The notes: generated by a model not told the origin, from the sequence alone. 64,000 nucleotides of DNA from Histomonas meleagridis 2922-C6/04-290x (GCA_020184695.1 JAANOX010000177.1:1-64000), one strand, 5' to 3'; positions 1 through 64,000 are shown, counted from the first letter of the stretch. Translations and numbers: made by a program.

Positions 1-979
1 ATGATTATTTGAACATAACCGTTTTGGGTAACGATATGGGCTAATTACGTGATTTTTGATCGTATTATCATTTAAATTTGAAGACAGCCGCTCGGGTAAC
101 GATATGGGCAACCATACGGACTAAATGAATAGAATCAAAATTTATAATCGTACCACCAAACAAATTATTTATAACACTCAACTTATTATACTAATCAATT
201 CCATCAAAACTAATGAAATATGACAGTCATACCAAAATTAGTATGTTTAATTCGATGATGGCACTAAAAAATTTGCAAATTTTATCATTATATTATTATA
301 AATTTTGGATTTGGCAACTCAAAAATTTAAAAGTCAACCCATAATTTCAAAATTACATCATTACTCGGATTCATATTAATCAAAATTAAAGAAATTAAAA
401 CATATTTCCCGATAGATATTAACAGATGTATCTGAAAGAAGTCGATCATTTTACACTCAAAAATTACATAAACTATTGAATTAGTAATAGAAAAAATTCG
501 AAATATTATAATATATAATATATTCAAACATAATAAAACAATGTTTTTAAATATTACATATCTGACGTTATATACTCATATAATATTTAAACTTTTTATT
601 GAAGAAATATTCGTCAAATACCATAAACGTTTTTTGACACACCGCATTTTTTGTTTACAGAAATCTCAAATGATTTTGGGATATTTTTTTCGTTCTGGGC
701 ATAAAAAATATCCCGAATTAGCAACATTACTCACAATTTTATATGAAAAATGAAAAAAGTTGTATTTATCCACCACCACTACATAGAACTTTTTGAATCC
801 ATATTTCTTCATTGATAAAAAGTTAATTTTTTCATTTGCTATTGATATTCATTCATGGTATTAATTATTTTCTCGATAGTTAACAAGAGTTTGTCAATAG
901 GAAAATTCATGATCAAAAAAATATTAATAAAAATGTATTCACTAAAACATGATGTTTATTTCGCAAAACATTAAAAAAT

Positions 980-1300
980 ATTATAATGTTACTATACGGA
1001 CAAGGTACTCTCTCAAGTATTTACGCGGAACTTTTAATTCTGTGTCTTCATGTGGACGAATAATAATTTTAATAATTTCATCAGAATGTCTATCAAAAAA
1101 ACTATCTAATTAGCCCCTCGTTAAACTAACACCAAATTTTACTTTTAAAAATCGAAGGACCTCAGAAAAAGTCATGTATTCATATGGATTTCTTTCTTCT
1201 GATAAAATTTCTTGATTAACAATTTTCTCGTCTTCTACATGTAAACTTAACGGTTGTTGAATTTCTTTTATGTTTTTGTTCGCTTTGCATATGATTTTTC
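980..1300 (-). pseudogene. pogo/Tc5-like (CENP-B HTH) transposase remnant
   Basis: ORF 1110-1412 ends ...MTFSEVLRFLKVKFGVSLTRG* and continues in frame past the stop as LDSFFDRHSDEIIKIIIRPHEDTELKVPRKYL. This matches the 'S.GW...F..RH' HTH-CENPB motif with W replaced by a stop. Confidence 0.6.
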
Positions 1301-1567
1301 GAACATTTCGATTCGTAATATTAATATTCACGTATATTTCGAATATCACGATTTTACAACGCCTAATTTGCATGTATATTACATTAAAGATACTAATGGA
1401 TCTTATGGGCAAAGTTAGAAAGAATTTTTATAAATTTAGAATTATTTGATATCAGATATGAGAATCGACAAAAAAACAAAAAATTCAATAATAACAATTA
1501 AGTTGTTGTCAGTATACTGTTTTTCCTATATTTTTAGTAAAAATTTGATCAAAATTGTATATTTATC

Positions 1568-2318
1568 TCAAATTGATTGATAGATTGACCATGCTTCGTT
1601 CAAAACATCAGAATTAAGGTGTTTCCATGCCCATATAAGTACCTGAACCGCATATTTCATTCCGATTTTTTTGCCCGGATTTTCATGAATAAATCTATGT
1701 GAATTATCTATGGCAACGTTCTCCAAACACCCAAAAACGCGATAATCGAGTGGTTGGTATTTATCTGTTGACCCAGTAGGTATAAAGAACATCTTTATGT
1801 TCAATGAATTTGCCAATTGCATGGACATAGTTGTCTTGTGAACTGGAAATTGGTCTTCTCCTGTACCGAGCTCGCCTACTACTTAGTTTATTGCGCTTTT
1901 TAAAATCAGTTACAAACTTAGGACTGAACTTCACATCGGGGATTTCATCATCATCCATGCGCTTCTCAAGAAATCCTTGAGATGCGAGGTTAACGAAGTC
2001 TTTGTTTTGAAACAAGAACCCTTGCGTTATAAAATTAAATCGGATGTAATCAGCAATTGATTCTTCATCAGCATCGGTAAATATCCGATGATGAATCCCG
2101 TGAACTGAGCTGTCGTAAGGTCGCCATTCTTTGTTCAGTTCCCACTTGTGGTACCACCCACAAATGCTGGATTCTGGAATATTGGATTGTTTGCTTAGAT
2201 GTGTTATTGTTCCTCTTGTTTTATTTGATAAGGAATCGATAACTATGTCACATATTTCCTTGTGTCTATCGTAATCTCGATGAGGTAATTTGGAAAAGAC
2301 GAGCTTTTGATTATTCAT
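1568..2318 (-). pseudogene. internally deleted pogo-like DDE_1 transposase
   Basis: The N-terminal HTH regions (IPESSICGW; FSPKFVTDFKKRNKLSSRRARYRRRP) join near 1835, out of frame, to the DDE_1 C-terminus (FFIPTGSTDKYQPLDYRVFG...AWSIY). The central catalytic core is missing. Confidence 0.75.
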
Positions 2319-2989
2319 CTACAAATGATACCGTTAACAATTTCTCAAACCGAAACGATGCAATCAAATTATAACGATCGAATTCGCGAATTGTAGGGAA
2401 CCTAGGGTATAATGGACAGATTGAATATGTCATAAAAAATGCTTTTTGAGATATTATCCAATATTTGAAGTTAAAGGAACAATCGTTTTTAGATCAACAC
2501 AAATTTTATAATAACTTCGAAAAAGTAGAAATTATTGAATAATTATTCAAAGTGTGACAACTTTTTCATTGAGAATATTTTAATACAAATTGCATTCTCA
2601 AAATGATGAGGGACCCATCTAGGTGCCCTGTTTTCCTAAGGTACAAAAAAGATCAATTTAGACATTACTATTGGGTATTTTATCAATTGCATACAATCAA
2701 TTGATTATTTTTATTTTAAAAAATAAAAAATATTGTGTTTTTAATAATTTTTGTTTTCATTTCGGAAATGAAAAAAAAAAATATAAAAAACACAAAACAG
2801 GGTCTCGAACTATTTACTTTTACATGTAAAAATATTTGATTAAAATGGAAATATTACAAATAAGCTACAAAGTTATTTTAATTATAAGTCTTGATGCTAA
2901 ATATAGTTATTCGATTTAAAGGGGTTTTCCCTGATTTAAAGGGGTTTTTCCCGCTCGTTATGACACCATCAATGGCAAAGATGGTCTAT

Positions 2990-3300
2990 CCATCTTTGTA
3001 TGATATCGATACTATTTATTATAAAAAATTTCGAAATTTATCTGAAATTGCATATTATAATGATTTAACTCATAACGCGCTAGGCGGCCTTTGAGGCAAT
3101 GTTCAGATAGATGATACATTGATCTTCAAGGCCAAATATAATAAGGGAAGAAATTTAAGTTTATCATAGATGTGGTTCTTTGGAAGAATAGGTTCTGTAA
3201 CAGGTCGAGTATTTATTGATTTAGTTGAGAAAAAAAATGCAAATACATTATTTCCGATTATTGAAAAATATGTAGAATTTAATACACATATACAAATATG
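2990..3300 (+). pseudogene. Merlin (IS1595/ISXO2-like) transposase remnant
   Basis: In-frame reading through two stops gives LGGL*GNVQIDDTLIFKAKYNKGRNLSLS*MWFFGRIGSVTGRVFIDLVEKKNANTLFPIIEKYV, matching the Merlin signature 'VEIDE...KYNRGR...WVFG...R.A.TL.PII'. Confidence 0.75.
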
Positions 3301-5145
3301 CCATTTTATGCTCATAAAAATTATATAGATATAAAATTTATAAACTTTGCAATCTGTTGATTGATTTTTGTTTGATGCGTATGCCCTAATTCAATCTTAT
3401 ATAATAGAATAGTATAATTTTTACTATGAATTTAATTATTCAGATGTAGAATTAACCAATGCTAAACTTTTATGAATCAACTAATTCATCCCTACGAAGG
3501 ATATTTAATGGGTAGTCGTTTCTGTTTGAATTAACTTTAGCAGTTCATATAATTTCTATCAAATATACCGACGACCGTTAAACGATAGTGCTTTTGAGCT
3601 AGCTGTTTATTGAATAAACGGTGTCATCTACTTTTTGAATACATTTACGCTGGGTTATTTAACTGATTAATTTATCGCGAAAAAAACGGTCTCGTAGAGC
3701 GTTTTATTAGTGGATATACGATTCATCGAATATTTATTATTCATATAAATTTATATAAAAAATATTTAAAAAAAATCAAAAAATATGGTACTGTCCTACA
3801 ATCGTGGGAAATTTGAATGAGTGATATACAAAAAGTGGAGACTTCATTCAATCGTGATGGAAAATAATTTACAATTTTCGCCATGTTTTTTGAACGCAAA
3901 TAAAATCCGGCATAGATGCTTAAACAGATATTATTAAATTAGAAACCAATTTATTGAAGATATGATGATCAATCATAAAAGGAAATATATACTTATATAG
4001 ATGTTTATTTATCCATTTTCAAATAAATCATTCTCGACATAGTTCGTACTGTTGAATGGTTTTCTATTCACTCGTTCTGGCTTAAATTTAACGTTAAATG
4101 TCTTTTGTAGAATAGGTTCTGTTTTCTAAACGGTCGTTTGGCACCGAATAAAATGAAATTATCTCGTTGTTGACATAATTTTAATTTTTAAAAAATATAT
4201 AGCAATAATTTATAATAACAATAAATAATATTCTTATATGTTTTATAGACAATAACTTCTATTTAAAGATTTGACAATACAAAATAAAACAAATATATTT
4301 TCATATAAAATTGGTTTACTCATGTGATGATAGGTGTTTTAAATATTTCATCATATATAATTTTTGATATTAAAAATAATCGAATTTTTATGAAAAAGTT
4401 ATTAACTTCCTAGTTATGTTTGAATTATCAAGATAAAATTTTGCATTTTTTTGATGGGACAATTTATTTGCCTATAGTTCATTGACCAGACAACTTTTTC
4501 AATGCGTAAATGGTCGATTTTGCTCGTTAGCCCCTATATAACCGCTTCTTTTAAAACATAAATATTTCATAAAATAATCTGTCTAAATTCTTTTTATTCA
4601 TGCAATCTTTCATTATATTGATGAGTGAATATAAATTTTAAATATCTAATGAATTTGCAGATATGAAATTTTCGATCTTTTGCAAAATTGTTGTATGAAT
4701 TATTTTCAATGCCTATTTGATTAATTAAATAGTTTATTCCATAACAACAATTTATCAGTAATAATTGCAAAACAATATTGCTGACAGTTAAAATAAACTT
4801 AAACCATCGACAAATGTATACACTATCTAAAATATTTATATGAATATTTTCATATGAAATTAATTATTTTACTTTGTGATATATTATCCGTCACTCAAAA
4901 TATAAAATATTTATTTAATTACATATAATTTCACTATCTCATGATGATGCTATATTTAATATAATATTATTTTCTGTAACTTTATCAACCTCAATAATGA
5001 TATCAAAATCAAATATATCATTCGTATTTGATCGGTAGTCTATATAGACACGAAAAGTTAAATTTTGTATCGTTTACTAAAGTTCTGGTTGCAAGTTTAG
5101 TACCAAAACACACAATATAAGTCATACCAATTATATACAAAATTT

Positions 5146-5579
5146 TTATTGAGGTTCACCATTAAATTGCAGTGCTTCTGTCCTCAGTCCACAAGTTCTA
5201 ATATTATGCTTAGAATCACCACGAAGAGAACAATGTCTTTTGGCGCTTACACCTTCAAATTGTTCCCTTATGTACTGTAGCTCATAATAAAATGACACAT
5301 TGTGCAATCTGTTGTTGGATGATCATGTAAACGAATTTCACATTTAATTTGCTTTGGTACAAATGACCTTCTCCCACCATTCATGCATTTTTTAGGTCTT
5401 CCTCTTACCAGCATTGTCTGTTATATCTTCGATTTCATATTCCTTTTGAACATCATATTCCTCCTGAGCATCATGAACACCTTGAATACAATATTCCTCT
5501 TCAGTACTATGAACATCATTTTCTTTATAAATTAATATAAGTTTATTTCTTTCATTTATGAAAATAGATAATATATTTC
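5146..5579 (-). pseudogene. C-terminal part of a Mutator (MULE) transposase, separated from its N-terminal part by a nested insertion
   Basis: Joins in frame to the 11656-11748 segment once 5580-11655 is removed (...AQNTRNI|LSIFINERNK...). Carries a degenerate Zn-knuckle, KRHCSLRGDSKHNIRTC. Confidence 0.65.
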
Positions 5580-6159
5580 GGTAGTGTGCTAACTGTGCCT
5601 CATTTGTACCCACTTTTTGGTGGTTATTGCCACAATTCTCCATCTTTTGAATGCGATGTAAAGGCAACCACCAAAAAGTCGATTTTTTTTTAAAATACCC
5701 AAAAAATAAAAGTTAAAAATTTTAATTTTTTTCACCAAACAGCAATAAATCAAGTAAATAAAGACATATATCTGCTATTAATTTCATTTAAATTCTAATT
5801 TTGATGAAAGTATTAAGCATCAGAAAAAAATTTTTTATTTTGAAAATTTATTCATATGTTTAAATTCTCCATATATGAAAACATTCTACAGCTGTCATAA
5901 CATATTTAAAATTTTATTTAATAAATTTGATTTTACATAGTTAAATTTGATGTCGTATTTCTGATTTTTTTCGTGAACTGACTTTTTGTATGATGTAAAA
6001 TATTTCATAGAAATATTTTGACTCAGAAAGTGACAGTACCAATATTTCGATAGAAAAACGTTTAAATGAGGGGTACAGACCAAGTATACATTCAAATTCG
6101 AGTAGGTGAAGAATGAAAAGTTCTGTCAATGCCTATTATTTGAGATTTTTTCGTCCAAT

Positions 6160-6729
6160 TTAACATTGCAGGAGAAGCAAAACCATAAATGGACTTCGAA
6201 TCCTCATTGTAAATAAAAAAAAATTTAAATCATCTTTTGTTTTACATGAATCAAACGAGATTTTGTTTCTAGGATTTAAATTAATCAATTGACGGACATA
6301 GCTTCTAACTGTTGATAAAGAAATCGAATTTTTTGTTGCATATGGGGAAGTTGTTGATTTGACCCAATCAAAAAGGGCATTATGAATTGGGTCAGCTTGG
6401 TGAGCACATTGAGCATCTCTGTAAAACTCCGCAATTTTTAACTGAATTTGAAGGTCTGTATGATATGGTGCTGATTGCATACTTGAACATGTAAATTTAT
6501 GATCTTAAACAAGGATGTATTTGATTATTCTATAATCAGTAGAAAGATCAATTTTCATTATTGCCGGACATGGGTTTCTGGAATTTCGACTCCCATGGAT
6601 ACATCTATAAGATATTTGTCGATGTTTCTTACTTCCATAAGAGTTAAAGGAATATGTGTAGATTTCAATATCAAGATGGGGAGGTGTCCATGGTTGCCTT
6701 TGAGAATCTCTTTTTAACAAATTTTGCAT
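6160..6729 (-). pseudogene. internal ORF of the TIR element with a possible WRKY-GCM1/FLYWCH-like Zn finger
   Basis: ORFs 6505-6729 and 6160-6480 are in frame across one stop and contain YRCIHGSRNSRNPCPAIMKIDL...HKFTC. The domain call is inference. Confidence 0.45.
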
Positions 6730-7951
6730 TTAAGTTTATATATTTCACAAACTTTGTTTGGTTCATTCATTGATATCATTCATATCGTCCAATGATAAAA
6801 ATCATAAAATAAAAAGAAAAAAAATGATATGAGAGATAAACCAAGCAAACGAAAAATATACAAATGAGTAACATGAGAAATAGAATGAAAATAAAATAAT
6901 CGAAATATATAAGAAATAAATGAGATATATAAGAAATAGAATCAAAATAACAAGAAAAAAATGAAAAAAAAAAATAAAAAAAGCAAACATAATAGAAACA
7001 AATGAGTAACATAAAAAATATTATCGAAATAACAAGAAACAAATCAGAAGAGATATTAACAAACGAAAAGAAAATAAATAAAACCAGAAGATATGAATGA
7101 GATCAATATGAAAAATTCAAAAATAAAAATAAATAGATGAAAAACATAAGAATGAAATCAAAACAAAAAGAAATGAATGAGAATCATATGAAATAAATCA
7201 AAATGAATGTAATTTCAAAATTCTATAAATAGAATGAGCAAAGTGTTATCACTTTTGACATATATAGATCTTTGAATAAATTTACACATTTGAATGAACC
7301 TACATCACTTTTTTTGATCGTTGGAAGTACTCTATAGACCGTATAGGCCCATTTATTCTCAAAAAAATGAAGCGTACTAACGAAATACCATTACCAGGGA
7401 TGACCAAAGTGGAACTACACCAGGCCCTATCAGAGAATTTCTCAGAAACAGATTCTCGAGCAATTTTACGAGAATTTTTCAAAAAAGATTTCGATAATTT
7501 ATTGGTTAACCAGGCAGTGAAAATCTACCGAATTATTAAAGATTTTGACACAATGGACATTACAATCAGTTCGTTAGCTAAATAATTAAATATTGACAGG
7601 GGTAATTTAAATCGAAAAATAAATTAAAAAGTACAAAATAACCCAGGTCGCCCATCTTATCAAACAGAAGACCAAGAACAAGAACTAGTTCTATATTTAC
7701 AATTAAGATGTGAAGTCCACAAACCCATGACACCTAAAGATATAGATGATCAAATTTCAAATAATTTCGACATCGATGCTAGTCCGTCATGGCACAATCA
7801 TTTTGTAAAACGACACAGTGATATGATTTGTATGACAACTGCATACCAACAGGAATCAGGACGAATTTATCTAATCAAACAAGATGGAGAAACTCACATC
7901 GATAATTAAAAAAGATATGTCGGAGGGGTTCCAACTGAATTAATTTTTAAT

Positions 7952-9785
7952 GGGGTGACTTAAAAAATACCCAAAACATACACACTTTTGGACGGTTATC
8001 GACTCAATTTCTGACTTTTTGAACTGTTGTATAATTACAACAAAAAAAAAATCAAAAATTTTAAAATTAAAAAATTCTCGAAAAAATATTATTATTTATT
8101 TTAAAATAATAATATTAAAAACATAATATATATATAAGTAGAAAATATATTTTATGGCATATAATGAAGAAAAAATAATTTTTGATAATATGCACGATAA
8201 AAGTAAAATTTAAAAATAAATATCATAATCAAATTCTCCATATGTTAAAAACATATGGTGGTATATTATTTTTATTAAAATATTCTATGTATATGATTTT
8301 ATTTTAAAAAATTTTTCTTTTTTTCATGATGCCATTTTTGAATGAGTATTCAAATTACTAGGAATTGTGAGAAAATATCACCTATTCAATTTTTTTTTGG
8401 ATACTTCCTATTTTTGTCAGGATAATTCTGATAAAATATAAAATGTCAGATTAACAAAAAAAAAAAAAATACTTGAATTTTGGAAGCAAATAATGATTTA
8501 ATTTTGATTTTATATTAATAACTTTTGTTTATTTGACACACTTTATATAATGTAATGTATAATATATAATATAATGTAATGTATAACATATAATGTAATG
8601 TATTTTAGACATTTTAATTTATTTTAGACATTTTAATGTATAATATATAATGTAATGTATAATGTATAATGTATAATGTATAATGTATAATGTATAATGT
8701 ATAATGTATAATGTATAATGTATAATGTATAATGTATAATGTATAATGTATAATGTATAATGTATAATGTATAATGTATAATGTATAATGTATAATGTAT
8801 AATGTATAATGTATAATGTATAATGTATAATGTATAATGTATAATGTATAATGTATAATGTATAATGTATAATGTATAATGTATAATGTATAATGTATAA
8901 TGTATAATGTATAATGTATAATGTATAATGTATAATGTATAATGTATAATGTATAATGTATAATGTATAATGTATAATGTATAATGTATAATGTATAATG
9001 TATAATGTATAATGTATAATGTATAATGTATAATGTATAATGTATAATGTATAATGTATAATGTATAATGTATAATGTATAATGTATAATGTATAATGTA
9101 TAATGTATAATGAATGATGAATGAATGGATAATGGATTATGTATGTTATACATTACATTATATTATATATTATACATTACATTATATAAAGTGTGTCAAA
9201 TAAACAAAAGTTATTAATATAAAATCAAAATTAAATCATTATTTGCTTCCAAAATTCAAGTATGTTAATCTGACATTTTATATTTTATCAGAATTATCCT
9301 GACAAAAATAGGAAGTATTCAAAAAAATTGAATAGGTGATATTTCCTCACAATTCCTAGTAATTTGAATACTCATTCAAAAATGGCATTTTTTTCATGAA
9401 AAAAGAAAAATTTTTTTAAATAAAATCATATACATAAAATATTTTAATAAAAATAATATACCACCATATGTTTTAACATATGGAGAATTTGATTATGATA
9501 TTCATTTTTTAAAATTTTTTACTTTTAATCTGCATTAATTACATCAAAAAAATTATTTTTTTCTTCATTATATGCCATAAAAATATATTTTTCTACTTAT
9601 ATATATATTATGTTTTTTTGATATTATTATTTTTAAAATAAATAATAATATTTTTTCGAGAATTTTTTAATTTTAAAATTTTTGATTTTTTTTTTGTTGT
9701 AATTATACAACAGTTCAAAAAGTCAGAAATTGAGTCGATAACCGTCCAAAAGTGTGTATGTTTTGGGTATAAAATTAGACTTGCC
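7952..9785. mobile_element. foldback/MITE-like element with ~640-bp TIRs and 9-bp TSD
   Basis: TSD ATTTTTAAT at 7943-7951 and 9786-9794. Both ends read GG-N13-ATACCCAAAACATACACAC. The inverted arms run inward to about 8590 and 9140. Removing it restores ...PTELIFN-IYEVGFQIWSD in the host pogo transposase. Confidence 0.88.
8654..9112. repeat. 7-bp tandem repeat (AATGTAT) x ~65
   Basis: Perfect 7-mer array forming the spacer of the foldback element. Confidence 0.97.
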
Positions 9786-11655
9786 ATTTTTAATATCTAT
9801 GAGGTGGGATTTCAAATATGGTCAGATAAAAAAAATAAAAGAGTAATTGCCTTTGTTACTCTTAAGAATTCTTGTAATTTAATATCCTGTTGAAAAATCA
9901 GAAAAATGAATTAGTATTATATGTGCAATTTCTATGGCAGGTGACACATTGACACCAATGTTTATCACCCACAGAAATACAATTTACAAAGAAATTCATG
10001 GTACTAGTATATGAGATGATGGGGATCTTATTCTTGAATATCAACCGAAATCTTATGTCAATGGCAGTTTATTTTCTAAATCCATTGATCAAGTTATACT
10101 GAGATGAGTTAGAGAAATCAGAAAAAATGAATTATAGAATGAGCCTGCAGTTATACTTTGTGACAATTGCACATCACACCTTGATGACAAGTTGCTTCAA
10201 AAGCTCGCAGCAGAAAATAATATTAGACTGATTACTATACCTCCACATTCATCACACATCTTTCAGCGGTTAGATCTTGTTACGTTCGGAGTCTTCAAAA
10301 AAGAGATGCTGAGAGTAACATCAAAATATAATAAAGGAACAATCTTAATTGGAACTATAGTTCGAAATACAGAGGCATTGAGGTCAATTAAAATAGCAAC
10401 GATTTCAGAGAACAATCGTTCAGCATTCGATATCGCCGGTTTTAATATTGATTCCCTCACAGACCCCGAACGAGCATTAATCAACGAAGAATTTCCGAGA
10501 GAAAAAATGGACAATTATGGGTTCATTGATAATTTTGATTATGAAAGTTCGAGGGAATTTGGATTCGTCAATAAAACCAAATTTAATTAATTTATTATTT
10601 TAACTTTTTTAACTCGAATAATCGAGCTTAAATGATAATTTTCATAATTTATATAGATAATACATTATTTCATATGAAAATAGAAAATAAGAAAATAATT
10701 TGATAATAAAAAAGATAAAATTATTTTGTTAAAAAAAGTATGAATATATATACAAAAAGTGATGTAGGTTCATTCAAATGTGTAGGTTTATTCAAAAATC
10801 TATACCTCTGAAAATTAAAATAATTTTTCTATATGGTTCAATTAATTTTAAATTAATATTTCAATAGAAAAGAAGAAGAAATGCAAATAATAACTTGTCA
10901 TATCTATTAATCGGTTTCAACAACAATGTGTTACTACTATCATTGTTGTAATGATATCGAAAATGCATTCTACCTGCACTATCAAATCACGCACATTTAT
11001 GATATTCTATTTTCGAACTATCATTTAATTTTCGCACAATAATATTTAATTTTTGAACAAACTGTAGTTGTTCTTTCTACTGAACTATGAATTTCTTTAA
11101 ATGCTGTTACCATTGATGTAAACTATACAGACGTCAAACAATATTTATATTTTGACGCATCCTCGAATTTGAATGTATACTTGGTCTGTACCCCTCATTT
11201 AAACGTTTTTCTATCGAAATATTGGTACTGTCACTTTCTGAGTCAAAATATTTCATAGAAATATTTTACATCATACAAAAAGTCAGTTCACGAAAAAAAT
11301 CAGAAATACGACATCAAATTTAACTATGTAAAATCAAATTTATTAAATAAAATTTTAAATATGTTATGACAGCTGTAGAATGTTTTCATATATGGAGAAT
11401 TTAAACATATGAATAAATTTTCAAAATAAAAAATTTTCTGATGCTTTAATACTTTCATCAAAAATTAGAATTTAAATGAAATTAATAGCAGATATATGTC
11501 TTTATTTACTTGAAATTTTTAACTTTTATTTTTTGGGTATTTTAAAAAAAAATCGACTTTTTGGTGGTTGCCTTTACATCGCATTCAAAAGATGGAGAAT
11601 TGTGGCAATAACCACCAAAAAGTGGGTACAAATGAGGCACAGTTAGCATACTTCC

Positions 11656-13307
11656 TATATTTCTCGTGTTTTGAGCTGATTTTGCTGCAATAGATATTAA
11701 TTGTTTGCTTCCGGAAAACATTTTTTGATATCTCTCGTTCTCTGTCATTATATATATTTCATCAAAATTATCTTCGTCATTCTCTTCTTCTTCAATATCA
11801 TTTGGTATTTGAATACTTTCTGTTTGAATAATGCTTTCTTGATTAATTTCATTTTCATAAACCCATCTCTGATTAATTAAAAAATCTGAAAAACATTTAT
11901 TTGAATGAAATGTGATTTAAGTAAATGAGAACAAGGATAACCTGCTAATATTTGTTAATTGCATGAACATTTATTAAAATTCAATATATATGTTATTATA
12001 AAATTTTCATATTTCGCAATAAAAGGAAATTCAGTTTTTGTGCTTTCATAGAAATTTTCTTCCATCATATTACATGATTACTTAATTCAATTTGTTTTTG
12101 AATACATTTTGTAACTTTTTTGCATGAATGCATAAAAATTGGACTACATTGTAGAGATCTACGAATATTAATTGCTGAAATTTAAACACAATCATTGTGA
12201 TTATTTAAAACTTCTAAAAAATGTATTTTTAATTCAAGTGAAGTATGTTTTCTACCAATTAATGATCTCTTTAACATTCTATTCATAGATTCAGCTGGAC
12301 TTGTAGTATTATATCCAGCAGTTGAGTGTTCACCTATGAATGATTTCGAAAAATTATAAATTATAAACTATATTTCATTATCAATATATTTTGATATGAT
12401 TTTTTTCAAATTAATAAGCGCTTCGTTTGCAAGGCCTTTGTTTAATGAAAGTGTTAAATATTCATATAAACTAATAGCTTTATTTCTTCCTTTTTGACTT
12501 AATGAACATTTTGTAAGATGTTGTATGAAGGTTGTCTTTTTATGAAGTGCGCATAAAATATGTATTAAATTAATATGTTCTTGTGACTCTGTATTAATTT
12601 GTGTAATAAAATTATCAAATGGAATGATAAATGCTTGATCTTCATCCGTAATATATGTATGATACTTTTGACTTGCTTTTTCCTTTTTCCTTAAGCATTC
12701 TAACATTCACTGTAATATGTCTTGAGTACTGATTGCTGTAATTAGAATTTCACAACTACAAATTGTCATCTTTTTGATAATACCTGTAATTGGTATAACT
12801 TTCCAGTTTAAATAATTGTTTACTTGTGTTCCATCTATAAATAACACATATCCATAATTGATCAAATTATCAATTTCATCATCAATATAAGTTAAAATAG
12901 CTATCCTTTTAACTTTCTTTCCTAATGTTATCACATTGACAAAATATGCTCGATTCTTTTCTTTTACATAATTGATTAAATTTTTCGATTGAATTTCGAA
13001 TTCATTAAGGTTTTTTCGATATGCAAGAATTGAAATCTGTGATGTTGTTAGTGTTGCAATTCCTTGTTGTTCTATATAATTTTTTATTCGATGAAAAGTT
13101 ATTCCTGCATTAGATTATCTGTTCTTTTTGTTTTATTTTGACTTCTTCCACCTTTTGAACAATGAAAAAAACCATATTTTGAAGATAAAGATTGTCTACT
13201 ACTGATTTTGAATCCTTCTTGAGTGCTTCTATTTGTAAATGCTCATATAATTCATTGTTGTTTTTAAATCTAAGCTGTGATAAATTATTGGAAGTAAAGA
13301 ATGTCAT
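11656..13307 (-). pseudogene. Mutator (MULE) transposase, frameshifted
   Basis: Fragments carry VLFIDGT (D1), YITDEDQAF (D2), HILCALHK (CxxH) and GYNTTSPAESMNRMLK (E, ~12260-12320), the MULE DDE signature. Several stops and frameshifts. Confidence 0.85.
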
Positions 13308-14110
13308 GGAGTAACCGGAGGAGAATGATTTGCTTTTTGTCGTAGACCGTATGTAATTAATTCAAATTATTATTATGTGAAATGACCCCATGTTATCGAA
13401 TTATAGGCTATAGTAATGTTGTAAATATTACCCAAATGGGTGATATTTGCAAAAACTCAGAATTTCCCAAAAGTAATTTTGGGTAAGCAGTTATTTTTCT
13501 CAATTTTCTGAGACCTCTCTCTTTTTCCAATTCGAATAAATGCCTAACCCCCTCATGTTTTTGTTTTAATTCTATTTTACAAAATTAACGCCACTTTTGA
13601 TACTGGGATACTTGATCTTTCCTCCCACGAAATCAGATCTTTCAAAAAGTTGTATGATAACCCAAAAAACGATACAGTTGGGTTATCGTTCAACTTTTTG
13701 AATCTATCGTTATACATAACCCAAGGGTTGGGATATTTTGACTGCAAATTAATCGTGAATGTTGTGAAAATTCACAGGACCCCTCTTGGGTAACGATATG
13801 GGTTAATTTTCCAACCCTGGGCGAAAAAAAATTACCCCATTTACATGATTAGCTATAGCATGGATTTCTAGTTGGTGAAATGATTCTTTTGTTGTAATCA
13901 ATAGGCAGTTTCCTAAATTCACTTTTTGATTATTGTTGTAAATATCATTTTTAACACAGGATTTTTTTGAATAAATAGGGGTTGTCATTTATTTTTGTAT
14001 CAAAACATAATGACGTCAATATAGGCAATAGATCATAAGCAAAGTAAATTTTTCCATAGACAAAAATTGAAGACAAACAAATTTAATTCAAAAATAATAT
14101 AATAAAATAT

Positions 14111-14845
14111 TTACATTTTTTTCTGTGTGCTGAGGTTTGGCACAGTCATTGCCATCACTGGAACATCAGGAAATCTTTTGCGGAAGAAATCGAAAAGTGA
14201 TAGCAAAGTTGGTTGGCTCAATTTGGACAACTCAATTGTTGGATTTGTGGTATACAAATCAACTCCAGATGGATCGCTTTCCAATATCTTTGTAGTTTTC
14301 AAAATATCTAGAGGTGACTTCATCATTGATGAACATTTGATCAGAAAATCATAATGAAATTTCTCAATCGTATGTGGGTTTTCAATGTTTCCCAGTTTCT
14401 CAGCTTTCTTTAGTTCTGAATTGATTTGATCTGGTGCTAATTTGACATATTTATCGATTCTTGATTTAAGAATTTTGACTCTATTGATCCAATTTTCATT
14501 TGTAAATATATTATGTTTCATTAGGGATTTTTGTGTTAAATGTTCTATTTCGTCAATTGTAGATTTAAAAAAGAAATCTTTGGAATATTTGGTATGTAAA
14601 GATTTGAGATATATTACAATATCAATTTGGAACTCATTTATATTGGAATACAAGTCACCCATGCATTTTTCTTTAATAATTTTAAATGAAAGTGATTGTG
14701 TTTCAATATCAAGAGAACGATAACGAGGAGGTGGACGGCATATAATAGGGTCATGAAAAGAAGCAGTGAGAGGGTGTTCTAGTAATTCATCAATCGCTTT
14801 AATACATTTTTCCTTGTGGATTGTCCAGCCCAAAGTTTGCATCAT
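14111..14845 (-). CDS. divergent bromodomain protein with a possible C-terminal ET-like domain
   Basis: 244-aa intact ORF. CIKAIDELLEHPLTASFHDP...Y...LSFKIIKEK...Y..INEFQIDI resembles a bromodomain. TIELSKLSQPTLLSLFDF resembles the ET helix. Confidence 0.6.
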   Translation of the reverse strand: MMQTLGWTIHKEKCIKAIDELLEHPLTASFHDPIICRPPPRYRSLDIETQSLSFKIIKEKCMGDLYSNINEFQIDIVIYLKSLHTKYSKDFFFKSTIDEIEHLTQKSLMKHNIFTNENWINRVKILKSRIDKYVKLAPDQINSELKKAEKLGNIENPHTIEKFHYDFLIKCSSMMKSPLDILKTTKILESDPSGVDLYTTNPTIELSKLSQPTLLSLFDFFRKRFPDVPVMAMTVPNLSTQKKM

Positions 14846-15179
14846 TTACAGGATAATTCTCAAAATCGATGTAAAATATTCAAATTTTTTTTTAAAAGCG
14901 CGCCAAGTTCTGGAAATTGTATTCAAAGGAGTACAAACGGATGTAAAAAATTTATTACCCGTCATGCTTAATATGTAATTCATTTATATGAGAATGGAAA
15001 AATCAGATTAATTACACATCTTATTCAAATCAAATTTTTAAATCGTTTTGTTTTGAGATCTTCAATTGAAATTGTTAAAGAACAGTGTTTTCCCAAGAAA
15101 ATACGATCTATTTATTGTTTATGAAGTATCATGATTCAGACTTTTGGTATGAAAAATATTCAAAATAAAAATTTGAAGT

Positions 15180-15893
15180 TTATTCATTTTCAAGTTCGTT
15201 TATTTGCATGTTTTGTTCTTCAATTTTCTTTTTGAGATATTCCGACAAGGAAACTGTTTGCTGCGGGAGTTCTTCAGACTTGTTATTATCTGAAGGTGGT
15301 GCTGAACGGTATCGTTTTTTAATAACACGATTTTGTATCTCTGGGATCTCGCTTTCTTGTATGTTAAGTCTGTCAGGTAAGTACCCAATTCTGATAAATG
15401 GAATGATTTTAGAATTAATTTGTTTAGCCAGCTTTTTCTCGCTGAGCGTAATTGGCTTTCCATCAATAAAGCGAAGAGTTGGTCCAAAAACAACATATGT
15501 TACTATACGGTAATAAACATAGCTAGTAATTGGACAGTTTTTAAGAGTAATTGCATGCATATGAGGAGCAATTTTTGCACCATTAAAATTTTCTATCTTG
15601 CAATCACTAAAGTCAAACTCTTCAATTTTGGCGTGACTTGAAAAATTCGTAAAATCTACAAAATTATTGAATGTTGCAATAAGAAGCTTTGTTTCATTAC
15701 AAAATTGAAGAAACTTCATGTCACTTAGTTGCTGTTTAGAGAGATTTTTGATTGGATTCAAATTTAATTCGAGTTCTTTTTTTATCTTTTCAAGTCTCAT
15801 ATCGTTAGATGACGAAATGCTTTTCCTTGCAGGTTTTCTTTGAATGATTGTTTTTTTGGAATTTTCAGGAACTAAGGAAAAACGTTTCTTCAT
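15180..15893 (-). CDS. short leucine-rich-repeat protein (U2A'/SDS22-like LRR cap)
   Basis: 237-aa ORF; ITLKNCPITSYVYYRIVTYVVFGPTLRFIDGKPIT..E is an LRRcap-like motif. Confidence 0.6.
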   Translation of the reverse strand: MKKRFSLVPENSKKTIIQRKPARKSISSSNDMRLEKIKKELELNLNPIKNLSKQQLSDMKFLQFCNETKLLIATFNNFVDFTNFSSHAKIEEFDFSDCKIENFNGAKIAPHMHAITLKNCPITSYVYYRIVTYVVFGPTLRFIDGKPITLSEKKLAKQINSKIIPFIRIGYLPDRLNIQESEIPEIQNRVIKKRYRSAPPSDNNKSEELPQQTVSLSEYLKKKIEEQNMQINELENE

Positions 15894-17057
15894 CTTTAAG
15901 ATATCTTAACGTATGCACAAAACCACTTTTTATGATGTTTACATTACTCGAATCTAAAAAATGAAATTTTCCCTTTTTTGAATGGTAAGGATTTAATATT
16001 ATGAATTAGAATAAGTTTAATGTATTAAAATTTGCATACAATTTGATTCTAGAAAATACATATTATAATTCTCAAAAAAATTTTTAAATTTATTCCCAAA
16101 TTCTTTTGAGGGAAAGCCGACATCCATTTTTCTTAGTAAAATTTTAACCCTTAACGTCAGACATAACACGCTTTTTTTCAAGGCCACATTTGTTTTTCAT
16201 GAAAAACATTTATTTTATTTCATGTAAATAATAGCTTTGGGCTAATTCGATTGTATATGCGATAAAATATGTTATACAACGACAATAAAATTTTGTTCCT
16301 TATTTTAAAGTGTCCAATTGGACATTATCACGGAATAATGTTTTGATTAGAATGTCATGATATGACGTAGTGCATACAAAGGGTCTGTATTTTTCAAAAT
16401 TCGATATTTGTCAGTTTTATTATTCTATATGCTATCATCAAATTCTAATGAAAAGTGATGGATACATGAATCATATTGATGTTTTTTTCCTCCCTCCTAG
16501 TAAATTGAATGAAAAGCATTTTTTCATTTTTTTGTTTTCTTTCAATTTAAGCAAACTTTTGTGTCCTATGTAATGAAAATAATGACTTGTATTTTCATTT
16601 GAACTACTTTTTCTCCACCTTTTTCGAATTCATTCATATCAGTTATATGTTTCTAGTAAATATTTAATGATGAAATAATCAAACAACTGTTAAATATTTG
16701 AAATCATCACATCATTAGTAACATGAGTATATATATATATATATATTGCTCTGCTTTAACTGTATTAATTATCAGCTGCACTTACAAAAATTCTTCAAGA
16801 TGGATTTTTTGGTTACACTGTAGAAATAGCAATTAATTAGCTAATTAAGAACCAATAGGAATAAGTTCATGTTTAACACTGCTATAACTTCTGTTGAATA
16901 TATTATGGAATCTGATTCATATTCATGTAATATACAGCATTAAATAAACTTATTCCATCTTACATATTCTCAAAATCAAAGCACATTCACATAGTAAATA
17001 AAATTTTTATTTATCTTTACTTTATTTCGTACCAAAACAGTTGTAAAGTCGATTTAT

Positions 17058-18089
17058 TCAAACATTCGGAATGATTTTTGGTAATATCGATTCTTGTTTC
17101 AGCTTAGGCTTCAATAGCAAGCACGATCTATTATTTATTCTCGCGTGCCCTATTATTCCTTGTGAAACAGTATTCGGGAGTCCGTTTAAAGATCTCCGAT
17201 AACTTTTATTTTTCTTTCCGTCTTTAATCGAAGGGTAAAGAGCTGCGTAGTTATACTTCTGGATGTTATCAAATATCGGAGACCGAATAAGGTTTGCTAA
17301 TGATTCTCTCTTTTGTGGATTAATGGCAGTCATCGCACGAATCAAATTACAAAATTCGGGATCTGCATAATTCGGAAATGATAACATTCCGACTTTAATG
17401 CACATCTCTAATTCTTTAGAATTGTTATATGTCCATGGAAGTCTTCCAAATGCAATCATATAAAATGTGATTCCTAATGACCATATATCTGCTAGAAACG
17501 GATCAACGTTTTGTCTGCATATCATCTCTGGTGCCATAAACGCTAACGAACCTGCGTATGCGTGAAGAATTTCACCTTTTTCTAATTTCTTACTTAGACC
17601 AAAATCTGCAAGTTTTGGTCTTCCGTAATTATCTAAGAGTATATTCCCCGGCTTGATATCTCTGTGTGCAATGTTTTGTTCATGGCAATACATAAGGGCT
17701 TTAATTAATTGATAACAATATGAATATAATTTTGGTGGTCGAATTGCTCCTTCTCTTTCAATCAAATCTTTGAGTGAACCACCACTACAATACTCTAAAA
17801 CGAGATAGAAATTTGTGTGTGCATCATCAAAAAAGAATTCATACATTGATATAATATTTGGATGACATAATCTGATTAATGTAGATGCTTCGTTTTTGGT
17901 TTCGTCAATATCAGGAGCATATTGACTGGTTCTTTTAATACAGAATTCTTGATTATATTTCTCTGAATGAACTAAAAAAACAGATCCAAAACTTCCAGAA
18001 CCAATATACTTTTTAAACTTATAATGGTGTTCCGGAAGAACCTCTTGAATCTCTGTAAGACTTGGTTGGCTTGCTGACTTCGGGATCAT
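17058..18089 (-). CDS. CAMK-group Ser/Thr protein kinase
   Basis: GSGSFGSV, CIK, HRDIKPGN, DFG, GSLAFMAPE and DIWSLG motifs are all intact. Confidence 0.95.
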   Translation of the reverse strand: MIPKSASQPSLTEIQEVLPEHHYKFKKYIGSGSFGSVFLVHSEKYNQEFCIKRTSQYAPDIDETKNEASTLIRLCHPNIISMYEFFFDDAHTNFYLVLEYCSGGSLKDLIEREGAIRPPKLYSYCYQLIKALMYCHEQNIAHRDIKPGNILLDNYGRPKLADFGLSKKLEKGEILHAYAGSLAFMAPEMICRQNVDPFLADIWSLGITFYMIAFGRLPWTYNNSKELEMCIKVGMLSFPNYADPEFCNLIRAMTAINPQKRESLANLIRSPIFDNIQKYNYAALYPSIKDGKKNKSYRRSLNGLPNTVSQGIIGHARINNRSCLLLKPKLKQESILPKIIPNV

Positions 18090-19408
18090 GAAGATTCTGG
18101 AAATTATTATCCAAAAAATCCTTCAACAGAAAGGAGAAATCAAAAACAACTTTTGAATTCAAACGATATGATTTCAATAGATGTTTGAATACACCAAAAG
18201 AAATGTAAAAATAATATTTTAGGAATAGGAATTTTTTTAAAATAAAAATAAATTTAATATTTTTTGTAATTATCTTTTTTATTAAATATTTATTGATTAA
18301 ATCTTTGCAAATGATTTGTAAGTTGGAAAAAATGTGTTTTCCATTAGAAAATTTACCAACAGAAAACACGGCCAGAACAATAACCGTCGAAGTTGCATTT
18401 CAATTTGAGTAACTGAATTCTCAAATTTGAATGTATCATAAAAATTTTAATTGGGTGTCCCTTGCAGTCAATTTTTTGACTTGTATCAAAAATTAAATGC
18501 ATGTACTCAATTTATATAGAATTGTTTAAATAAAACCATCATGTTTTTGTTGGGGCTTTTTCTGCGAGGTTATTTCACAGTTGAAGATCAGATAAAACAA
18601 AGATTCAAATATTGATTCTCTAATCCATAAGAAAGAACGAATTTATTGGCAAAAAAATGTAACTTAAAATAAATTTAATTGGTAATCTATAATGACTCAA
18701 AATCTAAAAAATATACAGATAAAAAGGAATGCATTAGAATTAAGATACCAAGGGATCAATAAAGATATAATTTTTATATCGATTCAATAACAAAAAGTTG
18801 AAATATTTTTTTGAAATCAATATGCATTTTTAAAAATTCAAATTAGAGAAGAGAAATATAGTCTACACCTATAGTAATATATCTTTTTTGTTTCAAAACT
18901 AATTTTTTTGGTTCTAATTGAATATTATTTCAAATTAATTATTTATTTGATTTATTAACAGACAATACTTATCGCTAAGGATTTGGAAAAATAGTACAAA
19001 ATAAATATGATATAGATATAAGTAAAAAAAAATCAGTTTGATCCAGATCTTTGCAAACCAACTTTTTCCTCAGCTTATATCATGTATGCTTTGAACTTAC
19101 CGAAGGCGTTGAGAAAAATCGATAATTTTGGTATTTTTATGATTTTTTTTAAATGGCTATCTCGTCAATTCAAAAATTTTTTATCAGCACATTGAAATTA
19201 TTTGTAAACATAACAATTCTCGTTATATTATTAAATGTTTTACTTGATGTTTTATCGGAAAAGTGTCTAAATAAACATTGAAATTTCTATTGTAATCACA
19301 GAAAAATGGGGAGTTCTGAAAAAGCAATTGTCCCAAATTGACAAGGTTCGTCTGGCCAAAAAATTTTTCTTTCACAAAAAACAAGCATAATTATGAATTG
19401 TTATTTAA

Positions 19409-19957
19409 TTAATTAAATTGGATGTTTTTGATTTCACACTGGAATCCACCACGTTGTGGGCTACATGCATAAACACCTGCCATGATTTCACCTGTTGCAT
19501 CAAAGATGTGGCCAACACGAATTTCTTTATATACCTTTCCGTCAAAAGAAGCTTCGATGAAGAAGTCTTGTCCTTTTCTTTGCATCTTATAATAAATTAC
19601 TCTTTGACTTGATGAAATTTCTTGTTTAGCCCAATCAGAGTACCCATGGTTAGTAATCACAGAACCAAGATCAGAAGTTTCAGCGTCATGATATTCAGTG
19701 GAAGTTTTTATCCAATTATCTTCGTTGATACGAGCACAGAGTCCACATTGATCAAAAAGCGTATTGCTTTCGAAATGGCATTCAGCAGTTAATATAAAAT
19801 CACCAGGGATACGCTTATAGAAGAAATGAGCATTATCATTTCTAAAACCATAATGAGTTCTTTGCCAAAAATCTGTTTTTTCTTTAGTCGTTATTTTTAC
19901 TGAGTTCCCTTCAACTGTAAATGCTTCAGGTGGGTTAAGCCATTCGAATCCCTCCAT
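19409..19957 (-). CDS. DUF1349 (ConA-like, Ree1-family) protein, bacterial type
   Basis: WLNPP...KTDFWQRTHYGFRNDNAHF...FDQCGL...WIKTSTEY...LGSVITNHGYSDW motifs. A TCATA Inr-like motif lies just upstream of the ATG. Confidence 0.85.
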   Translation of the reverse strand: MEGFEWLNPPEAFTVEGNSVKITTKEKTDFWQRTHYGFRNDNAHFFYKRIPGDFILTAECHFESNTLFDQCGLCARINEDNWIKTSTEYHDAETSDLGSVITNHGYSDWAKQEISSSQRVIYYKMQRKGQDFFIEASFDGKVYKEIRVGHIFDATGEIMAGVYACSPQRGGFQCEIKNIQFN

Positions 19958-20273
19958 AATAATATGATCAGATATATCAACTTTTTGTTTAGTCGACCGA
20001 TTAACGTTTCAACGTCACCTTATCATCAAAAAAGAAAATGAAACAAAACATCCCACATTTTTTTTCTTATTAAACTTATGATATTGTTTTTATTTTTATT
20101 AACGAAATTATAATTCATTAAGTAGAACTCGGAAAATTTTTATCTGATGATATTACTTTACAACCAAAAATGTGTTGAAAAATTCAATATACATTATTGA
20201 AAAATTTGTGTTCATTCATTTTTCACTTCACTTCATTTTTTTAAAAATATTATTTTTAATTATAATTAAAGTC

Positions 20274-23200
20274 CTATTTCAAGTATGGCTGTAAGTTAGC
20301 AGTCAATCTATTTAACCCCAATTCCAATTGCTTCTGCAACTCCATGAATACGGGGTTACTTCTTGCGTAATCGACATGCACCATCACTGCTCTTTCGTTC
20401 ACGTTAATGAAATCTCTGAATGTCTGCCTCAGCTTCATAGTGTATTCGCTTTCCTTTGTACCACTTTTCAAGAATACCTCGGCCATTTTCTTCGGCCCTT
20501 CGTTCACTTGCACCAACAGCGATCCTTGTAACAACAATTGCAATTGTTTTGCGTCATTTCTATCGCAAGCTTCTTTAATTAGAGCGACTTGTTTCTGTAA
20601 GTTCTGTATACTGAACTCTATTGGCGAGAACATTTTAGTTTTGACGTCGATCACTCGAATTTTCTTTTCGAGATACGGCATTTCATTTTCGACTTTAAAT
20701 ATTGTTCTTTTTAATGAGCAATGTTCGATTGACGATTGTGCGCCTTTACTTATTGGTAAATCGAAGTAGAACTTTGACACTTTCATATTTTGTTCGAAGT
20801 CAGTAAGTTTATTATTATCTTTTATATATTGTTGTACTGCTTTTACATGTATATAATATTTATCATTTGTTAAGTCATGTAATTCTTCGCCATCATTTTG
20901 TATAACAATTTCTTTGCCATGTGAATATTTTATTGCGGATTTCTTTAACTTTTCGGTCATTTGCCATAAGTTAATTCTTCCGATTTCTTTATATATAAAT
21001 TGTCCAATGTCTTGGAATTGTACTCGATAATAATTACCGAAATCTCGTTCACTATGATTTTTAGAGAGTATTTGATATGTTAATTCTTGTGTATTATAAT
21101 ATTTTTGTAATGTTTTAACTAATTTATGTTTATCGACAATTGTTTGAAGGATTATATTAAAATTTGGTATATATTCAAACATTGAAGATCTTTTACATGT
21201 ATCGATAATATTTTGATTTAATATAATGAAACCAAATTCAGTGAAATATTTCGATGAACAATAACCTTTAATTTTAATATTCGATAATTCGCAAGGATAA
21301 TTAAAGATATCTTTGAATAAGTTTTGATGATATAAAAACTTGGAGACAAGTGAAGCTGCTGCAATTTGTGAGATAATTGATTCGAGGTAATATTTCGTTG
21401 TAATATGATAATTCGATAATTCTAAAAGAATTTCTAATACTGAATCAGGGGAATATGAAAATATACGTGATTTCTCATGTAATAGTTCCGCAATATCTTC
21501 TGGTTCTTTAGCTTCTTTAAGTTTTTGATTGATCTCATATATAAATCGTATTAATTTACCAAATGATTTGTTTTTTGTCTTTTCACATAATTCATTCGTC
21601 GGTTCGTTTTTATATAACGCACGTGATATTAATGCAAAACTAATCTTTAATGACTTTAAATCACGTTGTTCAACTTTAACTATTGTTTCAAGTAATTCTA
21701 AGTTTTGTTCATTTGGATTTTTAAGTAATGTTGAAATTACATATTTTAAATTCGAGTTTTGATCAAAGATAACTTTCGATTTAGTATCCAAATATTGTTG
21801 TGCGATTTCGAATGGAATTTTTGACTTCTTAATTAACATTGCAAAGATAGAATTAAACATTCCAATTCCAGAACAATTCTTTAATAGTTTTATTATATCA
21901 ATTTGTTGTGTCGAAGATTTTTTAACAACAAATTTTATTGATTGCGCAACTTCTAATGTTAATTCTTTATCATTAAATTGTGAAATTGATACAATGATAT
22001 TACAAACATTAATTATATTATTTAAATGTGTATCTGGATATTTCTTAATAGTTTCATAATTACGTCCAATTAATCTTAAAATGTCAATTAAATTCTCTTT
22101 AATATATTTTAATTGTTGTTCATTAAATTGAACAATTAAATTTAAAATTGTTTTAAAGATATCATTAGTATGTCCATAAATATTTAAAGTCGATTCTAAA
22201 AATGGTATAAAAATTGTTGTGAAATAATATGAACCGCCTTTCATAGGTGATAACAATGATAAAAATGATTTAGGTATAATAAATGTAGAAATAAATTCAC
22301 GAAAATGTTGTCGATCTCGTTGTTGTAATACAAGTTGATAATCAGAAAATGTTTGTTTTATGATTTTAGATATGGAATTTTTATCATATATTTCAAATAA
22401 GTCTTTAATGAAATATCCATATGATTTTGTATCAAATTTATTCGATATATCAAAACAAAAGTTTTCAATTATCGAATTATTAATTTTTTGGAATAAAATT
22501 GATTTAATGATAATATCAAAATAAAATGGAACATGATCCGTTTTATAGGAAGAATTCTTCCAATATTTAATTAAATTGGATACAAAGTTCTTATAATGTT
22601 CATTATGAAATGCTAAAAATGTTGCAAATGTTCGATGTAAATGAATATTTATATTATTTAAAATACTTTCTAATGATTTAAATGCTTCTTCTTTACCATT
22701 TGAAATCTCTTTCATCAAAGAATCTATAATTGGAAATGAATGTAACTCTAATTCGTTTTTATCAACATTTTTGGTGACTTCAAGAAGTTCTCCATTTTGA
22801 AGTTGTAAAATTTCTTTTGATGTGGTGTAAACTGACGATAGAAGTTGAGTTGTAAACGAGAGACCGTTTAATTTATGTGATCCATCTTTTACAAATAATC
22901 CATCATTAATTAATTGGAAAGTAAATTTATCTTTAGAATTAGATTTGCCAAATGATGTCACTTTGAAAACAAGTTCGGCTTTAGATTTAATTTTTGATGG
23001 TAAAAGAAATGAAAAAATATCTCCAAGATTATTCTCACCTATACCATAAAAACAGTGGCTATGATATTTACAAACTTTTTCATCATCAACAACCAAAGTA
23101 ACTTTCACTTTTCCTTTCTTAGCTTTAAATCTAGATTCATTTAAACAAACCATTAAATGATTTGTAAATTGATAGTCATTAAAAAGTGGATGTAATACTT

Positions 23201-23978
23201 CTGTTGAAGGTGTTGGATTAACTAAGAAGGTAGCTGTAAAGCCTAATGGCTTTGTTGGTTTAAGACATGTTTTAATTGAAAAATCTGATACCGAAGAAAT
23301 CTTGTTAAAGACATATTGCGTTGCATTTGGATCAATTGGAAGCATTTCCATTCCAAATATAATTTGATTTTTCTCTGAAGAATCTTTAATATCTTCTCGA
23401 AGTTTTTCAGCTGTTTTCTCTGATGGATTTTTGTAATATTTTATTGCCGATTCACCATCTTTTTTCATAAATCTTCGTTCTAAAGCTAATACAATTCTTA
23501 AACTTGGATTATCAATATAAGGAATTGAAATACTTGTTTCATTATTTGTATTATTAATTTTCCATACATCTGAAATCGGTCTTTTCTTTTCAATATCATA
23601 AATACAAAGACTTAATGTAATTGGTTCGATGATTTGTGAAGGATGAGTCAAAGAAGTATATTTCAAATTCAATTTCTTTAATCCTTCTGGACCATAAGCA
23701 AAAGGTTTAGTTCTTCTATCAGTAAATTCTGGGAATTGAAAAGATTGATCTTGAATATTAATAAAAGGATCGAATTTTTTATCTTCTTTTGTTTGATTTG
23801 AATAATCTCGCACTAAAACTTGTGCAGGTTTTGTATAAAAAGTATATCCAATATTTGAATTTTTACATTTAGGATTTGGTTCACGAAGAACATTTGGATC
23901 CTTAACAATACGTACAGACGGTTCCAATAGTCCAAAAGATGGAAAAGTCTTTACACATTTTTTCAGCCAGGAATCCAT
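20274..23978 (-). CDS. DOCK-family (DHR-2) Rho/Rac guanine-nucleotide exchange factor
   Basis: 1234-aa ORF. The C-terminal FSPIE...LQLLLQGSLLVQVNEGPKKMAEVF...LRQTFRDFI is the DHR-2 signature. Confidence 0.9.
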   Translation of the reverse strand: MDSWLKKCVKTFPSFGLLEPSVRIVKDPNVLREPNPKCKNSNIGYTFYTKPAQVLVRDYSNQTKEDKKFDPFINIQDQSFQFPEFTDRRTKPFAYGPEGLKKLNLKYTSLTHPSQIIEPITLSLCIYDIEKKRPISDVWKINNTNNETSISIPYIDNPSLRIVLALERRFMKKDGESAIKYYKNPSEKTAEKLREDIKDSSEKNQIIFGMEMLPIDPNATQYVFNKISSVSDFSIKTCLKPTKPLGFTATFLVNPTPSTEVLHPLFNDYQFTNHLMVCLNESRFKAKKGKVKVTLVVDDEKVCKYHSHCFYGIGENNLGDIFSFLLPSKIKSKAELVFKVTSFGKSNSKDKFTFQLINDGLFVKDGSHKLNGLSFTTQLLSSVYTTSKEILQLQNGELLEVTKNVDKNELELHSFPIIDSLMKEISNGKEEAFKSLESILNNINIHLHRTFATFLAFHNEHYKNFVSNLIKYWKNSSYKTDHVPFYFDIIIKSILFQKINNSIIENFCFDISNKFDTKSYGYFIKDLFEIYDKNSISKIIKQTFSDYQLVLQQRDRQHFREFISTFIIPKSFLSLLSPMKGGSYYFTTIFIPFLESTLNIYGHTNDIFKTILNLIVQFNEQQLKYIKENLIDILRLIGRNYETIKKYPDTHLNNIINVCNIIVSISQFNDKELTLEVAQSIKFVVKKSSTQQIDIIKLLKNCSGIGMFNSIFAMLIKKSKIPFEIAQQYLDTKSKVIFDQNSNLKYVISTLLKNPNEQNLELLETIVKVEQRDLKSLKISFALISRALYKNEPTNELCEKTKNKSFGKLIRFIYEINQKLKEAKEPEDIAELLHEKSRIFSYSPDSVLEILLELSNYHITTKYYLESIISQIAAASLVSKFLYHQNLFKDIFNYPCELSNIKIKGYCSSKYFTEFGFIILNQNIIDTCKRSSMFEYIPNFNIILQTIVDKHKLVKTLQKYYNTQELTYQILSKNHSERDFGNYYRVQFQDIGQFIYKEIGRINLWQMTEKLKKSAIKYSHGKEIVIQNDGEELHDLTNDKYYIHVKAVQQYIKDNNKLTDFEQNMKVSKFYFDLPISKGAQSSIEHCSLKRTIFKVENEMPYLEKKIRVIDVKTKMFSPIEFSIQNLQKQVALIKEACDRNDAKQLQLLLQGSLLVQVNEGPKKMAEVFLKSGTKESEYTMKLRQTFRDFINVNERAVMVHVDYARSNPVFMELQKQLELGLNRLTANLQPYLK

Positions 23979-24487
23979 GATTGTGATGTGAGGTACCTTC
24001 CGATTTCAATTTATTCACTTTTTGAATAATAATGATCGGACGAGATTCTTTTGCAATGAAAAGTTCTGTAACCATTTTTTCATACTTACATACGTATATA
24101 TCATACGAAGAATATAATTTTCAATATGTTAGTTTTGGTGTGTTGATATCAACAAAAATATATAAATTAATATATATTTTAGAAAATTTACTCTGAAAGT
24201 CATACGTAATTACCTTCATTTCATCTTCATGATTTAACATAAAACAACCAGCTCACCTCATGTTTTTATCACTTATAGTTGCTATAATAAGTGGTGTATC
24301 AAATAATTTGAAAAAATTCCAAATTTCATCATGAAACATCAAAATATTTATTTACATATACGGATTTTAACATATAAGAACAGTATACAAATTTTTATGA
24401 AGATGTAATAATTTTTTTAAAATTTTCTTTGAAATAGAAAATAAATACACCTACTTGGAATTACTTATTGAACTCCAAAAAATCATT

Positions 24488-26947
24488 ATGAGCTTATCTG
24501 ATGAAAACCTTGATTTTTCAGTTCAACAAATATTGCAAAAATTTGAATCGAATTATCCATATACATTTAATCATGTCATTTGTGAATTGATTTATTTTGT
24601 ATTTTGTTCAAGAAAGAATGAATTTGATATATACTTAAAATTTTTACAATTAATTCAAATTAAAGAAGGAGAGGTAAATGAAAATATACCTAAAATCATT
24701 ACAATTTTTTCAAATTATATATCGAAAATGGAAAAGCAAGAAGCATATTATATATATAATATATTGATTCAACAAAATTTAGCTAAAGCAAATATTTTAA
24801 CAATTAAACGTACTAAATATTTTATTCATTACCATAAAAATAGAAAACCCAAAACATTTCAACGAGCAGAAAAAAATTTCTTGGAAAACATAGAAGAACT
24901 ATCAAAGAATGATTTTGAACTTCATAAGCAATTGATTAAAGAAGGACATAATCCAAATGAAATAGCAAAAATCATTCGTAATGATGAAATAGAAAAACTT
25001 CAAGAAATATCTTCACAACCAAAATTTGATTTTAATCAAAAAATTGAACCATCAATTTATGAAAGATGTGATTTTATTAATAAAGAAAATGTTACATTAA
25101 TCGATTATGCAGCATATTTTGGATCAGTTCAATGTTTTAAATATTTACTTATAAATGATGCAGATGTAATTAATACAGGTAAATATGCAGTTGCAGGTGG
25201 AAATCTAGAAATATTTCATTTATGTGAACTAAATCATTCATCCTTCAAAAGCGCATATGAAACTGCAATTAAGTTTCATCAAAATGATTTATTTAAATAT
25301 CTTTATGAAAATAAAATTATTGATAAATCAATCCAAGCTGATAAAACAATGCTTAATTATTTCCAAAAAATCTCTATTACTAGTGGTAATTACGAACTTT
25401 TATTATTTTTTGAAGGAGAAGGAATACCGTATGATGATAAAAATATTTTAAAAGAAATAAAAATAGGAAATTTATTCCTTATTAAATATCTTCATATAAA
25501 TAATCAAAATACAAATTTTTTAATATACTCTACAAAATCAGAGAATGTTGAAATTGTAAAATACTTTCTTGAACAAGAAGGAATTGATATTAATGCTAAA
25601 GATATTTATTTGTTTTATTTGAAATTTATTTTAATAATTTTATATTTCAAAATAATATTTGGAAATTGTTTTAAATATTTAATACAGCACTTATATGGGC
25701 ATCTGAAAAAGGTTATACAGAAATCGTTAAATTACTTCTTGAACAAGAAGGAATTGATATTAATGCTAAAGATATTTATTTGTTTTATTTAATATTTATT
25801 TTAATAATTTAATATTTCAAAATAATATTTGGAAATTTTTTATATTATTTGAAACAGCACTTATATCTGCATCTTCAAATGGTTATACAGAAATAGTTAA
25901 ATTACTTCTTGAACAAGAAGAAATTGATATTAATACTAAAGATAAAATTTATTTTAATCATATTGGATAACAAAATAATTTTTGGAATTAATATAATTTG
26001 TTTTCCACAGCTCTTATTTATGCATCTCGGAATTGTTACAGTTTTATTGCTAAAAAACTTCTTATGCATAAAGGAATTGATATTAATGCTAAAGACATTA
26101 GATTTTATCTATTATCATCTATTTTAATTATTTGGCATCCATTAAAAATATTTGGAATTTTTTCATATTATTATCTACATCTTTAATATGGTCATCTACT
26201 AATGGTTACATTGAAGTAGTTAAATTACTTCTTGAACAAGAAGAAATTGATATTAATGATAAAGATATTTATTTATTTTATTTTATTTTTCTTTTAATAA
26301 TTTAATATTTCAAGATGATATTTGGAAATTATTTAAATTATTTAATACAGCACTTATGCATGCATCTGAAAATGGTAAAATAGAAATTGTTAAATTACTT
26401 CTTGAACAAGAAGAAATTGATATTAATGCTGAAGATATTTATTTGTTTTATTTAAAATTTATTTTAATAATTTTATATTTCAAAATAATATTTGGAAATT
26501 ATTTAAAATACCCAAAACATCACTTATATCTGCATCTTCAAATGGTTATACAGAAATAGTTAAATTACTTCTTGAACAAGAAGAAATTGATATTAATGAT
26601 AAAGATATTTATTTCTTTTATATTATTTTTCTTTTAATAATTTAATATTTCAAAATAATATTTGGAAGTTATTTAAATTATTTAAAACAGCACTTATGTT
26701 TTCATCTGAAAATGGTCATACAGAAATAGTTAATTTACTTCTTGAACAAGAAGAAATTGATATTATGACAAAAGATGTTAAATTATTCTGAAATATATTT
26801 ATTTATATTGTTTAAAACTCAAAAAAAAATATTTGGAAATTATTAAATTTATTTGAAACTTAGCTCAAGTTGGCAGAAAAAAATTCTCATGTAGAAATTG
26901 TTCAATTAATTCGTGAAAAATTACCAAGTAAATTTATATTTTGTTGA
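24488..26947 (+). CDS. DUF3447-type ankyrin repeat protein whose 8 ankyrin repeats are each separated by non-coding spacers
   Basis: N-terminal GHNPNEIAKIIRNDEIEKLQ...LIDYAAYFGSVQCFKYL domain. 30-codon ankyrin cores start at 25684, 25854, 26007, 26177, 26347, 26517, 26687 and 26858. Spacers are 80,80,63,80,80,80,80,81 nt. The last core has a TAG at 26861. First in-frame ATG is 24488, although the frame is open upstream. Functional status unknown. Confidence 0.7.
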
Positions 26948-27103
26948 GAATAATATTATAATAATTCTCAAGAATAAGCTATAGTAAAATTACAATATCA
27001 AAATTATCCATAATTTTTTATGAATAGCTTTTAGAAAAAATTTCACATGGAAAAAATTTATCATCTTTAATTTTGGATCATTTTGAAATATTTAAAAATT
27101 AAT

Positions 27104-27570
27104 TCAAGCACTATTGTACTTCGGGAATACTTGTGTTACAAAAGGATCTTCTGAAATATTTGCTTTATTGATTCCTGTATTCATAGTTTCCAATTCATTT
27201 TGTTCTGATTCACTTTCATGATAATAAAAATAAATAAGCAGGACTATGGACTCAAGAAGTGGAGAGCAAACAAGTAATATTATGATATAAATAATATAAT
27301 CAATACGACCTTCATATTCTGACCATCTACAATTCCATGCAGATGCAGAATTAAGAACGATATGGAATAAGTCATAATGTGAGAAAGTTGATGTAATAAT
27401 TCTCCAAAACTCTTTTTAGTTGAGAATTTTATCCGGATAAAATTTGATGCAACATTTTCAACAGGAACATTATGTTTATTAAGCAAACAACAAACAACGC
27501 AATTTAAAACAATTATTATATCCGTAATAGGAAATTGGAAAATGTCAAGAATTGGTGGTCTATATCCAAT
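27104..27570 (-). pseudogene. rhomboid-like membrane protein, degraded or truncated
   Basis: EFWRIITSTFSHYDLFHIVLNSASAW is the rhomboid WR/H..HI..N motif. It is reached from the ...VENVASNFIRIKFSTKK frame only through a frameshift in an A-run near 27415. No ATG, and too short for a full rhomboid. Confidence 0.6.
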
Positions 27571-27672
27571 TTATTTTATGTGATAAAAAATGAACAAACT
27601 TTTTCAATATGAACACGTCACTTTTCAATAAAGTTATCAAACCAAACTTTGGGTGAAAATTTAAAAATAAAC

Positions 27673-28542
27673 TTAATACCTTCTTTGTCGCTCATAACCC
27701 CTTTGCCTACTTGGCCTATCATAATCTCTTGGACTTGGAGATCTTCTTCTATTTCTAAAAGAAGATTTTTCGTAATCTCTCTCATAATCTCTTCCAGAAG
27801 ATCTCTCGTAGTCTCTAGACTTCGATCTTTCACGGTCTCTTGATGATTTTTTATCATGATCATTAAAAGATCTTTCATGTTTTCTCTCATAATCTCTTCT
27901 TGAAGAAGATCTTTCGTATTCTCTTGACAAGCTTCTGTCATATTCTCTATGTGGTGTTCTACTTCTGTCGCTTTTTTCTCTTTGTCGTTGATGATAATTT
28001 TCATCATTATCACTACTATAAGAGTTACGTTGTCGTGGGCTTTCAGTACTGTTGGAATCTTTGGTAAGAATACAATGCTCAAGGACTTCGCTAGATGGAT
28101 ATTTTGGATGTATGAAATTGCAATTCTCACCATGCTGACATTTTCCAAGATGAAATTGACGACAAATGGCACCAGAAAAAACATCAACAGGTGAGTATTG
28201 TGCATCAATTGGACGGCCTGCATAGTAACAACAACGAAGATTTGAAAATGCTGATACAGCATCTTCAAGATTTTCATAACGGACAAGAACATTTCCAACA
28301 AGATGATCACAAAGATTAGATGCAACAAGAAGATCTTCAATAGGACCAAACGTGCGAAGCTCTTCATAAATATCAATGTAAAATTCGTCAAAATTTCTGT
28401 CGAGCGTTGAATTGCTGATTTCAAGAACCCCTTTAGGGAGTAATGATATAAAACGTATAGGATTTGGATAAAGATTACATAAAAGAAGTGTTTTTGAAGC
28501 TTGTGGACGAATATGCATTCGGGAACAAGTTTCCCCGTTCAT
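27673..28542 (-). CDS. U2AF1: U2 snRNP auxiliary factor small subunit (U2AF35-like): CCCH-UHM-CCCH-RS domain
   Basis: FDEFYIDIYEEL..FGPIEDL.VASNLCDHLVGNV, then CRQFHLGKCQHGENCNFIH and an RS-rich tail. The first Zn finger (CPFFQKIGSC) lies in frame upstream of the ATG, to 28572, so the true start is uncertain. Confidence 0.85.
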   Translation of the reverse strand: MNGETCSRMHIRPQASKTLLLCNLYPNPIRFISLLPKGVLEISNSTLDRNFDEFYIDIYEELRTFGPIEDLLVASNLCDHLVGNVLVRYENLEDAVSAFSNLRCCYYAGRPIDAQYSPVDVFSGAICRQFHLGKCQHGENCNFIHPKYPSSEVLEHCILTKDSNSTESPRQRNSYSSDNDENYHQRQREKSDRSRTPHREYDRSLSREYERSSSRRDYERKHERSFNDHDKKSSRDRERSKSRDYERSSGRDYERDYEKSSFRNRRRSPSPRDYDRPSRQRGYERQRRY

Positions 28543-29397
28543 GCATGATCCAATTTTTTGGAAGAAAGGACAATATAATGAAATGTTTCTTTTTTTAATT
28601 CAACTCCTTTATACCCATCTATTTTTAGCCATGACCAATAAAATAACATAATGAACAGTCCAACGCAAGCCCATTTTTCTTTGATCTGACGTGTTGCTGT
28701 TTTGGAACGTATTGTACAATTCAAGCAGCACATAGGTAATAAATATACAATTATTCCATTTATCATTGTTAATTCATCAACATTGTCTTCTTCTTCTTTG
28801 TATTCTTTATTATTTAACTTTTCAATTAAAAGGTTGCAAATTTTGAGGACTAAATATCTTCAAAGGACAAAAGTCATCCATCGAATCGTTTCCATTATTA
28901 CGGAACCAACAAATCATTAATGTGTTATTGAATTTACGAAGTCAAGCAGGAGAGATATATGGTATATATATATATATATATATATATATTTTATGAAAAC
29001 ATCACAATAATTCATATTTAATCAAAATCACATTCTAAATCGATCGGATTTCGTGTGTACACGCACTTTTGCAGATAATGTACACGGGAGGAAAAGGAAG
29101 AAAAACAAAAGAAGCAAAATAAATGCATTTCATGATCAATGAAAAGGAGTTTTATGTATATCATGTCAAACTGTTGAATAAAAATGTTTTGTTGTGGAAC
29201 TTATAATCAAGCAAATGTAGTCAATTTTAATCACAATATTTAATCCGATCTTGAATAACTATATTAAACAACATCATCAAACTCAATTTACTTAACACAG
29301 CGTTCAATTTCATTGACATTTCCTCAAAAAATTAAATTTCACAAACAAAAATATTTCTCTGTTTGTATAGTTCATAATATTTAGTTAAATTCATAAA

Positions 29398-32226
29398 TTA
29401 CGAGCTCGACTCATCCGATGACGAACTTGATGACGAATATTCATCACTTCCGCTCACCTTCAACACGTTTTCATTACTCACATTATGTAACATTCTCATT
29501 TTCTCGTTTTGTTCCTCCTCCATCAGCCTCATTCTTTCCATCTCTTCTTCCTTCGCCTTTTCCTCGGCGCGTGCAATCGCTTCAGCCTTTGCGCGCGCAG
29601 CGTCCTTTTGTATCTCCGCCACAACAGTCGGCGGCCTCCTTCTCGGCACCATCGTTCTCCTGACGATTTGCTTCGGCTGTTCCTCTTCTTCAAACTCCAC
29701 CACTGGCTTCTCCTCTTCCACAACATTATTCACAACTTCTTTTTGTTCTTTTTGTTGATATGCATTCACAGGATTACCGTATTGGTCGCGAGATGACTGC
29801 GCACTTAATATCCGCGGATTCGACTCTTGCAGATCTTTGATCTTTTGCTTCATGTTGACGTTCGTCTTAATAGGAACTTCGCGGCGTGGCGGCTGCTGCT
29901 GCTCGGGCTGCGGGTTGTTGAACATTGCGACGCGATCGGTGAGCTTCTTGGGCGGTGGCTGCTGCGGCTTAAGCGGCTGCTGCTGCTCAGTGTTCTGCTG
30001 CTGGAACACTGCGAGCTTCGACTTGATCGATGCGTTCGCTTGTTGTTGCTGTTGCTGCTGATTGTTCTTCCGCTTCGGTATCCGATGGCGGTGGTGCTTG
30101 CGGCGATGATGCCGGTGCACGCGGTGGTGCTTGCGCGGGCCGCCGGGGTATGCCGGCTTGTACTGGTCCTCGTCGTCGTTCGCTTTTGTGGCCATTTGCT
30201 GTTGCTGCTGCTGCTGGAGATTGTTGGCGAGCGCATTGATTTTGCTTTGCAGCGCATTGTTGGCGCGTTTGGGCGGCGCTTCTGTGGGCGGCTTGGGAGG
30301 AACTGCTGGAGGAGGCAGCTGGTTGAAGATGGCCATGCGCGCGCTGATCGCTGACGACGGCTGCGCGGGCTTTGGGTGTGGGCGAGACGGCGCCTGCGGT
30401 GTGGAGAAGGCGTTCTTTGGCTGCTGGAAAGCGGCGGCTCTGTCTGATATGTTGCGCGGCTTCTTGCTGCTGCTTTTGGACGACGATGACGAAGATGATG
30501 ATGACGATGAGTCCGATTGCTCTTTTGGATACGGTGCGTTCTGTTTCGATGACTCCGAGTGTTCGATTGATGGATTGCGAACTGGCGGCTGTGGATTTGC
30601 TCGTGCAAATGACTTTGCGCGGTCTGCTATTGAAGTGCGCTGCTGCTCATTTGTTGACTCTGAGTGCTCATTTGATGGCTTGTGCACTGGCGGTGTTGGA
30701 TTTGCTTGTACAAATGACTTTGCGCGGTCTGCTATTGATATGCGGTGTTGCTCATTCGCTGACTCCGAGTGTTCATTTGATGGCTTGTGCACTGGCGCTT
30801 GGTTCTGTTGAAGAAATGACGCAGCACGCTCAGCAATTGATATGCGGCGCGGCGGGAGCTCCTTCTTTTCCTCTTTTGATGATGACGAAGACGAAGACGA
30901 AGACTCCGAATGGCGCTGGCTCGAGTTCGAGATCAGCGGCGCTTTGTTTGGGGCTGGCTGAAGAAATGACTTCGCACGCTCAGCAATCGAAGTGCGGCCT
31001 GGTGCTGGAGGGTTGTCTTGAACTGTCGATGCGCTGCGTGCTGCATGCGGCGGAAGTGGCGGCTTGGAATGAGGAAATGATTTCACATTTTTGTCCGACG
31101 AAACTGAGCTGGATGAATCAGATTCTTCTTTAACATTTGTTTCTTCGATTTGCGGTGGCGGTGCACTGTTTTCAGATGCTTTAGATGAAGAAACTTCTGA
31201 TCCATTGTCCGAATGGTTGGAGTCTGATGTGTAACTAACTTCGGCGTGCGCTTGTTGGATCTCTTCTTCGCTCTTTTGCTCGATTTCTTCTTTAGATAAA
31301 GAAGATGACGAACTTGAAGACGAGGATTGGGATTCTTCATGCGTTTGCTCAATTTCTGGTTCTGGTGAAACTTGTACTTCTTCCTCATGTGCTTCTTCTA
31401 TTACTTGTTCATTTTGCTCTATTTCTGGTTCTGGTGGCGCTTCTACTTCTTCTTCATGTGTTTGCTCATTTTGAATGGTTTCTTCTTCCATAGGTTTTTG
31501 TTCAACAATTGGTTCTTCTTCGTTAACTGGAGTAACAACTCCTTCAGATGGTTCTTCATTAGAATCACTGCTTGAATCGCTTGATGTGCTTGCTTCTGAC
31601 TTGTGGAAAGACGATGACTTTTTGAGTGTCACTTTTTTGTTTACATCATCATTTGGTTTTGATGGTTTCGAGGTTTTACCATCAAGTAAAGGTTTTTCGG
31701 CTTCACTGTTGGAATTGGATGATTTGTTACTGCTTTTGTTTTGGGAATGATCAGATTTTGAAGAAGATGATGAAGATGATGAGGAAGATTTAGAGGAAGA
31801 GGATGATGATTCCTTGGTAACCTCAGGTTTAGTCTCTTTTTGAGGCACCTTTTTAACTTCAAAGGAATTGATTTTTTCTTCTGGCTTTTTAATAGGTTCT
31901 CTGTTTGCGTTAGAAGTATTTTTAAAATTCACAGCTGCTGGATGTGTAAGCACTACGGGCTCATTTTCTTGTTTCTCAAACATTTTAATTCTATCAGACA
32001 ATTTCCCAACAGTTCTACCTGCTTGTTTTGTTCCATCTTCAGTTGATTTCTTTGTTTGAAACATAGCTGCTCTATCCGTAATTTTTCCGATTGGTTTTAT
32101 GTCACGATTTTTTTCTTGCGGCTGAGCATTTTGGGTAAAAGCTTTCATTTTTTCTGCAAGAGCAGCGCTTCTTGTTCCTGTAACTATTTTTGGAGTGGGG
32201 TGGTGTCCAGCATTTCCCCCATTCAT
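29398..32226 (-). CDS. large low-complexity S/E/P/Q-rich protein with repeated I.xR...F motifs; possible actin or capping-protein regulator
   Basis: Uninterrupted ~940-aa ORF from the ATG at 32226 (MNGGNAGHH). Poly-Ser and poly-Gln tracts, repeated short motifs, and RRRPPT near the C-terminus. Confidence 0.8.
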   Translation of the reverse strand: MNGGNAGHHPTPKIVTGTRSAALAEKMKAFTQNAQPQEKNRDIKPIGKITDRAAMFQTKKSTEDGTKQAGRTVGKLSDRIKMFEKQENEPVVLTHPAAVNFKNTSNANREPIKKPEEKINSFEVKKVPQKETKPEVTKESSSSSSKSSSSSSSSSSKSDHSQNKSSNKSSNSNSEAEKPLLDGKTSKPSKPNDDVNKKVTLKKSSSFHKSEASTSSDSSSDSNEEPSEGVVTPVNEEEPIVEQKPMEEETIQNEQTHEEEVEAPPEPEIEQNEQVIEEAHEEEVQVSPEPEIEQTHEESQSSSSSSSSSLSKEEIEQKSEEEIQQAHAEVSYTSDSNHSDNGSEVSSSKASENSAPPPQIEETNVKEESDSSSSVSSDKNVKSFPHSKPPLPPHAARSASTVQDNPPAPGRTSIAERAKSFLQPAPNKAPLISNSSQRHSESSSSSSSSSKEEKKELPPRRISIAERAASFLQQNQAPVHKPSNEHSESANEQHRISIADRAKSFVQANPTPPVHKPSNEHSESTNEQQRTSIADRAKSFARANPQPPVRNPSIEHSESSKQNAPYPKEQSDSSSSSSSSSSSKSSSKKPRNISDRAAAFQQPKNAFSTPQAPSRPHPKPAQPSSAISARMAIFNQLPPPAVPPKPPTEAPPKRANNALQSKINALANNLQQQQQQQMATKANDDEDQYKPAYPGGPRKHHRVHRHHRRKHHRHRIPKRKNNQQQQQQQANASIKSKLAVFQQQNTEQQQPLKPQQPPPKKLTDRVAMFNNPQPEQQQPPRREVPIKTNVNMKQKIKDLQESNPRILSAQSSRDQYGNPVNAYQQKEQKEVVNNVVEEEKPVVEFEEEEQPKQIVRRTMVPRRRPPTVVAEIQKDAARAKAEAIARAEEKAKEEEMERMRLMEEEQNEKMRMLHNVSNENVLKVSGSDEYSSSSSSSDESSS

Positions 32227-32516
32227 TTTGCGGAATTCTATCGAAATCCCTCTCAATCCAGTCGGTTCAAAATTGAACAAAGAAAAGTGTAATTGCCGTC
32301 GGTTTCGCGTTCAAAAATAGTGTACGTTATGACTTTTGATAACTTTACTGAATTTGCCCGAATACGAATTGTCCGGTCCTTTTTATGGATTTTTTTCAGA
32401 AGTTTTGATATAGTTAAGTTATCCTATTAACGTCAAATACTTTAGATACAATACTGCACATTATTTTTAAGGAATTAAAAACATTAAAAAAAAACAAATT
32501 ACAATTAAATCACATT

Positions 32517-33470
32517 TTATTGATTTTCTCGAACAATTTCATTAAATTCATCCCATGTTTTGGCTTTCCCAAATGGCTGTGTCATTGCTCTTGCAAGTTG
32601 TTTCGTTGATTGAAGAACTTGCTGAAGGCTAAATTTGCAAGAACTAAACTCTAAATGATGTTGTTCACCTAAAATCGCCATTTGTGAAAGTACGTCAATT
32701 GGTTTTTGGACATCTGCACTAAAAATCGAAGGATTCATCATGGCTGCTCTACACATCATAACACCAGAACAACCGGTCATCTCGCGCATTTTTGCTGCAT
32801 CTTCAAGCGATTTCACTCCACCATTACCGATTTTGATGATATTAACAGAATCAAAAATTAACTTCATCTTATCATAATCAACTGCTCCCTCATGTTTCTG
32901 CTCTTTGAGCCTACCATGAACAGTAATTGCATCAGCACCAGCTGATTCAATGGCTTGAGCAAATTGAATGGATTCTTCATTTGTGTCTTTGACTCTGAAT
33001 TTTACGCTAATTGGCTTGGAGATATTCCGTTTGAGGGTTTTTATGACATCAACTGCTGTTTCAAGTTCCATGGAACTTCCACAATTCCGATGTGTAGCAA
33101 ATTGCTCTGGACAACCGCAATTCAGATCAAACCCATCAACAAAATCATATACTTTTTGACAAGCTTCGAGTGCTGTGGCTCCATCGTTAGAGATGATTTG
33201 AAGAATAATATGACCTTTCTCTGCCTCACAAGTTTCGAAAACTGTCTCATTATGACCATTTGATTTAGCAAGAAAAACGGTATGTCCATTTTGTGAATCA
33301 ACAGTTGATTGTTTAAGTTTTAAATCAACAATGCCTGGAGAAAAAACAACATCTGCGCCATAATGGAGACACGCGAGCCTAAAAATGTGGGAAGAACCGC
33401 GTACCATTGGACCTGCAATATTTTTATTTTTGTAAAGCTTTTCTGCAGCAGATTCTTCTTGTGTGCTCAT
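32517..33470 (-). CDS. tRNA-dihydrouridine synthase (DUS2-like)
   Basis: AGPMVRG...FRLACLHYGAD, DLNCGCP, PISVKFR, ITVHGR and IGNGG motifs. Start assumed at MSTQEE (33470). Confidence 0.92.
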   Translation of the reverse strand: MSTQEESAAEKLYKNKNIAGPMVRGSSHIFRLACLHYGADVVFSPGIVDLKLKQSTVDSQNGHTVFLAKSNGHNETVFETCEAEKGHIILQIISNDGATALEACQKVYDFVDGFDLNCGCPEQFATHRNCGSSMELETAVDVIKTLKRNISKPISVKFRVKDTNEESIQFAQAIESAGADAITVHGRLKEQKHEGAVDYDKMKLIFDSVNIIKIGNGGVKSLEDAAKMREMTGCSGVMMCRAAMMNPSIFSADVQKPIDVLSQMAILGEQHHLEFSSCKFSLQQVLQSTKQLARAMTQPFGKAKTWDEFNEIVRENQ

Positions 33471-33924
33471 CCAAAAATAAACGTTTGCCGCGGTTTTGAC
33501 GACCAACAAATAAATGAAATAAATTTTGTACACATTCATCATAAAAGCATTATTTTTCATTATAAAAATTATAAATATTGAACTAATGTTCTAAAACAGT
33601 ATAACCCGCTAATATGTTTCCATAAAATAATAATAATTTCTCAAAGAATTACTTTGCAAATAGTTTTGATTTCGTGTAATAAGTCAAGGTGCTAAGTAAA
33701 TTAAGAAAGGAAAATGATATAAAATGATTTTTAAAAAGACGAAAATTAGATGAAATTTGCTTTATTAATTTTTTTAACACAAATAGTTAAATAAAATCCA
33801 ATTAAAAGTGTTCTCTTGATAAGCCTTTTACTTAATTATTTCTTTCCCATACATTAATGAGTAATTTATAATTTTTTAGTTATTTGTTGTTATAGTAAAT
33901 AAATGAATCATCGCATAAAAGTGG

Positions 33925-34308
33925 TTAAATAGTAATTACCATTTGACAATTGATTATAGTTGGAAACCTCAGCCAAATTAATCGAAATAGTAATCCATTA
34001 TTTAGTGGATCATTAAATGTATCTTGTTCATCATAACTAAAAGGATTTTCAACAAATGTTTCTGGTATACAAATATTAAAAGAATCTAATGTTCTTCTTC
34101 TGGAGGAGAATAAAGTTGAAACTGTTGTGAAATACTGGTTTCGAGTTGAAGGTTTTAGAGGTTGATTTTGATCAATTTCGCTGAATCTTCCTTTAGAATC
34201 AAGTTCATATCTTTCATTGTCATACATGATGTATTTAGCAGGAATGTGAAATTTAGGACGACTTGTCATAATTCTCGGCTGATGCATGAGCGTATTTGAT
34301 TCATACAT
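33925..34308 (-). CDS. hypothetical protein
   Basis: 127-aa ATG-initiated ORF with normal composition; no motif recognised. Confidence 0.5.
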   Translation of the reverse strand: MYESNTLMHQPRIMTSRPKFHIPAKYIMYDNERYELDSKGRFSEIDQNQPLKPSTRNQYFTTVSTLFSSRRRTLDSFNICIPETFVENPFSYDEQDTFNDPLNNGLLFRLIWLRFPTIINCQMVITI

Positions 34309-34737
34309 TTATTACTAAATAAATCTTATACATTATATTCTACAATTGATTTTATAAATTTACTTTTCTACAAATTTACATATATAAATAATAATAAAAA
34401 ATACTGAAAAAATTTATACTTATTATATTAAAATACGAAAATAAAATGCTTATTTATGCGTTTAGTTTTTCATTATGATTTTCAACATAAACTTAATTTA
34501 ATATTATACTTTATTTTTCATAATTCATCAATTCTTTATTTAGCACAATTGCCATTTTTCTTGTATATTCACTTTCCAGAATTGTGTCCGCGCTCTACAA
34601 CATCTTTTCTAGCACATATAATGTTTTCATTAAGTTTTTAATTATTATTAAAAGATTTAACGCAAGCGTTTCACGAAATGTTTACACAATCGACATTTTG
34701 GAATGAATACAAAAAATTATCTACAAACAATAATTTA

Positions 34738-37700
34738 CTATATTATTTCCGATATAATTTCGCTTATTAAACGGGATTCGACAGTTCCCAAACTCATTCC
34801 TATGTAATCGCCAATAAAAGCGGATGCCCCTCCGACCATATCTGTTTCGAACACTGGCGTTTTTTCTCTTGGCACGAACTTTTGCGTATCCAATCTTTCT
34901 TTTAATGACATCATAAATTCCTTTTCCATTTCTATTATTTCTCTTGTTCTTTGTATTCTTCTTTCGAATGCATCTGTTTGTACTTTTCGTTTTTCTTCGT
35001 TTAATACTTTTGCTTCATTTGCATTCTTTTGATTTATCATTTTAATGATTTCCGTCTTTTCTTTATAACTCTTTTTGATGTTTTCGGATTCGTTTCGTAA
35101 TTCTTGTGTATGTTCTTTAAGCTTTGCAAACGCTTTTGCATTTTCTTGTTTTTGATGTTTCTCTTGACTAATTTGCGCAATCTTTCGTGAAGCGCATATA
35201 AATTTATTTGCAAATTCGCGATTTTCTTGAAACTTTCGAAATGTTTTCTTAATGTTTTTCGCATTTTTAAGTTTTTTCATTTGCGATTTTTCTCGTTTAT
35301 GTGTAATATTTTCAGTTATTTCCTTCTTTTCGATTTTGTTTCGTTGTATTATTTGTTGAAGTTCATTTTGTCGTTCAGTTTCACGTTTTCGTTTTGTTGT
35401 CATTAATTTGTTTTGTGTTTTTTCAATTGATTTTCGTTTAATTTCTATTTCATTGTTTACGTTTTCGTTTTCGTGAATTTCATTTTCGATTTGTCGTAAA
35501 CGAATAAGTTTTGAAATTGCATTTTTTAATGCTTCTTCAAGCGAACGATCTGTTTTCTGTGAATTAATTAATTTTTTATTATTCGAAACTTTTTTCTCAG
35601 GAATAATTTGAACTTTTTTAGTGTTTAAGTTATTTTGTTTACTCACATTTGGAATTATTAATTTTTTATTTTTTGTTTTGTTATTTGCGATAAATTTTTC
35701 GTATATATTTTCATCATTTTTTAGATTTGTGTTTTGTACTTCAATTTCGTTTTCGGGTTCAACAATTCCAAATGGTCTTCTTGATTGTACTGAAGATTGG
35801 ATTTGAATTTTTTGTTCATAATTCGGAAATGAACGATTTGCTTTTGGTTTATATATTAATTTTGGCGGATTCCATTGGAATTCATTACGAATTTTAGCAA
35901 TTGTTTCTTTTGGGGGTAAATCTGAAGGTTTATATTCGATATATTGCTCATTATTATCATTTATTAATTTTCTTTTTAAATTATTTTTATTAATCAAAAA
36001 AGAAAAATTTATTTTTTTATTTAATTGTGCGGCGATTCTTAAATAATATTTTCGAATTTTATATCCATTCCAACAATTTTGGATTCTTAAAGCAGCAAAA
36101 TGTAAATATAATTGATTTTCTGTGACGATTTTAGTGAAATCATTTGTTAAATATACAAAAAGAATTGCTCTATAACGAGATTCATTTGTTGAAGAGAAAT
36201 TTATACGAATAAATTTCGAACGATTTAATTCTCTTTGTGAAATATTTTTCGTAAACATTTCTTTCTTAAGATTAACTTTTATTGTACCAAAATTAAAAAT
36301 ACTCGAAATTGTTGTATAAGAAATATTTATATTACCAAAAGGAATATAATTCGATAACCAAAAATTCGATAATTCTTTCGAAAGAAGAATTGTTTTATCA
36401 GATTTATAACCGAATTTAATTGGATATATAATTTTAATATCATTTATTTTATTTAAATTTTCCGATTTCATAAAGAAATAATTTACGTTTGGTAAACTTT
36501 CATTAAATTTATTTATGTTAATTAAATGTTTTAACAAATATTTAATTCGTGATGATTTAATGAATTTATTTATACAATATAAAGATCTATTTTCAAGTGC
36601 TTTTAATTTCATTTCGGAAAATAACTTTTTACGAACATTAAACATTCGAATTGATGAATGTATTGTAAGTTGTGCTGCTGCGTTTTTTACACTTCGATTT
36701 GGGAATATTATAATTTCAGTATCTTTTGTTGCTAAAATTAAATCGAGAATTTTTTGAAATATTTTTTCATCATCAAACTCAAATGATAATAAAAAATTAT
36801 ATTTCTTTTTAAACGTTTTCTTTTGTATATCATTAATTATCTGTGGTTTAATTGTCGAAAATGGACATTTCTTTGTATAATTAATTCCATTCGGTGAAAT
36901 TGTTATTTTTGGTTGAAAGTTTTTATGATTATGTGAACACCAAATCGAATTTTCTGTTATTTTATTATTTTGTATCTTACGAATTAAAATCGATTCTTCA
37001 ACATTAAAATATACAAATGGCGAACCGATTAAATTCCGTTTTTTCAGATTTTTTCCAAAACGAATTAAAGCGAATTTTGTTATTTTATAATTATTCGGGA
37101 AAATAATTTCATTTTTATCACAAAGAAATACAATTTTATTCATTATATCTTTTGTAGTTAAAAATTTATATTTTTTATTTTCTTGTTCGAAAACTTTTAA
37201 AAGAGATTTTTTCCTTGAAACAAATAATTTCCAAACGTTTTGTATTTTTTTCGCTTGAATAATTTGCTTCAAGTTTAATTTTAATTTATATCGTAAAAAA
37301 CATTTTTGAATCTTTAAAGAAGATCTATTTCTTTTCCTATACCAAAATCGGATTTTATCTTTTAAAAAAATAATTGAGTTCCGCATTTTTTTATACTTTT
37401 TCCGCTTTAAAAATCCTCTAAAAACTGATTGGATAATTACAGCTGATGAATATTTACGTATAACGCGATTTAAACTAAAAAAACCAACATGCATTTGTCG
37501 GACATTATATTCAATTGTGTTATTTCGCATGTATCTGAGAAAAAGAAAATAATAATCATCAATTTGAGTATATGGAAGTAATGCGATATTATTTGGAAAT
37601 GCAATTTTTTGTGTAAGTCCTCGATGTTGTGATAATATGATAAAATCATTTAAAACATCAAGTTTTGGCAATTGTTCAACAACTTGATCAAATGAATTGG

Positions 37701-38208
37701 AATCAGTCATGATGGGATTACCTGTAAGATTTAATTGTCGTAACATTGGAATTTTAGAAAGTGAATTTATATACGCTATTTGACTTATTTCATTGTCACT
37801 AAGATTTAATATTTTGAGATTCGGAAGTAATTCCCAGTTTTCATCTGTCAATTTTGTTATGTTATTTCCTTTTAAATCTATGCTTTCTAATGTTGGAATT
37901 TTAAAGAACTCTTTTGGAAAAGAAGAAATACTACAAAATGTTAAAGAAATTATTCGAAGATTTTGTAATTTTAAAAGTATTGAAAGATCAATAAATTTTT
38001 GATTTGAAATTCTAATAAAACTTAATTTTGTAATTGGTTTTTCCTTTTCGGATATATCTGCTGAATCACGAATAATTTCTTCAGTCAAAGCATTTTTCAT
38101 CTTTAAAAAACGTATCGAGGCACCCCATACATTAAACGTTCTCTTTAGATCATGTTTTTTTGGAGTACATATGGAATGCTTATCCATCAATATTAGCAAT
38201 AAAAGCAT
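34738..38208 (-). CDS. LRR + IQ-motif + coiled-coil protein (LRRIQ3-like)
   Basis: N-terminal LRRs (LESIDLKGNNI, LKILNLSDNEI, LRQLNLTGNPI), IQ motifs (IQSVFRGFLKRKKY; IQNCWNGYKIRK) and a coiled-coil C-terminus. Start ATG uncertain (38208 or 38187). Confidence 0.85.
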   Translation of the reverse strand: MLLLLILMDKHSICTPKKHDLKRTFNVWGASIRFLKMKNALTEEIIRDSADISEKEKPITKLSFIRISNQKFIDLSILLKLQNLRIISLTFCSISSFPKEFFKIPTLESIDLKGNNITKLTDENWELLPNLKILNLSDNEISQIAYINSLSKIPMLRQLNLTGNPIMTDSNSFDQVVEQLPKLDVLNDFIILSQHRGLTQKIAFPNNIALLPYTQIDDYYFLFLRYMRNNTIEYNVRQMHVGFFSLNRVIRKYSSAVIIQSVFRGFLKRKKYKKMRNSIIFLKDKIRFWYRKRNRSSLKIQKCFLRYKLKLNLKQIIQAKKIQNVWKLFVSRKKSLLKVFEQENKKYKFLTTKDIMNKIVFLCDKNEIIFPNNYKITKFALIRFGKNLKKRNLIGSPFVYFNVEESILIRKIQNNKITENSIWCSHNHKNFQPKITISPNGINYTKKCPFSTIKPQIINDIQKKTFKKKYNFLLSFEFDDEKIFQKILDLILATKDTEIIIFPNRSVKNAAAQLTIHSSIRMFNVRKKLFSEMKLKALENRSLYCINKFIKSSRIKYLLKHLININKFNESLPNVNYFFMKSENLNKINDIKIIYPIKFGYKSDKTILLSKELSNFWLSNYIPFGNINISYTTISSIFNFGTIKVNLKKEMFTKNISQRELNRSKFIRINFSSTNESRYRAILFVYLTNDFTKIVTENQLYLHFAALRIQNCWNGYKIRKYYLRIAAQLNKKINFSFLINKNNLKRKLINDNNEQYIEYKPSDLPPKETIAKIRNEFQWNPPKLIYKPKANRSFPNYEQKIQIQSSVQSRRPFGIVEPENEIEVQNTNLKNDENIYEKFIANNKTKNKKLIIPNVSKQNNLNTKKVQIIPEKKVSNNKKLINSQKTDRSLEEALKNAISKLIRLRQIENEIHENENVNNEIEIKRKSIEKTQNKLMTTKRKRETERQNELQQIIQRNKIEKKEITENITHKREKSQMKKLKNAKNIKKTFRKFQENREFANKFICASRKIAQISQEKHQKQENAKAFAKLKEHTQELRNESENIKKSYKEKTEIIKMINQKNANEAKVLNEEKRKVQTDAFERRIQRTREIIEMEKEFMMSLKERLDTQKFVPREKTPVFETDMVGGASAFIGDYIGMSLGTVESRLISEIISEII

Positions 38209-38389
38209 CGGGAAAATATTAAGCTTATAACTTTTAAATAAAAAAAATTGGATTTCCAAAACACAATTTTTTTTTACTAAAAATTACATTATATCTAATT
38301 ATAATTCATCTTTATGCGCTAAGCCATCCATTGATTCCAAATTCTGGTTCATTAATTCCACAAAAATAAATACATATTAAAGTTATGTA

Positions 38390-39086
38390 ATTTGCAAAAG
38401 CAAAAATACAAATATTTTCATATTTACATCAACGATAGCAATTTGCAAATTATAAGAAATGGGAAAGGCATAAATACCAATTGATGTGACTGAATCGCCA
38501 AGACATGCTTTTAGAGATGGTCATTCACTGAATTATTCAACTGGAGTTGTGGATCCTCTAACTATAACACTGGCAGCTCATTTCAACCCCCCCAAATCCT
38601 ACTTTTTGTTATAAATACGACACCGCTTTCATTGAAAATTTGAAAAGTTTATTTTTGAAAATGACTGAAAAACTCAATCTATGCACACTTTTCTAAAAGT
38701 TTAGTCACGTAAACATCACAAAAAGTACGGGTGTTAGCCGTTAAAAAAAACTCATAGAATGTGGATGAAGAAAGATGTTCCAGCTTTTTTGAATTAATTG
38801 TCCACCAGAACAATTAAAGTTATCAGCTGTAATTGTTAATTCCCTCTTTAAACTTTTGTAAAAACAAAAGCTTATCAAGAGGAAGAATTGTTTCCCTTCC
38901 AGCACGGCCAAAATGCTGGAAGGCTTTGGCCAGCCTCTCGAGGCATAATCCGTCAATTCCTAGGAAAAATAATGTGGTTACTTCACAAAAAATAAAGCTG
39001 TATATAAATGAATAATTTGAAAATATCCAAAACAGTAAAAATAAAACTGAATACCAAAATAATTCCCAAATTGTCCTCATCGCCAT
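38390..39086 (-). pseudogene. possible BspA-like (TpLRR) surface protein remnant
   Basis: Fragment GDSVTSIGIYAF near 38470-38505 matches the BspA LRR. Upstream fragments have a hydrophobic N-terminus and TDYASRGW. Multiple stops and frameshifts. Confidence 0.4.
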
Positions 39087-39910
39087 GTCAATAAATAAAA
39101 ATTCATTTGAATAAAAATAAATAAATTTGAATTTTGAAAATTGAAAACTGAAAAATATAAAATAAAAATCTTGAGCTGATAAAAGAAAAGCGCTAAAAAA
39201 TTTTCAACAGAGTTGCATCAAAATGACTCTCATTTGGAAAAATGACACTTTTACAGATGACATAAAAACCACAAAACCGCTAAAATTTGAATTAATTCCT
39301 TTGATGTCAAATTTTTCATTACAAAAAACTTCGGCTTTTTCATCGAAGTAAAATTTTAATCATCGGTAAACGAAATGATAAAATCCATTCATAACCTCAG
39401 CTAAAAACGTTTTGAATCATATTGCTTTAATGAAACTTAAACATGTGATCACTTTCTAAATAAAAAATAATTAGCATAAATGATTTCTAAAAAATAATAA
39501 TGCATAGGGATTTATAAAAAAAATAACTTTATAGCATAAGACTTTTTAAATCACTTTTTTATGCAGAGTGATTTCATATTGTATTACTTCGAAGAAAATT
39601 AACTTCCTTGAAAAACAAATTCCATTTTCGAGAAACATTAATTGGACTCCGTCATTGTTTGGAGGGTTTGACATTATTTCTGATGTTTTAACCGCTTTTA
39701 GGAATTGTAAATGTGGAATTAGAGATATGATGAAATTAAAAGCGTCTCCCGAAATTGTAAACCGAATTGTAACTTTAACAAGGATCTCAAGATATGCATA
39801 AGTTAAATATAAAATTTCATCAAAAAATATTGTAATTTTTAAATCATATGCTAAAAATTTAACATTTACTTCTCAATGGCATCCAAATGTTTGCCTGATA
39901 TACATTTATA

Positions 39911-39951
<41 letters not shown>

Positions 39952-40561
39952 GTGTATGAGAATTAAAATGATTTTAGATGAAAAAAAATCCACTTTTTAA
40001 AAATTTTTTCCAAAACACCAAAGTTTTATTCATTTATATTTTCATATGTAGATTATATTTTTAAATAAAACCAAGACAAATCAAATCAGAATTTCCTATA
40101 TAATAATTTTTAATTTAGCGCGAAAATTTGTGCACCAAGCTATTACATATTTGTTGATTTACAAATTTTTGATGAAAAGTGCAAATTTCTCTGCCATTTC
40201 TTAGTATTATAATAATTAATTAACTTTTTTATGAATAGCCATATAGTGCGCATGATAGTTTTATATAATGGATATGTTTAACTTAACTTTTCTTTAAAAT
40301 TTAATTTTTGCAAATTATTATCAAATTTTATATGTATGAAATTTTTTTCCAATCAAGCACAGCCATTTAATAGATTACCAAAAAAGAAACTTATGTATAT
40401 CAAAAAATTAATCAAAACAACTCAGATATCAAGTTCTTGTTGATTTTATTAAGATTTACCATTTATCATTGGTCACATTTCGATAAAGTATACAATTCAA
40501 CTGCTTCAGTTTTAGGGATTTCTGTTCATATTTAGCCAGGTACGATAAAGCTACATGAATC

Positions 40562-43161
40562 ATGTTCTTCAAATTGACATCAGTTGTATGTTCCGAAGAT
40601 CAAGTACGTGATGTCATGGGTGATTTTCAAACTAAAGTCGATCAATGGCATAGAAGTACGTCAATTTCATTTCGAGGAGAAAAATTCAAGAAAAATATTG
40701 ACCAAACCAAATTGACCAAGAAGAAATGCCTCCACCAGATTCAGAACAATCCACGCCAATTATAACACTTAATAATTCATTTACCTCCAATACAAAAAAT
40801 AAAGAATATGAAGATTTTGGTCCAACAATTCCACTCACACTTGTTGCCAGTCGTCCAATTCGATGTAGTGAACTAAAATCGCGGAAAATAGAACCAAAAA
40901 TAGTAACAGGTAAGCAACAAACTGAACTCACCAAATTTATTGAATTAGAGAAATGGGTAAACGAGCCATCAAGAGACATGTCTATTGAAATGCAAAGAAG
41001 ACATATTGAAGAACAAAATGCATTTATCAGATCAAACTTACGACGTCGAATCTAGCCCGTAAGCCAGGTTACCCAAAAAGTCTTTCCAATGCCAAATTTG
41101 AACGGCAAACCAAAACCACAAAATACACCAATCACCTTATTTTACAGTAACCAACAATGCGCTCAAGGTCAATGGTCTATAATTTGGAACATTGAAAAAT
41201 ACCAAAATATTCCTTTAATACTTGATCGCAATGAGAAATATATTGTACTTTCCGATAAATTAGATTCTGGTGAAAGAAAGAAAAGATCACTTCGGCAATG
41301 GGATAAACTGGAAATCCTTCCTCCAAACGATAATTATTATCTTCAACTTACTACAAAAACAGAAGGAAAAAATGTTGATATTCAACATTCGAATACAGCA
41401 CTCTCTTTAGCACTCATTCAGCCTACTGTTGAAGATTTTGAGAACTTTCATCGGCCTAAATTCCTTCGTCCTTCAGCTTTACAAAGTCGATTAAATCAAG
41501 AATTCAAATTAGTCGGAATTGTCGATACTCAACCACATGATGATGAACACCTGATGTCTCCATATCTTAAAGAGCTTGATGACCTCAGTGCTCGTAATGG
41601 AATTGTATATGTTGTTGAACATACTGTTGAAGTTCCACCTTTAATGATGAATGTTGGGATGTCATCACTCTTGATTACTTACTGGCATAAAGAAAACCCA
41701 AATGATACTCCACCAAATTATGATAAAACGATGAAGATTCTTGAACCTGATGATAAGTCACCTTTTACTGCTCAAATACCAAACAACAAGTGTACTAGCC
41801 ATAACAAACTTGCTTTATCTTGTACCAGTTTTTCGTCATGTGCTTCATGATCAAAATGACTTTTTGCTTATGAACAAGTTTATCGGAGGAGAACTCGGAG
41901 GTCTAAGACAGGCCAAAGTGCACCAACGTATAAAGAACGTATAGCATCAACAAACAAAGATCTTCGAAAATTATACTTCCTGAATTGCAAGATATGCTTC
42001 TGCAATTTAATGTTCCATTATCCAAAATCAAAACTTTGGCACGATGGCCGCAAGTTCAACTCTTGAAAAAGTTAACTACACATTCGAAAGATCTCTCTGA
42101 TGAATCATCTAAACACAATGTCCTTGTAGATCGCTATGCTCGAGGCCCACGTAATGTATATCAAGCCTCCCTCGACAAATACAAGGCTCAATACCAATCT
42201 ACGTTTGATTCCAATTTAATATATATATATATCATCTGATGAGAACGAAAGTGAAGCAGATTCAGGTAACGACGCGTTATTGGATGAGCTTGGCCTTGAA
42301 GTTGTCCATAATGATTTAGATTTGGATAATCTCGAAGACGATGGAACCGAAAAACAAGACAAAGCATTTAATGTCAGCATGAATGACCCCCCTCAACTTC
42401 GTCCATATAGTATTTACACGTATCCGAGTTATATCGATTGGGATTCATTAGGATTCGAAAATGTCCCACGTCGAACGATTGCGAAGATAATTAATGTCTC
42501 GTTCACAGAGAATGGCCTCGAGCTAAACATTAATTGGGAACGACGCCGCGAAAAGATCGAAGAATTAAAGCGCAAGAAGTCGAATGTTTATCCCGCTGAA
42601 TCACCATTAGACTTTCGCGAAGATGTGTATAAGAAGGGGAATAAAAACCTTCAAAAGATCAAGAAGTGGAAATTAAGCACAAAACAAATTTGTGCTCGTA
42701 CAAAGAGTTTGACAATTATTTCACTGAAGATTTATTGGTACAATAGCCAATATAGTTTTGCATTTTCTCCTAAGATTAAATCACAAATAAATCGAGCGGA
42801 GGAACGATTCCATGAATTCGAAAGACAAATCAGCAAAAGATCAAAGTTATGCTAACGATGAACAAGATGATGACGAATATCATAACAGAAAAGCGAAACT
42901 CGATAAAAACATACGAAAGAAAAAGGATCAAATCCAATCGAAAAGTTTAACCATTACTGAAGTAAGTATTTGAACCTGTTTAATAAGTTTAACCATCTGA
43001 AGAAGTATAAAGAAATAGAACAGAAAACAAAAGACGCAAAGTATAAAAAAGCAGAGGACTTCTGGAGATATATTAAGGCGCTGAAGCCTTTGACGAACGA
43101 AGAATTTGCTGCAGCAGAAAATATGATAAAAATATTGTGCGGCATAAGGAAAGGTTTATGA
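40562..43161 (+). pseudogene. long fragmented ORF chain of unknown family
   Basis: Six co-oriented ORF pieces. 40726-41055 and 41089-41850 are in frame across one TAG. The others are linked by frameshifts or stops. Confidence 0.55.
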
Positions 43162-43629
43162 AGCTGGAAAAAAGAATTCCAAACGATTAAATAAAGTGAA
43201 TATGTTTGATTAGTAAATTATGTTGTTTAATATTTGTTTTTTCGGATGGATTCAGTGATATAATTTGTTAAACAATTGTGAATTCGATTATACAAATGGA
43301 TAAATGACCTTAAAATCGAAGGGTAAAAGTGATAGTGATGATACTTTGCAATATAAATTTACATCTTCAAATTATTGAAAGTATGACCTAATTCCTTACA
43401 CTGGAAGAATTTTTTGGGTTTACTGTTATAAAGCAATTTTAACAAAGTTCCAAGCAATCCACAAAATAGCCAATATAATGATGAAATTTTCATCAAACTT
43501 TTTTTATGAATATCTAAAAACAGTTCATAAAATTTATATCAACATATTCGATATAATGCCGAGTAATTGGGACTTAACACATCCATTCGACAATGATTTA
43601 TGAACACAGTTTATATAAAGACGGTTTAT

Positions 43630-44178
43630 TTAATGAGTTGCAACTTCAAATACTGCTCTGATTCCTGTTAATTTATGGTAAGCAGCACCAAATGAACTAA
43701 GACGATCTTCGACACGTGTCTTATCATGTGCATCAAGTGTAACATATGTTGTAAGTTTTCCATCAAGACCATAGTGAGTGCGTTTAGCAACAATTGCTGT
43801 TGGATAGACAACATCATCAAGAAGTCCTTCATGAACTGCACGAAGTGTTCTTCCAGCATTACGGATGGCCTTATAACGGCGACCTGGCTGTGGTGTCTTT
43901 GGAAATGCACGACGCTTAGCTACAATAACAACTTGAGAATTTCCAAGTTTCTTTTCAAGTTCTGGGACAAGAGCTCCTTGAATCTGATGATAAGCTGAAA
44001 TTTGTTTGTATGGTACTTCGACAATAACAACATTGATGCCATTTGTAGAAACTTCCTTAGCACCAGTGATCTTGAGGAGGTTCATTACCTTTTCATTGGC
44101 AGCACCTTTGATTTCGTTAAATGCAGTGTCAACTTGTTTTTCAAGAGCTGTAAGCTCGCCTTTTTTGGCTATGCTCAT
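43630..44178 (-). CDS. RPS7: 40S ribosomal protein S7 (eS7)
   Basis: LEKKLG..QVVIVAKRR...RTLRAVHEGLLDDVVYPTAIVAKRT...LD...VEDRL.SF.AAYHKLTG. The ATG at 44178 is supported by the upstream M5/M3 motifs. Confidence 0.95.
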   Translation of the reverse strand: MSIAKKGELTALEKQVDTAFNEIKGAANEKVMNLLKITGAKEVSTNGINVVIVEVPYKQISAYHQIQGALVPELEKKLGNSQVVIVAKRRAFPKTPQPGRRYKAIRNAGRTLRAVHEGLLDDVVYPTAIVAKRTHYGLDGKLTTYVTLDAHDKTRVEDRLSSFGAAYHKLTGIRAVFEVATH

Positions 44179-44186
44179 AACAGACG

Positions 44187-44206
44187 AAAGGCCATACATA
44201 ACCGCC
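44187..44206 (-). promoter_or_regulatory. trichomonad M3 (GGCGGTTA) and M5 (CCTTT) core promoter elements
   Basis: GGCGGTTA (44199-44206) fits the M3 consensus RRCSGYTD. CCTTT (44187-44191) is the M5 element described in T. vaginalis ribosomal protein genes, 8 nt before the RPS7 ATG. Confidence 0.75.
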
Positions 44207-44470
44207 ACATTTTAGCCTTTTTTACCCTTGTCAAGATTAATTAAGCTAAAAATTGTCCACTTTTTAACGCAAAATCTGATCGTCTTTTAGGCATGAAAAC
44301 TGTCCATTTTCCACATGAGACAGAAGGAAAATTGCGACTGGGAAACACTTCTATCAATAAATCAAGCAATTTTTAGTTTGAACGAATAAAATTTATCTAG
44401 ATCTTTTGGTTTAATAGTCAATAAATTTGATGAAAATCATCCTTTATCTTATGATTTATTTATTATTCAA

Positions 44471-45060
44471 ATGATAATATATTATTCCTTTGTGATTAAA
44501 AATAATGTAGATTTATTTTTGGATATTATAAAAGAAATAAGACCGTTTGAAGAGTGTAATAAAATCAAATCTAATATATTTGATATATTTGGACAATTTC
44601 TTAATAATAATACAGATGAATCATCTTATCTTCTTGAAGCTATGATTGAACATAATTTTCTTGAATCAAACATTGTAAAAAACAACCAGAGTGCTTATTT
44701 TGTACATTATATGTCTAAAGAAGAATTAGCAATCCATTTAAGGGAACAATCATTTTTATATACCTTACCAAATTATGAAGAATTTTCAAAGAATGATTGG
44801 GAACTTCATAAGCAATATGTTAGAGTAGGACATAATCCAAATGAAATTGCAAAAATAATTCGAAATGATGAAATAGAAAAACTTCAAGAAATATCATCAC
44901 AAAATAATTTTGATTTTGATCAAATAATTCCATAATCACTTTATGAAAGTTGTTCATTCATTAATAAAGATAATATTTCATTAATTGATTATGCAGCATT
45001 TTTTTCTTCAATTAAATGTTTTAAATATTTACTTATGAAGGATTCTATTCCATTAGACCT
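44471..45060 (+). pseudogene. truncated DUF3447-type ankyrin gene paralogue
   Basis: GHNPNEIAKIIRNDEIEKLQEISSQ..FDF is nearly identical to the gene at 24488. There is a TAA at 44933-44935, then SLYESCSFINKDNISLIDYAAFFSSIKCFKYLL. No ankyrin repeats follow. Confidence 0.8.
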
Positions 45061-46304
45061 TATCTGGATAATTCTTAGATAAAATTTAAAATTGAATTAT
45101 GATGATAAATTTATGCAACCAATTTGAATAAAAAATCGATTCAGCAACAATAAAAATATCTGATTTATAATTTTCTTATTAGGGTGGTGCAATTGATGAT
45201 TCTCATTATGTAAAATGGAAATAAATTTCAATTGGATTTAAATCAAAAATAATCGTTCGGAAGAAGACCAAATGAGAAACAAATAAAATGGAAATATTTT
45301 GATTTTGTGCGTATAAAATAAAATAGAGTATAAATCACGAAATAAGTTTAACAAAATATGTTTATAATAAATATAAAATATAAATGAAATCTATCGAAAA
45401 ATTTTTCAATACACTAACATCAAATATTTATAAAAATTAAAATACAGTCCCGGACAAGTAAAAATCACACTGGCCGACTAAAAATACCCATAGAACTAAA
45501 AAAAAATTAATATTGGTTTATATAATTTCTTTTTTATTTCCATTCTGTTTTTGAGTTATACAGCATTTTCAATATCTATAGACCAGAGCAAAAATTCAAA
45601 AATCTGTCTTTGCAATATCTTGCCAAAAAAATAGTTTTCGAAATTTTTGCTTTTAATATAAAAAAATTTCTATACGGTAGAGATAATAAATTTAAATTAT
45701 CAAAGGAATTTATTTTCAAAAAAATAAAATTTAAATCTATAAAAAAATCATGGTTTCATGCAATTTTAGCATAAAAATCATGCAATTTGCCAGTATACAC
45801 ACAAAGGAAAAAACGGTTTATTTACCATTTTTACCCATAATTTTCAATACATTATAATCGTCACCAATAGTCGCCTACTTTTTTTGATGTCATCTTCCCC
45901 TTCTTCTACTTTTAAAACACAGACCAGGCGAAAGATATTGGAAATGGCTAAAACATTAGAAAAAGAAAAGAAATCCAAAATGTATTTAAGAAAGTGTGTT
46001 TGAATTTTGGTATGAAACCAATAATTTTTTCATTCAATTTTTTGCATTTTTTTCTCACTTTTTTAAAAATCTTTGTAAAAAATTATATGAAGTGGCGGTG
46101 GGTTTTATTTCTTGCTATAATATTAACACACAATAAATATTAAATTATATATATATAATATAAAATTATATTAATTAAAAATGTTTATTTTTGCACAAAT
46201 GTACTTCTTGAAGAAAATTAAACTTTAATTTTTCGAATCAATAATTAAGAAATAATGAAAGAAGTAAATAAATCATGAATTTTCATTGTGTAAAATAATC
46301 TATG

Positions 46305-47019
46305 TACTGTACGGAAATTCTCAAAAATCATTCAATTTCGATGTAAACTATTCAATCACATTCCAACCCACCCCTGCGGTTGTGATCGTATTTCACTGAA
46401 AAAGCCCGGCTTTTTCAGTGAAATACGATCACAACCGCTCGCGCCTTCGGCTCTTGCATGAAAAAATTTGTTGTATAGTTGTATACTCGTTTTGTCTCAT
46501 ATGAAACAAATGGATTAATGAACCCTTCAACTTTTTGTGTGTAAGATATTGTTGTATTCTATTTTACACCTTGTATAAAAGTTTCATGTGTATTCCGATT
46601 GTTAACGGTTTTGGGGTGGTCCACAAGAATCTCCAGTTCTTTTCACTAAATTTTCACATTTTTTGTATCACTGTATGCTTTTAACTTCTGCTAAAATATT
46701 TTGAAGAACACTTTTTCAAGGAATTCATAAATTATACTTTATATTATTTATTTTGTTACAAACTCTCCAGAGAGAATTCTGATTTATTAAAAATTGTATT
46801 GTATTATATAAAATTATCATCTATAATAGATAAAAAATATTCTTCATTGTATTTATGAGATTCAGCGCTGAATTGCCAAATTAAATTTGATCTGCATTTG
46901 CTGCTTCAACAATGGTCTTCCTTCAGCCTCTAACGGTCGCTAGTACGATAGAGTAAAAATTTTAAATTGAATAGTTAACTCATAAATTGAATGATTTTTG
47001 AGAATTTCCGTACACAACA
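46305..47019. mobile_element. 715-bp non-coding TIR element with a 17-bp target-site duplication
   Basis: Perfect 31-bp TIRs at 46308-46338 and 46984-47014. Direct repeat GTGTAAAATAATCTATG at 46288-46304 and 47020-47036. The empty site, with one copy, is at 57222-57238. Confidence 0.88.
46376..46438. repeat. perfect palindrome, 31-bp arms with a 1-nt centre
   Basis: GCGGTTGTGATCGTATTTCACTGAAAAAGCC-C-GGCTTTTTCAGTGAAATACGATCACAACCGC. Confidence 0.97.
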
Positions 47020-47299
47020 GTGTAAAATAATCTATGACCAATTTGCTTTCTTTCCACATACATACTGTGGGTACAGGTGTGTTTTTTACAATACAAATTT
47101 CTACATATTTTTGTATAGTTTATAGATATGTGTCGGTATTAACGGTCGACATTGTTACGCATTTTAACATAATATTATATGAATATTAATAATATCTATT
47201 GATGTGGAACTCTGATTTGAAACTTTTGCTCTAGATCCACAATAAATCAATAGATATCTAATACAAGGATATACTCAAACTTACTATATTGATGGTGAA

Positions 47300-47580
47300 C
47301 GATTTTAAATCCTAAATTTTAATTAATGAATAACTTCGAAGTTAGGAATAAAATCAGATGGAATTAAAATTAACGATGTAACATTACCACCATGGAGTAA
47401 AAATGCATGTGATTTATTTGAAATACATCATGCAACATTAGAAAGTGATTATGTAGATTTTAATTAATAGTAAATTTACCGAAATGGATCAATTGATGAG
47501 ATATCGCTGAAATAGCTATTTTTCATCCTTATACATATCCAACAGTTGAATATGATGAAACAAGTATTAGAAGATCAAAA
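47300..47580 (+). pseudogene. BEACH-domain gene fragment
   Basis: KLGIKSDGIKINDVTLPPWSKNACDLFEIHHATLESDYV and a downstream FHPYTY match BEACH motifs. Stops and frameshifts present. Confidence 0.75.
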
Positions 47581-47961
47581 AATAGCTCAAAAAATTAGTT
47601 ACGCCGATAATTATTTGTGGTAATTTTATAATTTAGCATAAACTTTGTTTTGACAAAAATCACATGAGGTTTTAATCATGATAATTCATTCATGAAGAAA
47701 TTCTTAAAAAAAAGATTCTTAGTTCAAAGGCACTTGGATAATTTAGTTAATACAAGTTCCTTTATAATAAAATCTTCTTTTTCTAGTCCGGAACATATCA
47801 TTTTGTTCAAAAGCATATAAACATGTCAAAAAGTATGTCAGAAACGAACAAAATCGATTTTCTAACGAATTTACAAATGTAAAGTATTCAATAGCATGTT
47901 AAGATTACACAAAAAATATTTTGTAAATTTATCAAAACGTATTTTTTAAAAATTGATTGAA

Positions 47962-50900
47962 ATGATCCATGGAACTCGTTCTCCTTCGCCGCCACAAATA
48001 ATACCACATGTAAGTGGCCTCTATACATCTTCATCCAAAGGTTCATTTCGGAAGTCTATGCCATTACGAACTAAATTAAATCCATTAAATCCTATTCAAG
48101 AAGTTCAAACTAAAAATAAGCATGAAATATTTAGTGAAATGCTTTCTTCTTTAAGGACAGATCCAATTCATGTAGCAATAGAGAATTCTTTTTCAAAATT
48201 ACTTGATTCAAAAAAATGTATTTTATGGGTATGCAATCAAAAAGTAAACGCACTTGTATCTCCAACTTTAGGAAAATCGATTGGTATTAGTACAGGAATT
48301 GTTGGTGATACATTTCAATCTAAGAAAATTAAAAATATATCTAAGCCAATTGAACATCCACGTTATTGCAGAGCTATTGATCATGGGAAAACACCTTCAA
48401 TGTATATTCCACTTTTAACTAAAAATGATAAAGTTTTTGGAGTTGTTCAAGTATCTCGTTCAACACCATTTACATTCAACAATGAAGAAGAAATCAAATT
48501 TTTATCTGAAGGTTTTATGCAACTTTCACATTTAATTTTAAAACATCATTCAATACCATTATTAACAAATATTAATGATGTTACTGAAACATATAATCAA
48601 GTTGAACAAAAGCTTAAGCATATGTTTAAATGTCGCTACATTCAATTTTGGGTTCAAGATCTTACAACAAATGAAATAACTCAAATTACTAAAACAGGTC
48701 TAATCAAATCTGAATCAGACACATACATTGAACAACTAATTCGAACCCAAACCAGTAAAACATATTCTATTACTGACATTCGAAGTCTTCCAGGATGTAC
48801 ATCTGAAACATCAGAATCATTTTTAAGTTCTATGGTCATATATAATGAAACCAAACATTTTATATTTCTTTTTGGCAAACAAACACAACGTTCATTTAGT
48901 TATGTTGACTCAATTCGTCTTTCACATTTATCGCCGTTAATTTTTTCAGCGTTAACGCAGTCAAAATCAAACAAAGATTCACAAAATTTTGCTCTTCGAC
49001 TTAAAGCCTTATTAGAAGTTGCAGAAATCTTATCTGAAAAATTAGATATTGATTCATTAATACCAACTATAATGGATCGAGCATGTTCATTAATGCATAC
49101 TGAACGATGTTCATTATTTTTAGTTGATAATACAAAACAATCACTTGTGACTAATTTTCATGGAGGATTAGATCATTCTATAACAATACCTATAAACATG
49201 GGTATAGCAGGTGTCACAGCTACTACTGGATCGGTAATTAACATTAATGATGCATATTCAGATCCAAGATTTAGTAACAAAGTTGACTTAGAAACTGGCT
49301 TCAAGACCAAGACAATCTTGTCAGTACCGATATTTAATAATCGAGGTGATATTACAGGAGTTACTGAAATGATCAATCGAATTGATGGTTCAGCATTTGA
49401 TGAAGAAGACATCAAAGTAATGATGGCCTTCAATGTCTTTTGTGGTATTTCCTTAGACAATGCCAAACTATACACTACCTCCTTAAATCTCACACGACAA
49501 TTACGAATCTTTGCACAAATGGGCAGCGCCATTACCAACTCCAAAACGATCCAAAACATGTTAAAAGAAGTTCTAACCAACACTATGAATGTTATTCAAG
49601 CGATCCGAGCCACGATATATTCTCGAGATTTAGACACGGACACCATCACAATCCTCTTAAACATTGGCGAAGATGTCAGTGGTACCAACTATGAATATGC
49701 CGAAGAAGTCATTAAGTTACAAAAGCCCAAAATTTTTATTGAGAATCAAGACAAACATAAACTCGAAGAAAGTAATAGTAATAATCGGTCCAAGTTATCA
49801 CGAGTTTCAAGTGTATTATCCATTGATTCGAACAATGATATCACTAATATTGTTAATAACAATGATCCGAGTGTTTGTTGTTTTCCATTATTAACTAATG
49901 ATCAAAAGATCATTGGTGTTATGGAGTTAAAATGTAATTACATCTTTCTGAATGAAGACTTAAAGTTACTCGAATGCTTTTCGATATTTGCTGCGATACT
50001 ATTAGAAAAGAATCAACTTGAAGACATAGCGAAGTATGGACAAATCGAAGCGACAATGAAGAAATGGATCTCTAAAGAAGAACGTCGACATTATGACATC
50101 CCACAGAAGTTACAAATATCGAAAGAACGATTACCGATTATCTTTACCATTAACTTCGATGCACCTCAATGGGATGGCATTGGCTTGTTCAAAGTGTTAT
50201 GGGCGATTATGGATCATTTCAACTTATTTAAGGAGTTCGAAATTAGCAACGAAACGTTTTATCATTTCATATATGAAATTTCTAACACTTATAACAAAGT
50301 GCCATATCATAATTGGCGTCATGCTGTTGATGTTACACAATTTGTTACATATCAAATTAAGATAACTGGAATCGATAAGTTATTAACGAAGTTTGACTTG
50401 TTGGGACTAATAATAGCTGCGATATGTCACGACGCTAATCACGAAGGATTCACAAATGTGTTCAACGAGAAGGCAGAAACGCCATTGGGCATCTTGTTCA
50501 AGAACCAAAGTGTTATGGAGACACATCATTGCACTGTATCGATCCGAATTATATCGAAAGAAGAATGTAATGTATTCCATAAGTTGAATCCGGAAGAATA
50601 TAAACGAATTTGGACATTGATAATACAATTGATATTGTACACGGATATGTCGAAACACTTTAACTTGTTGAAATTAGCAAACGCTGAACTCGATAAAGGG
50701 AAATTGGACATTTCGGGAAATGAAGAACATAAATTGATGATAATGAAAATCATTTTGAAATGCGGTGATATATCAAACGTTTCAAGGCCTTTCGAGCTGG
50801 CAGACAAATGGTGCGACGTGTTGTGCGAAGAGTTCTTTCGCCAAGGAGACTTGGAGCTGGAGAACGGTATGGAGCTAACTTCGCCACTGAACGATAGGGA

Positions 50901-51069
50901 GCACAACGATAAGCCAAAGAGCCAAATCAGTTTCTATAACTTCGTTTGCTTGCCACTCTATCGAACAGCAGCAAGGGCACTGCCCCAATTGGAGGTGAAC
51001 GTTAAGCAGATTGAATCCAATTTGGAAATTTGGCAGGAGGAATTCGAAAGCGAACAAAAAGAGAAATAA
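47962..51069 (+). CDS. GAF-domain class I cyclic-nucleotide phosphodiesterase
   Basis: GAF motifs (NINDAYSDPRF...DLETGFKTKTILSVPI...INRIDGSAFDEED) and the PDEase core (YHNWRHAVDV, HDANHEG, ETHH, TDM, ILKCGDISN, EEFFRQGDLE). Confidence 0.95.
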   Translation: MIHGTRSPSPPQIIPHVSGLYTSSSKGSFRKSMPLRTKLNPLNPIQEVQTKNKHEIFSEMLSSLRTDPIHVAIENSFSKLLDSKKCILWVCNQKVNALVSPTLGKSIGISTGIVGDTFQSKKIKNISKPIEHPRYCRAIDHGKTPSMYIPLLTKNDKVFGVVQVSRSTPFTFNNEEEIKFLSEGFMQLSHLILKHHSIPLLTNINDVTETYNQVEQKLKHMFKCRYIQFWVQDLTTNEITQITKTGLIKSESDTYIEQLIRTQTSKTYSITDIRSLPGCTSETSESFLSSMVIYNETKHFIFLFGKQTQRSFSYVDSIRLSHLSPLIFSALTQSKSNKDSQNFALRLKALLEVAEILSEKLDIDSLIPTIMDRACSLMHTERCSLFLVDNTKQSLVTNFHGGLDHSITIPINMGIAGVTATTGSVININDAYSDPRFSNKVDLETGFKTKTILSVPIFNNRGDITGVTEMINRIDGSAFDEEDIKVMMAFNVFCGISLDNAKLYTTSLNLTRQLRIFAQMGSAITNSKTIQNMLKEVLTNTMNVIQAIRATIYSRDLDTDTITILLNIGEDVSGTNYEYAEEVIKLQKPKIFIENQDKHKLEESNSNNRSKLSRVSSVLSIDSNNDITNIVNNNDPSVCCFPLLTNDQKIIGVMELKCNYIFLNEDLKLLECFSIFAAILLEKNQLEDIAKYGQIEATMKKWISKEERRHYDIPQKLQISKERLPIIFTINFDAPQWDGIGLFKVLWAIMDHFNLFKEFEISNETFYHFIYEISNTYNKVPYHNWRHAVDVTQFVTYQIKITGIDKLLTKFDLLGLIIAAICHDANHEGFTNVFNEKAETPLGILFKNQSVMETHHCTVSIRIISKEECNVFHKLNPEEYKRIWTLIIQLILYTDMSKHFNLLKLANAELDKGKLDISGNEEHKLMIMKIILKCGDISNVSRPFELADKWCDVLCEEFFRQGDLELENGMELTSPLNDREHNDKPKSQISFYNFVCLPLYRTAARALPQLEVNVKQIESNLEIWQEEFESEQKEK

Positions 51070-51144
51070 ATAAACTGTTTGTTAATAAAATATTGTACAT
51101 GTTCGAAAAAGGATTTTCAAGTGACAAAATTAATGGAGGACATA

Positions 51145-51543
51145 CATTTCCACTTAACTCAATTCAGCAAAGGAAAACATTTCCACTTAACTCAATTCAG
51201 CAAAGGATAACATTTCCACTTAACTCAATTCAGCAAAGGATAACATTTCCACTTAACTCAATTCATCAAAGGAAAACATTTCCACTTAACTCAATTCAGC
51301 AAAGGAAAACATTTCCACTTAACTCAATTCAGCAAAGGATAACATTTCCACTTAACTCAATTCAGCAAAGGAAAACATTTCCACTTAACTCAATTCAGCA
51401 AAGGAAACATTTCCACTTAACTCAATTCAGCAAAGGATAACATTTCCACTTAACTCAATTCAGCAAAGGAAAACATTTCCACTTAACTCAATTCAGCAAA
51501 GGAAAACATTTCCACTTAACTCAATTCAGCAAAGGAAAACATT
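51145..51543. repeat. 33-bp minisatellite x12 (CATTTCCACTTAACTCAATTCAGCAAAGGAWAA)
   Basis: Head-to-tail near-identical units with no spacers; one unit is 32 bp. It starts 75 nt after the PDE stop. Confidence 0.95.
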
Positions 51544-51739
51544 TTGAACACATCGCTTTTGATTTGTGAATATTTGCGTGTTGAAGGTCAAGCGTTGCGA
51601 AAGGTATTTTTGCTTGTTTCCATATCTTGTAAAAAAGTTTGTAAAAATGTGAGTACTATTTTACTTCAGCGATTTTGGAATTTGATTATTTTGAAGGAAA
51701 CATTTAACATGATAAAAATTTCCATTTCTTGATGATTCA

Positions 51740-52040
51740 TTTATATGATCAGTATTGACATTATTCCTTTTTCTTCAAAATATTTTAGAATATCAAAATT
51801 ATCTTTTTTAATACGAAAACTTACCAAATCATTTGTTTCATTATCAGATATATCTGTTTTAGTATTAACTGTGTTTTTTCTAATTTATTTTCATAAATAT
51901 ATTTAAAGATATCATTTTGATGAAATTCAATTGCTGTTTCATATATATCTTCAAATGGTGAATGATTTTGTTTACACAAATGAATAATTTCTTCATTTCC
52001 ACCTGCAACTGCATATTTTCCTGTATTTATTATATTAACG
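51740..52040 (-). pseudogene. DUF3447-type ankyrin gene fragment
   Basis: IINTGKYAVAGGNEEIIHLCKQNHSPFEDIYETAIEFHQNDIFKYIYENK is homologous to the 25180-25320 region. Confidence 0.75.
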
Positions 52041-52789
52041 GATGAAAAGCGCCAACATTCAAATCACATGCCTAATGATGGCACCATTCTCCGGAGAATA
52101 AACCAACAAACTGTAGGTTTATTAATCTCAATTTGTTCCTTTAAATACTCATCAGTCAGAGTATTTGCAAATATTTCTTAAATCATATTTATGTCTTCTT
52201 TCTTTAATAGCGGGATATGTGCAAAATGATTGGTTAATGAATGACTTATTGATTGAACAATCAAAACATGTGCAAGATTATTTAATCTCTCTATTAAGTC
52301 ATCTGTGAATATTGGTGATTTGTTAAATAGTGAGAAAAATATTTTCTACACATGATGTATTTATACATTTTTCAGATACCCCTTGAAGAGCCGAATCTAA
52401 TGGAAGCCAATGCTCTCAAAGCTTAATCAAATTTGATAATAGATCTCTTCCATTTGATTTTTTTCTTTACATTTATTCTCAAGCAAATTTATGAAAACAT
52501 CACAATAATTCATATTTAATCTCATTTTGAAAAATATTTGCAAATATGATCTCCATATCATGAAGAGTATCAAGGTTTCATTGGATGTGAACTAAACAAA
52601 ATCCAATGATAGATTCTGGACATATAACTTTTAGAGAATTGAATTGTGCTATGCATCATATTAATTGTCGATCGCGTATTTTTTTAATTGTAGTGGTACC
52701 ATTAAGTTCCTATGAGCTCAATAAAATCGATTAAAAATATATGTTGTATTTCAATTTCTAATTTCCAATTGGAAATAAAGATTTAATGT

Positions 52790-54671
52790 TCATATAAGGA
52801 TACAATTAGAATTTTTGTTCCGATGTAATTTTATTATTTCTATATTATTATTTCTAACTGCTATATGAAGTGCTGTTTCAAATTATTAAAACATATTTTA
52901 AATTATTAAGATGAATATTTTTTGTATTAACATCAATTCCTTTATCTAAAAGTAATTTTACGATTTCTATATTATTATTTCTAACTGCTATATGAAGTGC
53001 TGTTTCAAATTATTAAAACATATTTTAAATTATTAAAATGAATATTTGTTGCATTAACATCAATTCCTTCTTTATCTAAAAGTAATTTTACTATTTCTAT
53101 ATTATTATTTCTAACTGCTACATGAAGTGCTGTTTCAAGTTGTTAAAACATATTTCAAATTATTAAAACATATTTCAAATTATTAAAACATATATAAAAT
53201 TATTAAAACATATTTCAAATTATTAAAACATATTTCAAATTATTAAAACATATTTCAAATTATTAAAACATATTATAAATTATTAAAACATATTTCAAAT
53301 TATTAAAACATATTTCAAATTATTAAAACATATTCTAAATTATTAAAACATATTTCAAATTATTAAAACATATTTCAAATTATTAAAACATATTATAAAT
53401 TATTAAAACATATTTCAAATTATTAAAACATATTATAAATTATCAAAACATATTCCAAATTATTAAAACATATTATAAATTATTAAAACATATTACAAAT
53501 TATTTAAATAAATATCTTTTTCATTAACATCAATTCCTTTATCTAAAAGTAATTTTACGATTTCTATATTATTATTTCTAACTGCTATATGAAGTGCTGT
53601 TTCAAATTATTAAAACATATTACAAATTATTAAAACATAATCTAAATTATTAAAACATATTCCAAATTATTAAAACATATTCCAAATTATTAAAACATAT
53701 TACAAATTATTAAAACATATTACAAATTATTAAAACATATTTCAAATTATTAAAACATATATAAAATTATTCAAATGAATATTTTTTGCATTAACATCAA
53801 TTCCTTCTTTATCTAAAAGTAATTTTACGATTTCTATACTATTATTTCTAACTGCTATATGAAGTGCTGTTTCAAATTATTAAAACATATTTCAAATTAT
53901 TAAAACATATTTCAAATTATTAAAACATATATAAAATTATTAAAACATAATCTAAATTATTAAAACATATTCCAAATTATTAAAACATATATAAAATTAT
54001 TAAAACATATTACAAATTATTAAAACATATTTCAAATTATTAAAACATATTTCAAATTATTAAAACATATATAAAATTATTCAAATGAATATTTTTTGCA
54101 TTAACATCAATTCCTTCTTTATCTAAAAGTAATTTTACGATTTCTATACTATTATTTCTAACTGCTATATGAAGTGCTGTTTCAAATTATTAAAACATAT
54201 TTCAAATTATTAAAACATAATATAAATTATTAAAACATATTTCAAATTATTAAAACATATTTTAAATTATTAAAACATATTATAAATTATAAAAACATAT
54301 TACAAATTAATAAAACATATTCTAAATTATTCAAATGAATAGTTATTGCATTAACATCAATTCCTTCTTTATCTAAAAGTAATTTTACTATTTCTATATT
54401 GTTATTTCTAACTGCTATATGAAGTGCTGTTTTAAATTATCAAAAAATATTTTAAATTATTCAAATGAATATTTTTTGCATATGTAATCCTAACAATAAT
54501 TATATTAAAAGATAATGGATAAATATCATCAAAATTTCTTATAATTGATTTTGAAGATTGAATGATATTTTCTTTGTTTAAATTGAATATTAAATTCTTA
54601 AAATATTGTAATGTTTCCCATTCGTTCCCATGAATTTGGCTTTTTGCTTGAAATTCCATATGAAATGACAC
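52790..54671 (-). CDS. ankyrin repeat gene whose repeats are separated by arrays of a 20-nt unit
   Basis: 67-aa leader from the ATG at 54671, then TALHIAVRNNNIEIVKLLLDK(E)GIDVNAKN cores starting at 54430, 54180, 53870, 53600, 53133, 53003 and 52876. Spacers are 40,160,220,180,380,40,40 nt. Stop at 52790-52792. A ~300-aa product exists only if the spacers are skipped. Confidence 0.6.
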
Positions 54672-54759
54672 TTTTGTGTCAATTCATCATGTCATTATAA
54701 TTGAATGCAATGTATAATTTACATAATCGTTTTCATCTCAAATTCTGTCTTGGAAAGAA

Positions 54760-55420
54760 ACCGTCGAATACAAACCGAAGCGTTCATTTCAATGAAATTA
54801 CTTAACAACTTTAATACTAAAACTCAAAATCCTGCAATATTTTTTCTACGATAATTTTAGGTTAAGGATAACATTGGTAGGAGATTATAAAAATACCCTT
54901 GTTTCGAAATTTTGACTGTACAATCTTTCGAAATTTGATCTGATTTCGACCATACTTTTTCTTGAATTTTGGATTATTTCCTAATTAAATTATATACAAA
55001 TTATCAAATCTCTTTATATGAAAAGAATACTTATTTTGCAATTTCAACAATTGAAGCTGTGTAATGTTCAGCAACACATTCATATTGACCAAAGAATGAA
55101 TTATGATTAGAATCATAGCAATTATCACCATCAAAGGCAAATCCAAGAACATATATTTTATGATTTTTTAATTTATTACCTAAAGTTTTTTTGAGTGTTT
55201 CACATTGAATATTTGTTGCTTTCCCATTAGGTGAAAAAGAAAAATGATTTATTGAGCACTAATAATCTGGATTTATAGGTTGGATGTGATAAACAAAGGC
55301 ATAATTTTTTATTTGATTCCAATTTATCATTGAAGGATTTATTCATTGTTGTGCATTTTCGCAGAAAAATTGATAGAGATTTTCAATATCCTGTTAAACT
55401 TCTTTTTTATAACCAATAAT
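54760..55420 (-). pseudogene. DDE transposase remnant, possibly P-element/THAP9-like
   Basis: AFVYHIQPINPDY*CSINHFSFSPNGKAT...LKNHKIYVLGFAFDGDNCY. Family assignment is inference. Confidence 0.45.
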
Positions 55421-55659
55421 TTCATTATTTTTTGTTATCGTAAATAATATAGTTACTAGATGTAACGTTAATAGAAGTTACATTAAAAAAATAATCTTTT
55501 AATAGACCTCGTAGAGGTTGTTATATAAACAATAAACTATTAAATGATTTATCATTAATAGTGTAACTTGTAACGTAACGTAACGTTAAATATAACAACT
55601 ATAAAGAAGAAAGTATAATGAAGTTGTAACCATAACGAGTTACGTTACTAAGTTACATC

Positions 55660-55850
55660 ATTAAAAAATAATCATAATAAAGAAGTAATCATAATAAAGA
55701 AGAAAGTATAATAAAGAAGTAATATAATAAAGAAGTAATCATAATGAAGAAGTAATATAATAATAAAGTAATCATAATAAAGAAGAAATATAATAAAGTA
55801 AGCATAATAAAAAAAAATATAATAAAGTGATTCATAAACAATTAATTCAT
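55660..55850. repeat. degenerate TAATCATAATAAAGAAG-type tandem repeat
   Basis: Repeated taatcataataaagaag / taatataataaagaag units downstream of the integrase remnant. Confidence 0.7.
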
Positions 55851-55861
55851 AAACAACTCAT

Positions 55862-56800
55862 TCACTCATTATTATTCACCCCAAAGTATTCTTTTTCAAG
55901 ATTAGACATTTCACCGAGTCTATTTGATTGTAAATAACTGACAGGAATATAATCAGTGTATGGTTTTCCTGAAGGTACTTCAAAAGAAACTTTATAACGA
56001 TTTTTATTTTCATCAGAGTTTAATATTTTAGTAATAACTCCATTCCACTTACCAGGTATTGTTGAAGCCCATTTAATATCATCTGGTAATGATGCTTCTA
56101 CGAAAATTGACTGAAAACGAGGTTTTATTATTACATTATCATCTCTAGCAATTGATGTTGACATGTGTCCTTTACGATAATCTATTTTTAATGCTGATCT
56201 ACTAATACGATATCTTATTTTATTGAATATATCATCTTGTGGTAATATATATCTTACAAAAGATATTGTTCTTCTTTATTTTTTAATGATTTGAATATGT
56301 ATTCTTCTTTTAATTTAGAATTATTGAACATTTTCTTTGGAGTCATTCTTATATAAGTATGATAACTATTATTATATATATTAATGAATTTCTTCATTCG
56401 TTTAGGTGTTATATAAGTATACTTTGATCAAATGATTCATGTTTACTTTTTTCACTAGTAGTATTCATATCACGAAGAGTTCTCATAAATCTATCTATGA
56501 TACCTAAACTACTGTGATTTTTATCAGTAATGATATGCACGTAAACACTATTATCATCTAATAATTTCATATTATTCTTTTCTATGAAACCAGGTTCTTC
56601 ATCAGAAGTTAATTTAATAGAATGATATTTATTAATAAATCGTCTTAATGAAACATTAATTTCTTTAGCAGTTTTATTTTTTATAGGATATACAACAACG
56701 TATCTATTATTAGTACCAATGAATATATGCCAGTATCGAGGATCTTTTCATTTGGTATTATCATACAAATCATGAAACCAAGTATTAGGACTGTTAGAAA
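55862..56800 (-). pseudogene. Maverick/Polinton-type retroviral-like (rve) integrase remnant
   Basis: WFHDLYD..*..YWHIFIGTNNRYVVVYPIKNK...KLTSDEEPGF...HSSLGIIDRFMRTLRDMN, followed by a C-terminal domain (GVITKILN...RYKVSFE...IPVSYL). Stops and frameshifts present. Confidence 0.75.
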
Positions 56801-57192
56801 ATATCTTTATATATTAATATTATATATTATAAATTATTAATACTGTTTACTGTTATATTACCATTATTATTAAAACTAATAGTATTACCACCTTTTGCTT
56901 TAAAAACTTGAAATATTAGTATTAGCTCTAATTCTCCAAGTATTATATTTATTATAAGTAGGTAATGGAATAAAATACGTGCTTGTCTTTTCGCAAAAAG
57001 AGTTGCACATAAAAAGAAATTCTGCAGTCCAAATCCTTAGCCAAACCTGATGATAATTAATCTGAAACTTTATAGTTAGTCGAGTCCCATTCAAAAACTA
57101 TTGCACAATTTTTTATTTATAATCAAATAAATGAGAAAAAAGCACCCATTAAAAATTTAATTTTTTCGATAAAGAATGTATATTATAAAAAA

Positions 57193-58237
57193 CCATATAT
57201 GTGGAAAGAAAGCAAATTGATCATAGATTATTTTACACAATCAAAATTTATGATTTATTAACTTCTTTCATTATTTCTTAATTATTAATTCGAAAAATTA
57301 AAGTTTAATTTTTTTCAAGAAGTACATTTGTGCAAAAATAAACATTTTTAATTAATATAATTTTATATTATATATATATATATATATTATGTGTTAATAT
57401 AATAGCTAGAAATAAAACCCACCGCCACTTCATATAATTTTTTACAAAGATTTTAAAAAAAGTGAAAAAAAATGCAAAAAATTGAATGAAAAAATTATGC
57501 TTTCAAATTTATGAATTACCATTTATAAAATATAATCTACATCAAAAATAATCGAGATTGGTCACAAAATATATATATATATGGAAAAAATCGATTCTGA
57601 TCGAACATTTTTTTATCCATTTGAAAGCAGATTTTTATTAATGTGATGATAAAAATCGAATAAAAATCAGAAAATTCAGCAGGATATGTTCATTTCCTCA
57701 GTTTGAGTTCCTCTTATATAAATTAATGCCATGATAAAGTTTCTAAAAACTATCGTTGATATATATTGGTGGTGACATATCAAATACCGACACAAATCAC
57801 ACTTTTTTTGGGTTATATATGCATAAATTAAGCAATATATTAACTGTGCAAAGGCTCAAAAAAAATCGAATGGAGAATTTTGACATCCCAATATGGGTAA
57901 ATTAATTCTTCTTTATTCCATTAACGGTCGCTCAAGATTTAAAGTTTCATACTAAAATTCAAACACACTTTCTTAAATACATTTTGGATTTCTTTTCCTT
58001 TTCTAATGTTTTAGCCATTACCAATATCTTTCGTCTGGTCTGTGTTTTAAAAGTAGAAGAAGGGGAAGATGACATCAAAAAAAGTAGGCGACTATTGGTG
58101 ACGATTATAATGTATTGAAAATTATGGGTAAAAATGGTAAATAAACCGTTTTTGCCTTTGAGGTGTGTATAACTCAAAAATAGAATGAAAATAAAAAAAA
58201 ATTATATAAACCAATATTAATTTTTTTTTAGTTCTAT
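57193..58237. repeat. dispersed repeat, right copy (inverted relative to 45490-47060); contains the empty insertion site
   Basis: Reverse-complement match to the left copy, with an extra ~450-bp block at about 57500-57940. Confidence 0.85.
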
Positions 58238-58741
58238 ATATATAAAAAAATAAGATATCGAAATTTGGTTAAGATAATTTTATTAAATATAATATATATA
58301 CTTAATAATATTTCTTTGAATTTTGTTAAGTGGAAAATAAAAAAATTGATTTTCTAATTGGTAACGACCGTTTATTTGGTTGATAGCGTTTTAGTAGTTG
58401 TGTTATTCTTGACATTTTTCAAGTGCTTTTAGGTCATTTCAAAGAACTTAGGAATAATTTTAAAATGTGTATATATTATTTCATTAGGACTAATCAACTT
58501 GTCACGCTTTTATCAAAAGAATAATAAAAGATTTAAAAATTATATAATATAGTTTTTGTTTGAAAGAATAATTAATTAAAATCCTATCGTCCAAATGTGG
58601 TTCAAGTGCTTTCAAAATTTCAGTGGGATTTCCTTTGGTTGTTTAGGACGATTAAATTCGATTCAATCATCGTTTTTTCGGTTTCAGAAGAAAAAAAATA
58701 TTTTGAATGGAACCGTTATTCAATTTATTTGAAAATCCATA

Positions 58742-59671
58742 ATGCCAAACAAAGCACCAATTACAGTCGATGGTTGCATAGAAAAGCTATGGGGTATCGT
58801 CAAAAATCCAAAGCATCCTTTTGTACTGAAGAAAAAAGAAATTTTATTCCTTATAAATAATTCAAAACCTATCATATCTTCTCAGCCAGTTTTCTTGGAA
58901 CTTCTCCCACCACTTGTGGTATGTGGTGATGTCCATGGGCAATTTTTTGATTTACTTAGAATATTTAAAAGATGTGGAGACCCAATGAAAACAAATTATC
59001 TTTTTCTTGGTGATTATGTTGATCGTGGAAGACAAAGCATTAACACAATATGCCTTCTTTTATGCTATAAGATTAAATACCCAGAAAACTTCTTTCTTCT
59101 CCGAGGAAATCATGAATCACCAAACATCAACAGAATATATGGATTTTATGATGAATGTAGAAACTATTACAATGGAAACTTATGGAAAGAGTTTAATGAC
59201 CTTTTTGAGTGGTTTCCGATATCGGCCATGATTGATAATCGAATTCTTTGTCTTCACGGAGGCATTTCTCCAGACCTCAATGACATTTCTCAACTTCGTG
59301 AAATCATAAGACCAACAACAATTCCGGAAACAGGATTTTTATGTGATTTATTATGGTCAGATCCAGAGAATATTGAAGCAGATTTTAGTGACAACGAAAG
59401 AGGGACAAGCTATGTATTTGGCGAAGCTCCATTATATAAGTTTTTACAAAAAAATGGGTTAGATTTATTAGTACGTGCACACCAAGCAATTAATGCGGGC
59501 TTTGACTTTCCTTATTTACCATCTCGTAACCTTGTTACCATTTTTTCTGCTCCTAATTATTGTGGAATGTTTGGAAATCATGGAGCTGTTATGACTGTTA
59601 GCGAACAAATGATTTGTAAGGTCATTACATTTGAGCCAAAGCATGCCTCAATGATCACAGATGATCTTTAA
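58742..59671 (+). CDS. Ser/Thr protein phosphatase, PP1-like catalytic subunit
   Basis: GDVHGQ, GDYVDRG, LRGNHE, HGGISP, DLLWSDP, RAHQ and FSAPNYCG motifs. Confidence 0.95.
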   Translation: MPNKAPITVDGCIEKLWGIVKNPKHPFVLKKKEILFLINNSKPIISSQPVFLELLPPLVVCGDVHGQFFDLLRIFKRCGDPMKTNYLFLGDYVDRGRQSINTICLLLCYKIKYPENFFLLRGNHESPNINRIYGFYDECRNYYNGNLWKEFNDLFEWFPISAMIDNRILCLHGGISPDLNDISQLREIIRPTTIPETGFLCDLLWSDPENIEADFSDNERGTSYVFGEAPLYKFLQKNGLDLLVRAHQAINAGFDFPYLPSRNLVTIFSAPNYCGMFGNHGAVMTVSEQMICKVITFEPKHASMITDDL

Positions 59672-59871
59672 TGCGAAAATTTAAATTTGGGACCAGTTGA
59701 AGAACGATCAAGCTCGATTGAATTGTTTTATCACCAATATTTTTGTGGGAAACGTTCGTTGTAAACATAATCAAATTTGATTGAAAATTTGAACGTACGT
59801 AAAGTTAAATCGTTTGACAGCCTCTCAAATTTGAGCGTAATCAAACTTTTGAAAGATATCGTCCAAATTTT

Positions 59872-61152
59872 ATGCTTGCCAAGGAAGAAATGATCAGATT
59901 TCTGCACAAGGAGGTTTCTCCTGCACTTGGCTGTACAGAACCTGTGTGCGTTGCAATTGCAGCAGCTGATGCCGCTAAAGCAATTGGCGCAAAAGTTGAA
60001 AGAATAGATGTTATTGTTAGCCCAGGAATTTTTAAAAATGGTATGTCAGTGGCAATTCCAGGCTTTGACAAAGTCGGCCTTGCGTATGCTGCTGCACTTG
60101 GCGCTTATATTAAGCAGCCTGAGAAAAAACTTCAAATATTTGAAGCAATTACACCAGAAATATCAAACAAAGCCAAGGAACTTGTTGAGTCTGGCCTCGT
60201 TAATGTTCAAATTGACAAAGAAAAAAAGAAAATTTTTGTCTCATGTTGTATTTCCACAGAATATGGAACAGGTATCTCAAAAATAGTTAACAGTCACACT
60301 AACATTGTTCTTACACAATCCAATGGGAAAACCATTTACGAAAAACCACTTTCTGAAGAACAATCAGATGATACAATTATCAATAAACTTAGCGCTATGA
60401 AGATCAGCGAGATCCGCGCTCTTGCCTCCTCTGCCACAGAACAAGAACTGTCGTTTCTTCTTGATGGTGTCAAAATGAATGATGAAGTTGCAAATTTTGG
60501 ACTTAACAATGAAATTGGCGTAGGCATTGCCTCTTCGATTCAGAACGACATTGGCACTGCTCTAAGTGGAGAAGGTCTTATGAGTATTATAATGCTCAAA
60601 GTTGCATCATCAATTGAAAGTCGTTTAGATGGATGCCAACATTCCGTTATGAGCAGTGCTGGAGCTGGTAGCAAAGGGCTTGCCCTTATTATTCCACTGA
60701 GTGAAACAGCTCGCTACTTAGGTACATCGAATGAGAAATTTCTTCAAGCCCTCGCATTCGGTCATCTCCTTAATAGCTATATTAACATTAAAATTGGGAA
60801 ATTGTCGCCGTTGTGCACATGTTCTTGCGCAGCCTCGACTGCGTCTTCGGCTGCAATGACATTATTATTTGGAGGTAACGACGAACAGATTGGACACGCT
60901 ATAAGGAATATGACAGGCTCTGTCACTGGAATGATTTGTGATGGAGGAAAAGTTGGATGCGCGTTGAAATTAGCAATGGCATCTGTATCAGCCTTCTTAT
61001 GTGCACGTATGGCAATTCAAGGGGCAGCACTTCGGGAAAGTGACGGAATATGCGCCAAAACCCCTGAAGAATGTATTGAAAATATGAGTCGAATTGGTGT
61101 GGGAATGGAAAACACCGACTTGGAAATTCTGAACGTTATGTCTGAAAAGTGA
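59872..61152 (+). CDS. L-cysteine desulfidase / serine dehydratase alpha-like (UPF0597, YhaM/CyuA family), bacterial type
   Basis: EVSPALGCTEPVCVA, IFKNGMSVAIPG, VMSSAGAGSKG, LSPLCTC and GMICDGGKVGCALK motifs. Confidence 0.9.
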   Translation: MLAKEEMIRFLHKEVSPALGCTEPVCVAIAAADAAKAIGAKVERIDVIVSPGIFKNGMSVAIPGFDKVGLAYAAALGAYIKQPEKKLQIFEAITPEISNKAKELVESGLVNVQIDKEKKKIFVSCCISTEYGTGISKIVNSHTNIVLTQSNGKTIYEKPLSEEQSDDTIINKLSAMKISEIRALASSATEQELSFLLDGVKMNDEVANFGLNNEIGVGIASSIQNDIGTALSGEGLMSIIMLKVASSIESRLDGCQHSVMSSAGAGSKGLALIIPLSETARYLGTSNEKFLQALAFGHLLNSYINIKIGKLSPLCTCSCAASTASSAAMTLLFGGNDEQIGHAIRNMTGSVTGMICDGGKVGCALKLAMASVSAFLCARMAIQGAALRESDGICAKTPEECIENMSRIGVGMENTDLEILNVMSEK

Positions 61153-62339
61153 CACTGAATTGAATAAAACCGTTCCTGTCTTTTGAGGTCAATTCATTTT
61201 TGAAGCAACGATTTGAATCATTACTTGTCAAATAATGAGACAAAATCAAGATTTCCGTTTTCCACTGCAATTTCGCATATATAGGTGTGAGAGTAGTGTA
61301 AGCAAAAAAAATTTTCCAAAAAAGGAACCAAATTTTTTATATGTTACAGAGGTACCTTAATGAATATAATTTTGTAATTTATTTAAAAAAAAATTTGAAA
61401 TCGCAAATTTACTGATTTTTTTGAAATTCTCAGAATATTGAAATATTTTTCATATAATTGAATATTTTGGTTTATTTATTATCAAATAGTAGTAAAATTA
61501 CAATGGAATTCCATTTATTGTCAAATAATAGTAAAGTTAAAATGAAATTGTTTTTATATAAAATTTTACTCCATGCATTATTTTTTTTTTTTTTTTTCAT
61601 ATGATATTATTTCGATTTGTTACAATGATTCTACAATGGTATTTTAAAATTTGAAGTACTATTAAATAGAATACAAACAATATTTTGTATTTATAATATT
61701 TTATCAAAATTCTTTCGTACATTTCAGAGTAATTTTCCATTTAATCAACAACAAATTTCAATATAATGATGCGACATGTGAATTGAAAAACATTTCTCAA
61801 TATCACAAAAACATGAAAAAAAGATTTTAATGAAATTAATGTATACTCTTTTATAATAAAAATCAGATGAATTTTGATCATTGAATAATGTTATAATTAA
61901 AATAATGCATTTCAATAAAGAAATTATTGTAAATTTTGAAAAAATAGAAAATAAATTGAATTTAATGTTATTACATCAGCAACTTCAATTTATGTTGAAT
62001 AATTATTACATTAAACAATTATGTTATATCAACAAAAATGAACAAAATGTTGTGGCAACATGTTTCTTTGTGAAAATGCTGTTTTTGAATTGACTTTATA
62101 TAAGCAATAAATATTTGAAATCAAAAAATAAAAATATCCAAAAAATATACGAATGAATTCACTCAAAGACATGTGATATAGGGTTTGATCTCTATGTTTA
62201 TTAATATTTTCGAGTTATATAAAAATCCCATTATAGAATTTTCCACTTACACGACTCTACTTTACTTAAAAAATCTTTCGGACAAATAAAAGATGAATTG
62301 GATTTGATAATTCCTAAGAAAATTTATCATTATATTCAA

Positions 62340-63060
62340 CTATCGATATATTAATAATATCAAATCCTTTATGATTAAGAAGTAATTTGGATATTACTAA
62401 ATTTTCACTTATCAATGAAATAATAAATGCATTATTAAATAATTTATAAGATTTTTAAAAATCAATGAATGATTTGATATTAAATCAATGAAACAATTAT
62501 TAAAAATCTTAAAATAATATTTTTAGCATTGATATCAATTCCTTTTTTTTCCAAGAATCAATTTTACTATTTCCTTATGACCTCTTTCTGATAACATAAG
62601 TACCGCATAAAATTATTTAAATGAATTCCAAATAATTATTTTAAAAAACATTGAATTATACAATAAAATACTTTTAGGATTTAAATTAATATCTTCATGT
62701 TCAAGAAGCAATTTAACTATTTAGTTATTTCCTTTTTTAGGTGCAAGTATAAGTTTTTAAAATAAAATAATTTCTAAATATTACATCAAAATTTTGAATT
62801 ATTAAACCAAATATCAAATTAAGCATATTTTAATATCAATTCCTTCAAGTTCAATAAGTAATCTTACTACTTCGAAATTATTTTTAATAACTGTATTTGT
62901 AAGTGCATTTTCAAATAGTTAGAATTATTACCGAATATTATTTTAAATCCGAATAATTGTGATAAACAAAAAATAAAACACAAATATTTCTATAGTTAAC
63001 CTTAATTCCCTCTTGCTCAATAAGAAATTTAACAAGTCCTGCGTTGTTATATTTATACAA
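62340..63060 (-). pseudogene. degenerate ankyrin repeat gene with the same type of inter-repeat spacers
   Basis: Cores NAGLVKFLIEQEGIKVN, NALTNTVIKNNFEVVRLLIELEGIDI, AVLMLSERGHKEIVKLILG and ISKLLLNHKGFDI, separated by AT-rich spacers. Some cores carry stops or frameshifts. Confidence 0.65.
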
Positions 63061-63408
63061 GATATTAAACAATTTAAGTAACAAGCAAAGAAAAGAATTT
63101 CATATTAAATTTGTTTCCAATGAAAAACAAATTAAACATATATGTTTCTTAAATAATACTAACAGAGGAAAGCACGATTAAAAAAGATAGAGTAGTTGCT
63201 AATAAAAAATAAAATTATCTAAATAACAAATTATTTGATATACAAATGACACATTCACAAAAAGCATCGGCGCCTGTGTACCAGCACCTTTTGGGCTTCA
63301 ATTTTTAAACTCCAAATTAAAGAAACATAAAAAATTGGTTTCTTGAAGAACCAGTTCGTTAATAAACCGCAAAGATTTTCAAACCATTCAATTTTTGTCA
63401 TTTTTTCA

Positions 63409-64000
63409 ATGCTGAAATTTCATGTTGAGAAATTTCTCAACGGATTCACTAATTTCCCAAGCGGAAATAACTTAACTAGCTCATGCCAAAAGCTGACTGA
63501 AAGCGACAATTTAGTATCTACTTATTTTCGAAATGCTGTTCAAAATAATTCATTTCAAAAATTTGAACAAGAAAATTTTCTACTTTTACAACAAACATTT
63601 CAAGCAATTTCTGATATTCTTGCTTCTTTAGTTGAATCCGAAAAATCTTCCCAAAAAGATTTCCAACAACTTTATAAAATACACCAAGAATTTTCTGCTA
63701 AAATCAGTGCAATTAAAGAATATGAAAAACTCCACAAGTTAGCTGGGAACAAAGTCAGCAAACTCCATCAAAAATTACTTGAACTTCAAGCATCATCAGG
63801 GAATCAAGATCAAATAAAAAGTCTTCAAAAGGAGCATAACGATGCAGTACAAGAAGAAGAAACGTATAGGATTCAATGGAAGACGAAGAATGAAGAGTTT
63901 CAAAAAGATTATTTAATATATCAAAAAAATTTCGTTCGTATAATTTCCACTATCTTCAGCAACACAACATCTTCACGTACAAAGTCCAGCTCTTCCATAT
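63409..64000 (+). CDS. helical/coiled-coil protein, partial (runs off the window); possibly BAR-like
   Basis: Open from the ATG at 63409 (MLKFHVEKFLNG...) to the window end. TCATT Inr at 63398-63402. Confidence 0.75.
   Translation, partial: MLKFHVEKFLNGFTNFPSGNNLTSSCQKLTESDNLVSTYFRNAVQNNSFQKFEQENFLLLQQTFQAISDILASLVESEKSSQKDFQQLYKIHQEFSAKISAIKEYEKLHKLAGNKVSKLHQKLLELQASSGNQDQIKSLQKEHNDAVQEEETYRIQWKTKNEEFQKDYLIYQKNFVRIISTIFSNTTSSRTKSSSSI

Follow-up and report, generated by a model that had tools for sequence, protein, structure and literature searches.

Ankyrin-repeat genes of Histomonas meleagridis are interrupted by 17-base inserts that alternate with single codons

Introduction

Histomonas meleagridis, a parasite of poultry, carries ankyrin-repeat loci in which the repeats are separated by gaps. 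Two of them lie in the window analysed here, a stretch of 64,000 nucleotides from the assembly of the attenuated strain 2922-C6/04-290x (GCA_020184695.1 JAANOX010000177.1:1-64000): locus 1 at 25.6-26.9 kb on the + strand and locus 2 at 52.9-54.5 kb on the - strand. An earlier note had pointed out that the gaps tend to be multiples of 20 nt. A period of 20 is not a multiple of three and so breaks any reading frame; it could be neutral only if 17 of every 20 bases were skipped. The question is which bases of the gaps are translated, and how the others are passed over.

Results

Layout of the two loci

The 30-residue ankyrin (ANK) exons were placed via translation, and gaps were measured from the final codon of one exon (..KD/KN) to the next ACA GCA CTT (TAL). 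The multiples of 20 were confirmed: 13 of the 15 gaps are exact multiples, namely six 80-nt gaps at locus 1 and all seven gaps at locus 2, the exceptions being 63 and 81 nt. The 20-nt unit consists of an AT-rich insert of 17 bases, with the consensus ATTTRTTTTAATWATTT, and one kept codon after it. No published account of such a 17+3 layout was found. Locus 1 is composed as follows.

24488..25603, +: long first exon, 372 codons from ATG, ending ..GIDINAKD, DUF3447/ankyrin family (translation, Pfam)
25604-25683, +: gap 1, 80 nt = 4 x (17+3), kept GAA TAT GGA AAT = EYGN
25774-25853, +: gap 2, 80 nt = 4 x (17+3), kept NNGE
25944-26006, +: gap 3, 63 nt = 3 inserts + 4 codons, KWGS, first insert missing; order AAA, 17, TGG, 17, GGA, 17, TCC
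26097-26176, +: gap 4, 80 nt = 4 x (17+3), kept IGGS
26267-26346, +: gap 5, 80 nt = 4 x (17+3), kept YNGN
26437-26516, +: gap 6, 80 nt = 4 x (17+3), kept KYGK
26607-26686, +: gap 7, 80 nt = 4 x (17+3), kept YNGK
26777-26857, +: gap 8, 81 nt, kept YKGE, one 18-nt insert
26777..26863, +: order of gap 8 and beyond: 17, TAT, 17, AAA, 18, GGA, 17, GAA, then ACT TAG
25684..26776, +: seven 90-nt ANK exons and intervening gaps (HMM, TRF), the exons at 25684-25773, 25854-25943, 26007-26096, 26177-26266, 26347-26436, 26517-26606 and 26687-26776

The first exon of locus 1 matches the Pfam profiles Ank_2, Ank_4, Ank and DUF3447, and its relatives, 51% identical, all end at one shared point. The 30-residue exons scored 65-74 bits against the unit HMM, the seven at locus 1 reaching 66-74 bits over profile positions 1-30. 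Kept codons of the loops read xxGx, the ankyrin hairpin consensus, with glycine third in 8/8; the Pfam Ank profiles and the repeat consensus, hairpin glycine included, identify an ankyrin-repeat protein gene. The frame runs into TAG at 26861-26863, upstream of a decayed last repeat. Locus 2 lies on the opposite strand.

54471..54671, -: short N-terminal piece, matching residues 12-63 of the DUF3447 family of locus 1
52877..54470, -: array of six ANK exons and seven gaps, the exons at 54430-54341, 54180-54091, 53870-53781, 53600-53514, 53133-53044 and 53003-52917
54470-54431, -: gap, 40 nt
54340-54181, -: gap, 160 nt
54090-53871, -: gap, 220 nt
53780-53601, -: gap, 180 nt
53513-53134, -: longest gap, 380 nt = 19 units
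53043-53004, -: gap, 40 nt
52916-52877, -: gap, 40 nt
52826..52876, -: incomplete final ANK unit (TALHIAVRNNNIEIIKL..) that reaches a stop

The N-terminal piece is joined directly to ..AKN and the ANK array, which makes this copy chimeric; the remainder of the family gene is scattered, and the copy may not be expressed. Its seven gaps comprise 53 units of 17+3, and the kept triplets (GAA 23, GTA 6, ATA 6, AAA 5, TAT 5, AGA 4, GGA 4) include no stop among the 53. In the 380-nt gap the first insert is atttatttaaataattt, the exact 17-mer ATATGTTTTAATAATTT makes up 16 of the 18 others, and the kept codons read VIGIEIEEREEIEEEYEEE. Variation in the 20-nt unit is limited to 3 of its 20 positions, mismatch to the consensus being 1.05% in the 17-mer versus 25% in the triplet (Fisher 9e-23).

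The 20-nt quantum links both loci, as had been proposed. The locus 1 spacers share sequence with the locus 2 unit (TTGAAATTTATTTTAATAATTT at 25619; TTGAAATATGTTTTAATAATTT 16 times on the minus strand at locus 2; 19/22 bases in common), and both carry one element family: their inserts fit a single 17-position profile, whose high-scoring matches in this window cluster only at the two ANK arrays. Both loci consist of head-to-tail copies of one unit, that is, of tandem repeats, with a period of 170 at locus 1 (7.8 copies, 25550-26859) and of 20 at locus 2 (58.8 copies, 53133-54335) according to TRF. Amplification together with the ankyrin unit, also claimed in the earlier note, was borne out at locus 1 by the 170-nt period; at locus 2 the 20-nt unit was amplified alone, multiplied inside single loops to 2-19 copies. 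Since both loci are tandem arrays, the 13 multiples are not 13 independent events, and independent support for the 20-nt rule comes from the genome-wide data.

Genome-wide register and stop avoidance

The HMM of the 30-residue exon was applied to 50 further loci in this genome, including 20 chosen as interrupted ANK loci. The register was present there too: 109 of the 177 gaps longer than 25 nt in the 50 loci were multiples of 20, and 40 were 20n+3. Sampled lengths were 60 (36), 63 (35), 80 (48), 83 (5), 100 (7) and 140 (6), and ranged up to 500. In a dynamic-programming parse inserts equalled codons in number (3+3, 4+4 ... 25+25), and other gaps had one extra codon (63 = 3+4, 83 = 4+5); 12-nt gaps with zero inserts and 29-nt gaps with one insert also occur. 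Inserts of 16 and 18 nt turn up occasionally in the sampled loci; if they are neither tolerated nor the result of assembly errors, they disrupt the reading frame.

Two whole-genome pattern counts showed a strict 20-nt register. The 17-mer ATATGTTTTAATAATTT followed by itself within 0-12 nt occurred 1,488 times (reversed control, 0). Copies spaced 0-2 nt were never found in the whole genome; among the matches listed, the spacing was 3 in 100/100 pairs, and for pairs spaced 4-30 it was 23 (= 3+17+3) in 100/100. A locus 1 signature of 23 nt, consisting of the end of insert 3, GGA and the start of insert 4, occurred 1,876 times (control, 0). The slot triplet of the 1,488 pairs was TAT in 241, TAA in 0, TAG in 0 and TGA in 1. 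In 244 distinct 20-mers from 20 loci there were 0 slot stops versus 24 expected from the base frequencies of the three positions (P ~8e-12), and many of these units carry stop triplets shifted from the slot by one base in either direction. The slot triplets are under selection as codons. The inserts are also conserved, more strongly than the loop codons: between loci they were 72.5% identical, comparable to the exons (66-75%), and the loop codons 40%.

The earlier note had taken the two loci for old, diverged and young, homogeneous states of one family, which is unsupported: many loci across the genome carry an identical copy of the homogeneous locus 2 17-mer. Between loci, 17-mers of this type were 95.7% identical, versus 86% for neighbouring exons and 90% for third codon positions. 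Conservation above that of the exons suggests constraint or concerted evolution, not youth alone.

Comparison with an uninterrupted orthologue

A further Histomonas gene, at locus L004 (G000:C258:175645-178932), was compared exon by exon with Tritrichomonas foetus TRFO_28638 (P0051, 728 aa). Its eight inserts are all 17 nt long except for one of 18 nt, and its pieces align with zero indels at the insert sites: E1 = 7-434, E2 = 435-568, E4 = 606-671 and E5 = 674-726. The best local match of E3 was another repeat (469-502), and E3 was placed colinearly at 572-605 by hand. The single-codon slots E, G, N and G equal E570, G571, N672 and G673 of TRFO_28638 (4/4). The interrupted gene is colinear with its uninterrupted orthologue. 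Colinearity, spacing and stop avoidance together show that the triplets are translated and that the cell has to skip the inserts.

Sequence and class of the inserts

The inserts are T-rich; most copies begin with AT, and about 90% end in ATTT. Among 168 distinct inserts the 5' dinucleotide was AT in 98, GT in 25 and AA in 22, the 3' dinucleotide was TT in 138, and the GT..AG ends of U2-type spliceosomal introns occurred in 0/168. An AG end is unattainable via a boundary shift, since the shift would replace the conserved glycine codon. The parabasalid branch site is ACTAAC near the 3' end; CTAAC was found in 0/168 distinct inserts and CTAA[CT] in 3/168. U12-type introns have AT..AC ends, a conserved 5' ATATCC and a branch site, and such ends were found in 1/168. 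RNAalifold gave 0 conserved pairs for 23 diverse 80-nt gaps with flanks, the single-sequence fold of the gap had z = -0.87, and Rfam had zero matches in the window. A structure-defined intron (bulge-helix-bulge/tRNA-type or euglenid nonconventional) was considered and rejected, the pairing that joins its ends not being predicted by RNAalifold. The 17-base inserts match no intron type that we found described.

Word searches of public proteins retrieved no product of this genome; the best identity was 51-55%, to a relative. The family proteins retrieved from that relative all read straight into inserts, and the contigs behind them may be DNA or unspliced RNA.

Discussion

How the inserts are skipped

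A 20n gap is n copies of a 17-base T-rich non-coding insert plus a codon, and on the sequence evidence the inserts are probably cut precisely from the pre-mRNA. The single codons are ordinary ankyrin hairpin loop codons (KD-x-x-G-x-TAL), spelled one by one, and production of the protein requires every 17-base insert to be left out and every triplet to be retained. The inserts would then be non-canonical introns, ultra-short and fixed in length, that are recognised through their own sequence and length, and the putative exons between them would be one codon long. We infer that removal takes place at the RNA level; to our knowledge no documented machinery excises 17 nt with AT..TT ends or defines 3-nt exons repeated up to 25 times consecutively. 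The unit of 20 less the insert of 17 leaves one codon, so that each 20-nt unit gained by slippage or unequal exchange adds exactly one loop residue; the loops of 2 to 19 residues at locus 2 arose in this way. The single TGA slot in the genome, the TAG just past the last gap of locus 1, the chimeric nature of locus 2, the occasional 16- and 18-nt inserts and the relative's proteins that read into inserts fit removal from the pre-mRNA less well.

Alternatively, the inserts could remain in the mRNA and the ribosome hop exactly 17 bases after each loop codon. Every retrievable public protein of the family reads into the inserts, a ribosomal ruler could account for the fixed length, and the common 17-mer is open in frame 0. 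Known bypassing, however, depends on a match between the take-off and the landing codon, and among 265 distinct codon-insert pairs there were only 8 in which the insert ended in the same triplet as the codon before it; the gap region has no conserved structure, and up to 25 consecutive hops per loop, in several loops per protein, would have to succeed with an efficiency of about 100%. We regard translational bypass as unlikely, though it is the strongest of the alternatives.

Another proposal concerns the origin of the inserts and not how they are skipped: the 17-mers could be former 17-bp target-site duplications of a DNA transposon, with a 3-nt excision footprint between copies. A MITE at 46305-47019 in this window lies between perfect direct repeats of 17 bp, so that the number 17 agrees; a second full copy also has a perfect 17-bp repeat, and a third about 15/17. 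However, the duplicated targets (GTGTAAAATAATCTATG, ACTTTTTGTCAAGAAGT) are unlike the consensus of the inserts, the four inserts within one loop differ position-specifically in a pattern conserved across loci, and no resident element was seen in any ANK loop. Such an origin seems very improbable.

The earlier note had proposed one intervening sequence of 8+20k bases per gap, with four codons (12 nt) kept and the 20-nt unit as an internal repeat. For 80-nt gaps the outcome is the same as in the 17+3 layout (68 removed, 12 kept); the rule is nevertheless wrong, as a 20n gap loses 17n and keeps n codons, 2 per 40-nt gap and 19 per 380-nt gap. Under it, only four triplets of a long array would be barred from being stops, which the genome-wide census contradicts. 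It also leaves unexplained the stop avoidance at three positions in arrays of any length, the glycine codon exactly at the third 18-20 slot, the 63- and 83-nt gaps (20n+3), the confinement of variation to three positions of the unit and the identity of single slots with residues of the T. foetus orthologue. We give this model next to no credence, and the interpretation of the earlier note as a whole is only partly supported. The reading of the interrupted arrays as pseudogenes, with the 20-nt arrays as ordinary minisatellites of decaying DNA, is no more credible. In its favour, locus 2 is a truncated chimera, an exon of a third ANK locus (62.3-63.1 kb) contains a stop, and the published annotation ends such genes at the first insert (P0011). 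But neutral DNA would not leave 1,487 of 1,488 slots stop-free while 241 are TAT, would preserve neither the position of the glycine codon nor the open frame of the exons, and would not let an eight-insert gene stay colinear with a 728-residue orthologue.

Relation to known systems

Mikrocytid, heterotrich and chlorarachniophyte nucleomorph introns are GT..AG spliceosomal introns. They measure 16-17 nt in mikrocytids, 15-16 nt in heterotrich ciliates and 18-21 nt in chlorarachniophyte nucleomorphs (the latter two as cited in PMC10245619), and are scattered over genes of several kinds (PMC10245619). The Histomonas inserts resemble them in being tiny, in their very narrow length range and in their strongly conserved internal sequence, and 17 nt is about as short as known introns get. 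They differ in being almost confined to ankyrin loops, in forming tandem runs of up to 25 with a single codon after each, and in having GT..AG ends in 0/168 distinct copies. The spliceosomal introns of Trichomonas vaginalis have the consensus GTAYGT...ACTAACACACAG. They fall into type A and the short type B, far below 50 nt, with at most one intron per transcript and conserved splice-site and branch-site motifs (PMC12316389). Like the inserts, they occur in the phylum Parabasalia, are short, have extended conserved motifs and lie in some cases in ankyrin genes; unlike them, the inserts have no CTAAC and no AG end and number dozens per gene.

Programmed translational bypassing is exemplified by phage T4 gene 60 and by the 'byps' of Magnusiomyces mitochondria, where take-off and landing codons match, structure is usually involved and the gaps vary from 27 to 55 nt. 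The likeness lies in short non-coding stretches within an ORF that are absent from the protein; the inserts differ in the rarity of codon matches (8/265), the absence of a conserved fold and the length fixed at 17. Euglenid nonconventional nuclear introns are of variable length and defined by pairing between their ends. They too are nuclear interruptions with no GT-AG ends; unlike them, the inserts are fixed in length, have no predicted pairing and leave single-codon exons. Internal eliminated sequences (IES) of Paramecium, which are removed from DNA during formation of the somatic nucleus, are likewise very short AT-rich segments inside genes with a periodic length distribution, and are precisely excised. 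We know of no ciliate-type nuclear dualism in Histomonas, and unlike IES the inserts are still present in the assembly of cultured cells.

A broader proposal can be put forward only tentatively: Histomonas and at least one close relative might possess a dedicated length-measuring, GT-AG-independent system that deletes, or lets the ribosome skip, exactly 17 T-rich bases in ankyrin messages, and might use it as a one-codon stepper. If so, the 20-nt minisatellite would become such a stepper, replication slippage would add, remove and reshuffle single residues in the target-binding hairpin with the frame intact, and thousands of ankyrin repeats would have an inbuilt generator of loop length and sequence diversity. 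Locus 2 resembles coding minisatellites in being a 20-nt tandem array of variable copy number (TRF); unlike these, it varies at only 3 of the 20 positions.

Structure of the gaps at the ankyrin loci

Loci 1 and 2 were translated, the 30-residue ankyrin units were taken as exons, and the gaps between them, from the KD or KN that ends one unit to the TAL of the next, were measured.

25.6-26.9 kb (+): locus 1, ankyrin array; gaps of 80, 80, 63, 80, 80, 80, 80 and 81 nt
52.9-54.5 kb (-): locus 2, ankyrin array; gaps of 40, 160, 220, 180, 380, 40 and 40 nt

Multiples of 20 made up 13 of the 15 gaps, as counted in the earlier note, and the two 22-mers quoted there were also found in the window. Each locus being a tandem array, the 13 do not count as independent cases. 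The assumption that each spacer leaves 8+20k nt to remove proved wrong. The lengths follow 17a + 3b, each unit consisting of a 17-nt insert and one kept codon. When the 20n gaps of locus 1 were cut as 17+3, the kept triplets read EYGN, NNGE, IGGS, YNGN, KYGK and YNGK. The 63-nt gap consists of three inserts and four codons (KWGS), and in the 81-nt gap, with kept codons YKGE, one insert is 18 nt long. Glycine occupies the third place in all eight loops, in agreement with the consensus of the ankyrin hairpin, KD-x-x-G-x-TAL. Locus 2 contains 53 units of a near-invariant 17-mer, ATATGTTTTAATAATTT, plus a variable triplet (GAA, GTA, ATA, AAA, TAT, AGA or GGA, never a stop codon); mismatch to the consensus was 25% in the triplet versus 1.05% in the 17-mer (Fisher 9e-23).

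In a third, more diverged array at 62350-63050 (-) the gaps are built in the same way; ahead of one exon, for instance, stand insert, GGT, insert and GAA. One of its exons contains a TAA, and the array is therefore probably a decayed copy.

Genome-wide periodicity

Whole-genome counts covered the assembly of 43,133,364 bases in 281 contigs. The 30-residue exon was modelled as an HMM, which was run on six-frame pieces of 50 other H. meleagridis loci, 20 of which were fetched as interrupted ankyrin loci. Outside the window 181 gaps were obtained, with lengths of 60 (36 gaps), 63 (35), 80 (48), 83 (5), 100 (7), 140 (6) and 40 nt (4), and up to 500 nt. The 20-nt periodicity, whose absence would have counted against the earlier note, is present at these loci: among the 177 gaps longer than 25 nt, 109 were 20n and 40 were 20n+3. 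When the gaps were parsed by dynamic programming against a profile of 17 positions, inserts equalled codons in number, from 3+3 up to 25+25, or there was one codon more. Insert-free (12 nt) and one-insert (29 nt) gaps occur, and inserts of 16 or 18 nt are rare; where a length is larger and irregular, it spans two gaps and an exon between them that the HMM missed. The general rule is that gap length equals 17a + 3b, mostly with a = b. The 20-nt quantum common to both loci and their membership in one element family, both put forward in the earlier note, were borne out, and the rule offers a simple genomic signature for seeking the system in other parabasalids.

The triplets between inserts as codons

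Among 244 distinct 20-mers from 20 loci no stop occurred in the slot, the triplet following the insert, versus about 24 expected from three-position base frequencies (P ~8e-12). One base off the slot on either side, stop triplets were found in 226 and 48 of 495 sampled units. The locus-2 17-mer followed by itself at a gap of 0-12 occurs 1,488 times genome-wide (reversed control, 0), with a spacing of exactly 3 in 100 of 100 among the matches listed.

Genome-wide counts of exact copies of the locus-2 17-mer in pairs
Gap 0-2: 0
Gap 4-30: 1,101; gap 23 (= 3+17+3) in 100 of 100 among the matches listed
Slot TAT: 241
Slot TAA: 0
Slot TAG: 0
Slot TGA: 1, at G000:C34:237817-237853 (-)

The lone TGA, the sole stop triplet among exact copies, could stem from a sequencing error, from a copy that is dead or from a gene that truly ends there. 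The locus-1 signature, formed by the end of insert 3, GGA and the start of insert 4, gave 1,876 matches (control, 0), which follow one another at 170 or 153 nt. Judging from these counts, the triplets between inserts are codons.

Comparison with an orthologue of Tritrichomonas foetus

A gene elsewhere in the genome (L004, G000:C258:175645-178932) carries eight inserts. Protein word search with its first exon retrieved T. foetus TRFO_28638 (P0051, 728 aa), to which the separately translated pieces were aligned exon by exon. They fell on residues 7-434 (E1), 435-568 (E2), 606-671 (E4) and 674-726 (E5); E3 had its best local match on another repeat (469-502), and its position at 572-605 was assigned for colinearity. 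The pieces are colinear with P0051 with no indels at the insert sites, so the T. foetus protein is without inserts, and all four single-codon slots are identical to its residues E570, G571, N672 and G673. Judged from this annotated protein, T. foetus would lack the inserts, as apparently do the other full-length relatives, five of which are listed at 706-733 residues (metagenome and Logan contigs). The uninterrupted orthologue suggests that the inserts arose after the split of Histomonas and Tritrichomonas.

Products of this genome were sought by protein word search with exon 1 of locus 1, a single ankyrin exon piece and exon 1 of L004, and none was found. The closest matches were proteins of a relative that read into inserts, from contigs that may be DNA or RNA. 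These proteins (P0001-P0010 and P0034-P0050; ENA, Logan) belong to the same gene family in a close relative, with 51-55% identity to the best loci here. Their ORFs also enter gaps whose sequence is of the same type and read through them ahead of TAL, with peptides such as ..FQNNIWKLFKLF..; the system thus extends beyond this assembly. One of them, P0050, a closer relative (52% identity), ends three residues past GNK, itself two codons short of the first insert site. On the evidence of these reading frames, the inserts are common to at least one near relative of Histomonas. Signatures of both loci were absent from JGI metagenome contigs and GTDB genomes in pattern scans.

Constraint on the inserts and their probable removal

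Each of the four inserts in a loop has a sequence peculiar to its position, and this is retained across loci: ATTTATTTGTTTTATTT, ATTTATTTTAATAATTT, ATTTCAAAATAATATTT and AATTATTTAAATTATTT. Identity between loci was 72.5% for inserts, 66-75% for exon codon positions (all three) and about 40% for loop codons. In the twelve loci with the locus-2 unit, exons were 86% and inserts 95.7% identical. High scorers of the insert profile clustered within the window at the two ankyrin arrays only. By these measures the inserts are evidently constrained.

The cell has to omit every 17-nt insert and keep every triplet. GT-AG ends were found in 0 of 168 inserts, AT-AC ends in one and CTAAC in none, and no conserved RNA fold of the gaps was found. 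Shifting the boundaries to obtain GT-AG was ruled out, as it would destroy the conserved glycine codon. The main rival explanation, that ribosomes skip the inserts during translation, seems improbable, as take-off and landing codons matched in only 8 of 265 cases. We lean towards excision of the inserts from the pre-mRNA, in which they would be defined by their sequence and length; this reading is favoured because the ends are non-canonical, a conserved fold is missing and the take-off/landing rule of bypass failed.

Relation to known introns

The closest known cases are the fixed-length spliceosomal introns of 15-21 nt in mikrocytids, heterotrich ciliates and nucleomorphs (PMC10245619) and the short type B introns of Trichomonas (PMC12316389). 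The former share a fixed tiny length and the latter shortness, but neither joins non-canonical ends with exons of one codon, a tandem arrangement and confinement to a single protein loop, as Histomonas does. In full-text search of the literature on Histomonas, Dientamoeba and other parabasalids, neither 17-nt inserts nor single-codon exons were found described. Should the inserts be removed, as the sequences require, the gene layout would be new to description: single-codon exons in runs of up to 25, separators that measure exactly 17 bases and have no recognised splice signals, and thousands of sites within one 43-Mb genome. This would set a new lower bound for exon size and would point to an undescribed recognition mechanism, in which the spliceosome is used in an unusual way or another machinery acts.

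Annotation may also be affected. The published annotation of H. meleagridis (Palmieri et al. 2021, PMC8529796) reports that introns are scarce and that no gene has more than one. The gene model of the annotated family member P0011 (KAH0793109.1) ends ..GIDINAQNI, where the first gap begins, and the protein appears to lack its ankyrin array. Since this model stops at the first insert, the annotation of this important poultry pathogen may likewise truncate a protein family that is very large.

State of locus 2

Amplification of the element together with the ankyrin unit, as proposed in the earlier note, holds for locus 1; at locus 2 copies of the 20-nt unit multiplied within individual loops instead. 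The homogeneity of locus 2 had been read there as youth; constraint or concerted evolution accounts for it better than youth alone. Locus 2 is chimeric, an N-terminal fragment of the DUF3447 family (residues 12-63) at 54623-54477 (-) being fused to the array, and its expression is doubtful. Further DUF3447/ankyrin gene fragments were seen.

44342-45046 (+): residues 13-250
52060-51607 (-): residues 240-385, 7 kb away

The scattered fragments look like the result of an inversion or other rearrangement that broke a family member. Upstream of locus 2, a 17/33-nt tandem repeat, TAATCATAATAAAGAAG, lies at 55662-55827; its period is 17, without a codon spacer, and its sequence is unlike the ankyrin inserts.

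Other features of the window

46305-47019 (46288-47036 with flanks): MITE-like element, 715 bp long, whose terminal inverted repeats of 54 nt are 87% complementary

A perfect 17-bp direct repeat, GTGTAAAATAATCTATG, stands on both sides of this element. Two more copies carry flanking repeats, of 17 bp in a second full one (L053) and with about 15 of 17 matching in a third; search of the same genome gave 118 matches, many ~100-bp pieces among them. A target duplication of 17 bp is unusually long. A relation to the ankyrin inserts was considered and rejected, the number being equal and the sequences dissimilar.

The window is AT-rich (GC range 0.18-0.48), and its long standard-code ORFs encode eukaryotic proteins: a DOCK-type exchange factor, a GAF-phosphodiesterase, kinases and an LRR/IQ protein. 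Rfam and tRNA scans found no RNA genes in it. A GC-rich island at 29398-32280 reaches 0.48 versus about 0.27 around it. Its minus strand carries a 960-codon ORF that matches no Pfam family, ORFs overlap on the two strands, and a 105-nt tandem repeat lies at 30545-30797. Immediately downstream of the phosphodiesterase gene is a 33-nt tandem repeat (51144-51544; 12 copies, 97%), and a 7-nt microsatellite, TAATGTA, occupies 8634-9144 with 73 copies and 97% matches.
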